64,000 bases of DNA from Spironucleus salmonicida (taxonomy: Eukaryota): positions 310,001-374,000 of the forward strand of contig NC_090596.1 in assembly GCF_000497125.1 (NCBI RefSeq). The letters run 5' to 3'. Below the pieces are notes generated by a model, which was given only the letters and a program-made list of their open reading frames with translations, ran no database searches and was not told the origin of the DNA. The position numbers and the translations under genes are program-made. This document shows, one piece after another, positions 1 through 64,000 of this stretch (positions are counted from its first letter, which is position 1; the number at the start of each line of letters is the position of its first letter).

Positions 1-1670
1 AGGGACGTTTTTCCATCATTATTTTGATGGGTTATTATATATTCATATAGATATTTAACATGAGCTAATTGATTACAATAAAAAAGAGGATTATTTCCCT
101 ATTTATCATTAATTTATACTTGAGATATACACATTTATACCGCATAGAAATCTTCAAGTTCTAGGGCCTTCATTAACAAAGTTTCTCCTGTACTATAAAT
201 AGGTTACTTTTCCAAAGATAATATATAACTTAAACCTTCATAAAACGTCGATGAGATGCAAAGTTCCGCAGGAGAATCTTCATATTCATAATACACATCA
301 TTCAGGGATTTAGGATAAATGACCTTAAGCAGGTAAATGTTTTGATTTTGAATTATTTCGGTAAGTAAAGCTCTATAATTTGGATGTTATAAAAGCAGCT
401 TTGAGTATAAACTAACAAAGTCATCATTATATGAATCAAAATTAGCCAAAATTATATTTATACTATGCACTACTGGTATTCTTAATAAAACATCGTAACT
501 AAGGGCGTTATTCACAATAAGTATTGGTAAAATTTGTTCAATAGATTCAGCTGAAAGATTAAAGCCAAAAAGCACAGCAATATTATTGATATTGTATTAA
601 ACCGCGTACTCGCAGAAGTTTTTATTAACTAGAAGCTGTAATTATTATTCGCTTAAAATTTATTTAAGTGGCGTCAAAGAGCCATTTTAATAGCCAATTT
701 AAGCTAGTGTAAGACCGTTGAATAATATAGTCGAAATATCAGAATTTATAACAATTGGGGTGTTAAAAAATTCTAAATAAGAAGGATATTAAATAATTGG
801 GCGTGGATTGATGTTTTCAATGAATGATGGCTTCTGATTTATTTCTTACAGGCTAGTAATACGATTAAAATAAAGTTAAGAAAATTCCCACTTTCCATTG
901 TTAAAATTGATTTCAGGATCGATAAGAAAGCCATTTGTAAATGAATATGCTGTAATTTAGCAACGTAAATCCAAAATAAAGTAAACTTTTGAGCTCGCAT
1001 CATAGAATATGAAAATACCATTTCGGTGAGAGTCAAACCATATGTTTTCTGCCTATAAAAATATTGCTGTTTTGTTTTGGTATAATCTAAATTATTTTGA
1101 CTACTCTCTAACTATGAAATTATCATTATAAACATACAACCTAGCTTCTTTTGACACATATTATACAGTTTAAAATTAATTATTGACAAATTACTTAATA
1201 GTACCATTATTGCAAAAGTATAAATTATTTTTATACACACAAAGTCGATTATGTGGAAGTTCTTAGTCATAATCTTAAATATTGTAAAAAATGCTAACTG
1301 TAAGTTTATTTAGATGGTATATGCATGAACCAATATGCGCTAAAACCATATCTTTGTAGTTTACAATTTCATAGTAATGTGGTTGCTTTTTAATTTAAAA
1401 TCCTTCGCAGTATTGGGTACAGTAGTAGGGAAAATCAACGGCTGCTTATTCTAATATATGAAATTACTCTGTTATTCGGAAAGCACTATTTTTTCCATAA
1501 CAATAAAGTTGGTTGCCATTTTAATGTGCAAAGAGTCTAAAGTATTTTGAAACTATATTATAATCTAGTTCATCAGAAATTGATGCATATTAATCTTAAT
1601 CATAAAATGATTCATCATTACTATCTTATGAAATAGAATCTGAAAAATCCTCTATAAAGTCATCGTTCAT
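1..1670 (-). CDS. Ankyrin-repeat protein (3' end runs off window)
   Basis: ATG at 1670, open under TAR=Gln and in frame with ORF 387..575. Ankyrin-like motifs TGETLLMKAL, DKQGNNPLFY and HQNNDGKTSL near the window edge. Confidence 0.75.
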
Positions 1671-1720
1671 TATTAATAGACTTATATTTATATTATATTA
1701 ATTATAATTTTTACTATATA

Positions 1721-2293
1721 ATGTCTTAACAAGATTTAACTGTATTAGCTGCATTCGAATTAGAACTTTTTTAGGAAATGTAAAATTTTTCATCTTAGAT
1801 TATTAAACTTAACGATAAATATGAAAATTAAAAGATAAATCAATCAGTAATCAACCCATAATTAATTAATACCTTTTTTATTGACTAATTGTAGCTATTT
1901 GATGTTAAATTATTGAATTAGACGATATAAAATGATTAACATAGTAAAATATATTTAAAATAAAGCCATTTATCACAATACGAAAATATTGAAACTAAAT
2001 TGCTTACTATTTAATAAAAAATTAGCTAAACCATATAATTATATGCTGAAAATTAATGTCAATAAATATAAGAACGGACATAGGATTCAGTATAGTAATT
2101 ATAACAATTAATGATTAATAGTGCTTTAGATTTTTTAGTAGCTGACAAACTGGTAGAGTTTAACCAAACATCTAATTATGGATTTACAGCTACAGTTGAC
2201 AACAATGGAGCTTCCAAATAACTATTTGCGTTTTCTAATAAAAAATAATTACCTGTCAAATAGGTTTTAATTGATTTAGATTCAACATAATGA
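1721..2293 (+). CDS. Hypothetical protein, 190 aa
   Basis: ATG..TGA fully translated under TAR=Gln; divergent from the previous gene across 50 bp. Confidence 0.65.
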
Positions 2294-2337
2294 TTTTATT
2301 ATATAAAATTTTATTTATTATTTCCCTTTTCTTTTTA

Positions 2338-3168
2338 ATGTGGCGTTATACTTCGTAAATTAATTATAGAGTAGATGAGTCGGATCAATCTCCTTTAACT
2401 AATTCCAACACATCTTTAATAAAATGTTTACCTAATAAGTTAGTTCCATAAATACCTTCATGGTCATATTCATTGCATTCCCAATTGGGATATGCACAAG
2501 CTGCTGATGGAGTACCTGTTTAATCGTCTACATACCATGTAGTTGCCTCTATAGAGGTACCTGTAAAAGATTTTAAAATTGTCGACTTAAATATTTCTTA
2601 TTAGTTTGAAAATTCAGATGAATCTGTTGATTCTGATAATCAAGATGCATCTTAATCTATTTCTAAATCTAAAAATATAAAGAAAATGAACGATGATGAT
2701 CTTTTTGTTCTGGTTAAATAATAATTAAGAGACAATGTCAAATCACGTTGCTCTAAGGATGGAATTACTTGGTAAGAAATTGAAAACTTTGAGCTAGGTT
2801 ATATTAAATATTTATACGAAAGATTAAGACATTAAGATGTTGAAGAAATTATAAAAGAAGTTAGTACATAATTTAAAGGACAAGTTCATCCAGTTAAAAG
2901 ATATTTGAACGATTAATTTTTTGAGGTTTAAAGATTATTGTCAGTTGAAAAGACATAAAAGCAACAAATTACAGATCCAAATACAAAGCTTTAGGCTTAA
3001 TTTATGTTAGCGTTTTTCCAAGCTAATCCATAAGTTGTATCGGCGTTTCCACTGATAGAATAGTTATAACCATCTGTCTAGTTATAGAAAATCTAAACAT
3101 TAATGCCATAGGAATAATTTAGTACACTCGTTAAAAGGATGGAAGACTATATTAAAGCACATCAGTGA
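2338..3168 (+). CDS. Hypothetical protein, 276 aa (possible Myb/SANT-like segment TWQEIENFELGY)
   Basis: ATG and stop in frame under TAR=Gln; ends in CAG-TGA (AGTGA). The domain call is weak. Confidence 0.6.
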
Positions 3169-3173
3169 TCACT
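3164..3173. terminator. Back-to-back AGTGA 3'-end/polyadenylation signals (palindrome AGTGATCACT) of two convergent genes
   Basis: The + signal includes the stop of 2338..3168; the - signal lies just past the stop of 3180..3779. Confidence 0.65.
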
Positions 3174-3179
3174 CATTAT

Positions 3180-3779
3180 TCAATATTCATAAATTCCATC
3201 ATCATATGAAGATACAGAAGATTAACTTTGGGATGGTTCGCATTATTAACTTAATGCTTCATCAGAGCATTCAGCAATTAATTATTAATCTTCTTAGTTT
3301 TCTATGTTATCAATTTTCTATACAAGATGAGATTTTTCTTTAAATTACACTTTATCTTCTAAAAATGGATAAATAATAACATTTTTCAGAGATTCATTAA
3401 CTGAATAATCACCAGCCTACATTCTATAGAATGTTTCAATGGCCCAAAGTGCAACCTCCCATTGTTCTTCAACTAACTTGACTTAAAATTTATCAAGCAT
3501 AAAAGTTTCTAAATAACAAGCCACTTCAGCCTCAGATGCATCGTCTGCATAATCTCCAAAATATTTTACTAGCATAGAAACACATTCTTAAACATTAGTA
3601 TCGAATTCCAATTATCCTTTGAGCTGTTTTAAAACTTTCCATGACGATAAAAGTTATTTAAGTATTACAACAAATTAGCTAACTTTAAATGCTTTTGAAG
3701 TTTCAAATATTTCAGTTGGTGCATCTTCTGGGAATTTAGTCAAGAATCCATGGACGTCAATTGGTTGTGGGAATGACAT
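3180..3779 (-). CDS. TSR2: Pre-rRNA processing protein Tsr2-like
   Basis: 199 aa; pattern F..ILKQLLSSWKVLK..LVKYFGD..EAEVACYLETFMLDKFQVKL plus an acidic tail resembles Tsr2. Recognised by eye. Confidence 0.55.
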
Positions 3780-3808
3780 TAAAATAGAAAAAGAAGTGGA
3801 AAATGCAC

Positions 3809-4681
3809 TCACTCAACTGAAATATCTTCAAACCATTTGTGTTTTAAAGCGTCTGTGGCCGAATATCTAGTATCCCAATTAATATCACATAAGTGCTTAA
3901 AAAGGTCCTTTGCATACTCAGAAGCACCTTTTAAAATTCTATCAACTCCTGTAGGTTAAATATTCTCAAATGGTGCCTTCCACATTCCATATTCTTTAAG
4001 AATGTCAATTTATGGTTACTCATAACTTCCAAATACAGTGAATATTTTCAATAACCCTTCGTTAAATTCTTTACAACTAAAAGCATAATTATCTGAAAAT
4101 AGTTGACTCATTACAAGTCCTATGCCCCAAACATCAACTTTGTTGGTATATAGAGGATATCCTAACATCATTTCTGGTGCAAAGAAAAATTTAGTACCTG
4201 CATTAGTAGAAAACTAAGTTTTAGAAAAAATAGCCTCACGAGAAAGACCAAAATCAATAATTTTTGTTTGCATTTTTTCTGAATCAAATAGTATATTATG
4301 TGGTTTTATATCTCTATGAATAATTCCTATACTATGAATATGTTCCATTCCCTCTAATATTTGCTTAATAATGATTTTAATTTACGACTCTTTTAATTTA
4401 TGTTTTTTAATAAAGGTTCTAAGATCAGTGGGAAATATTTCATAACCAATCAATAAAGCATTATCTTGAATATCACAAGATAATATCTTTATCACAGATT
4501 TATGGTTGCAGCGCTTAACAATTGCTACTTCTCTAATAGCTGAATTTTTTACACCCTCATCTTTATCTGCAAACTCAACCTATTTCAAAGCAACCATTTA
4601 TCCAGTTCTTCTGTCTTTTGCTTTAACAACAGTACCATATCCACCTTTTCCAATTTCTGAATAAACGATAAAATTCTCCAT
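3809..4681 (-). CDS. Divergent cyclin-dependent kinase (CMGC/CDK)
   Basis: [24 protein letters not shown] (PSTAIRE-like), [21 protein letters not shown]; 290 aa. Confidence 0.9.
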
Positions 4682-4726
4682 TTTTTAAGGAAGTGAAATT
4701 TTAATTAATAATATTTTATATATAAA

Positions 4727-5446
4727 TCACTATTAGTAAACGCTATTCTATCGTAAAATAGATAAAACTTCCGTACTCTAACCTGCTTAATAGCAGTATA
4801 TTTACTCGCCAATCTGTTCTACTATAATATTTTTACCCTCACACCCCCCAAATACCATATCGACCTTCTAACCTTATTTTATTATATTAATAAGAAACTC
4901 AAATTTTCTACTCCATTCAGGTATACTTGATAGAACTGTCCCTTAAAATTTTTACTCGCAAAACCCATATACAATCCCTGGCAAAATTTCAGAAAATTTG
5001 TCAAACCTCTTCTTATAAATTATAGCTTATGCTAATGTCTTTTCAAAGCTCTGCTAAAAAGATGTTAAGATTGCCAGTGACAGCTATTCAAAAATACAAG
5101 GTTCGTTGATTTCTTCTTATTCACTAAACATAAAACCTAATGGTTTATCTAGAGTTTTAACTGTAACTTGGACATCAAATTCAGCAATTAGCAGAAGTCC
5201 ATTTTTTGTAGCAAAAATTATTGTTTAACTGGTTGATTATATATTAAAAATGATCTGATCAGGAGCAAATTGTTGTAAATTCACGAAAATTAACCAGAAT
5301 TGGTAACAGATAGCAGATGGTTGTAGGGAGCGTTGTTATGTACGTTGAGGTGACAACGAAGAGTTTAATAGAATTGAAGATATATTAATTAACTAACTGA
5401 AAAGTAGGTCGCCAGTTGCAGAGTTGGCTATCAGTAATTTCTTCAT
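4727..5446 (-). CDS. Hypothetical protein, 239 aa
   Basis: ATG 5446 in frame with an AGTGA-fused stop. Confidence 0.65.
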
Positions 5447-5611
5447 TTTTGAGTTAGTTTGAGTATTTAAATCTATATTTAAATATTTAATATTATAAAA
5501 TTATTAGAATAATATATTTTATATAATATTATATGCGAACTAAGTAAAAATATTATTTAAATTATATGTACCTGTTCTATAATTATTGAATAATAATATA
5601 ATTTACAGATA

Positions 5612-6952
5612 ATGGAATTTATAAAAAATCAGTGTTTAAGAAATTTTACTAGTGCTGAAGAATTCAATTTAGCATTTAATAATGCATATCTAATTTCTTA
5701 TTAGAAATAATATAACAGTTAAGATATTTTATCATAAGATCAGATCAAGCATTTAGTTTATATTTTAGGATAACATAAATAAATAATAAGCGATTAGTGC
5801 TCAACAGATTTATTTTCATTGGAGCTATCACATGATGATATAGATTGGTAGAAACAATTTAACTAAGAATTAGATAAATCAACTAAACTTTAAAGCTTGC
5901 TAGATCAATATGAGAATGAAGTTAAAGAATACGAGATATTGTCATAAGATACATATAATAGATATAGTTTATCTATAAAATAGATCATTTCTGCTTACGA
6001 TATATAATAAAAATAAGTTTAAAGTTATGCAGCATAAATAGAAAAATAAAATAAGATATTAAAAAATTAATAAGATGTTATAAAGTAAAAAACATAACAG
6101 GTATTGAAATTAGAAAAAGTTGTTAGCGATCATGCTAAAATAGTAATTTTAAAGCAGTAGGAAAGGGATTTATTAACAAAAAACAATAATGAAAAGTTTC
6201 TTCATTTAACAAAAGAAATAAACATTCATAAAGAATAAACTAACGATGCTCTAGAAAAATAAAAGTATTATGAAAATTAATACCTAAGTCTTAATTCTTA
6301 GTATTAATCTTTTTATAAAAATTATTCAGTATTAAATGGAATTTGCGCCGAACTACAATTTTAATTAAAAGTAGAAAATTATGATTAAATTCTAAATAAG
6401 TTTTTCTTTTTAATCGAAAATTCAGCAGATAAATCTATTATAAATGATTTATAGTTAAAATTAGATACTTATCTCATTCTTATTAAACATTTGATTGATT
6501 TCATTGAGAGTATGAATAAAAATATGAGTTAATAAAAATTAAAAATTAAACCTTTGTAATTTTTAGGCGACTTATTAAATGATATATTATTAAAATTAAA
6601 TTTATTAGAAGAAGAAATTAAGAGATTGCAATTAAAACATTAAAATATATAAGACTAATTATCAGATCAAATGTCCTAAACAGTCATATCCTTTTAAAAA
6701 ATAAAATTAGAAAACGAGTAACTAGAGAATAAAATTGACTTTTTACAGCTTTTAAAAAGCTAAAAACTACCTGCTTTAGTAAATATTATAAAAATATAAT
6801 AGTAAGAATTACAAATTTCGAAGTAAGAGTTTATTGACTTATATAAATAATTTGATGTTTTGGATAACAAAATATAGAAAACTAATAGTTCTTAGATAAA
6901 AGAATCTAAATATTTAAAAATATTAAAAACATAAACTATTATTACTAAATGA
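5612..6952 (+). CDS. Coiled-coil hypothetical protein, 446 aa
   Basis: Long Q/E/K/L-rich frame under TAR=Gln. Confidence 0.65.
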
Positions 6953-6954
6953 TT

Positions 6955-7533
6955 TCACTTTATATTTAGTATTTTTTTAATAATTTCGTAATCCACATCC
7001 TTACAGACAATTATTAGCTCGTTGGCATTTTACTCAATAATAATAGCTTTTTCTTTATCATGTATTTGCCCACCTAACCAGGTTTATATCAATAAATAAT
7101 TTTCATTACTATAAATTTTTTAACTGATATCAATACTAATTAAAATATCTCCAGTCATTACTTCTAGAAAGTTTAAAAAGTTATTTTATATATCTAAGTT
7201 ACACAAATTTAATGTGGTATCTAATTTAAATGCAATCTCTAACAATATAGAATTTAATTAGGATTAAAGGAAAGTATAATGACTCATATTTTTATTATAA
7301 ATTTCTATGAATATGTCATCCTATTCATAGTTCATTAAGTCAAACTTTTTAATAAATGATGTACTTAAAACTTGCAGATCTTATTCTGAAATTTCAGAAT
7401 TTTGTAATTCGTATGTTTATATTTTTTGATTTTGATTTATATTTGTGTATTCAGATGTATGGTTAAGACGTTGCTACATATTTTTAAGTAATTTAAGCCT
7501 ATCTTGTATATTTTCGATACTTTAATCTTTCAT
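6955..7533 (-). CDS. Hypothetical protein, 192 aa
   Basis: ATG in frame with an AGTGA-fused stop; convergent with the previous gene across a 2-bp gap. Confidence 0.6.
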
Positions 7534-7658
7534 ATTTTATATTATATAGTTATATATATTATTTGAAAACTGTCAGTAAATTAATATAAATAATTAGTAG
7601 GGGAATATAAATTAATATACAGTTATATTAATTATATATCTTACTTTTCAAAATATAA

Positions 7659-8654
7659 ATGGCGACTACAGAGTTCATCTTTGTATTTTTACTTTGTTTT
7701 CTAGGTTTTGCATTTCTGCCAGCTATTCTAATATTCATTTACTTTATGAGCAGAAGCATATGCTGCTTTGTTGTACATGAAAAAACTGTCATCGTTAAAG
7801 AAACATGTGGCTAATTTAAAGAGCTTTTAATGCCAGGATCCCATTTTATATGTCCTTTAGTTTCAGCAAAAAGACCATACTCATATGACTATTTTACATT
7901 TGATGATGATAAAATGAAGAGAATTAAAAAATCTGAGAAAATTATATCTTTACAACAATAATCTGTAGAGTTTCCAAGATTTGAAGTTATCACACGAGAC
8001 AATATCTAATGTTATATTGATTTAACAATAAATTATAAAGTTATTAATGCTCATGATTTGGTTTATAATGTAAAGAATATGCCTTATATGCTTTCATTAT
8101 TAGTTAATGCAATTGTACGTTCTTAGTGTGGCGAGATGGATTTAGATAATATTATTGAAGATCCATAGTAGATATCTAGATTAATTGGAGAGTTATAAGA
8201 ATATGTGAAAGATTGGGGAATTAATATTGAATTATTCAAGGTATAAAAAGTTGAAGCTAAAGAAAGACTCAAAGAGAAATTATAGTTAACTAAAAACGCT
8301 ATGTATAACTGCGAATCTAGTGTTAGAACTAAGAAAACGGAATAATAATCAATTATTATGAAGGCCGCTGCGTCTAGGGATCAGATGATTAAACAAGCTG
8401 AAGGAAAGTCATAGTCTATCATATTAACACAAGAGGGGGAAGCGTAAGCTATCAAAAATAGAGGATAAGCACATGCAAATGCAATTGATTCATTAGTCCC
8501 AGGTATGGGTAACAGAGCTGCGGCATTTACTTTAGCTGATAAGACATGCGATTTAATCAATATTATTAACAAGCAAACAAAATCCTAAATTATGTATACT
8601 CATGGTGTAGATAAAGCAGAAGTTATGAAATGCATTATTGGAGGTTACTAATGA
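7659..8654 (+). CDS. SPFH/Band-7 (stomatin/paraslipin-like) membrane protein
   Basis: N-terminal hydrophobic segment, VVHEKTVIVKETCGQFKELLMPGSHFICP, EVITRDN, VRSQCGEMDLD, DWGINIE and C-terminal AEG/EGEA coiled-coil repeats. Confidence 0.9.
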
Positions 8655-8705
8655 GAAAATGATATATTTTACTATATAATTATTTATATAATTATTTTAA
8701 ATTGA

Positions 8706-8945
8706 ATGAAAATTATATAATCATTCAAACTATATGCAGAAAAGCATGAAAAAATACTCATATGTAATATTTGTGCTGGTAAATTATCTTAAAGATGTTA
8801 AGAATGTCGAGACTCATCATGCGAAATTTGCCCAGTTGTTAAAGGCATCTGTGGACATAGTTTCCATTAACATTGCATTAATTCTTGGCTTTAATAAACT
8901 AATATATGTGCGCTATGCAGTGTAGATTGGTTTTAAGTGGATTGA
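8706..8945 (+). CDS. Small RING-H2 protein of the Rbx1/Apc11 family, 79 aa
   Basis: CNIC..RCQEC..CPVVKGICGHSFHQHCINSWL..CALCSVDW; this frame differs from the supplied ORF 8734..8925. Confidence 0.9.
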
Positions 8946-8972
8946 TTAATTTATTGTAACTAAATAATATTA

Positions 8973-9260
8973 TCATTATTTTTTAAGCCCTTCTCTAAAC
9001 TACCGATATGATATTGATTATGAAAAATTATTGAGCTATTAGGATTCTTACCTTTATTAGAATTCAAATCTTTATTATTTGGTAATAAGCACTGATTATT
9101 GTATATATTACGTTTTTTCCAAAAGTTAAAATGGACATTGAAATGTACTTAAATGCACATAATCCGGATTTGTTAAAAATTATGACTCAATTCCATACTA
9201 TCCTGTAATTTTAATTTAAGTTATAACTGGAAGCTATTTTCGCATATACAACCTTCTCAT
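8973..9260 (-). CDS. Small hypothetical protein, 95 aa
   Basis: ATG..TGA open under TAR=Gln; fills the gap between neighbours. Confidence 0.55.
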
Positions 9261-9307
9261 ATTTTAATATTAACTATATTATATATAAATAAAAGTATAA
9301 ATAATTA

Positions 9308-10327
9308 ATGCGTCGTCTTCATAATTCTCTTGATGCTATCCCCGAAGGAGGAATGCCTCCTCCTCCTCCATCTTTTAAAGTCTAATTATCAGGAGAAGGT
9401 TATGAATCAATTGACCCTATGAACTATTTTGATTAATCTTAATAAATTTCGACCTCTAGAGGTAATTTTCAAATTTATACAGGTGGAGAATTTAAGAGAG
9501 TTGTATATTTATTTATACACGGTGCAGGATATTCTAGTCTGAGTTTTGCTGAAGTCATTAAAGTTCTCAAGTAAGAAGCATACTGTGTAGCTATTGACCT
9601 AAGGTCTCATGGAAAATCTATTGAAGGAGATCTTATTTTTTAAGATTTAACACTTGATATCAATACAGTCATTGAATAACTATTACCAAATAAAGAATAA
9701 ATACCTTTAATCATATTTGGACATTCATTAGGAGGTTCTTTGGCAACAGCAGTCGAACCATAAAATTGCAAGCTCTAAGGAATAGTGTTAATTGATATAT
9801 CAGAAAATGTAGCCTTATAATCTCTTCCAAATATGTAAATTTATCTTAAAAAGAAACCAAAGGTTGTAAATGGCCCAGAAGCATATGCTGAATGGTTGAT
9901 AAGAACTAATTAATTACTTAGGAAAGAATCAGCATGTATTTAAGCTTAAAATTTAGTTTCAGAAGGAAAAGTAATAACAGATTTGAGCAAAAGTGAAAAA
10001 TATTGGGAATAATGGTTTAAAGGTATGAACGAAAGATGGATTAATAGATAAGTATGGAAAATGTTGTTAGTATCAAGTATGAATAAACTTGATAAAGATT
10101 TTGAAATTGCTCATATGCAAGGTAAAATGAATGTTGATGTTATAAGAAATTGTATACATAACTTGCATGAGGATTCTCCTTTAGATTTCCTCTAGGTAAC
10201 CACTAGATTTTTACGTAGACTACATCTTTCAGATAAGTTGTTTGATAGGGAATTTGACTTTAAAAAACCTATGCCAGAAGATGAAAAAGAGATGACAGCA
10301 GAAGAAATTAATACTATTTTGAAATGA
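9308..10327 (+). CDS. PPME1: Protein phosphatase methylesterase 1 (alpha/beta hydrolase)
   Basis: FIHGAGYSSLSFA, DLRSHG, GHSLGGS, KYWEQWFKGM, LDKDFEIAHMQGK, HNLHEDSP. Confidence 0.9.
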
Positions 10328-10376
10328 GGTATTCCTATATAATATTATATTTACTTTTCCATTTTCATTCCTTCAT

Positions 10377-12608
10377 ATGCCAGACCTTCTTAGATTACGT
10401 TCACTCGCTAGTAGAAATCCAGAGTTGTATAAGAATGAAGTATATTCCTAAATAAAAGCTCTAGAAGCTAGAATTTAAATATTTGAGAAATAACCTCAAT
10501 TACCCCAACCTGAATTAATTGAGCTATTTTAATTTTTAAATTCAATGGCCCCTAGTTATAAAAAATTTTAAACTACTTGTTAAGATGCATTTCAGTTAGT
10601 AGCAAGATTTTCCTCTTCTATTAATCCATAAACCAGATTATAATTATTAAAATTAGCATTCTCCGATTATTTTATATTGGAGAAGAATACCTTATAAGAA
10701 CTCATTCAGCTGCTTAACATAAAAGACAAGCAGTTAAGAGCAATGATCGTTCAATTAATGAATACAAAATTTAAAATAACACTTTAGAATTAGCAGATTG
10801 ATATTTTGACAAAGTCATTGTAAAATTCGTCAATTATTGTCAAATAAACTCTACTTAGAATGCTTGTTCAATTGTACAAAACTAATACAATTAAGTCTCA
10901 GGATTAATATTAGAAAGTAGTAAATGCAGTAGCCTATACATTAGTAGAAGATTAAGACAAAAGAGTAATTTTATAGGCACTAAATTTCTTTACAGGTGCT
11001 GATGAAGAGCTCACTGAATCTGAAGATTCTGATTATGTTCTTAAGGAGCTCGATGACGTCTAAACAAAAGATAAAGTAGTCTAGTTAACAAATTCCTTGA
11101 AAGTTAAGATTAAAAAATATCAGCTTGATCTAAATAAGAAGAAGAAATCGATTGAATAGATTAGAAAGTAAATTATCAAACTTAATAATAAGCATTAAAT
11201 GGCAGTCAAAACCCAATTATTCGTAATTGATTACTTACGTGATCCCCAGACATTTGCAGAAAAGCTTATTAAAAAATTTTTAGTTAAGAATTCACCCTTT
11301 CGTATAAAATTAATCATCTTCGACTATATATCTCATCTTTCGTCACATTACGAGCTAGTCTTACCTTAAATTTACCCAATTTTTGCAAAATATATCCGTC
11401 CACGATAGCAAAACGTTGTTGATATTTTGAATTCTGCAGTTAAGTCTGTTCATTAACATACTGATATCTCTGATGTTCTGATCATTATTAAGCAAATAAT
11501 GAATGAATTCATTCATTCTGGTGCGACCGATGATGAAATGACAGTAGCTATAACAGCAATTTGTGAAATTTGTAAAAAAGTACCAGAATGTCTATTGGAT
11601 GAAGAGAACATTTACCTATTGAACGAATTGGTTAGTTATAGTAAAGAAAAAACAGTTGAGGACGCTCATGAAACTGTAAAATCTGGTTCTAAAACATCTA
11701 GTAAGACTAGAAAAGGTGTTGTTAATGCTAGTAAGGAGTTGCTGAACTTCTATAGACAGAGTGCTCCTTAAGCTTTAGAAAAAAAATATTTAGATAAAGA
11801 AAGTAGTATTTATCTTTAGAGTATTAAACGCATTAATGCTGATTAGGTTGTAACAAGAACACGCATTGAAACACTTTTGGGCTAAAAAACGGATAGCGAA
11901 AACGATGATCAAGATGATTTAGAGGACAGTAAGTGGATGAAGGCGAAAAAGTTGAAGTAGAATAAACACTTATTGTAATATCTACGCAGCTGTAGAAGGA
12001 AGAACACATAGCTATAGCCTAACAGCATATCAAAAATTGAAGAAATTTTGGGATATAAAATCAATCCATACGGTGAAAAAATCATTGGTACAAAGCCAGA
12101 AGAAGAAGAGTAATGGGAGTTTGAAGAGGAAGAAGTTTCAGAAGAAGATAGCTAGCTGGCTGATGGTGAGCAAGATGAAGAAGGTGACGTATTCTGTTTA
12201 GAAAGCGAAGAAGAAGAACAGATTATTGACCCTAATTTACCTATTGAATAATAGAGATTTTTATCCACCGAAGAACTTGAAAAACTTAGATCTTTTAAGG
12301 CGTAGAAACACCATACAGATCTTGATTAATTCCGGGTGAAGTAGAAAATGACCTCAGAAGAAATGAAAATTCATTCTAAATCTGGAAAATCAGATGAAAA
12401 AGATCACAGATCAAACTTTTGGAATAGAAAGGCTGATAATAAGTCCAAAACGAACAAAGAAAAGTAGGTTAACAAGGCAATGATGATGTTGGTACATAGC
12501 CGTACAATTCGTGCAAAAGCAAATAGAAAATCTAAGGATAAAGAAAGAGTAATGCGTGAGCATCTTCGAAACTAGAAGAGTGGTATAAACAAGAAAGTTA
12601 AGAGGTGA
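10377..12608 (+). CDS. SDA1: SDA1 60S biogenesis protein
   Basis: LRSLASRNPELYKNE, LRDPQTFAEKL, YIRPRQQNVVDIL, EMTVAITAICEIC; acidic stretch and basic C-terminus; 743 aa. Confidence 0.9.
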
Positions 12609-13142
12609 GGTGACTGGGTTTTAATCTAGTTTAGCTATTTATAGCAGAATATTCATTTTACTTCAGAAAACAAAGAAGAGATCAATAAATAACTTTGTAT
12701 TTAATAACTAAAATCATGATAATTTTAATATTTTAAATAGAATTTTCACTAATTTCCCAGCAAAAATTAGTTGTTACTCCAATTTATATATACAATAATT
12801 TGATAAAAAAACAAACTATACTCAAGGTAACTCGCTGAAAATCAACATGCTAGAGGATACTCAAGCTAGTCATAAACAATTCTAGTTTATGAGTAAATTA
12901 TGTAGTAAGTATGCAAATACATTCATTAGGGTCATAAAATTTAATATTGAAGATGGGGATCTACCAATTAAATTCAGGCCAGTAGATTAGCACGAATTTT
13001 GGGTATTTCCTTTAGACTTTAAATTATGTAATTATACAGTTCGTATGAAATTCAACTTTAAAGCTCCTTAAATACCCAAATTCACATAGCCTGATTATTT
13101 AGTATTAGTGAATAAAAGCTATAACACTCCAAACAACTCCAT

Positions 13143-13832
13143 TCATTTCCTTCCTTTTTTCTTGGCCTTCTTCTGTTCATCCAACTTTGCATCGCAAGCC
13201 CTAAGCATCTACCAAATGAGATCCCCATCTATCGTTCTGAGCTGCAAATCGACAGAAACATCCCCATTTTTCGAAATTTCCAATCCTTTCGCGTTACAGT
13301 AAATCTAAATTATCTCCCCCAAATTGACCTACGAGAGCTCGCTCATCTTACGCACTAGGCTCTGAATATCGCCTATCTAAGGCTGCTGCGACTCGTCGAT
13401 TTGTGAGTTTATGTCGCCGATATCACCCAACAGGATGATCAAATTGTAGTTTTCGGTCGTCAAATCGGCAAAAATTTTAGATAACGCAACCGTGAAGCCA
13501 GCCTCCGCCTGGTCCGAGATATTCTGATACCAGCCATTCTCTGCGTCACCGTTGTACTTTTTGCAGTTAGCAAAAATGAGAGAGGCATCTAGGATGAAAG
13601 ATGAGAGCGTTTGGTAGATTTTAGCGGTCAAATTCTTGTAAAGCGTAGAGTAATCCATTGGTTTTTGGACGATTATAGGGTAATCTGGTATTCCGAGCGC
13701 AATGGCGTCTACAGGCTTCGAGAACACCTCGCCATATGGCTTTTGCTTTTTTTATTAATCTACGAGTTTTGCTAGCTGATTTTAGAGTGGTTGGGTCAGA
13801 ATAGTAGCTGCTAGAGAGTACGGTGTCGACAT
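13143..13832 (-). CDS. Single-bromodomain + ET-domain protein (BET/GTE-like)
   Basis: FSKPVDAIALGIPDYPIIVQKPMDYST..LIFANCKKYN bromodomain; C-terminal LVRKMSELSQVNLGEIIQI..VSVDLQLRTIDGDLIWQM resembles an ET domain. Confidence 0.85.
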
Positions 13833-13895
13833 TTGGTTAATGGAATGAAGTTCAAATTGTATAACCACATATAATAATTTTAAAATAAAAAAGAA

Positions 13896-15776
13896 ATGGA
13901 TATTTCGAAATTGACGGAGGAATAGGCTGATTTCATATTATCTTATTAGCTAGCTCAATAGTATGGATAATAGGAATTTTAATAAATGTAAGAAGCTTTG
14001 TGTATAAAACATGTTTACCAATATTTTGAGTTTTAAAATTGTAAGTAAAAAGCAAGAGCATTAGGAGTGCCTAAATTATATTAGTAAGCTATAAAAAATA
14101 ATATAGTATAATCATTATTTGAATAAAAATTCACAGTTATCCGTGAGCTAGGCAAAGGAGGATTTGGTTCTGTTATTCATGTTTAAGACCGTAGTGGACC
14201 AAATGAATATGCTGTTAAAATAGTTAAAACAACTGATTATTTAAAAGTTCTTCATGAGATACAAGTATTATCATAATTATAAAGCTAGTTTATAGTTAGA
14301 TACTATGATGCTTGGATCGAAGGAGCAAATATCGAGTCCTAAGAAGAAGTATTAGAAGATTCAAATAATGTAACTGCATAAAAAGTATAATTTTCGACTT
14401 TAATAAAAAACTAATATTACTATGAATATGAGGTGATTGAAGATGAGGAGGATTCTTACTTGCTAACCAATTATTTTAATAATTCGATTAAAGATAAAAC
14501 TGAAGGGCAATCTGAGATTTAGTTAGTAGAGAATTTAGTTTATATTTAAATGGAGCTTTGTAAAGGATAAACATTACAAAGATAAATTGAATTAAATTCA
14601 CTGTCAGAGAAGAGTAAGTGGACTATTACCACAGATCTACTTTTAGGGTTAGAGTTTATACATAGAAAAAAAATAATCCATAGAGATATTAAGCCAGAAA
14701 ATATATTCTTGTCTGAAAATCTCGCAGCAAAATATGGAGATTTTGGTATAGCATTTAATAGTAATACAAAATAATAATAAAATTGTGGTACCATAGCATA
14801 TATGCCACAGGAATCTTTTAAATCAAGTGCACTTACATTTTCAGATTAATGTAAACGAGATATTTATTCTTTAGGTCTAACATTTTTATTATTATGGTAG
14901 CCTAATTTTGATTTCTAACTGTATAGAGATATAAAAGGTAATAAATAATCATTGCTTAATAAAATTTAAAACTATGGAATCAAGAAAATTATTGAAATGA
15001 TGACGGAAGAAAATTATTAGATTCGATGCAGTTTGGAAGAACTGTTAAAATAGGAAATAATATTTTAAAATATAGAGAATATTGATTCATTTGTGATAAG
15101 CTATTGTTAAAATTTGAAGTCTTTATAATAAAGTGGTGATAATGTTTAGAAACTTATTAATTTATTAGTTGAATTAACACCTTTGAATTTAGCTTCAAAT
15201 ATTCAACTTTAATAAGTACAACTAAAACAAATAAATTATCGAGGTGTCGCTAACTATTAGATTATGCCTTGGGATTAAATTTTAGTTTATTAAAATGCGA
15301 AGCAAATATAATTTTTAGATTAGTATTTACAAGGGAGATATATGATTTAAAATGATCAAACACTTTTAATTAACATATAATAGTTGCCTATATTATTTTA
15401 TATGACTTAGAATCTAAGCACTCCTAAAATTTTCTATTCTCAGCTTAATGATTTATTATAACCAATTTTGGTATAAAAATTTAATTCTTTGCAGCTAATA
15501 CTAGACTAAGTGCATTAAATAATTTGTTGTAATTTTGATAAACAAATTTACATTTGTCATTTGTTTACTCAGTATTTTAATGAAAACAAGCAATTTTACG
15601 ATGAAAATACTTTTAATAGAAAGGTTAAGATAAAAAGGATGGACGAAAAGTTAAAAAACTAATTTATTTGGGATGGATTTTAGGAATTTTCATTTGTATT
15701 TGTTATAAATAATTAAGTTAAAGCTTATGGTGGAATAATTGGAAATTTTATTTAAATATAATTTTCAGTTCAGTGA
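13896..15776 (+). CDS. eIF2-alpha kinase (PEK/GCN2-like)
   Basis: LGKGGFGSV, YAVK, IVRYYDAWIE, long acidic kinase insert, [26 protein letters not shown]; 626 aa. Confidence 0.88.
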
Positions 15777-15821
15777 TATCGATTATATATACTGTAATAA
15801 GATTTTAATATTAGTTTGAAA

Positions 15822-16553
15822 ATGACTTAGAGGTTTCTTGAGTTGTAAAATCCTTAAGATTAAAAGATTTACACTATAACGATTTAATTGAGCACTACAA
15901 TACTTATTTGCAAGCTTATATATATTTATTATACAGAATAACATATAAGATAGGCTACAAAAAAAATTAATATTGCAAAACGTTTATAAGAACAATCTTC
16001 TGGTAGACGTTATAAAATTTTAGATGTATATGTTGGCTAATAGAGGGAAAAAATTGTTCTTAATGCTACTCATAAGGGCGAATCATAGAAGAAATTTTTT
16101 TAATAGCAAGAAAGCAGTGTCAAATAATAACCTACATTTTCTAAATTGAATCCTGGCCCTACTATTTATATTATCTTGCCGTATTTAATATTTTTCTTTG
16201 TGTTCTAAGATCTTAGTTTCACGTTTTTGACTTTTAAATAAAAAGTAATTCCAGACTGCCTTGATGTAATTAATAACTTTGGAAACCACGGTGAAAAAGT
16301 CAGTTAAAATTCCATATCAGCATTGTTTATTTTATTTATTTTTGACTAAATAATTGTTCGGTTGTTTAAGAGGCTTCTTTTTAATAAGAATCATCGCGTT
16401 AAGTTCACTGATAGAATGTGTATATATTATTTAGCTGAAAATAAAGTCTAATATACTTCTCCCAGTAAGTTAAGATTAGGGGAGGACAAAGATTTACTGC
16501 TCTAATTACCAGATATAGTTCATTTATACGAAGAAGATTTAGAATTTCAGTGA
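15822..16553 (+). CDS. Membrane protein, possibly EMC3/TMCO1 (DUF106)-like
   Basis: 243 aa; three hydrophobic segments, a coiled region after TM1, and SQNSISALFILFIF. The family call is inference. Confidence 0.45.
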
Positions 16554-16563
16554 TGTTATTAAA

Positions 16564-16908
16564 TCAGATATACTCTTAAAGAGATTAAACTAAGACTCTA
16601 CGCTAGTCTTGATTGAGAGAGTCAAGAAGTTTTGCTACTTATTGTGCTTTAATGAGATCAATTCCTTGTGCCCTAAGAGATTGTATAAGAATTACATTAG
16701 AATAAGCTTGGCTTTCATTGATATCTTAATAGTTTGATTGTTATGTGGGTTAAGATATAGGTTATATAGTTTGGTCAGAAACCTATCTATTTTAGTCCTA
16801 GTTCATATCAAACTATGGATTTACACACAAATCATATGAGGTAAAGTCACTTGTATAGACTTAAGGTGCATTGCGTAATAATATTTCAATCTACTATCTT
16901 CTTGACAT
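16564..16908 (-). CDS. Hypothetical protein, 114 aa
   Basis: Fully translated ATG..TGA under TAR=Gln. Confidence 0.6.
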
Positions 16909-16958
16909 TTTAAAGTAAATATAATTTAAATATAATATATAACTGAGGTTTTTCAAAT

Positions 16959-17294
16959 ATGAAACCTAATAAAGAAGCTTATAGAACATTTTTTAAAGAA
17001 AATGGATAAAAATATACCTTTCTAGACCTAGAAATTCATAACTAAAATTCTCCGTCTCCTTTATCTTATTAAAAATTCAAATAACCAGATTAGTATGCTG
17101 GATTTAAAATTAAAGAAAAATATGATTTACCTGCTTAAGCATTATAATGTAAGAGAGATTATTATCCAATTGATAGAAGTCCAGGACGAACTTTGCCGAT
17201 TTTAAAGCTTAATACTTAAGAGAGATTTATTAAACATAAAGGATACAAGTTGGTTAAAAAAGGTTGGGACTATTTAGTGGAGTTTACTGAATGA
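16959..17294 (+). CDS. Hypothetical protein, 111 aa
   Basis: Fully translated ATG..TGA; divergent partner of the previous gene across 50 bp. Confidence 0.6.
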
Positions 17295-17336
17295 TTATTA
17301 TATATATTTATGATTAATTATTTCTTTCCGCAAATT

Positions 17337-17510
17337 ATGACTGAACAAAATAATCGTACACAAATTGAGGCATTACCGACACGTGCTTATTTAGATGAAA
17401 CCGTGGTACCAGTTCTTATGTAAGGTCTATCGGCGTTAGTTTAGGAAAGACCAGAAGATCCATTGCAATTTTTAGGACAATATTTAATTTTAAATGGACA
17501 GAAAAAATGA
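17337..17510 (+). CDS. DPY30: Dpy-30 motif protein, 57 aa
   Basis: [39 protein letters not shown]. Confidence 0.93.
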
Positions 17511-17531
17511 CTTAAGTAATGTTATATTCTA

Positions 17532-20500
17532 TCACTCCCACTACGACATGAGCAAAAGCAATTTATTCAACTATACACCTTTTTCAATACTTTACTATCT
17601 TGTATTCAAGTATAATAGATGCGAGTGTAAATTGCATATTAGTTATTAATTTCTATATAAAGGTATTTTCTTAATTCGTTACATATCATCTTCCCCATTA
17701 TCATCTAAATAAGGCCCTCCTGAAAAATATACATTATTCTTAAAATCTGTAAAAATGATAATATTTTACTAGTAAACATAATAGCAACCTTAATGTTAGC
17801 AGGTCTATGAGTGAGAAAAATTTTAAATATGCTTATAACATAGACCTTAGTTACAGAATACACAAAAACACAAAGCTTTATCCCCACAATGACAATTAAT
17901 TGGAAATTTTAATAATTATGAAAAATTCAGAGGAAATTCTTAAATTATCAATGGTTCTAAATATTAGTCTAATTTTATTGGTTACATGCTAGCAATATTA
18001 TCATATAGACAACATAATTTTAGAGATTATTGATATCCTTAATAACCTGATTAAAATTCTTTTTAGGAGAGTTCAAACTGTAATTCATTAAATTTTTATT
18101 AACTAATGAGCTGTTATTTTTTATTTAAAAGTATTTAAAGTTAAGCAATAACCTTATCATCTGCAAATTCTCTCATTATCAGAGATTTAAACAAATTATC
18201 AGTTTACAATTAATTGTTAGTTCTATATAATAGGCTATTTTAACAACAATAATTATATAATTGGTTTGCACTTAAAATTAATGAATATGATGTGAATATA
18301 ACTATTTGATATTATTTATTTTTATACTTTAAATCATTGTTATTATCTTAATGTATCCTAGAAGAAACAATTAGCACTTGTTAGTACGCAGTTTAAAGAA
18401 GCAACTGAATCATCATATTTATGATCTTAATATTTTCTTCCTCTATAGAATTTAATTAGATATTACTCAATGATTACAAAATATTTTCTTCATCTTGATG
18501 TTAATGAATACTAATTATATTAATAATTAATGCAATAATTACTGATATATTTTCATCGGTATCTATAGAAAATAAAATTGGAAATGCTACATTTGAGATA
18601 CATCGACATACTGGACACGAAATAGTTCCAGACTCAACTTTGGTACATGTATAGTGGAACACATGAGTGCAGGTTTATCCTAGTACTGCACTCTACTTGT
18701 TCGACATGACAGGCAACACTGTACCTAAAACACATAATGATGAGTTTTTCTTAAATATATCCTAACAAACTTAACACTTAGGTTGATATTTCTCAATGAG
18801 TTTCAATTAATCTTAAAATTCCGAAGGTGGTTGTTACATCATGTCATATTCTATGTGCTCATTATTAGTAGTATTAATAAGTTCATATGTGGGAGCTACC
18901 TTACTTTTAAGCTGGGCCAGCTTTGCCTAGAGTGAAATTTTGTTTACACTTTTCTTTTCTTGGTGTTGGTAGTCCATAAGGTTTTGGAGTACTATCCACA
19001 CCTAGTCTTGGTAGAGGCTCTGGTCTTTGGGGATTAGGTTGAACAGCTTTTTCAGCTCTAAGTCGTCAGCGTTGTGGATAATCAGCTGTTTGAATCCAAG
19101 AAGCACATAAATATCGTTGATAACGTTGGATGATTTGAAGGTTCCATCGACAAAGCCAGTCTTAACCAAGAAGAATATAACATCGTATACATGTTAGTTC
19201 GTGAATATCTGATCGGCAAGTTCTCGATCAAACGGCGCATCAAAGGTGTCTGCTGGAAGTATTGGGACTTTATACTTCAGAGCCTGGGTCTTAAAGGTGC
19301 TCAGGAACTATGGAATGTTAGCGCAGAACGAGTCAAAAATTGATAAATAAAGTAGACCGTTTCGACTAAGCTACCAGAAAATTTCTTGGTTTGAAGATTT
19401 ATAAAATTGTTAATTAGTATTCTAAAACTTAGTTTTTTCAGCAAATTTTTCTAAAATTAGCTCAAAACGTTCAGAATTATAAAAATCCATTTCACCAAAA
19501 AATTTTTGGACCTCGGAAGGAGATGCTTAATGTTTCATAAGTAAAAAAGAAATCACATATTTTGATATAAGTTCGGAATGTGCTGTGAGGAATTAAGATT
19601 TCATGACAAGACAAAGTAATATTCGTATTGAATATTAAACTAAATAAAATGACTTTTGCTAATCTTCTCGTTTATTAACAAAAACTATCTGACTTGTTTA
19701 TGGGTTTATTATACCAAGATTTTCTAACAATTAAACTACAAAGTACTTAGTCTTAAAAATGCCTTATTTAGTTGACTATAAAACTGATTATAGTAATAAA
19801 TAATGATGGTAGATAGAATTGTAATATAGTACATTTGGATGCTAATAGAGAAAACATTTAATATAATCTTCGACTTCGACGAGAGATTTAAAGAATCCTC
19901 CCTCTAAGAGGCCCACCGATACAATGGTACGCATGGCCCACGCAGCAATGACGGGCATATTGTACCGCGGGAGGCTGCGTGTATACTCTATAGAACCTAC
20001 AACATCCTTAAGGTATTCATAATGCGGCTTTTCAAACATGCCCTGTTTTTGGTACAGGTAGTATGCCTAAAGCCCGAAGGATAACATTATCACGAGTTGG
20101 TTATCGAGAGGGTGCAGTACGTCATGGTCTACCTAAATCATGTCCGTCTCTAAAATTGGTATCTGGGTGTGGAGCCCGAACCCGTATGGAATCTGTGGGT
20201 ACACATTGTTATTCGAGTAACAGAACTGGAAGCGCTAATTAAGAGAGTATGCAAGCAGAAAGTACGTTGAGAGCTACACAACGTTGTCTATCTGCTTTTG
20301 GAAATCTCGGTTCTTCGTTAAGTCGACGCTGTCAAAGTCGTCATTGACCCGGCAAATACTTGACTGAAAATTATACGTTGATATTCGATGACCATAAATC
20401 ATTCCTGTAAAAATTTCAAATGCAAAATCGTAAAAATATTTACCATTAAAGATTAATTATTATAAAATATCTTTTATTGGCTTATCGAATTATAGTACTT

Positions 20501-21998
20501 AAACATCTCTTAGACGCTTGACTTCAACTGTAAAATTAAATCCTAATAGAAACATAAAACTTAAAATAGGTAATTTATAACAGCTTATTTGAGCGTCAAA
20601 TTAAGAATTTTTCATTGAATAAATATGGCAAAGCAGAGAGTAACACATTTCTCTTAGATTATGAATATTTTCATTTGTTTCAATTAGTTACTAATTAAAT
20701 GATTCGAGAGATGGCAACATATCTGAAAAAATTTAAATAGAGTTATCGAAAAGTATTGTTAATTTAGAAATTAAAATATTACTTACCTTCTAATCCTTAC
20801 TAACAAAATATAGTTCTTCTATGCCATGCTTAAAAAATGAGTCTAAATATTATGTTAAAACACATCGTTAACATTTTAACATTTTTATATTTGATAGTTA
20901 TAAACATGTCAAATAATAGGAAGAAAGTTCAATAAAATTTACTATAATTCCATGAAAATTATCTATCTATATATTTGAATCCAATTATACAGGAGCACTG
21001 CACCATGTTTATTTTTAAACAGTACACGAATTATTTATAAATTTAATAGGCGTTTTTATTTTAGTATGAAATAGACTATTTATTTAATCCTACTATTAAG
21101 GGAAACAAGATGCTATAAGGTCCTGGTATCGCATGTAGAACGCGTACATCATGAGGGACCTGAAGTTTGGTTCGGATATTTGATACTCTACTAGCAGGTG
21201 TGCGATATCCTGATCACCGAGGCCTGGGATAAACTCCTCGGACTGGCTTATGATGCAGATGAGGGGATAGTGTTTGAATCCGGTCTGGTGGACGGTCTGG
21301 CGCAGTTCGTAAAAGTTGTGGTAAGGGAGAATGTGGTTCTCAAAGTTGCCAAAGTCCAGGAAGTCCTGCATTCGCGACTTGCCTGGGTCGATGAAGAGGC
21401 ACTTCGTGAAAATGCTCTTTAAGAAGTCCACGGGGTACTCGTACAGGATAGTCTTCAGCACGCTGCAGACATCCTGATATCTGGCGGAGTTCCCGCTGAC
21501 TAGGTGGTGTGCTATGAGGCAACACAGCGTGTAGATTACCTTCACGCACATCTATTCATCAAATATCAGCTTCTCGTCGTGGAAGTCCCTGATCACGTGG
21601 TTCCCACAGTGCTTATCGCAGAACCCCTCCGGCTTGATGGTACAGGCGAAGCCGCAGTCGCACATGCCGTTCGCAGTGAGATAGGTGTACTTGTGTCCCA
21701 CGTGTTTGGTCTCATCAAAACACTCCAGGCATATCACAGACGCCAGGTCGTTCGAACAAGTTTAACACTTAATGGCTGGACTATTTATTAATTATTTTCC
21801 ACAAACAGCATGAAGTAGACTATTAGTAATTTGTTAAAAATTATTAATATTTTAATTTTTAAGTAATATCTTTATAAATGAATCTTCTTCTTTATTTAGT
21901 AAATCATAAGATATAACATCTACTAATGTGATTTTGTCTAATATATTAGATAGATTAGAGTCGCTAAACATATTAATCATATTGACCCAATCCTCCAT
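17532..21998 (-). CDS. UBR-box/RING-H2 E3 ubiquitin ligase (UBR1-type N-recognin), copy A, ~1488 aa
   Basis: UBR box KCQTCSNDLASVICLECFDETKHVGHKY..GMCDCG..GFCDKH; split RING CQVC..CTHVFHYTC..CPVCR; UBR1-like C-terminal Cys cluster. Confidence 0.88.
18883..19346. repeat. Inverted near-identical tract 3 (464 bp), partner 42887..43350
   Basis: Hand alignment to the reverse complement; no differences noticed. Confidence 0.92.
19891..20381. repeat. Inverted near-identical tract 2 (491 bp), partner 41852..42342
   Basis: Hand alignment; one synonymous difference seen (19929/42304). Confidence 0.92.
21102..21773. repeat. Inverted near-identical tract 1 (672 bp), partner 40442..41113
   Basis: Hand alignment; two synonymous differences seen (21675/40540 and 21141/41074). 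Confidence 0.93.
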
Positions 21999-22045
21999 TC
22001 AATAAGCTAATATTATTTAAATAATATATATTAATAAAATTTATT

Positions 22046-24145
22046 TCATTCAATAGTTTTTAACAACAGCTAAATTTCATAATCAAACTTAATTCTAAAA
22101 TTTCTATGTTACTTTTTAGAACTAGGAGTAAATAAATCCATATTAAGACTCCAATCCTCGTCTAGTTTGACACAAATTGCCTTTGGTATGCAATATGCTT
22201 TAATACCTGCCTTTCTTACAAAAGTTTCGATTTCAGCCATCATGAATTTATCTAATTGATTCTAATTAGATATATTGGTAAATTTAGTCCCTATCATAGT
22301 AGATTCACATGATATAATACAGACTGGTGCGCATTTACTAGGATCTGCATAACAGAAACAATGCGAGATCAACGGAGAAGATTCAATAGCAGATTCTAAT
22401 TATTCTAAATCCACAAATTCACCATGCTACAATTTTTAAACTAGAGAAATTCTTCTTATGAAAGATATGCTACCGTCCTGATTAAGTCTTCCTAAATCAC
22501 CAGTGTGATAATAACCATCTTTATCTGCAATAGGGGTTAAATTATTAATATCACCATTAAAATATCCTAAACAAACACCAGGGCCTTTAATTAAAATTTC
22601 TCCAATTTTATCTTCATTTAAAGAGAATTCTGAAACGTCAGATCTATCGATAATAATCACACTAGTTTGATATGCAGCTTTTCCCAATGAATTCTGGTCA
22701 ATTATTCGATCACCTGAACATATTATAAGTCCAGTTGCTGAAGTCTCTGTAGAGCCGTAACCATGTACTAACCGTGCATTTGTACATGTCCTAAGAAAAT
22801 TTCCAACATCAATTGGAAGAGCTGAGCTAGCTGTGATCATAACTTCTACATTTCCTCCTAAATTTTAAGATATTTTTTTGAAAATTATATCAAATGGCAT
22901 CACTTTACCGGTTCTAAATGAAGAAGGAAACATACTCATAAATATTTTCTTAGCTAAATATGTAGTGTTGAATATAGCTCTAGGAATAACGCCAGCCTTC
23001 TATAATTAAGAAAATACTGAGCCATAAATTTTGGTAAAAACTCTTGGTACTCCAATAAATATAGTAGGCTTTGATAACTTAATATCTTAAGTTAAGTTTT
23101 TAGTTGATCCAGAATAATAATATATACAATAACCTCTTAAGTAACAATAGTGTTCGTAGCCACGCTCATATACATGCGCTAGTGGCAAGTACGATAGTGT
23201 TGACGATTAAATACCAGAATCAGCCTTATTATAGGGTTAGAGCTGTCTGCCCATACAACATCCGGATGCATATAGATTGGAGGAACATGAAACAACCGCC
23301 TTGGGCCTACCAGAGGTTCCAGAAGTGAATATAATAGAAGATGGATCCTGCGGGGTCTGACCGGAAGGAAGTTCTAGTTCCCCGCTTGCACTGCTAATAT
23401 CTGTGCTAATTGTATGTAAATGTAGGCGACTGACCTACCCATTGGTGAATAGCTGTGTCACAAACTTTTCGACTTCGGGTACATGGAGATCATCAGTATC
23501 AGCTTCTTCAATAGCCTATTTGGAGTGCACAGATAGTTGGAAAAGGGACTTGGTGTCATCCTCAAGCTGAATGTCGCTGCCGTCAAGTTTTAAAAATACT
23601 TTTTGCGCAAGGACTGACGTTTCTGATTCATCTACGAAGCGATCTAATACGATGATATGCTCCAGTGAGGCAATAGAATTTGTCATACCTAATATATTAC
23701 CGAGAACCTCCGAACCAACAAAGACAAAGCGCGTCTTGACGAAGTCCATGCAGTACTAGATGTTGTCTACGCCTAGCGTATCATAAATAGGAACAGTAAT
23801 AGCTTGACAGAATGAAACAGCTATATCGGCTAGTAACCATAGAGGTGAGTTCTTGGCATAGATACAGACGGTGTCGTTAGGCATGATCCTAAGAGATTTT
23901 AGCTACTCAACGATCCGTTACACGTACTTAAGAGAATCACCATAAGTAATGTAGCGGTACTCGTCCGCCAGCTCGTGCGTGCTTGTCGATAGCCCCGCGC
24001 GGTACGCCAGCATGTTGTCCCCGTAAAATTTCTTAATTGCTTATATATAATTAGCAGGTATTGTCTAGTCGTACTCTGGTTCCAACTCATGAATTAAAGG
24101 CAAGTTACCTGGTGCATTAAACGTAGTTTAATTTGCGTTGAGCAT
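22046..24145 (-). CDS. Long-chain fatty acyl-CoA synthetase, copy 1
   Basis: IIFTSGTSGRPKAV AMP-binding motif, SYLPLAHVYER, GYGSTET, YHTGDLG, KLQHGEFV; alternative in-frame ATG at 24169. Confidence 0.93.
23200..24036. repeat. Direct identical tract (837 bp), partner 25936..26772
   Basis: Offset 2736 bp; no differences noticed; sharp boundaries. Confidence 0.93.
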
Positions 24146-24793
24146 TTTTAATATTAGAGGTTGTGACATTATATAAATAATATTATAAATAATATTTACT
24201 TTAACAAAGTATTTTGACTACATTTTACACAATAAAACACTATTTAAATGATAATATTAATGCAATAATACTACAATGAAAGGTTAACAATGTCTTGTAT
24301 ATTACAATAACATCTATTTTCTAATTAAATTAAAATCATCCTAAATTCCGGAGTAAAGCTTATATATTAAAATATTAGACATAGCAATATTTATATTTAA
24401 TAATATTTTTTATAGATGAAATATAATATTAACTCAATAAAATAAATTAATAGTAAATTGTCATTTTTAGCTAAGTAAGTAAGTGATAATATTCGATTTG
24501 ATATTATGTTCCGCTATCCTTTTTAAATAAAATATTTCAGATTGCTAGTCTTAAATAAATATTAAATGTTTTCTCAAAAAATTAAAATAATCTATAGGTT
24601 TAATATATCCACTACTAAAACATAGACATCATTATTACAAGTTAAAAATAATTAATCATCCAAAGTTATTTTTAAAACTTGAACAAATTAATTAATTTAC
24701 GAAAAATCAGATAAGAATCAATAAAATACTTATTATTCTTGAATTTTAGTTAATCTTTTAATCAAAATTAGATTAAAAATTTACTTCAAGCTT

Positions 24794-26881
24794 TCACTCT
24801 ATTGCTTTAAGCAATTATTAAATTTCCTATCTAAACTTAACTCTAAAATTCTTGTGCTGCTTTTTCGAACTTGGTGTAAACAACTCCCTATCAATCAACC
24901 AGTCTACATCCTTATAAACTTTAACTGCCTTTGGTATACAGAATGACTTGATTCCTGCTTTTCTAACGTATTGATCAATTTCTTTTAATATTATATCATC
25001 CACTTTCTGGTCATCCGATATCTCTTTTAATAGAGATGAATCTATACTTACTATTGCAATAGGTGCGGATTTAGCAGAGTCTGCATATGTAAAGCAAGTT
25101 GTAATCATTGGCGAAGCCTCGATAGCTGTTTCCAACTATTCTAAATCAACAAATTCGCCGTGCTAAAGCTTTTATACTAGCGATATTCGCCTAACAAAGG
25201 AGATACTTCCATCCGAGTGATATTTGCCAAGATCTCCAGTATGATAGAATCCATTATTATCTGTAAGTTTTTCAAGTTTTTTAAGATCGCCAGTGAAGTA
25301 GCCCAGACACACTCCAGGGCCTTTGATTAGGATTTCGCCAATTAAATCTCTCTTTAGAGTAAATTCTGAAATATCTTATCGATCAATAAGAACAACTTCC
25401 GTTTGGTAACTTGATTTACCTAGTGAATTTGATGATTAAATAGCTTCTCCTGAACAAATTAAAAGACCTGTCGCCGATGTTTCAGTTAAGCCGTACCCTT
25501 GCATTAGTCTGGCACATGAATTTATCTATAAAAATTATAAAACATGAGCTGGCAAACTGGCAGATCCAGAAATTATGACTTCAATGTTTCCTCCTAAAGC
25601 TTCTCTTATTTTTTAGAAGACTGAGTCAAAGATAGAAACTTTCCCAGTTCTGAATGTCTAAATATTTCTAGACATATATAATCTTTTTAGGTAAGTTGCA
25701 ACGCTAAATATCATACTTGCTATCGTTCCTGCATTTTATATTTTTTTCTAAACTCCTGAATAAATTTTAGTGTAAACTCGTGGGACTCCTGGTAAAATAG
25801 TAGGTTTAGCTAGAGCAATATCTTAAGTCAAATTACGAGTATCACCAGAGTAATAATAAATATTATAGCCTCTACAATACGAGTAATGCTCGCAGCATCT
25901 TTCATAAACATGGGCTAATGGTAAATATGAAATAATTGACGATTAAATACCAGAATCAGCCTTATTATAGGGTTAGAGCTGTCTGCCCATACAACATCCG
26001 GATGCATATAGATTGGAGGAACATGAAACAACCGCCTTGGGCCTACCAGAGGTTCCAGAAGTGAATATAATAGAAGATGGATCCTGCGGGGTCTGACCGG
26101 AAGGAAGTTCTAGTTCCCCGCTTGCACTGCTAATATCTGTGCTAATTGTATGTAAATGTAGGCGACTGACCTACCCATTGGTGAATAGCTGTGTCACAAA
26201 CTTTTCGACTTCGGGTACATGGAGATCATCAGTATCAGCTTCTTCAATAGCCTATTTGGAGTGCACAGATAGTTGGAAAAGGGACTTGGTGTCATCCTCA
26301 AGCTGAATGTCGCTGCCGTCAAGTTTTAAAAATACTTTTTGCGCAAGGACTGACGTTTCTGATTCATCTACGAAGCGATCTAATACGATGATATGCTCCA
26401 GTGAGGCAATAGAATTTGTCATACCTAATATATTACCGAGAACCTCCGAACCAACAAAGACAAAGCGCGTCTTGACGAAGTCCATGCAGTACTAGATGTT
26501 GTCTACGCCTAGCGTATCATAAATAGGAACAGTAATAGCTTGACAGAATGAAACAGCTATATCGGCTAGTAACCATAGAGGTGAGTTCTTGGCATAGATA
26601 CAGACGGTGTCGTTAGGCATGATCCTAAGAGATTTTAGCTACTCAACGATCCGTTACACGTACTTAAGAGAATCACCATAAGTAATGTAGCGGTACTCGT
26701 CCGCCAGCTCGTGCGTGCTTGTCGATAGCCCCGCGCGGTACGCCAGCATGTTGTCCCCGTAAAATTTCTTAACTGAAAGTAAATAGTTCTACGGAACAGT
26801 ATGATTATACTCGGGTTCCAATTCAAGGATTAGGGGGAGATTACCTGGGGCGTCAAAAGTGCTTTGACTTGCAGTTAACAT
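24794..26881 (-). CDS. Long-chain fatty acyl-CoA synthetase, copy 2
   Basis: Same motifs as copy 1 (SYLPLAHVYER, QGYGLTET, YHTGDLG); alternative in-frame ATG at 26905. Confidence 0.93.
25936..26772. repeat. Direct identical tract (837 bp), partner 23200..24036
   Basis: See partner tract. Confidence 0.93.
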
Positions 26882-27118
26882 TATTAAGAAACGTAATATC
26901 TACATGCTGCATAAATAAATAAGATTAACTAAATTTGTTAAAACCTATATTATTTAAATATTATTTAACTTTACATTTTATGTAAGATATAATTTTCAAA
27001 TATCTGATGCTAATTATTATATAATATGTCACTTCTTTAATTGTGAGTGTAATACGATAATTTGTTTTCCGGCTTAGTTATAAAACGCCTAAAACTAATT
27101 TAAACCAAACAAACTTTC

Positions 27119-27913
27119 TCATTATGAAACTATCTCCAAGAGACCGTCAATTGCACTGTCTTCGGAAATATACAAATCGCCCTTGTGGAACATAGTCCTG
27201 TCAGCCCTTGTAATAATGTTCTACGACAGCAGCATCAACTGCTTAATTTTCTCAATCGCGCTCCTACTCAGCTTAACCTTCTAACAAGCGTTAACTACCT
27301 GTACAAAAACCTTCACAAAGTCATCTAAATCAGAGTTTTAACCCTGCGCTAGGTTTAGCTCGAACTCTAGCCCTCCCTGCAACCGGAAAACCTCGTCCTA
27401 GCGGTGCAAATTCCGAGCCAGAAGCGGAAGCTTGAGTTGTAATTTTAGCGCCAAATCAATAAGTTTCTTTTGCAAATCTTCGTCCACAAACGGCGCTAGT
27501 TCAGTGAGCTGTGTGAGCTGGTTGTTGAAAATTACAAGGATAGTTTCGCTCTGGATGAAAGTTGGAATATCGCTTAAGCTGGAAAGAACCGGAATGGTTT
27601 TCTACTTCGTATATGGAGCCAGATGCGTTTTTGTTAAAAACTGCGATTTGAAGTACTGTTGGTTCTGAATCACAACGGGATTAATAATACTAAGGTGACT
27701 ACTAGTTTGGGAAAACTTGGACATTTTCAGTTCGAAATTGTGCCTTTGCAGGTAGATTACGAGGTCTTAAACCTAGGACTATTAAGTCTTTGATAGCATA
27801 CCGAATTCGACAAATTTGTCGCCTACTTGCGATATATGGGTGGTTAATAAAGTGGGAAACGATATGAGCTGCTGAAGTTAATAGAAACGTAGAGATTTTA
27901 GTTTGTCCTGCAT
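27119..27913 (-). CDS. Hypothetical protein, 264 aa, GC-elevated
   Basis: ATG and TGA in frame under TAR=Gln. Confidence 0.65.
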
Positions 27914-28234
27914 TAAAAATAGTGGAAAGGAATTTATATTAACCGCAATCTAAGATATATTGTTGGTGTTATTGACAATTATTAGATATATGGAAGTTAT
28001 ATATTTATTGTATAGCTAAGCATTGAAATACGCTTAAAAGGAACATCTAGATTAAAGTATCATTTTTATAGTATACTATTATTGAGTTTAATTTATTTTT
28101 AGCAGTAAGAAATTCTGGATATATATATATATCTTTTAAGTGTAGCCTATCAGCGTCCTACTTAGTAGTATGCCAAATTTCGAAACTAAATATATTTAAA
28201 ATATTAGGATTACCAAAAAATAGGAATCAAGAGA

Positions 28235-28642
28235 TCACTATAGAATTTCACCAGCACTCTAATCAGCTAATATTAATCTCATACAATTTTCTTCTAATTC
28301 GTCAATAAGAATTTCTGCCTCTTATTTATCAAAAATCAGTCCGTTTTTGCCATCCTCCGCCTTTTTGAGGTCAAAACCTGATTATTTGGCATTAACTGAA
28401 TATTATTCACCTTTAAAAATTAAATTACTGCAATTAAATGCAAAAACAGCAGTTCTCAAGAATGAAAGTCCAGATTTCATTTAATTTTAGTCTGTCTAAA
28501 GCATAGCAGTTTCAGTTAAATCACATTTAACAAAATCATAAGAAATATCCTCAGTGCCATAAAATATACCAGTTAACGGTGCTGATAGATTGTCAAAGAT
28601 AAGCTGATTAATTTTTAGTATGACTTAAAGTGAGAATTTCAT
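28235..28642 (-). CDS. Hypothetical protein, 135 aa (N-terminus resembles a degenerate MPN fold)
   Basis: MKFSLQVILKI..LTGIFYG; fully translated; AGTGA-fused stop. Confidence 0.6.
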
Positions 28643-28759
28643 TGCAAACAGAGGAACGGAAAGGTATTTATTATCATAGTTAATATAATATATAAAATAA
28701 AATACGTTAAAGTGTTAGTTATGTTAATATATTAATTAATATTAAAAAGTAATAATTTT

Positions 28760-29296
28760 TCACTCAACTTCTGGGATCTTTTCAGCCACTCTTCTAAGTT
28801 TATACTTAGCAACAATGCTGGCTCTTACTCTTTAGGCTTTGATGCCCTCTCTTCTTTTACGCATCTTATCTAAATTAGGTATTTTAACTGTGGTATCTGC
28901 ATTCAAACCTAACTCTACAGCTCTTTTACAAGAAAGTAACTTGATAGCCTCGGCTCTCTTAGCCGCTACTTTATGACGTTAAAGTCTAGCTAACTTAACC
29001 TTATCTAATCTATCCATAGCATCAATGGTTGTATTCCACAAATCTCTATCATATTTAACTGCACGCATGCGTTTCTTTTCTATTTAAAATGCAACATCGT
29101 TGGTTAAAACCTTGCCATGTACTGCACGGTAAGCTTGAGTCCATTTAACTCTTCTAGGTGAACGCTTCATCTTGAAGGACTTATTACATTTGGATGTACA
29201 AAAACGGAAAACGGTTCCATCATTGCGAATAAATGTTAGTCCTTTTCCAGGGTATGCTGGTTTTGAACAAAATGAGCAGATCTTAATTGTTGACAT
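28760..29296 (-). CDS. RLP24: Ribosome biogenesis protein Rlp24 (L24e family)
   Basis: CSFC..YPGKG..FCTSKC zinc motif plus Rlp24-type [25 protein letters not shown]. Confidence 0.9.
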
Positions 29297-29354
29297 TTTG
29301 AAATGGAAAGAGGAGTGAAAAATAAAATGATGTGTACTACAATATATTAACTAG

Positions 29355-30047
29355 TCACTATATAGTTTTACCTCTAATTCTTCCTAATACCTATTAGTCA
29401 TTCACAGAATATTAAAGTCTATATTTTTCATTTGATTCTTTGATTATACAACTTGACTCTGGTCTATCTATGGATTTTTCTCCAAAACTTATTACGTTTA
29501 AGGTAATGTGATTATTTTACTCTTTAATAGTTAACATTTCTTTCGATCTGGCCCATTATGATTTATCTATTCGTCGAAATGGTTATGTATTCGAAGAATA
29601 CTTTGAATTCGTCATATTTTATATTAATTAATATTTATCTATATTGGTACTTTTTTAAAAAGTATAAAGAGGCTAAGTTTTCTTTGTAAAAGTATTAGAT
29701 AATAATAATATATCTAATGACTAAACTTATCTATTTATCGCACTATCATAACTTTGATCTTCAATTTGTCGAAAATTGGATTTTGAAAATTGGATTTAGT
29801 TATTTTCTAGCGATTTTATTAACTATGTATTTTCAAAAATAGAATTATTTACTGCACTCTCAAGAATTGATTTTCTGCGTTGAATTTCATGAACTTTTGG
29901 TATCACAGTAGAGTTGAGTCTTTTATTCCCTTATAATCGTTCCAGTTTTCCATCTTAAGATTTTTAATAAATTGATACTTAAATCTCATCCATAATCTCA
30001 TTTTTAGTCAGAAAATTTTTCTCTGATTTAGTTAAAAAAGTTTTCAT
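29355..30047 (-). CDS. Hypothetical protein, 230 aa
   Basis: In-frame ATG and AGTGA-fused stop. Confidence 0.6.
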
Positions 30048-30086
30048 TTTTATTCTATTATAATATAATATAAGTATAAGAACTTT

Positions 30087-31067
30087 TCACTATTTTAGTC
30101 CAAAAAACAAAATTAAACTGTTGAAAATTACAAGTACCATTTAAATCCTAATTTCTATTATCCGTTTTCCAAAAATCTCATTTATAATACGATCTTTTGT
30201 ATTTTGAATAACCCGTAAATTAGCTTCAAAGTATCCTAAATCAATACCTGTTCTTAGCTTTCGCCTCTGGCTATGAAAATCGCTCCCAATACTTAAGCTA
30301 AAATCTAGTCTTTAGGCAAGATTTTAAATGAGTATTTTTTACTAGTATGAATTACTAAAATGCTCTAACTCAACAGAATTTAAGCCTAGCCTTTTAAACT
30401 CCTTTAAACACTTAGAAAATGTAAAATTATCCTTCATTTCCCGAAATGGGTGCGGTAAAATTGTATGAAAACCATATTTTTAAGACAATATTAATACTTA
30501 CTCTAAATTTTAAAATTTAAGAGGCATTTTGATATTGAAATTATCACGCAGACACGCGTAGAAATTTTAACATGGTTATAACAGATTTGATGATGATACT
30601 AAATCAAATAGAAGCTTAAAATGTGTTGAATTATTATCTAAACACTACAAATAAGTTGAATTTTTACTACAAATTTACTATAGAACGTACTTGTAATGGT
30701 CACTTAAAAGAGATTAAATTTCGTTAATTCCTGTAGTATTTAAATTTGAGAATAAGATTATTAAGTGATATTCTTGGTCGTTACACGTCGAAACAGTTGA
30801 AAACTCAACACCAGGTATGATAGTCAGATGTGGTTTAAAATAATTACATCTAGAATAATTAAATGGATGATTATTATTGAGTAAATGAATATTTATATCT
30901 TCATAATTGTTTAAGTCTAGATTTTATAGATCATAATAAGAGCGCATATCATCATGATCTGTAATGGCTAAATACGAAATATTTTACATTATTGCGAGAG
31001 AAATAAGTTGAGAAGTTGAATACTGACCATCTGAGTTGACAGTATGAGAGTGCAAGTCAATAATCAT
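30087..31067 (-). CDS. PHP-domain phosphoesterase (TrpH/YciV-like)
   Basis: IDLHSHTVNSDG, AITDHD, IIPGVEFST, ILPHP, SIGSDFH. Confidence 0.9.
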
Positions 31068-31163
31068 TTTATAAAGCTCACTATTATATACTTTCAATAA
31101 ATATTAAATACATTTGGTTTATATTAACTATATAAATATTACTAATCAATATGTAATAAAAGA

Positions 31164-31883
31164 ATGAATGATGAGTCATCATCTTCTTCACTGCATACTT
31201 ACAATGATTCTCCAACATTAAATAATTAGTAATTTCTAAGGTTAATCCCTCCAAAAACTCCTATTTTGTCACTGTAAATTTTATCAGCTTTAAGTCCAAC
31301 CATACCATAAAAAAATGTAAAAATTGAAGGACTCACGCCACTTATCTCATCAATTTTGACAGGTAATTTTGTTCTTACTTATCAGCTACTTGATTATAAA
31401 TACTGTATTTTAGATTTTTAATTTTAGACATTCACGTTTTGCAACGCCACGGCATATAACCTGGCTCTTTTCCTGCATCACAAAGATATCTCAGAGTTGC
31501 GCTGTGAGGCAGGACCACCTCTTAAGTATAAGCTCAAGGGAGGTAACATCGTGACGTTTGCATGCGAAATGGGGGGCACTGGTGATGAACAGTTTTATGC
31601 TGCTTTTCAGAACCGACTAGTTGTAAACTGTTTCGATCAGACTGACTTTAGAGGCCGAACCGTGTTTATGGAAGCAGTAGTTAGCAATTCTCTGGATACC
31701 GCAAAACAGTTCATTTTCTAGGCTGGAAGAGTAGACAAAAATGGAAAATGTGCTTTTAATTTGGCGTTGGAACTAAATTTGATTTAGATGATAGAATTTT
31801 GCGCTGCAGTGGACGTAGAGCAGCAATTGGTCGGTTTAGATATATAAGTTTTGCGAAATTATGGGGCATAAGTTACTGAGTGA
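31164..31883 (+). CDS. Ankyrin-repeat protein, 239 aa
   Basis: GLTPLISSILTGN, DFRGRTVFMEAVVSNS, DKNGKCAFNLALELN. Confidence 0.8.
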
Positions 31884-32039
31884 GTTGAATTGTTTCCTAT
31901 TTACCTTATAATGGTTATGTGAATTAGTAAGTAATTTTTTATTTTAGATAATATATTAATAGTTTTAAAATACTTGTATTAAAGCGAAACTAGAAATGTA
32001 AACATTGTACTATCACTAAAAAATAGCAAAATAAGAAAA

Positions 32040-32255
32040 TCAATCAAACAATAGTGTTTGGAACTTACAGGAGGTCTTGCTAATATCAGTCTTTTTGTAG
32101 CTGTCTATCAAATCGTAAAGTCCGTCAAGGCTTGCATTATTTAACTATGCGTCCATCTATTCGCTTGTAAACGATTTGTGAAGTTTCGATGGCTTTACCA
32201 GACCATTGCTTGTAGATGATAGACTCTTCTTTATAAAGTTAAGGTTAGCTTCCAT
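32040..32255 (-). CDS. Small hypothetical protein, 71 aa
   Basis: ATG..TGA open; AGTGA signal (tcact 32013-32017) downstream; more GC than its flanks. Confidence 0.5.
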
Positions 32256-32491
32256 TTTATATAAAAGGTGGAAACAAAGTATAATTAAGATAAATGTTAT
32301 ATTTAGTTTACTATAATATTTTTTTATAATAAGAAATTAAGAATGATGTAAATACTCATTATATATTAGTTAGAGTAATTTATGTAATAAAAATCTAAAC
32401 TTATAATTATGCTATAATTTTAAAATTTACACTGAATATCTAACATAATCATTTAATAATCGTATAATAATAGAATTTTTGATTAACAAAC

Positions 32492-33661
32492 ATGAAATTT
32501 ATCAACTAGTTTGGTAAAAATGGAATTACATCAATAGTTCTATAAGAGCGTGGATTTATTCAGCTTGAAAAAGAAGATGTGAGTTAAGCTGACCTTATTT
32601 TTGCTTCAGTAGATAAGCTTAAAGACATTTATACTGCTATTCCACAAAAATTCACTAAATAGACATTCAAAATTTCTCACTTCCGAAACCATGGCTAGAT
32701 AACACGCAAAGATATGTTGGCATACCATCTACGAAATGCCGCTAAAACATCAAAAAAGCTAGGACTCGGTTTGGATTTTTCATTCCTTCCAACTACGTTC
32801 TTCCTACCAATGGAGTTCACATCAATTCCGTAAAATATTAAGTTGATTGTGAAGCCAGCATGTTTAGCTCGCGGTGCGAAAATTTTTATTCCAGATTCTT
32901 ATCAAGACTTGAATTCTTGGTATAATTAAGTTTATAGCAAATTGTAAATTAAAAAATAATAATTAGACATGAATAATGATGATTCATCCGAATTTATTTA
33001 CATCGTGTAGAACTATATTTCACCTCCTTTAACACTTTTTAATCATAAATTTGACTGCAGAATATATGTTTTGGTAAAATCTTTTAACCCTTTAAACGTA
33101 TGGATATGTGATCTAGCATTTGCACGAGTTGCGAGTGCAGATTACGATGATAACTCACGCATTTCTGGATTAACTAATATTAGTGTTAATAAAAGTAACA
33201 ACCCATAGGAGTTGAAAATATAGTTGAATAAGGTTAACTAAATTCTTGATTTAGAGAGTCCAGGAAAATTTAGAAAAGGGATAAAAGATAGCGAAATGAG
33301 TATAATACGATGTTTGTAAGTAGTCAGCGACAAGGTTATTTAAGAATAAGCTTGCTTTGAATTACTAGGGTTTGATGTGTTATTTGATTCAGATTATAAA
33401 AATTACATAATGGAGGCGAATGCAAGCCCAAGTTTGAGTATTGATGGTAATGATGATAGGCTTCTCAAAAAGCGTATGTTACATGATATGTTTAGTATTG
33501 TTTACGATGAAGATGCAACAATAAGATATGGATGCTGGCGGTAGATTTATTATGGTAGTGTTGGTAAGAACATGAAAACATGGGATTAAGGTATAATTGA
33601 AAGTAATCAATCACTAGCAGATGATATATGCCGAGCGAGTAAATTTATAAGAGGTGATTGA
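32492..33661 (+). CDS. Tubulin-tyrosine ligase-like polyglutamylase (TTLL1/TTLL9 clade)
   Basis: SHFRNHGQITRKD, IVKP..RGAKIF, YIVQNYISPPL..KFDCRIYVLV, CFELLGFDVL, MEANASPS. Confidence 0.92.
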
Positions 33662-33707
33662 TAATATTTACTCAAACTATTATGAGCATATAATTATATT
33701 TACTAAA

Positions 33708-34307
33708 ATGGCATTTGTATAAATGAAAACCAAAGAAACTTTTGAACATGCGATTAAAACAAAAATTGAGAACGATTTAACCATTCAAAGAGACAAATTG
33801 GATAAATCTATACTAGGTACTATTAAATCATCGCATTTAAATTATAAGTCATACAATCTTGATATGCAGTACATAATGCATGAAAAAGTGCAAGAATATA
33901 AGAAAGAAAAGTCAAAACCTTACTCTTAATTTGTCACAGGGATGGTACCAGATAAAATTCTTAAAGACTTAAATAAACTTGAATTGTAGCAAAACCATGA
34001 CAAATAATATGGTAAAAAATAAATTCAAAAAGCTATTAACTTGAATGATAGCCTAGATGAAAGTAATTCCTATATATCACCGTAACTAACTTCTAGGACG
34101 GAGTTGCGAGAAGATATGACAAAATTGGTCGAAGATGCGAATAATGACATGTCAGTGTCAATTTTGGAGATAGATCTACATCAGCATGAAACTGCTAGTC
34201 AAAGATAAACACGAAAATGGAAGGAATTACAGAATAATTCGGTAGATTTCATAACATCAAACAAGCAAAACGAAGTTTATAAAATGATTTTAGAGTGGAG
34301 TCAGTGA
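33708..34307 (+). CDS. Hypothetical protein, 199 aa
   Basis: Extends ORF 33723..33929 through TAR codons to CAG-TGA. Confidence 0.7.
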
Positions 34308-34373
34308 CTTATAATGATATATTATTGTAATGTTCATTTTATTTTTTCATTTCTAATTTTACCATTAATAAAA

Positions 34374-37300
34374 ATGATTCCACGCGATTGTATAGCTTAT
34401 TTTCCAGGAGAATTTGTTGCTATTGTATAGGATAAATTAACATTGGGAAGGATTATGCCACCATTTGAAAGAAATATAAATAATGGGGAAGATTTATCAT
34501 ACTCAGTATTTATAGTTTCTACAAAATAAGTTGTTGATGTCACAGTACAATGTATTGTACCTTTTAACTATTTAGCAATTAGGGGACTTCCATATACTAC
34601 ATCAAACTATCGTATTTTCTTTGAAGATTTTATTTAAATGTTTTACGATAATTTTGATATCATTAGACAAACAATTTATATACCAAATATTCCATTTCCT
34701 TTGGGTAACTATATAAGAGACTAGAATGATTGTAGAGATTTTTTAGCAGCTGCAATTCCTTCTCCGTATGAAGTTAAAAATAAGCTCAAAACATTAGAAC
34801 AAATAACAAAATAAAATGAAAATTTTTTCTAATAAGATATTAAACCACAAAAATAATTTTAAGTTTCATCCAATAAGATTATCTCCTTAGGAGACGTTAT
34901 ATCCTTAAATAAATAGTATTATTTGGTTAAACGTATATTTGCTATAAAAAAATATCCATATGATAATGTTCTTCTAGAAGTAGAAGTTTTAGCTAATAAT
35001 TAACACGATAAGTATACTTTAGTTGGTTTAAGTATTCAAATCCCCTTAATATATGAATTCCAAGTATTTTAAACCAAATTGAAAATTGAAGATGCAGATA
35101 AGAAAATAATCCTACCTTTATAGTTTTATAATTCTTAAGAATAAATTGAAAATCCTGAAAAACTAATTATAGATTATCTTATTCCTCATGATCATATTGC
35201 ATTTGCTAAACTTGCAGCTAATCCAATTATGTCTAATTCATTTTAATCATTAGATTTCTAGGTTCGATAATTTAGCTCAGATGCAGTATTTGACATTTAA
35301 AATGTACCAGTTTTTTCAGAAGCTTAAACGACAACACCGCCACCAAAAAGTTCAAAATTTTTATCTGCCGAAGATAATAAATTATAGCTTCTTGAATCAC
35401 CACCAGCATAATATCCATGTAAAATATGCAACGCTTAGATATCTGAAAATCTTCTTTTTATTGATCAGGCTGAATCGGATTTATTTGCATTAGCATATTT
35501 TTTGAATAAATTTGGAGGTGCTTTCCATTGTTTAAAATGCAATTCAGTATGCCACTAAAATTGTATATTCTAACACTAGGCAAAATATTAAATTTAATTT
35601 AATGAATTAGTATGTGGTGGATATTCACTCTGTTGTGTGAATGGTAATTGCTAATTTTGTAATGACACACCAAATTATTTTGGGGAATAGAAGCTTGATT
35701 TTTGGTAAAATTTTATTCGGAAAAACTATTATTTTAACGAAGAGTATGACGTCATTTCTGAAATATAATTACAATAGCTGGGTGATAAAACTCTTGTACA
35801 TTAGTTTAGTAACTTTCTTAATAATTGGCATATGCATCGAATTGATAGTAATTTGGAAATTTAGAATGCTGATGAGGAGGTTATGAAGCGCTTTATGAAT
35901 GTTTCTATTAATGATAAAGAGTTTGAAAATTGTAAAGTAAATTTTGGCAGTTTGAAAAGTTAATTTGGGGTTATTCGGGCTAGTTTAGTGTAAAATTGTC
36001 ATTATACATAAGAATTTTTGGTTAATTTCATGGGATGTATTGATTCATTTCTGAATAAATAAAGTAATTTGTTGTTTTGGCTGTAAGTTTGGTATACTGA
36101 AAATGACTTTGTTGAATTTGAGTAGATTGAAGGAGATAAAGTGGAGTAAGTCATTATAGATCGGTTTAGAGGTGATATTGGATCAAAAATAGTAAAAAAG
36201 GAAGCAGTCAAAGCTGAAATTATTTAACCAAAAACTAAATAATAAAACAAATAAATGTAGCAGAAGTTAGTCATTCCTACAATTGATTTTACGGAAAAAG
36301 TTATAAAAGAATCATAAGAGGCTAGTTTGAAGCTTAGTTAGGTAAATTTGCTTAAATAGCATCCTTTATAATATCCTATTAATGTATCATAATAATAGGT
36401 ATAGAAAGTAACATTAAATAGTTAATCTATACCGTCAGTGTCATCCGGAGTATCATAATTTAATTTATCTAAACCAGTAATGCTAAATATGTCTTAAAAT
36501 ATTCCTCCAAAAATGCCATAATCACCACCAACATTCTCACAAAAAGATTAACATGAACTACAAAATTAAACATAATTGCTATAAAATAATTAATAACATT
36601 TACCACAAAAATTAGTTTCGTAGCAATAATAAGCTGCATCTTAGACTATTATCAACAATACTAACCATAATCCTGTTTAGTAAGATGTTAGCGATCAAAG
36701 TATAAATTCAGATATTCGCTTCCCATCTGATTTTATAACAGTTTAAACAAATACTGACGAAGCTGGTTAACTTTCCACGGCATAATATTCTAAAATTTAT
36801 AGTGATGTAAGAGAATAATATGAAAATACACTAGTTTAAGATTAGTAATCTGGACCAGTGTTTGTACCTCCATAAGTTTAAAAGGTTACAAAAATTACAC
36901 AACCATTCGAGCTTGGGACTGATGTTTAGGCTATAAAATCTGGAATTTAAGTCTCTTTAGATATAATCAAATCATCGAATTTAGTTGGTGATTTAGTATC
37001 ATAAATAGAGCAAGGTGATAAGCCATCATATGACCTCCATATACCATAATATTAATCAGAACCACCTCAAAAGCTTACGATAACCGATACTGAAAATTTT
37101 ATTTCTAAAGTTATTAATAATTAGACATTGTCTTTAGAAGATCTTCCATACTTTTGCAAAACTCTTCAAAATTTATAAAAAGCATTACCAATACATCAAA
37201 ACCAATATCCCTAAATTTTACCAAATTTTCCATCATCGGCTACGCTCTAAAAATTGTTAATTTAAAGTAATATCTAAGAATTAGAAAGTTAAGCTGAAAA

Positions 37301-37610
37301 TTTAGCATGTAAAGATAATAGCTTGAATCTCAAGGCAAACGAAACAATATCAACAATAGAGTCCATCAGAATTGCATTTTCTGAACTTAAATCAAAACTT
37401 TAAATGCTTGCTTAAGAACTTCAGGATACATAAAATGAAAAACAGATTACACAGTATTAGTTGCAGGAGAATGCACTTAAATAGCAAAATCTGGCAAAAA
37501 AATTCTGCGATATAAATAAGGATGTCGATCAAGCAGTTTTTTCAGATTTTGTACATCTGTAAAAGTTAAAGCAGTTAGTTTGTGGGGCAGTTGTAGAGAG
37601 CTTGAAGTGA
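34374..37610 (+). CDS. Large protein with PHD/C1-like Cys-His cluster, Q-rich region and C-terminal coiled coil, 1078 aa
   Basis: PCKICN..FHCLKCNSVCHQNC..CCVNGNCQFC; ATG in frame with AAG-TGA. Confidence 0.7.
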
Positions 37611-37698
37611 AAACCGGATTGAGTTTAAAATATAATTATTTATTGTTTAAGTAATATCAGAAAATCGAAAGAATGCTGAATTTTAGTAATTAAACTCA

Positions 37699-38799
37699 TC
37701 ACTTTTTGATTTTTCTGAAAATATTATCAATCTGATCTGCTATTTCTCTAATTTTATGATCATCTAGTGTATCAGAAATCATCTTTATAGCTTTTTAACC
37801 GGCAGAAAGCTACTTATAAGGTACTTTAAAACTTTTTGATGTAATAATAAGCTTAAATACATACAAAAATGTCTTAACTTCATTTATGTTTAAAACTTCC
37901 TAGATTTCATCAGAATTTTCAGTCTATTTGGGGTGAAGGATAGCTTTAAAATAATCACATAGATCAAGAAGTTTTCCGTAAATTCCAGCTTTAAAAAGAG
38001 AAGTATCTAACTATTTATAAACTAAAATCCAATGTAAAACACCTTTATCTTAAAAAAGTAATTACTTACTTTAGCTTATTGATAATGTGGTATTAGTAAA
38101 CAAACAACATATGATTTCACCAACACGATCATTTTTAATAATTTTAAGATGAAAGAATAGTTTACATAAACCAAACAGTCGATACATTGATTCATATCGG
38201 TCTTCACCCTACCATTTCCTGGTGGTTGCACTGAGTAGCATTTCACGGGCTTATGATGATTCATAAAATTTGGCGACTTCTAGTGGTATTTTAACTGTCT
38301 TAGTAACCTTTCTAATTTAAACACCTATACTATTGACAGGTGGAAGTTGTGCGGCTATTTTGAAATACGCAATTACTTCTTGAGAATTTTCCTATTCTTG
38401 GTAATTTTCTGAAATATGGTCTGAAAGAAGTGTAAATTATGTCAAAAAATCCTCTGATACTTGTACTTGAGAATCAAGACGTCCAACATCTTAAGATTAT
38501 GGCAAACTGGCATTAAATTCAGTAAGTTCCGAATCTGCACCTTCATAAGTTATTTAATTGGGGTATGGGAATTAATTAGGTTATCTTATTGCTAATTATA
38601 ATTCCATTTTCTGTGATTTTTATTCAGAAATTAACTCGTTATTGTTTTATTATTTAATATAATTTGTAGCAATTGATGAATAAAGCATTTCCTGGTTATC
38701 ATATATTCTAATATCTATAAATTTTCGCGGAACTGGACAATATTAAGAACTTTCTTGGATAGATGTACTAGAAACTCGAAAATAAAATGCTGATTCCAT
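37699..38799 (-). CDS. Hypothetical protein, 366 aa
   Basis: In-frame ATG and AGTGA-fused stop. Confidence 0.65.
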
Positions 38800-39260
38800 T
38801 GTAAAGTGGAGTTGTATCTTTTTAAAGATATAAATATATAATAATCATATAAATCTAAAATATGTAAACAATAATGTTTCACAAAAATTAAAATAATGAA
38901 ACAAAATCACTATATCCATATGTGTAATAACTTTTTAGAAATAAGTATAAATACAGAAAAAGATAATAGTACTTAGATACTAAAAATAAATTATTAAACT
39001 TTAATAATTAGCTAACAATTTGATTCCAAATCGGCTATAGTTGAAATTCCTAATAATAAAGCTTGAGAAACTATAACTCTTGTAATTATGTATTGCCTAT
39101 TAATTAGAAATAGTAACACTAATAAAATTATAACAAAAATACTGAGAAATATTTACATTTGATAGCCTAGATTAAAATATACAATATTATTATTATTATT
39201 ATTATTAATTAATATATTATAAGCTATATTATATAATATTTTTATTAACATAAACTAAAA

Positions 39261-39692
39261 ATGATTTCAAATACACGTAGACTTCAGAATGAGCTTAAAC
39301 TATTTCGTGAAAATCCTCCAATATAATGCTCAGGGGGTCCATAAGATAATAATATTTTCTAGTGGGAATGTCAAGTAGTTGGGTCAAATACTTCAGCATA
39401 CTCCGGGAAAATATTTAAAATCATATTTAATTTTCCTTAAGAATATCCATTTAAATAACCAATTTGTGAATTTTTAACGCCTATTTATCATCCAAATCTA
39501 AGTATAGGAATTCTAGAAATTGAAATTTTAGATTAATGGCTTCCTGTTTACACAGTTTCGAAAGTTTTAGAATTTATTAGAAATTTATTGTAGGACCCCA
39601 ATATTGAAAATTATATATGTAACTAAGAAGCTGCTTCAAAATATTAAGAAGACATAGAAACCTTCACATAAGAAGTAGATAAAATTGAATGA
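39261..39692 (+). CDS. Ubiquitin-conjugating enzyme variant (pseudo-E2, no catalytic Cys)
   Basis: RRLQNEL, FPQEYPFKQP, PIYHPNLSIGILEIEILDQWLP: Glu occupies the position of the catalytic Cys. Confidence 0.88.
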
Positions 39693-39737
39693 TGGTATTA
39701 TATAGTATTATATAATTTTCTTTTCTTTTTATTGAAT

Positions 39738-40187
<450 letters not shown>

Positions 40188-40228
40188 CGGGTTTTATATA
40201 ATTATATAATATATTCACCATTTCTTAC

Positions 40229-43200
40229 ATGGACAGCTTAATTAACTTATTAAAAAAACTTGATACACCATTGGTTGAATTACAATAATATACAGAAATC
40301 ATGGATTTAGATTTTAGATAGGATAGAAATATATTATTTAAGTCACTGTAAATAAATAAAGCTAATCCTTCAACACGTGCCTAATTATCAAACCAACTAT
40401 AAAAATCAGTTTGCGGAAAACCTTTAAATAACTGCGTTGGAATTAAGTGTTAAACTTGTTCGAACGACCTGGCGTCTGTGATATGCCTGGAGTGTTTTGA
40501 TGAGACCAAACACGTGGGACACAAGTACACCTATCTCACCGCGAACGGCATGTGCGACTGCGGCTTCGCCTGTACCATCAAGCCGGAGGGGTTCTGCGAT
40601 AAGCACTGTGGGAACCACGTGATCAGGGACTTCCACGACGAGAAGCTGATATTTGATGAATAGATGTGCGTGAAGGTAATCTACACGCTGTGTTGCCTCA
40701 TAGCACACCACCTAGTCAGCGGGAACTCCGCCAGATATCAGGATGTCTGCAGCGTGCTGAAGACTATCCTGTACGAGTACCCCGTGGACTTCTTAAAGAG
40801 CATTTTCACGAAGTGCCTCTTCATCGACCCAGGCAAGTCGCGAATGCAGGACTTCCTGGACTTTGGCAACTTTGAGAACCACATTCTCCCTTACCACAAC
40901 TTTTACGAACTGCGCCAGACCGTCCACCAGACCGGATTCAAACACTATCCCCTCATCTGCATCATAAGCCAGTCCGAGGAGTTTATCCCAGGCCTCGGTG
41001 ATCAGGATATCGCACACCTGCTAGTAGAGTATCAAATATCCGAACCAAACTTCAGGTCCCTCATGATGTACGCATTCTACATGCGATACCAGGACCTTAT
41101 AGCATCTTGTTTCACTGATAGTATTTGTACTATAAAACAAACTAATGGAACTCTTATGAATATTTTTAATCAAAAAATTGAATTAGTAAGATATTAATAT
41201 AAAAATATAAAGTTTAAGAAGTAAATTTGGTGTAGTGCTCCAGTCTAACTTGATTCTAACATATAACTTGACAGCAGCCATTCAATAATGATTAATTTTT
41301 TAGAATAAAGTTCATATACATTAGCATAATATAACGGAATGCTATCATAAAAATCATAAGATTATGAAATTTCATTTTCGTTTTTGTAGAACTTTTTCAA
41401 TTCTGGTATATAAGAATTATTAGACTTATTTTTATTATCTGAAACATCACCTCCATAAAATTTAGTTAAAGAACTTTCAATTTTATTTAATAATCTTTTA
41501 CAGTTTCATAGGTAATTACCTAGTATGTCAAGTTATGATAAAGACTTAACAAATATTTTAATTAATATTGATTTTTAATCAAACATGAAGTACTCTCTTC
41601 AAACATTAGTATATTCTATGAAAAATACTTAATTTGATGGTCAATTATGCAGATATAAACTATCTATTTTACCTTTCTGCTTCTTTTTATCAAATAGAGC
41701 ATTTATAGAGACTATAAGAGTTAGAGATAAAAAAGTAATTTAAAGTGATGCTACAATAAAGAAAATTTTGGAATAATTATTTTATGGTGGTAAATAATAT
41801 TATGATTATACTTATGAAATTTTTACAAGTATTGTATATGGATTTAGAACTTCAACGTATAATTTTCAGTCAAGTATTTGCCGGGTCAATGACGACTTTG
41901 ACAGCGTCGACTTAACGAAGAACCGAGATTTCCAAAAGCAGATAGACAACGTTGTGTAGCTCTCAACGTACTTTCTGCTTGCATACTCTCTTAATTAGCG
42001 CTTCCAGTTCTGTTACTCGAATAACAATGTGTACCCACAGATTCCATACGGGTTCGGGCTCCACACCCAGATACCAATTTTAGAGACGGACATGATTTAG
42101 GTAGACCATGACGTACTGCACCCTCTCGATAACCAACTCGTGATAATGTTATCCTTCGGGCTTTAGGCATACTACCTGTACCAAAAACAGGGCATGTTTG
42201 AAAAGCCGCATTATGAATACCTTAAGGATGTTGTAGGTTCTATAGAGTATACACGCAGCCTCCCGCGGTACAATATGCCCGTCATTGCTGCGTGGGCCAT
42301 GCGGACCATTGTATCGGTGGGCCTCTTAGAGGGAGGATTCTTCAAATCGTTGATAGATATTGAAGAATATATAAAATGTATATTATTTTAGCATTCTAGG
42401 GTTTAGTATTATAACCCAATGTACCACCATTTTGTATTATTGTAATCAATTTTACTTGGATGTAAAAATGATTAGTATAATACTAACTAATTTATTCATT
42501 AAATGGGAGAAAACTATGGATTTATTAATCCTATTCAGAATTAATTTTTTGAATATCATAAATTAGAGGATAAAGATAAATTATTTATCCTAAAATAACA
42601 TTTCGTAAAGGCTTTATTATAAATTACATTTAAGGAATAAATGTTTTAGATTCATTCTGATATAAAAATAAAATATATTTTGGCATTTTTGCTTATTAAT
42701 GATGAAACTAAACCATCAAAAGTATATGGATAATTTAAATATAATGATTTTTATAATTCCGAAATATTTGAATCTTTATTACTAAAAATAGCAACCTTAT
42801 CTACATAGCAAGACAATCTTAGTCAATTTTACAAATCTTCTAATAATTCAGTATACTGGGAGATTAATTAGAATGGTTTAGCTAAATTATCAATTTTTGA
42901 CTCGTTCTGCGCTAACATTCCATAGTTCCTGAGCACCTTTAAGACCCAGGCTCTGAAGTATAAAGTCCCAATACTTCCAGCAGACACCTTTGATGCGCCG
43001 TTTGATCGAGAACTTGCCGATCAGATATTCACGAACTAACATGTATACGATGTTATATTCTTCTTGGTTAAGACTGGCTTTGTCGATGGAACCTTCAAAT
43101 CATCCAACGTTATCAACGATATTTATGTGCTTCTTGGATTCAAACAGCTGATTATCCACAACGCTGACGACTTAGAGCTGAAAAAGCTGTTCAACCTAAT

Positions 43201-44737
43201 CCCCAAAGACCAGAGCCTCTACCAAGACTAGGTGTGGATAGTACTCCAAAACCTTATGGACTACCAACACCAAGAAAAGAAAAGTGTAAACAAAATTTCA
43301 CTCTAGGCAAAGCTGGCCCAGCTTAAAAGTAAGGTAGCTCCCACATATGATCTTATTTAGGAAATAAAAGACAACGCATATGATAATACATAATTTAAAG
43401 CTTAAGATTAATTATTTATTAAATAATTACATATTATCAATGAATTTCAACCAAACTGTCAAGTCTGCTAAGATATATGTACAGATGATTCAACCTTATG
43501 TATTTTGGGCACATGTACTCCAACTTTAATTGATAATAAGCCAGGGGCAATAGGTCAAACATGCACTCATGCATTTCATTTTGATTGCATTAGAAAAGAA
43601 GTATTTGCTGTAAAATGTCCGATTTGTAGATGTCTTTCCACAACTTTGTTTCCAATAGCTTTCTCATAAGATACTTAAGAATGTTTAAATGTTATAGATC
43701 ATCTTATTTAATCAATTTCCTTTGCAATTTCATAAAAATATACAGATTTTAGTACTTCACCAACCCAGTTATTATCTTTCAGTCATATTACCGATAATTC
43801 CTTTTCGTCTTAAGATATAGAGGAGTCTTTAATCCTCATTAATTTACTTCTCATGACTGCATACTAATAATTACGAGCTATTATTTCTAGAATTAATGCA
43901 GATGATATTGAAAACGAAGTTTACAAAAGGAAATAATATTAAATTGTCCTATTAACCTCGCATTCATGTATTATTTCGGCTCAAAAAATATATGAATTTA
44001 TCTCAAAGTTTAACGTCCCAGTCATTACTGAATAATATGATATTTTATCTTTGAATCTATTTAATTGTTTAATACTTAATAACAAAACATAGAATCCAAT
44101 TATTTAGCAATTACAAAGATTCTATAATGACCCTTTAAACGCTCTTTCGATCATAGAATTTGAAACAGCATCCGCGTACCTCTTAAACCAGTAGTCATAT
44201 AGATTCCTTGTTTAAAACCTCACTTTTCAAATTTACTTAGCAAAGTTAAAATTTTCACTCCTTTTTTCACTTTTGCAAAATTCTGAAATTCCATAAATCG
44301 ACATTACACAATTTGATCTAAAGATTTATAATTTTCCTGACCATTTCGCGCAGCTATTAAAGCACCCACCAAAATGCAAATGTGGCAAATCCTGCACTTG
44401 CTTCTGTATTTGGTGTGGTACCGGATTCTGTGCAACTGATTTTGACGATTTCTCACATATTTGCTAATACCAGCAAGCATACTATTTCTACAAGCAGAAT
44501 ATTCTTGTTTTCACTGAATTTTACAACTCGGTGTATTTTTCAGGAGGGCCTTATCTGGATGATAATGGTGAGGACGACATCGAGCGCTAGAAGAACATTC
44601 CACTGTACTTAAGCCAGAAGCTTATTGGGTCTCTTAAAACGCACTTTCTATACTGCAACTCGCGGCAAATGAACGCAGAAACTGGCCTTCCGCTAAGTAG
44701 ATTCAGCGATTTGATGGTCAAATGGGGAAAAGAGTGA
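40229..44737 (+). CDS. UBR-box/RING-H2 E3 ubiquitin ligase (UBR1-type N-recognin), copy B, ~1502 aa
   Basis: Same UBR box as copy A; RING CQVC..CTHAFHFDC..CPICR; ends GAG-TGA. Confidence 0.88.
40442..41113. repeat. Inverted tract 1, partner 21102..21773
   Basis: See partner tract. Confidence 0.93.
41852..42342. repeat. Inverted tract 2, partner 19891..20381
   Basis: See partner tract. Confidence 0.92.
42887..43350. repeat. Inverted tract 3, partner 18883..19346
   Basis: See partner tract. Confidence 0.92.
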
Positions 44738-44742
44738 GTGCA

Positions 44743-46404
44743 TCACCAATGGTATTGAAGAAGGTCCTGTGCCTTCATCGCGCAATCAATTTTATCGCGA
44801 GCATATCTTTGCGAAAAATGAGTCAAAATTGGTGTTCCATTAGCTCTCAATATTACCTCTAAGGCCCCAGAAATCGTACTGTGGTTCCTTTGAACCGCTT
44901 CGTTCAGTTGGCAGTCTTAGAATGTTGCCTCGTGCAGTACAGTTAGGTTTGAAGTAGGGCGAATTTCTTGGGGTATACAATCTCCAGAGAAATAAAAACT
45001 GTGATCATTGCAGTTAATTTAAACTGCTTGAGAGTAGTGAGAGTGTGTTACTGGAATTAACTCTATGTTTTGAGGTACTTAAGCATTTGTAAGCTTTACA
45101 GCTAAAATGGATTCAATATAGGCGAAAACTATCGGGTTAGCAATGATCTAAGGGTACTTATTATAAATATTAAAGTATAGCTGAATTATTGACGTAACTC
45201 CAAGAAAATGATCAGCATGTTCATGGGTTATGATAATTATTAAGTCTTGTGTAAAAAGTTAGTAAAGATTTTTATTATATATTCGTGCATAAAAAATCAT
45301 TTATTAAAGGGTGCTTTCACCGGCATCTAATAGATATTTATCGCTCACAAATACTGATGTCACGTTATTATACTTATTTGGTACGGAAGCACCAGTGCCT
45401 AAGGTAACAAAAGTGTTTGGGTTATTTGTATTTGGCTCCTATTTATCTATTTATATAAATTATTTATCTTCAATAACTTAGTTTATTAATTGTTTATTTT
45501 CCTGGCATTATAATAAAGATGTTTCTGAGAAATGAGGGAATAAAATAGAGAAAATCCCTTAGCAATCTGAAATTTCATTCAAATCATATAAGGTTTAATT
45601 ATTTTAAAAATAATAATAGTGTGAAAAATCTGAAATAGGATAATATTTGGGGTATAAATTTTGATATGTTAAATATTCTTTCGAGTTTTAGATACCTAAA
45701 GAAACTGGAGTATAAATATAGTTTAAATACTTTTCGTCTAAATAAGGTTGTATTTATTACTATATTAAAGTTGAATCTAATTGCATAATTTTTGGAATTA
45801 CAATAATTGTTCCAACTCCTAGTAATTCCTATAAAACATCTTACGTATTTATAGTAATACCATCTTTAACTGTTTACTATGTCATAATCAATTATTTTAA
45901 TTATAATTTATTTAATTATAATAACGCTAGCTTTTATTTGTCAAGCTTCTCTAGCTCTACATTAAATTTAATTATTGTAATAAATGATTCAAAATATGGA
46001 AGCAATATAATTTAATTGAACTTTTAATCAATACTAATTACATGATTAACATATTGAACTTTACCATCATAAATTAGATCATAAGCACACGAATTAATAT
46101 TTTAAACAATAGGTTACTCAACACTCAGAATATCCATATTTTAAGGTTTATTTCCATTTCCCGCAAATGCAGTCATGATAAGTCCTAACAAACCTTCAAC
46201 TGCTTTTGGTTAAGATGAATTAATTATAATATGTCTAATTAAACCACATTTTTTATTATATGCATTTATGAACCGCTGAGATCCAGGAGGAGTATTTATT
46301 AGTATTTGCTAGTTATGAATTGTAACTAGTAAGGAAAACTCGGAATCCATCGTCCCAGATGATATAACAGTAGTTTCTACTTTGCAATTAGTTTTTACTT
46401 TCAT
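44743..46404 (-). CDS. TRZ1: tRNase Z, long form (ELAC2/Trz1-like)
   Basis: TLGTGASVPNKYNNVT, LLDAGEST, ITHEHADHFLG, FSGDC, LHEATF, HST, LTHFSQRY; N-terminal half has INTPPGSQR. Alternative ATG at 46458. Confidence 0.9.
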
Positions 46405-46821
46405 TATAAGGAGCGAAAAAGAATACAAAATTAAATATTAAAATTTAACTATTAACATATGGTTGTAATAGAACAAAGGTTTTAATTCCTAATGATCTGT
46501 ATATCAACTAAAGCGCATACTCACTTACTTTTAATTACTCATGACCTAGTAATTTAAAGGTAGGCCAAATTCCATTAAATAATCTTCTTTAACATATATT
46601 ATTAAATTATTTGTATTTAAATAACAACCCTATAAAAAAATTACTTTAAAATAATTGTAAATATATAGAATAAGTCTCTTAGTTTTACTTTTAAAATATT
46701 TTATATCTTTATCCATATATTTTTATAAAAGTGAACTATCCTAAAAATCATGTGAAAAAACTTTTTGGTGAATTTTATTTATAACTTAAATCAACATATT
46801 ATAGCAGAACTTTGACATAAA

Positions 46822-47031
46822 ATGTCAGGATAATAATTAAGGAGGAATCAGTCCTCACTTATCATGATTTCGGCAGGAGGATATGATACTGCAGATAAAT
46901 TATAATTAAAACGAAAAGAATAATCATCACTAATATAGGCTACATCCGAAGCAATTCTAACAAAATTTAAACAAAATTATTCGGATAGTGATGAATCTGA
47001 AGAAATTTATGAAAAAATAATATTCAATTGA
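46822..47031 (+). CDS. Small hypothetical protein, 69 aa
   Basis: ATG..TGA open under TAR=Gln; acidic SDSDESEE tail. Confidence 0.5.
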
Positions 47032-47048
47032 GTAATTTTGTCACTATA

Positions 47049-47666
47049 TCACTTTTTTTCTCTTTCACCAAAGATTTAGCTGCCAATTCTAACAAAATTA
47101 CTTTCATATTTAATAGCTATCTCCCAATCATCGCTCATACCCATTGATAATTTTCCAGTTGGTAAAAATTAATCTCTAAGCGTTCTCATTAATTTAAATT
47201 CTATTTCACCATTTCCAGGTTCTCCTATACACATTAATCCAATTATTTTTATATTGCATGATTAAATTTTTTATATACTTTGTTATAAATCATTTATTTT
47301 AAATCCACTCTTGCTTTCTTCATTTGATATATTAACTTGTAAAAATATATTGACGCCTTCTATTGTTGATAGTTTTTGAGCAAGTGATACACTATCTACA
47401 GTATGAACAGTAAGATTTTTGATATGCTTAATCTGAGAAATTTTATTTGATTATAAGTGTCCAATGAAATGCCAATTAGCATCTGGATAAATAGTGGCTT
47501 TTAGTACTAACTCTGAAACATAATTTTCCCCAAAATGATTCTAGCCAACTTCTTTAGCAAATCCAATATATTTAGAAGGTTTTGTTTTTGATACAGCTAT
47601 TAACGTAGTTTATGGAGGTAATTTTTTAGTAATCGATTTTATTTCCTATTAAATTTATTCTTACAT
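47049..47666 (-). CDS. PLPBP: Pyridoxal phosphate homeostasis protein (YggS/PROSC)
   Basis: LIAVSKTKP, FGENY, WHFIGHLQSNK, GLMCIG, LSMGMSDD, VRIGSQIFG. Confidence 0.95.
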
Positions 47667-48286
47667 TTATGGAAAGAAGTAATAAAATATTATTATATTT
47701 TATACTTGTAAACCGAGATTTCAGATGATTTGCGCATATTTAATAATAATTAATTATCATTAATATTTTTATAAATAAATTAAACAAACGCATAAGTAAC
47801 TATATCACATATATTATATGGTCCTAGTACCTACACAATAATATACTATATTTGGTAGGAATTGTATGTAATTCTTATAATAAATTAAAAATATTTTTTA
47901 CTTGAAAAATTGTTTACAACTTTATAATTCAAATTAATAGTATTTGTAATCTATCTAGTTCTAATTTTCATTCAATAAAATATTAGTCTAAATTTAATAG
48001 CTAGCAGAATTTTAGAATTTTAACATTATTAAACTCCACTTATTTACTTATATATATTTGCAAAACGCGCTTCAGATTATTACTAATAATTTGTATGATA
48101 TACATATTGCTTATATTATTTACAATAAATATTAATAAGTTAATTTATTGTTATATAAAAGAAAAGCTTGAATTTATAACCATCTTTAGGTATTTATTAT
48201 ATATATATATATTATAATATTAGAACTGATTTTAATATATATATTCTATTATTTTGAATAAATGTAATAAGATACAATATTAAATA

Positions 48287-49264
48287 TCAAATCATTCTAG
48301 CTAATTTTAGCAATAAATATTCTTATTCTGATATAGTTAATATAGAATTTTATTTTACATCAACCTTATTTTCTCTTGATATTCTATCCAGTCTTCTTTA
48401 CTTATGAATTTCATCTTTGTCTTATGAATAATGTGATGATATGGAGATAAATTTGGTATTAAATAAACCTGCTATAAGTTAAATTTCTGGCAACAGCTGA
48501 AAGCAGGGTATCCGAATGATAATGGTATTTGGTAACTCTTCAATTTAATTATGTTCAGCATCTAGAAGTGGAAGTAAAAATAATCGAAATAATGAGCTAT
48601 TTATACTAGTATGAGCTAATTGTGACATAAAATGGATAGTATTTAATAATGTATTTTTAATTGGGAATGGTTCATAAATAAATTTATTTGCAAAAATGTA
48701 TCCTGTATACGTTGGCAACTTGCAATTTGGTGTCTGATAAGACTTAGATACCCAATTTAAAAAATAATGAAGATCAAATCCCTATGGCATGAAAACTTAT
48801 ACTTAACTTTTAGGTAACTTTTTTAATAAATAAATCCCTAGTTGCCGTTATTATGTAAATTAAGGTGTTTTCTTTAATACATAAGATGGATCTAAGTATA
48901 AACGTTAAATTTTATAAGTTTATGTAGCGGAAATCAGATGATCTTTATATTTTTCGAATAAAATTCCGCCAGGCAAATAAATAATTGCATTTTTTTTCTA
49001 ATTAGAGATGATAATTGGTTTTATTTATAACTAATCTGCAGAATTAGACAAAACTTAGATTCTAAACGTTTATTCGCCAATATTGCAAAGATGAAATTTG
49101 TCTATATGCTAACTTTTCTTATTCAATGAATTATAAACAGAATAAAATTTATTTGTAATTTCATTCTGCTCAATTGGAGAATAAATACTTGTAGATATAT
49201 AAATTTATCCAATAGAGGATATTTCATCCATAACAATAATAACTCCTTCAAATATATATTTCAT
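48287..49264 (-). CDS. Hypothetical protein, 325 aa
   Basis: ATG and TGA in frame; divergent from the kinase gene across 53 bp. Confidence 0.6.
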
Positions 49265-49317
49265 TTACTATAAATTACAATTAGTATATACTATTGTATA
49301 ATATCCCTTAAGTAAAA

Positions 49318-50235
49318 ATGTACCGATACAAGATAAAAGAATAAATCGCCTCAGGATCATATGGTTTGGTGTATTCTGCGCTAAACCTAGATAATAATAG
49401 ACAAGTGGCCATTAAAATAATGGAAAATACATACTAAAACTGGGAGCAAGCGCTAAATGAGCCGGATATAAAAATTCTAACAAATCTCCCAAAGCACCCC
49501 AATCTCATAACTCTACTAGATAAGTTCTACTATGAACAAAAACTATACCTCGTATTCGACCTGTTTTCCACTTCTCTGCTCACATTCATACAGGCAAATA
49601 AACTAAATTTTTATTAGCACAGAAACATCGCTTTTAAGCTTCTGCAAGGTCTATCGCATCTACACGCGAATTCTCTCATGCACCGCGATCTAAAACCCGA
49701 AAATATTCTCGTTAAATGCCCAAATGCTGAAAGTCCCTTAAAAGACGCATTTCTAGCGACTGCAAAAGTTGCGATTTGCGATTTTGGGCTCACAAAAAAT
49801 TAGCGTCAGAAGCCGCACACGGATTACATCTCCACACGCTGGTATAGGGCCCCAGAGTAGCTTTTAGGTTTCTCAGAATACGACACAAAAATTGACGTCT
49901 TCGCAGCGGGTTGTGTTTTGGCTGAAATGTGCAGTCAAAAAGCACTGTTTTAAGGTGTCAAACAAGTGGATCAGATTATCAAAATATGCGAAATTTTAGG
50001 CGTCCCTGAACCAATTGGGAGCCCAAAATTGAAGGCTATTTGCGACCGTTTAGGTAGTTTGGGACTAGTAAAATTCGAGAGGTTCACGCGCAGCTACGCG
50101 AGTTAGAATATCATGTTGATGGTTGGATGTAATGAGAAACTGGGAGATTTGCTGTGTGGGATGTTAAGGTGGGATCCAATTGAGCGTTTCAGTGTAGTAT
50201 AGTGTTTACAGCACTCGTATTTTTAAGTTGATTGA
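49318..50235 (+). CDS. CMGC kinase, RCK (MAK/ICK/MOK) family
   Basis: ASGSYG, VAIK, HRDLKPENIL, DFG, HTDYISTRWYRAPE (TDY activation motif). Confidence 0.9.
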
Positions 50236-50293
50236 AAATTAGATATATTATATAATAATCATATATAATTCATTCCGAATTCCTTTCCCAAAA

Positions 50294-51367
<1,074 letters not shown>

Positions 51368-51421
51368 GTTTATTTGTCATTTTATATTTACTATTATAGA
51401 TATATTATTTAATTCATATTA

Positions 51422-52285
51422 ATGCCAAGTGAAGATAAAGGATCACATGAATTAAGAAATGACAGAAATTCATAAAAATAAAGAAGAAAACGTCATAAGA
51501 AACATTAATATAAGCATAATACATCTGACCAGGATAATCCACATAAAATAATTGTATCTGGAGATTATGATGATTAATAGATATAAGATTAGTAGGAAAC
51601 TACACATTTTACTTCACATATACACGATAAATAAAAATAATAAGATTATAATGACTATTTTAATGAATATTAAGATTAATAGCATGGTAATGCAGAAGAG
51701 GATGACATAGAGAATATTTTATAAACAGTCGAGCATTTTAGTTATTAGAACGCTGATTAGATGTATAAAGAAATGAACTAGTGTGTTGATGCAAATAGAA
51801 ATACATAAAAGAAACATTATAGCGGAGATAATACTAAAGACTTATATCGTTGTAAACAAGAAATATTTCAGGAAAATCATAAGGATTAATACAATAGACA
51901 TTCTAATAAATTTATTGGTTAGAATCATGTAAAGGAGTTCACTATTTATTTGAAGATTACAGAAGATATCTAATATAAAGTAATTTCTTTGTTACGTATT
52001 GTTGAAACAATAAAATTAGATAAAAATGTTCTGATATTGAAAATATCATCACTCGATTAGATATAAAAACTTGGATTAGAGTTCTCTGGTTATGAATTTT
52101 TTATTCCATAATAACATGGAATAATTTTTACTAACTTAAAGAAATAAGTTTTAGATTAAGTTATTACCTATTAAAATTATAATTTATTGACTTTAAAAGA
52201 TAAAATATGTATTTTTACGTATTCACCATAATAAATTCAGGAAGTTATTCATTCTTATGAAATGTAATAATTTTTATAATAATGA
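51422..52285 (+). CDS. Hypothetical protein, 287 aa (charged low-complexity N-terminus)
   Basis: ATG and TGA in frame under TAR=Gln. Confidence 0.6.
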
Positions 52286-52295
52286 AAAATTCTTT

Positions 52296-52964
52296 TCACT
52301 TTTATGTTTATTCATCCCAATAACGTTTCACACCGTCCATAACTTTATTAAACATAGTAGTTGATATATAATCTTCTGGAGCTTCATCTTTAATAGAAAA
52401 TTATTCACCAGAAACCCATTAATTGATTTAGATTGTGATTTAAGATTCTTGTTTCAACTACTCCGGTTCTTTTTTTTCATAATCAATAGCAAGGCCTGTG
52501 CAAGTTCTTACTCGCATTCCATTGAGGGTTTTAACAGTTGTCAACTCAAGAAGAGTTTATTAAAACCCCTTTTACTCTAATATAGGATTATTCCTCAAAT
52601 CAACTATGTTTAAGTTTCTTGCATCTGACAAAAATGAAATCTCACCTAGGTCTCGAATTTAATTATTTTAAAGATATACTATTTCCAGACCTTTAAAAAA
52701 ATAAGTTCCATGCTCATCTTAATGGTTAAATGGTTTCAAAGAATTAATTTAATTGAATCCCAAATGGAGTATTTTTAGCTCAGGCATGAACCTTATAAAT
52801 TCAAAATCAGTAATATTATTATTCTATAAATTTAGGAAAAATACTCTAATGAACTCATTAAGATTAGATGTGTTTGATATATTTTTATTAGGCAGTGCTA
52901 ATCTCGTTACAGATTCTGGGTTTATTTCACCTGTGATCTTAAGAATTTCAGATGTTGGTAGCAT
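52296..52964 (-). CDS. Leucine-rich repeat protein (LRRC61-like)
   Basis: LKITGEINPESVTRLALPNKNIS..LNLQNNNITDF..LHLGFNQINSL..LRNNPI. Confidence 0.75.
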
Positions 52965-53003
52965 TTTAATATATTATTTTAATATATACTATATAAAATA
53001 ATA

Positions 53004-54473
53004 TCATTTGTATAAATTTTCCAAAGCGAAAAACTGAGTGATCCCTATTTACTTACCGCAAATTCTTTTCCTTAGCATCATGCCTTTTTTATATTTCATA
53101 TCATTAATTTTTTGCTCGTATTTTTCATCTTCTGCAAATAATTTTCCTGCATCTGTAGTATTGCCATCAAATTGGATTTTTTCAGTACTCCATCTCCAAC
53201 TAGCACTAGTACAAAAATTTTCAATCTCACCATCAAAATCAATTTCACAATGTCCTAAAAATGGCTCTTTTTTAGAATCAATATTACAGGCCAAACTTCC
53301 TCGTGAACACCAAGATCTATTATTGATTGCTAGTTTACTGATACCCTCACTTTCGAATCCATCTAAGCAATAATCAACATTAGTAAGAGTAGAGTTATAA
53401 AATCGCAGCAATTCATCTAGTTCTTATTTGCTAGGTTCTTGTGAAAAAACAACCTAAGCATCTATATAAATTTTCGAACGTTCTATTGCTTCTAAAACAG
53501 TGATATTTTCTGGTAAAATCTATGTTGAAATTTATGGTTTAACAGACGTTCTTGATTTATTTAGTTATTAGTTATATGCTAAATTTGTAGATTTATATGA
53601 GTTTGATTTAGTTTATTTAATTGGATTTTGCCCTATTTAGTACAAGGTTCTATTATTTTAGTTAGTTACTGCTATCTGATTAACGTTAAATGCACCAGAA
53701 AAATCAAATTTGTGTTCTGTTGAAAGTTCTCCTAATTAATTTGTTAATAAACCATTAACATATGAAAACCGTTTCTAAGCTATTCTAAGAGGTGAAAAAC
53801 ACGCCCATGTTTCTCTAACCGTTTATTATCTTTCTAATTCATCAGTAGTCTTTTAGTCGAAATTAACTATAGTTCTATTATAAAATAAAATTGTTTAAAT
53901 TGCCTTGCTAAATTATTCGCTCCCTACTTAACTCTCTTCTACATTAAAATTCATTTTTCTTGAGGCTTGAATCTCACAATAAATTAAAAATGTATTCATA
54001 CATATTATTGGGTCTAGCTTGCGGTGTTTCAAACGGTCTGCTACTACGATAAAATTAAAACCACATATAGATGCTAGATCAACAACTTCTACCATTTATT
54101 CATAAGTTATTCGAGGATTTTGTTTTTATGAAACGCAAATATATTCATAGTAATGATCTTCATCCAAAAGAGGGAAAACTGGGGGTTATAATAAGGAAAT
54201 TGTTTATTAAAATTTCTACTTTAGTTCATCTGGAGAGTCTGTTGTTGGCGTATATATCTATAATATCTACTCACAATCTGCAAATGGGGCGTCAGCTTTA
54301 ATTGAAATAACGTGTGATTCAACAAATGATGGAGCCGGCTTTTAGATAGATGGATCCGAAAGAAGAGGATGTTAAGGCAATTTTTAAAGTTATTATTACT
54401 TTTTAATAGGCTTACTTTAAATAGTTGTGGTAGAGTCCGCTAGTTCCAGTATTTTTCTTATTTCAGACTACAT
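53004..54473 (-). CDS. Hypothetical protein, ~489 aa (start uncertain; upstream in-frame ATG at 54581)
   Basis: Extends ORF 53049..53411 through TAR codons. Confidence 0.65.
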
Positions 54474-55088
54474 GACTGGAGTGGGAAAATTAATTTTATC
54501 AATATTTACTGTATAATATTATTGAATTTTTACTAGCAAAATTAACTGGACATATCTTTTAAACTAAAAAACTTATATCATAATTAGCACTAAATCACTT
54601 ATAAAATTAATCAGAGAAACTTTTTACGATTGTAATGAAACTATAAATCCAGAATAATTTTCGATAAATACAGTACATTTTATATTCATCACATACTTAA
54701 AATTGGGGTACGTTACAATTGAGTTCCGAAATTAATAACTACAGCCCAATTGCTAAATAGCATAATTTTTTTTAAAGCATATGAGATTTTGTCCGCATGA
54801 ATTATTGAAAAATAACAAAAACTTAAAGAATCGATTATAATATTAGTAATAGCTAAATTGAATATTGATTAGCGATCATCTTTTTAGACTTAAAAGACAA
54901 TATGATGATATACGTAAGCAAACCTAATTGTTAAAACTAACATGATATCAGAGGTCCTGAAACTCTTATAGATATATCATCCACATCATCATTTTCCTAT
55001 GCCGATAGTGACTAATCGTGATATTCAAATGAGTCTGGTACTTAAAAAAGATCCATCTAATTTTAAATGCATAATATGACATAATACA

Positions 55089-57167
55089 TCACTTAATATT
55101 AAATTATTTCATAATTTAATTGTACTCATTATACTCATCATGACTGAAATTTTTTAAGCGATCTTCTATAGCTATTAAAATCTAACCAGAGTTAATGTTT
55201 TCAGCTATATTTAAACAATTTTATATAGTTTAATTATTTGGTTCTCTATTAATTTTGTGTATATTATCTCTTAACAATTATAATAGTAAATTATGAAATG
55301 CGTTATGAAATGTAGCAATATTTTAACTTTTTAAAGATTATTGTAACTCTACTGTCTCTAATTATTGTGATTTAGTTAACAATGTAACTGATTTTTATAT
55401 TTAATCATTAATAAGATTATCTTTAACTTCAATATGTTGTTAATATTAATTATTCAACTTTTTCAAATAAAGATTTTCTGCTATTTAATCATTCAGCGCA
55501 AATTATAATGACTTAAATTATGTTTACTGCAGCTCTAGTTGTTATTTATAATTATCATATTTAGACTAGTTTATATCAAGTTGTTAAACTAATTTCTCCA
55601 CCTCCCTTTCTTTAACTTAAACATTAAGCATACTTTCAATTAATAAGTCTTCTGATGTTTTTAACTATAGTTTAAGTTCAAATATTTAATTTTATGATTA
55701 TTAATTTAGTAAGTCTATGACAGATTTTACCTGAGCCGTTTTGATGTCATTGGATTTCTAAATAATTCCTTATTATTATATATTCTCAGATTTGTCGAGA
55801 TTTTTGATATATTCTTATTTAACATCGATACTTTATACTTATTATAATGAATTTTCTTCAAAAATATTATCTATAAACTATAATTTCAATTCTAATTTTT
55901 ACTATAAATCTATAATTAATTAATCTTGTAATATACAAGTTTTCTCTTTATTTTCTAATTATAGCTATTTTTAACTCAAACTAAAAGAAATTTCAGAAAT
56001 CTTGGATTTATTATTAGACTATTCGACTAGCATTTTAGTGTTTCGTGTTTCCAATACTCTTTGTTAATCTTACAAAAACTGTTTTTCAATATTAAGTTAT
56101 TCATTCTTCAAAGTACATTAAATATATTAATTTTCTTTATTTTAATAAGTTTCAATTAATTATTAGTTAGCTGTAATTATTTATATATTTTGGTTTTATT
56201 CTTAGTTAACTTAATTCTTAAGCTAATCAATTTGATATTATAAATTTGTTATGAAAGAATTATCTTCTTTATCAAGAATAATACTTTAACTACATGATTC
56301 ATCTACTACCTATCGTTAATTATTAAAGGTCTCTATATCATTCAATTTATCTTGAAGTTCAGTTATTTATTTAATCTAAAATTCTACAATCTCATTTAAT
56401 TATTAAATTTCTATCTCAGGAATTATCTCGTTTTTTGATTATGATCTTAAAGCTAATAAATTTTATTCCACTTATTTATTCAATTATTACTACAGAGAAT
56501 GATTTTTTTCTATTAGTTACTCAATTTTAATATCTTATTAAGTATTCGTGTTCAATAAATTTGATTAAATCTATTAACTCTTTAACATATCATTTGTCTC
56601 AATCGTATTTTAAGTTAATTACCCCATTTACAAATGCTAAATTAACTGATCTTATTCGATTAGTTATTAATTTAACTGTTGAATGTGCAAATTTAATTAA
56701 GGATGTTCTTTTTAGTAGGATTGTACTAGCTATTGTAATTCGGTTATCCTACTGTCTTGGTCTTACTCTATATTTTGTATTTAAGATTATAGTAATTATG
56801 AATAATCTTTTTCTTATTTTAATTAGCTTTTTACTAATTCTACTTCTCTTTCATTTTTTAAATTAGAATCTTAACTCACATTAATATTATTATGTTAATA
56901 TTCATTAATTTTTGTGTGTTAGGAGTCTAAGCTCTAATTCTTTATCTATAATATTTAAATATCCCTATTTTATTCTTCCAACTCTTATTACTGCTAATTA
57001 CATTTTTGCAAAAGCATTTCTAATTATTCTACAGTTTTAGTAAGTTATTTTTATAAAATTGCAGCATCACCATGACGAAAGTGTTCTTTTGGAATTTTTG
57101 ATATGACAGCTGCAAATCTATTATCGATTTCCTAGGTGGATTAAGATAGTGACATTGAGTTCATCAT
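55089..57167 (-). CDS. Long Q/E/K-rich coiled-coil protein, 692 aa
   Basis: ATG in frame with AAG-TGA; heptad-like composition. Confidence 0.7.
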
Positions 57168-57541
57168 TAAAAATTTACTGATATAAATATTATATAGTTT
57201 TATAATTTTATTCAAAATACAAGTAATAATAATTTTAAGAAATACCAGTACTGAATACCGAGATTAGGTTTATACATTTAACTTATCAAGATATCTAAGT
57301 AATTAAATTGGTAGTGGCATATATTAATATACTTATTTAAAATTTCATATCGTTGAATAAATTCATTTTTTCATTAAGTTGAAGATTTAAATAATTTTAA
57401 TAATACACTATTTTGATGCATACTAAAAATTTTATGATCAATATCTTTATTTTTGATGAAATATTAATTTTATTTATCAAGAAAAATTATTTTAATAAAA
57501 CTTTAGTTCATTATATATAATGATTCTCATAAACCTTTAAA

Positions 57542-58012
57542 ATGCACTAAAACAGACCAATTTTCAGAAAGCTTTATAAGATGTTTAATGATGACCTAGG
57601 GTAAGATATTTCACCATCTCCTGCGAAATATACACCAAAACTTTAAAAAACAAGTTAAAATTATATTTTTCCACATTCTCCTTAAAGGCAAAATATTAAG
57701 TATTAAGCAACCTCACCATAAAGAAAACATACAGTATTTACTTAATCAAAACCATCACTATATTAAACAAATAAATCTATACCTACTAAATCGATTACCC
57801 CAGGGGCTACATATCAATAAACTAAAAAGTAAGTATAAAGAAAAATTTATGCATCAGATAGGTTTCCCGTGAAATATGAATACGCATTCACTCCAGGACC
57901 AGGAGATTACTAAGTTACTAGACCATGGATAGCCTCTGGACAAGCTTTTTCAGGCGATCGAGACAAAATTAATATAGATTGGCTAAAATACAACCCCACG
58001 TTTGATTTGTGA
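57542..58012 (+). CDS. PGP/SHIPPO-repeat (axonemal) protein, 156 aa
   Basis: SPSPAKY, TPGATY and TPGPGDY motifs. Confidence 0.7.
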
Positions 58013-58040
58013 TTTTTATTAACTATGTACAGTTTATTTT

Positions 58041-61000
58041 TCACTCACCAAATTTCAACCCAGAGTTATCGACAACAACTCTATTATCAATCTAAAGTTA
58101 TTCAATCATCTGATTAATAAGCTAAATATCAACCTTTTTCTAAAATTTTTCATTAGATTTGATTTTTTACAAGATGCAAATGAACAACTCGTTATAAATT
58201 TCTAAACTACTTTCTATTGAAAACTAATTCTTTAGTTACACTGATCCATTTTCCTAGATAATAGTGAAGAATTTTCGCTCCTCAATAGCCTTTTTCGATG
58301 AGTAATGGGGTGAGTCTTGATTCAAATAGCACCTAGCAGTTTTCGGCATTTATGGTGACATGATTAGCATCTACTGGGCTGAATTTATGGAGAGGACCTG
58401 GTCATCAGATTATTACATATCGTCAATTAGGATGTTAAACGGTTTTTTCAACCCTGGTAATATAGTAGGATCAGGTGATTATGACGATTCTAGAGATAGT
58501 TCTAATTGGAGTCGTAAGGAGGATTTTTTATGGCTTAAATTTGGTAGTGATTGCTTCAGCGATGGGGCAATTTCTAATTACTTGAGTTCCTTAAACGTTG
58601 GAGAAATTAGCTTGCTGGTAATATCATCAGTTTGATCAATGTCGAAAAATTCAGCATCAATTTAAACATCGTCTATTTATTATAGTTGGAATTAACTGGC
58701 TAACTTAAAGTCCATTGCTTGATCAAGATTGATAATTTTTTTCTGTAAGAATTATAGTAAATTTTGAACGTGATCAACTTTATTATAATGATTGATATAC
58801 ATTAGTTAAATAAGTCCGTATAACATTGGTGATGCTTTGAAATATGCCTTAATCGATACTGGTTAGGATTATACATAAGATGGAAGAGGATGATCACAAA
58901 TTAATAATACCAGATACATTTAGTTTTAGATAATTTGAAATGTGAAAAATGAATTAGAATAGTTTATTAATGGGTCAGATTCAAGTAACAATAATTGTTC
59001 TTTCGAATAACAATAATCATTAAAATAACGTTAGGTAGCCGCATCAATTTGAAGCTTAATTAGTTCTTATAGCAATTATTTTGACAACTAATGATTTTAT
59101 AATTAGTCAATTTCTTGTTCAATAAGAATTAATTATTTCATAGAAGCTACTGGAAAAGATGTTTATATGGAATCTAAATTATTAAGAGAAAGTGATTCAT
59201 CAAAATTCAATAATACATCAAAAATTTCTTATGTTTTTGTTTTCTATAATGCTAAATAAACACTAAGTTCACCATCTATCCTACCAAATCTTAAATTTGT
59301 AGAGAATTGTGCAAATTGTTCAAAATCTTGTATTTAATTTTAAATAAAAAAGTATCTTTATACTTTATCTTTTTTATCTCCAATTAATTCTAATTATTTA
59401 AACATAGATTAAATGATAAAAACGTTTTAATTTTAAAAATTAAGCAAAAATATTTATTCTGCTTCTTATAAATGTTTGATAATATCTCTAGTAGTATAAA
59501 ATGATTAGATGTTACTTGGTAGTTAAAATGGTTAAATATAAGGCATTATATGTTTAACCTTAACGAGTAATATATTGTAAATATATTACTAAATGTAAGA
59601 GCCGATTTATTTGTTATATTATTTTTATTAAAAGTAGGTTGATAATGCTATCTCATTTGTATTTTTAATTACTGATGCTAAATAAAATGCAGTATATATA
59701 TGTAAATATGCGGCTTATAATGATTTAATATGTGATACTGGCTGGTCAAAATTCCTAACTTGCGAGATAGTTAAAAATTAATCATCATCTGAGAAATTTT
59801 CTGGAGTAAGACCAATAATAGTCTATAGTGTTTCATAATGCATTTTAACAAAACCTGGGAAAAAATTTAAAGAATTAAGCAAAATTTATTATGCAGAAAT
59901 AATATGACTTTTATTAAGACATTATAACTTAGACTCAGATTGAATTAACTATATTGAATGTGTTAACACTGATTGAACATCAACTATAATTCTATCAATT
60001 TTTTCAGGTACAAGTAAACTCTGAACAACAATATTTTATCTTTAAAGATAACTTTCACTGAATTTTAGTTGTGATTGTATAAGATCCTGTAAATTTTAGG
60101 ATTATAGAATTAGTAACTATATTTAGTTAGCAAAATAATTTATTTTTTAATTATTATAATTTTTAACTGTAAAAGTATAAATTTAATTTTCAACCTCATA
60201 GTTATCTATCTGTTTATTTTATGCTTTTTAAATTAATAACAACTTAATGAAAATATCAGCAAAATTAGGACATTAATTGAAATATTTTAAAAGTAAAAAT
60301 GAAGCATTGATAATTTTTTATAATAGCATGCTATTTATCTTAAAATCAAATTATTTTTGTTAAAACCACTCAAAGATACAAATTTGAAATAGAATATTAG
60401 AAATTTTCTTAAGAATTGATGATATCATATCGTTAACAGTAGGACTAATTAATTTTGTTTCAAACAGTTTCATAAAAAGATCAATAATATTAATTAGTGA
60501 TTACTGCTATAACTAGCTGACAACTGACTGCATTCTATCTAAATATGTGTCGATGATAGTTAAATAATCAAATATAAAAGAATCAAAATATTAATTAAAT
60601 GCATTGATAAATAAAAATGAACATTTCTACTATTTTTCTTTGGCCGCAATTTCAGCTGGTCTTGTCTGTATAAGATAATCTTTTGATCTTTTATTATCAA
60701 ATTATATAATATTTTCTTAGAATGAATTATAGCTGAAATATAATTTTTTAACTGCATTATTATTACTTTACAAACTATAATTTAATCGATTTGAAACATT
60801 TTCTTCATTAATCAATGATGATAATTAACTGATATCAGTCAAAATTATTTCTAAATTAATTTAATTTGTTATTAGAATAATAACAGAAGGATTGTCTACA
60901 ACATTAATGTAATCGATATCTTCATCATCTTAAATAAAAATCCACGAAAAAAGTATTGTCATTATTTTAAATGAATATGTTGGCTTAGTTTTAATTTAAT

Positions 61001-63953
61001 TAATTTTAATGAATTTAATTAACTCTAATAAAACGTTAATAATGGTACCATTTATTTAGTCTTCTAGATCGTTTGTTATTATGTGTTTATACACAAGAAT
61101 AAAATAGGTATAGTAATATAAATTATCTAAAAATTTTTCTAATAAATCCTAGCTGATCTATTATCTTCTTGTATCAGCTTCAACTAAATTTGTTTAATAA
61201 TATAATCTAACCTTATTATATAGAACCTGATAATATTATTGCAATAATGTGATATAAAAATATTAATCATTTTTAACTTATGTATAATTTAATAAACTAA
61301 CAAATAAATTGAATATAAAATTGAATTTAACTATATTCCATGTAATAACTGATTCAAAGAAACACTCTAAGATTTAAACAGCATCATCATACTAATTTAA
61401 TGATTAATGAGTATACTAAAAAATAATAAAAGCTAGTTAATCTGATACTATGTTTCTATTATAAACGTAATTATCATTACTAACTTATATTCCTATTTCA
61501 AATAATGACCTTCTTATAACCTATAAAAACTAAATAATGCTAATATTATTTAAGTTCATATTTCGAGATCTAATCATATAATATAAAAAATTAATACCAA
61601 ATATAGTTGTCTGAGTATGTAAAAACTTCTTTTCTTATAAATACTTAAAATACTCCTTGTTTTAAATATTAAAAATATTAATTATTTTTTACTAGAATGT
61701 TTATAAAGCATCAGAAGAATAATGTTCAATTGTAGACCAGAATATAGTAATCAACTAAAAATAAAAAGGGTCGGTTTTAACATAACCCTCTTTAAGAATG
61801 TGAAAATCTGAAAAAATATCTTTTCCTAAAACTTCAAGATACGAATATTTTGCAGTTATTTAGGATGAAACCTCTTATATTTAATACAAATTGTTTTATT
61901 ATTTCGTAGATTTTGTTTAAATTCGATTGATTAATAACAAAATAATCCAAATGGTTTCCTTAAATATAATTGGATTATCCTCGTTAAATAATGATTCTAT
62001 TAGTACTTAAATATAAATAACAATATAATTTCTGAGAAGTAAAATTGGTTAACTAAAAAGCTATATTTACTCATCCTTATCAATATTTGAATCTGCAAAC
62101 ACCGATATACTACTTATGGAGTTGAAAATCGTTTTAATCATTTGTGATTCATGTTCATTATTAAAATAAAATGGGCTGATCTTATAATTATTGAAACTTA
62201 AAATTCCAGTGTATTTACTCTCAGATTACTACACAGATTTAAAACTATATAATATAAGTTCACATTATGAATTTTAAAGAAGAGAAAGAAGATCAGTTTG
62301 TGCGAAATATTGAGGAATTTATTCCAACTTATGATTAATTTCAAAAATAACAAACTCAACTTAATCAAAAACTGTAATAGAAAGTGGAATTAAAAACTAG
62401 AAATCATTGTAGAATTTATAATAAACTCTTGACTAAATGACTGATGTACAAACTTCGCTACTTAAATACTAGTTTGTATTTAAATTCTATGAAGAAATGA
62501 AGTTAAAATATGATATTTTTGTGTTTTATTACCTTTAACTGATTTATATTTTTATAAAGAGATTTTTATTATCTATATTAGGTAAATATATTTTCATTTT
62601 ATTAATAATAAGTTTATTTTAAACCTTATAATCATAAAAAAGATGATTTTTCTAATCTTATTCTTTTTAGTTTATTTTTTAAAAGATATAGACCTCCTTG
62701 AATATTTAATTATCTATTTTAAGACTATAAGTTGTATTATATGTAAAATATTCAACAACATGTTATTGCTTAATCTTAGTTTTTATAACAAATACTAAAC
62801 TTGACTAAAATTTCAATAATTAATCATTTGCTTCGTCATCAGAAATTTACTGAGTTTAATTTAGATAAACAATTTCTTTAATACTTTTAATTTAATTTTG
62901 AATAAATTTGTCATTGTTAACTAAGCAAGACTCATTATCATAAAATATTTCAGGATAACATTCTTGTGTGAGTATAATTTTGTTCATTTCTTATTTTCCC
63001 CAATTAAGATAGCTAAATCTTACTGTTAATAAAAATACATTAATATATTTATCAGAAGCTAACAATAAAGGAATTATTTAAGTTAAATCTTTTTTGAAAA
63101 GTTTGGGATACTTATACATCTTGCTTTCTGATACTTAATAAGTATTATATGGAGTAATAGTATAATTTAATTCTTTGAATAATGAATCTTATTGTTAATT
63201 GAAATACTCTGAATACTAATTTTGTATTATATTACTAGATGCCATACTTTAATTTATATCAATTACCCCTATTAGAAATGGAAACATAAGGTTTTAGCTA
63301 ATATTTTTGATAATATCTTTATTAAAAATATTATTTGACACTTTCTAACCTGTATAATATTAGATAGCTTTGTCTGTATCAGAAGAATATCGTTCTATAA
63401 TATAAACTATCTTCAACTTTGTCAAATCTGGTACTTTCATAAAGAAACACTTAAATGATTAATCTTAGATTAAATGAGTGAATTACTAAGGTATAATATC
63501 AGTTGTCATCATTTCACTTACAGGTAAGTATGTAATACTACCATTTTTATTTATTTCTTAATATAAACCTGCTATAATCCTCAACGGTTCTTCAATAAAT
63601 TTAAGCTTAGTATTAGAAACTAGTGTACTAAAATTTATAGCTATTATAGGTTCAACTTATTAAATAGGTATAGTTGGAATAAATCTAATAGGTTAACGAA
63701 TAAATTTATTTGCATAATACAATGAAGAGCCTTTTTCTAATCTTTATGGTGGTTTTATGAACTTGTATTGTAATTATTATGGAATTAAATACTATAAATG
63801 CTACGACAGATATGGTAATAAGTGCTTTAAAAATTATTGCCGTTGTTGGTCCTGAGGATTAAGAGATTTAACATCATTCTTAAGGAATTCCTGAATTTAC
63901 ACCAAAAATCTATGATTGCATGGGTCAAAAGGTCTAGTATAAAGTTACATCAT
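58041..63953 (-). CDS. Very large hypothetical protein, ~1970 aa (probably alpha-helical)
   Basis: ATG 63953 in frame with GAG-TGA at 58041; internal frame only spot-checked. Confidence 0.6.
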
Positions 63954-64000
63954 TTTTATATATACTTATAATATTATGAATTAATATGATTAGAAATCAA

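What the first reader, a model, noticed from the sequence alone, without database searches (positions are those of the whole stretch)
17532..44737. Inverted pair of mosaic UBR E3 ligase genes: three near-identical GC-rich tracts inside otherwise diverged paralogs
Seen: copies A (-) and B (+) share tracts of 672, 491 and 464 bp with only three differences noticed, all synonymous. Edges are abrupt and the intervening segments are heavily diverged even in protein (RING region KKNSSLCVLGTVLPVM vs TDDSTLCILGTCTPTL). The tracts are GC-rich: hand count 36/60 at 40561-40620 versus 6/60 at 41161-41220, just outside. Tract 1 covers most of the UBR box (N-degron recognition). Tract 3 includes the basic segment before the RING (KRKSVNKISLQAKLAQLKSK), positionally like the E2-binding basic region of yeast Ubr1. 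Inference: ongoing segment-restricted ectopic gene conversion keeps the substrate- and E2-binding modules identical while the rest diverges.
Basis: partly seen in the sequence, partly recalled or inferred. Interest (0 to 1): 0.85.

Follow-up and report, generated by a model that had tools for sequence, protein, structure and literature searches.

The report
Gene-conversion patches in two UBR ligase genes
Two old, diverged copies of a UBR-type ubiquitin ligase gene in the fish parasite Spironucleus salmonicida keep three short stretches almost letter-identical and unusually GC-rich, most likely by repeatedly copying them from one another, which is a clean example of a known process and not a new one.

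Summary
The window reads TAA/TAG as Gln and lies on a contig that carries proteins named Spironucleus salmonicida. Gene A (17532-21998, -) and gene B (40229-44737, +) share tracts of 672, 491 (497 by contig ends) and 464 bp, with three differences, all synonymous. In the tracts dS is 0-0.03. In the spacers it is saturated (pS 0.63-0.76), with about 42% amino-acid identity. Tract GC3 is 0.52-0.72, against 0.14-0.29 in the spacers.

Short-read DNA contigs break at the tract edges and carry about twice the flank depth. That means two copies, with no third donor. RNA-like contigs from a second study run from the tracts into both A-specific and B-specific flanks.

The adjacent acyl-CoA synthetase pair shows the same pattern, with an 837-bp tract that is 100% identical and GC-rich. 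So this is a regional or genomic process, not something specific to UBR genes.

Best reading: recurrent, homology-limited ectopic gene conversion with a GC-biased outcome. Tracts 2 and 3 are no better conserved across species than the spacers, and the conserved RING and C-terminal block lie outside the tracts. The genome paper already reports that duplicated regions have 44.7% GC against 30.7% elsewhere. An earlier scan note on Giardia describes the same pattern. This is a new member of a known kind, of moderate interest.

The parts
17532..21998 (-). UBR gene A, 1488 codons plus TGA, read with TAA/TAG = Gln
   Evidence: Open frame under table 6. Identical to a predicted protein in the database. 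Pfam zf-UBR E 6.8e-12.
40229..44737 (+). UBR gene B, 1502 codons plus TGA (frame open from 40145)
   Evidence: Database prediction P0003 is 1502 aa. Pfam zf-UBR E 1.2e-10.
21102..21773 (-). Tract 1 in A (672 bp; A residues 76-299; most of the UBR box plus about 170 residues)
   Evidence: 2 synonymous differences, GC 0.50, GC3 0.72. A single 672-nt DNA contig at depth 20.8-25.3, against flank contigs at 8.2-12.9.
40442..41113 (+). Tract 1 in B
19885..20381 (-).
   Evidence: 452-nt identical run. GC3 0.57-0.59, dS 0.028. Contig ends at 19885 and 20381.
41852..42348 (+). Tract 2 in B
18883..19346 (-). Tract 3 in A (464 bp, 0 differences; A residues 885-1039; ends in the basic helix-like segment about 36 residues before the first RING Cys)
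   Evidence: 464-nt contigs in the RNA-like runs X5 and X6. First RING Cys at A1075.
42887..43350 (+). Tract 3 in B
22046..24382 (-). Acyl-CoA synthetase gene ACS1 (AMP-binding)
   Evidence: Pfam PF00501 E 7e-54. Homologues are named long-chain fatty acid CoA ligase in S. salmonicida and Hexamita inflata.
24794..26905 (-). Acyl-CoA synthetase gene ACS2, tandem paralogue of ACS1
   Evidence: Pfam PF00501 E 5.6e-54. 76% identical overall to ACS1.
23200..24036 (-). ACS1 copy of an 837-bp, 100% identical GC-rich tract
   Evidence: GC 0.443. An 837-nt DNA contig at depth 25.2, against flank contigs at 11.9 and 13.7.
25936..26772 (-). ACS2 copy of the same 837-bp tract

Best explanation
A and B are old paralogues of a UBR-box/RING-H2 E3 ligase in Spironucleus salmonicida. 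They duplicated after the split from the Hexamita lineage. They lie head to head, 18.6 kb apart.

Three islands inside them (672, about 495 and 464 bp) are kept near-identical by recurrent non-crossover ectopic gene conversion between the two loci. The spacers are about 47% mismatched, so heteroduplex cannot extend into them. Exchange therefore stays inside the islands and the edges stay sharp.

The same repair is GC-biased. This has driven third positions in the islands from about 0.2 to 0.5-0.7 GC, and has shifted Gln codons from TAA to CAG/TAG.

Shown: the identity pattern, two copies, the compositional step, a second gene pair with the same pattern, and transcription of both genes.

Inferred: conversion as the mechanism (about 0.93), its recurrence, and the GC bias as its consequence (about 0.65).
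For: Identity and divergence:
- dS is 0.015, 0.028 and 0 in the tracts. In the spacers pS is 0.63-0.76 (saturated) and dN is 0.51-0.86.
- On spacer columns A and B are sisters (100/100) with terminal branches of 0.72 and 0.86 changes per site. On tract columns the branches are 0.0018 and 0.

Copy number:
- DNA contigs of runs X1 and X3 end at the tract edges.
- Tract contigs or bins have depth 17-26, against about 8-13 for flanks.
- A GC-rich single-copy stretch (27179-27500) has depth 12.5/10.7. So the doubling is copy number, not GC bias, and there is no third copy.
- Both paralogue variants at 21675 and 21141 appear among the contigs of X1 and X3.

Transcription:
- Runs X5 and X6 carry poly-T or adaptor loose ends, so they look like RNA.
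- Their contigs run from the tracts into A-specific sequence (records 17, 19, 25).
- Loose ends at 18876, 19885 and 21773 match B's flanks, compared by eye.

Composition:
- GC3 is 0.72, 0.57 and 0.52 in the tracts, against 0.14-0.29 in the spacers.
- Gln codons in the tracts: CAG 18, CAA 8, TAG 8, TAA 2. In A's spacers: TAA 63, TAG 17, CAA 13, CAG 4.
- The tracts still use the reassigned codons, so the sequence is native.
- All 5 synonymous differences at tract codons are AT<->GC.

Generality:
- The ACS1/ACS2 tract is 837 bp and 100% identical, with GC3 about 0.33-0.73 against 0.07-0.40 outside.
- A 99%-identical 54-nt tandem repeat has 56% GC.
- Repeated DNA in the window is 46.0% GC and the rest 27.2%.
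- 22 of 33 200-nt windows with GC >= 0.40 lie in repeats, against 6 of 287 others.
- The genome paper PMC9509377 (passages read) reports 44.7% GC for duplicated regions against 30.7% for the rest.
Against: GC-rich islands also occur without an identical partner.
- 27101-27700 is single-copy by contig depth.
- B's 3' end (from about codon 1410; island 44401-45100) has GC3 0.40-0.53 but only 44-68% nucleotide identity to A.
- The third S. salmonicida UBR paralogue P0288 has an Ala/Gly/Arg-rich C-terminal third (GARP 0.28). It has no near-identical partner among proteins of 840-2676 aa.
- 11 of the 33 GC-rich 200-nt windows are not repeated within the window.
So GC-richness may have a cause that is only partly tied to A-B exchange.

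No close relative's DNA was available. I could not show W-to-S polarity of substitutions or by-genome grouping of tracts.

Long reads were not examined here.

Contigs drop rare variants, so they cannot prove that no further differences exist between the loci.

The best DNA runs may come from the sample the window was assembled from.
Confidence: 0.75

Rival explanations
1. The conversions were recent and one-off, and they copied GC islands that already existed. GC-rich islands arise in this genome for another reason, such as local allelic recombination or repair hot spots, or some other compositional force. Ectopic exchange merely happened, or survives, where such islands were shared.
For: Single-copy or private GC islands exist: 27101-27700, B's 3' end, and the P0288 C-terminus. 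All four tracts are about equally young, at 0-0.4% different.
Against: The identity edge and the GC edge coincide at all six UBR edges in both copies. GC inside is 24-33 of 60 and outside 10-18 of 60. Repeats are strongly enriched among GC-rich windows, and the genome paper reports the same genome-wide. Raising GC3 to 0.72 needs many substitutions, and A and B share them.
Confidence: 0.15
2. Selection for identical protein modules. Conversion events are retained because the UBR box and an E2-binding helix must stay the same in both ligases, while selection for divergence purges conversions in the spacers.
For: T1 holds 55 of 65 UBR-box residues. T3 ends in a basic helix-like segment ahead of the RING, positionally like the yeast U2BR. 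Sharp edges are also what selection against conversion in the spacers would give. Root-to-tip protein change is lower in the tracts (stem 1.2) than in the spacers (1.06 + about 0.8).
Against: T2 and T3 are no better conserved against Hexamita than the spacers are. The RING and the C-terminal block are conserved but not converted. An unrelated enzyme pair next door shows the same pattern. Identity extends to synonymous sites, which protein-level selection does not require.
Confidence: 0.08
3. Assembly or polishing artefact. The tracts were collapsed or homogenised when the contig was built.
For: The published assembly was polished with short reads (passage). That could erase a few true differences inside repeats.
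Against: Three in-frame tracts sit in each of two intact genes. Contigs from four runs in two studies reproduce the tracts, their edges and both flank contexts. Depth is twofold. The paralogue-specific differences are retained. The paper states a long-read N50 of 14.6 kb, far longer than any tract.
Confidence: 0.02

Closest known systems
Interlocus (ectopic) gene conversion with GC-biased outcome in duplicated genes. Examples are recalled and were not read here: mammalian histone and Hsp70 paralogues, yeast and Arabidopsis duplicates, and the Walsh and Teshima-Innan models of homology-limited conversion.
   Same: Discrete tracts are identical even at synonymous sites inside old paralogues. GC3 is raised in the tracts. 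Sharp edges sit where flank divergence blocks heteroduplex.
   Different: The contrast is extreme: GC3 0.72 against 0.15 in a genome of about 30% GC. There are three separate islands in one gene pair. The organism is a binucleate diplomonad with a variant genetic code, and the shift is visible in the reassigned Gln codons.
GC-rich duplicated regions of the S. salmonicida genome (PMC9509377; passages read)
   Same: Same organism and same correlation: duplicated regions 44.7% GC, the rest 30.7%. In this window the figures are 46.0% and 27.2%.
   Different: The paper counts BLASTN matches of >=95% identity and >=2000 bp. It mentions gene conversion once, for regions around cysteine-rich membrane proteins. 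Sub-genic tracts of 464-837 bp in housekeeping paralogues fall below that threshold. They are not mentioned in the passages I read. I could not see the supplements.
Identical inverted vsp gene pairs and vsp recombination in Giardia (PMC2996952; passages read), and the earlier scan note e1-637816 on a Giardia HCMP gene
   Same: These are diplomonads too. Inverted gene pairs are identical up to a point of abrupt divergence. The scan note also ties a sharp AT-to-GC switch to copying among paralogues.
   Different: Those are surface-antigen families with whole-gene identity or one long tract. The authors of the vsp paper favoured recent duplication. Here the genes are anciently diverged housekeeping genes with several short internal tracts.
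UBR1/UBR2/PRT6 N-recognin E3 ligases
   Same: UBR box (Pfam; PDB profile E 1e-10 to 1e-16). A RING-H2 spacing conserved in 5 of 5 aligned diplomonad homologues. A conserved C-terminal block.
   Different: About 28% identity even to Hexamita. No other Pfam domain was detected. N-degron and E2 binding are untested.

Membership tests
UBR-box N-recognin E3 ligases (UBR1/UBR2/PRT6 type) | UBR-box zinc finger | tested here: met
   PF02207 at 45.7 and 41.7 bits, against a cut-off of 25.2. Profile hits to UBR boxes of PRT6, UBR1 and UBR2 at E 8.6e-16 to 1.6e-10.
UBR-box N-recognin E3 ligases (UBR1/UBR2/PRT6 type) | RING-H2 finger downstream of the UBR box | tested here: inconclusive
   C1075-x2-C1078 ... 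C1110-x-H1112-x2-H1115-x2-C1118 ... C1128-x2-C1131 is invariant in 5 of 5 sequences. The only PDB match is weak (AMFR RING, E 0.0054). No Pfam RING family at E <= 0.01.
UBR-box N-recognin E3 ligases (UBR1/UBR2/PRT6 type) | E2 (Ubc2/Rad6)-binding helix directly before the RING | not testable with these tools
   A basic segment lies at A residues about 1018-1037, and the first RING Cys is at 1075. The yeast U2BR is a helix followed by the RING (passages). This is a positional analogy only.
UBR-box N-recognin E3 ligases (UBR1/UBR2/PRT6 type) | Binding of N-degrons and ubiquitin ligase activity | not testable with these tools
   Needs biochemistry.
Ectopic (interlocus) gene conversion tracts | Segments with far lower divergence than the flanks, synonymous sites included | tested here: met
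   dS 0-0.028 against saturated spacers. log10 P <= -127 per tract.
Ectopic (interlocus) gene conversion tracts | The paralogues are old, so the identity is not a recent whole-gene duplication | tested here: met
   Spacer amino-acid identity 0.41-0.43. Terminal branches of 0.72 and 0.86.
Ectopic (interlocus) gene conversion tracts | Real in the DNA at both loci, with a defined copy number | tested here: met
   Contigs break at the edges and carry about twofold depth. Both flank contexts appear in runs of two studies. Long reads were not examined here.
Ectopic (interlocus) gene conversion tracts | Segment-wise trees: tracts group by genome, spacers by paralogue | not testable with these tools
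   The nearest available relatives are Hexamita inflata proteins at about 28% identity. A and B are sisters in both partitions.
GC-biased gene conversion | GC3 raised in converted tracts relative to unconverted flanks of the same gene | tested here: met
   0.52-0.72 against 0.14-0.29 for the UBR pair. About 0.46 against about 0.2 for the ACS pair.
GC-biased gene conversion | Excess of AT-to-GC substitutions, polarised by an outgroup | not testable with these tools
   No outgroup DNA close enough. The only hints are the Gln codon shift and 5 of 5 tract differences being AT<->GC.
GC-biased gene conversion | GC enrichment confined to sequences that exchange | tested here: inconclusive
   22 of 33 GC-rich windows are repeats. 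But 27101-27700 is single-copy, B's 3' island is private, and the P0288 C-terminus has no partner found.

The most novel reading that the evidence does not exclude
The three identical islands are fixed recombination joints, not just by-products of conversion. A and B are inverted. An occasional crossover inside a tract would flip the 18.6-kb interval between them. That would re-associate the diverged 5' and 3' modules of the two ligases, giving up to eight module combinations in a cell population. Under this reading, GC-rich islands genome-wide mark repair hot spots in a diplomonad for which no sexual cycle is known to me (recalled). Short-read contigs cannot phase the spacers across a tract, so nothing here excludes mixed orientations.
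Probability: 0.05. Interest if true: 0.7.

Novelty: new member of a known kind. Interest (0 to 1): 0.35.

Why it matters
It gives a base-pair-resolved view of how homologous repair shapes a diplomonad genome. Ectopic exchange works on tracts of roughly 0.5-0.8 kb. It is frequent enough to hold paralogue islands at 0-0.4% difference, close to the allelic heterozygosity of 0.09-0.15% quoted in the genome paper. It goes with a large GC shift.

That offers a mechanism for the published but unexplained finding that duplicated regions in S. salmonicida are GC-rich. It also warns annotators and phylogeneticists that single genes here can carry segments with very different histories and codon usage.

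It says little about UBR ligase biology.

Tried and rejected
- Whole-genome search: no genome is held for this window. I could not look for partners of the unpaired GC islands.
- Word-based homologue search with A found only A, B and one dictyostelid UBR hit. The full HMMER scan was needed to reach the Hexamita and third S. salmonicida homologues.
- Standard and bacterial codes give only short ORFs. I first thought of a ciliate and dropped that when named the contig's other proteins.
- A larger ancient inverted segmental duplication is rejected. No other paralogue pairs flank A and B.
- A third donor copy is rejected, because tract depth is about 2x and not 3x.
- A foreign origin for the GC-rich tracts is rejected, because they use TAA/TAG as Gln.
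- A structured RNA in the tracts: no Rfam family reaches its gathering score anywhere in the window.
- No listed holder is on record as RNA. X5 and X6 are RNA by guess, supported only by poly-T and adaptor loose ends.
- Parts of A's spacers had no cover in X5 and X6. I draw no inference from that.
- Literature. 'Spironucleus' plus 'biased gene conversion' found 0 papers. 'Spironucleus salmonicida' plus 'gene conversion' found 6, and only one is relevant. The 2014 genome paper has no occurrence of 'conversion' or 'ubiquitin'.
- Earlier scan notes for this genome: none.
- Structure prediction, complex prediction and atlas searches were not run. They would not bear on the conversion question.

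Full report
**What the DNA is.**
- The window is AT-rich, about 27-28% GC.
- It gives long open frames only when TAA and TAG are read as glutamine. The standard code gives 3 ORFs of >=120 aa in 15-47 kb. Table 6 gives frames of 1488 and 1530 codons at the reported places.
- A homologue search with the neighbouring acyl-CoA synthetase returned other proteins on the same 1,924,143-bp contig. Their sources name them Spironucleus salmonicida. The next relatives are from Hexamita inflata.
- So this is the diplomonad S. salmonicida, a salmon parasite, and not a ciliate.
- The region is gene-dense and has no evident introns.

**Observation.**
- Gene A (17532-21998, minus strand, 1488 aa) and gene B (40229-44737, plus strand, 1502 aa as predicted in the database) both carry a UBR box above Pfam's cut-off.
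- A RING-H2 spacing is invariant across five diplomonad homologues.
- The UBR box matches solved UBR1, UBR2 and PRT6 boxes.
- A codon alignment gives three tracts. T1 is 672 bp, A 21102-21773 = B 40442-41113, with 2 differences. T2 is 491 bp, A 19891-20381, with 1 difference (497 bp as laid contigs). T3 is 464 bp, A 18883-19346 = B 42887-43350, with no difference.
- The three differences are synonymous.
- The edges are abrupt to within a few bases.
- At the spacer mismatch rate of 0.468, each tract has log10 P <= -127.

**Divergence and composition.**
- Nei-Gojobori estimates under table 6 give dS of 0.015, 0.028 and 0 in the tracts. Synonymous difference in the spacers is saturated (pS 0.63-0.76), with dN 0.51-0.86.
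- Spacer amino-acid identity is 0.41-0.43 in S1-S3.
- GC3 is 0.72, 0.57 and 0.52 in the tracts and 0.14-0.29 in the spacers. First and second positions also rise, to 0.36-0.39 from 0.23-0.33.
- Glutamine codons switch from mostly TAA in the spacers (A: TAA 63, TAG 17, CAA 13, CAG 4) to mostly CAG in the tracts (CAG 18, CAA 8, TAG 8, TAA 2).
- The tracts still use the reassigned codons, so they are native sequence under a GC-ward pressure and not imported DNA.

**Is it real, and how many copies are there?**
- One search found eight public runs of one coded organism in two coded studies. I laid four of them on 17000-27500.
- In the two DNA runs (X1, X3) the contigs end at the tract edges. Examples are a 672-nt contig over 21102-21773 and an 837-nt contig over 23200-24036 or its twin.
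- Tract contigs and bins have depth about 17-26, against about 8-13 for the flanks.
- The GC-rich but unrepeated stretch 27179-27500 has depth 12.5/10.7. So the doubling reflects copy number and not GC bias. There are two copies and no third donor.
- The contigs of X1 and X3 carry different paralogue variants at 21675 and 21141. So those differences exist in the data.
- These DNA runs may come from the sample the window was assembled from, and contigs drop rare variants.
- Runs X5 and X6 belong to a second study. They show poly-T and adaptor loose ends, so they look like RNA.
- They reproduce the tract contigs and run into A-specific sequence (records 17, 19, 25).
- Their loose ends at 18876, 19885 and 21773 match B's flanks as printed (compared by eye).
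- Both genes therefore appear to be transcribed.
- The genome paper (PMC9509377, passages read) describes a long-read assembly with read N50 of 14.6 kb and short-read polishing. Tracts under 1 kb are far shorter than those reads.

**Not special to UBR genes.**
- The tandem acyl-CoA synthetase genes next to A (22046-24382 and 24794-26905, both minus) share one 837-bp tract at 100% identity.
- Its GC3 is mostly 0.33-0.73. The flanks have 49-71% nucleotide identity and GC3 of 0.07-0.40.
- A 54-nt tandem repeat at 50549-50745 is 99% identical between copies and has 56% GC.
- Over the window, repeated DNA is 46.0% GC and the rest 27.2%.
- 22 of 33 200-nt windows with GC >= 0.40 lie in repeats, against 6 of 287 others. 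These windows are not independent, and each pair counts twice.
- This mirrors the paper's genome-wide figures of 44.7% against 30.7%. Those were computed only on matches of >=2 kb.

**History.**
- A full HMMER scan found Hexamita inflata UBR ligases (P0125 and P0281 families) and a third S. salmonicida paralogue on another chromosome (P0288).
- On spacer columns the tree is ((A,B),Hex1) and (Hex2,Ssal3), with full support for A+B. The terminal branches are 0.72 and 0.86. On tract columns they are 0.0018 and 0.
- The duplication is therefore old, but it postdates the split from the Hexamita lineage.
- No closer relative was available. The classical test, tracts by genome and spacers by paralogue, could not be run.

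**Mechanism.**
- The best reading is recurrent non-crossover ectopic gene conversion between the two inverted loci.
- It is confined to islands, because the 47%-mismatched spacers cannot support heteroduplex.
- It has a GC-biased outcome that built up the islands' composition.
- Three separate tracts cannot come from one event across such spacers.
- Shared GC3 of up to 0.72 implies many shared substitutions. That argues for long-standing exchange, not a single exchange.

**Caveats on the GC link.**
- 27101-27700 is GC-rich but single-copy.
- B's 3' end is GC-rich without identity to A.
- The third paralogue's GARP-rich C-terminal third found no near-identical partner among proteins of 840-2676 aa.
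- I therefore put conversion at about 0.93 and the causal GC link at about 0.65.

- T1 does cover 55 of 65 UBR-box residues.
- Identity to the Hexamita homologues is 0.35/0.34 for T1, 0.23/0.21 for T2 and 0.31/0.17 for T3. Spacers S1-S3 give 0.19-0.28.
- The RING and the C-terminal GGPYLD block are conserved yet unconverted.
- The basic segment at the end of T3 sits where the yeast Ubr1 U2BR helix sits, just before the RING (passages). That is analogy only.
- An unrelated enzyme pair shows the same pattern. So a neutral, homology-limited process explains the data without module-level selection.

**What is known.**
- GC-enriching ectopic conversion among paralogues is textbook (recalled examples).
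- In diplomonads, identical inverted vsp pairs with abrupt divergence are described for Giardia (PMC2996952, passages).
I did not check that note.
- For S. salmonicida, the GC-duplication correlation is published. Gene conversion is mentioned once there, for surface-protein regions.
- My searches found no paper linking Spironucleus to biased gene conversion. The 2014 genome paper has no mention of conversion or ubiquitin. I could not see the supplements.
- Verdict: a real and very clean example, a new member of a known kind, of moderate interest.

Noticed in passing
window 22046-26905: Tandem acyl-CoA synthetase paralogues share one 837-bp, 100% identical, GC-rich tract (23200-24036 = 25936-26772). 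Their flanks have saturated synonymous sites.
   Followed up: yes
window 50549-50745: A 54-nt tandem repeat with 3.6 copies, 99% identical and 56% GC. It encodes [18 protein letters not shown] units in an FG-rich ORF (50132-51367, +). This is another homogenised, GC-rich repeat.
   Followed up: partly
window 27101-27700: A GC-rich island (0.42) in ORF 27119-28063 (-), which has no Pfam family. It is single-copy by DNA contig depth and has high depth in the RNA-like runs. It is a counter-example to the idea that GC islands are always repeats.
   Followed up: partly
window 44401-45100: A GC-rich island (0.41) spans the convergent 3' ends of UBR gene B and a metallo-beta-lactamase-fold gene (44743-46458, -). 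B is GC-rich here but A is not. Whether a partner exists elsewhere is unknown.
   Followed up: no
window 22035 and 27106: Contigs of the RNA-like runs end in poly-T loose ends 11-13 nt beyond the stop codons of ACS1 (stop at 22046-22048) and of ORF 27119-28063. That implies very short 3' UTRs.
   Followed up: partly
protein P0288 (third S. salmonicida UBR paralogue, on another chromosome): Its C-terminal third is rich in Ala/Gly/Arg (GARP 0.28 against about 0.1 in the rest of the alignment). That suggests a GC-rich 3' segment. No near-identical partner was found among proteins of 840-2676 aa.
   Followed up: partly
window 13101-13800 and 49501-50200: Further GC-rich islands lie inside a bromodomain gene (13143-14012, -) and a protein kinase gene (49126-50235, +). 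Neither has a repeat within the window.
   Followed up: no
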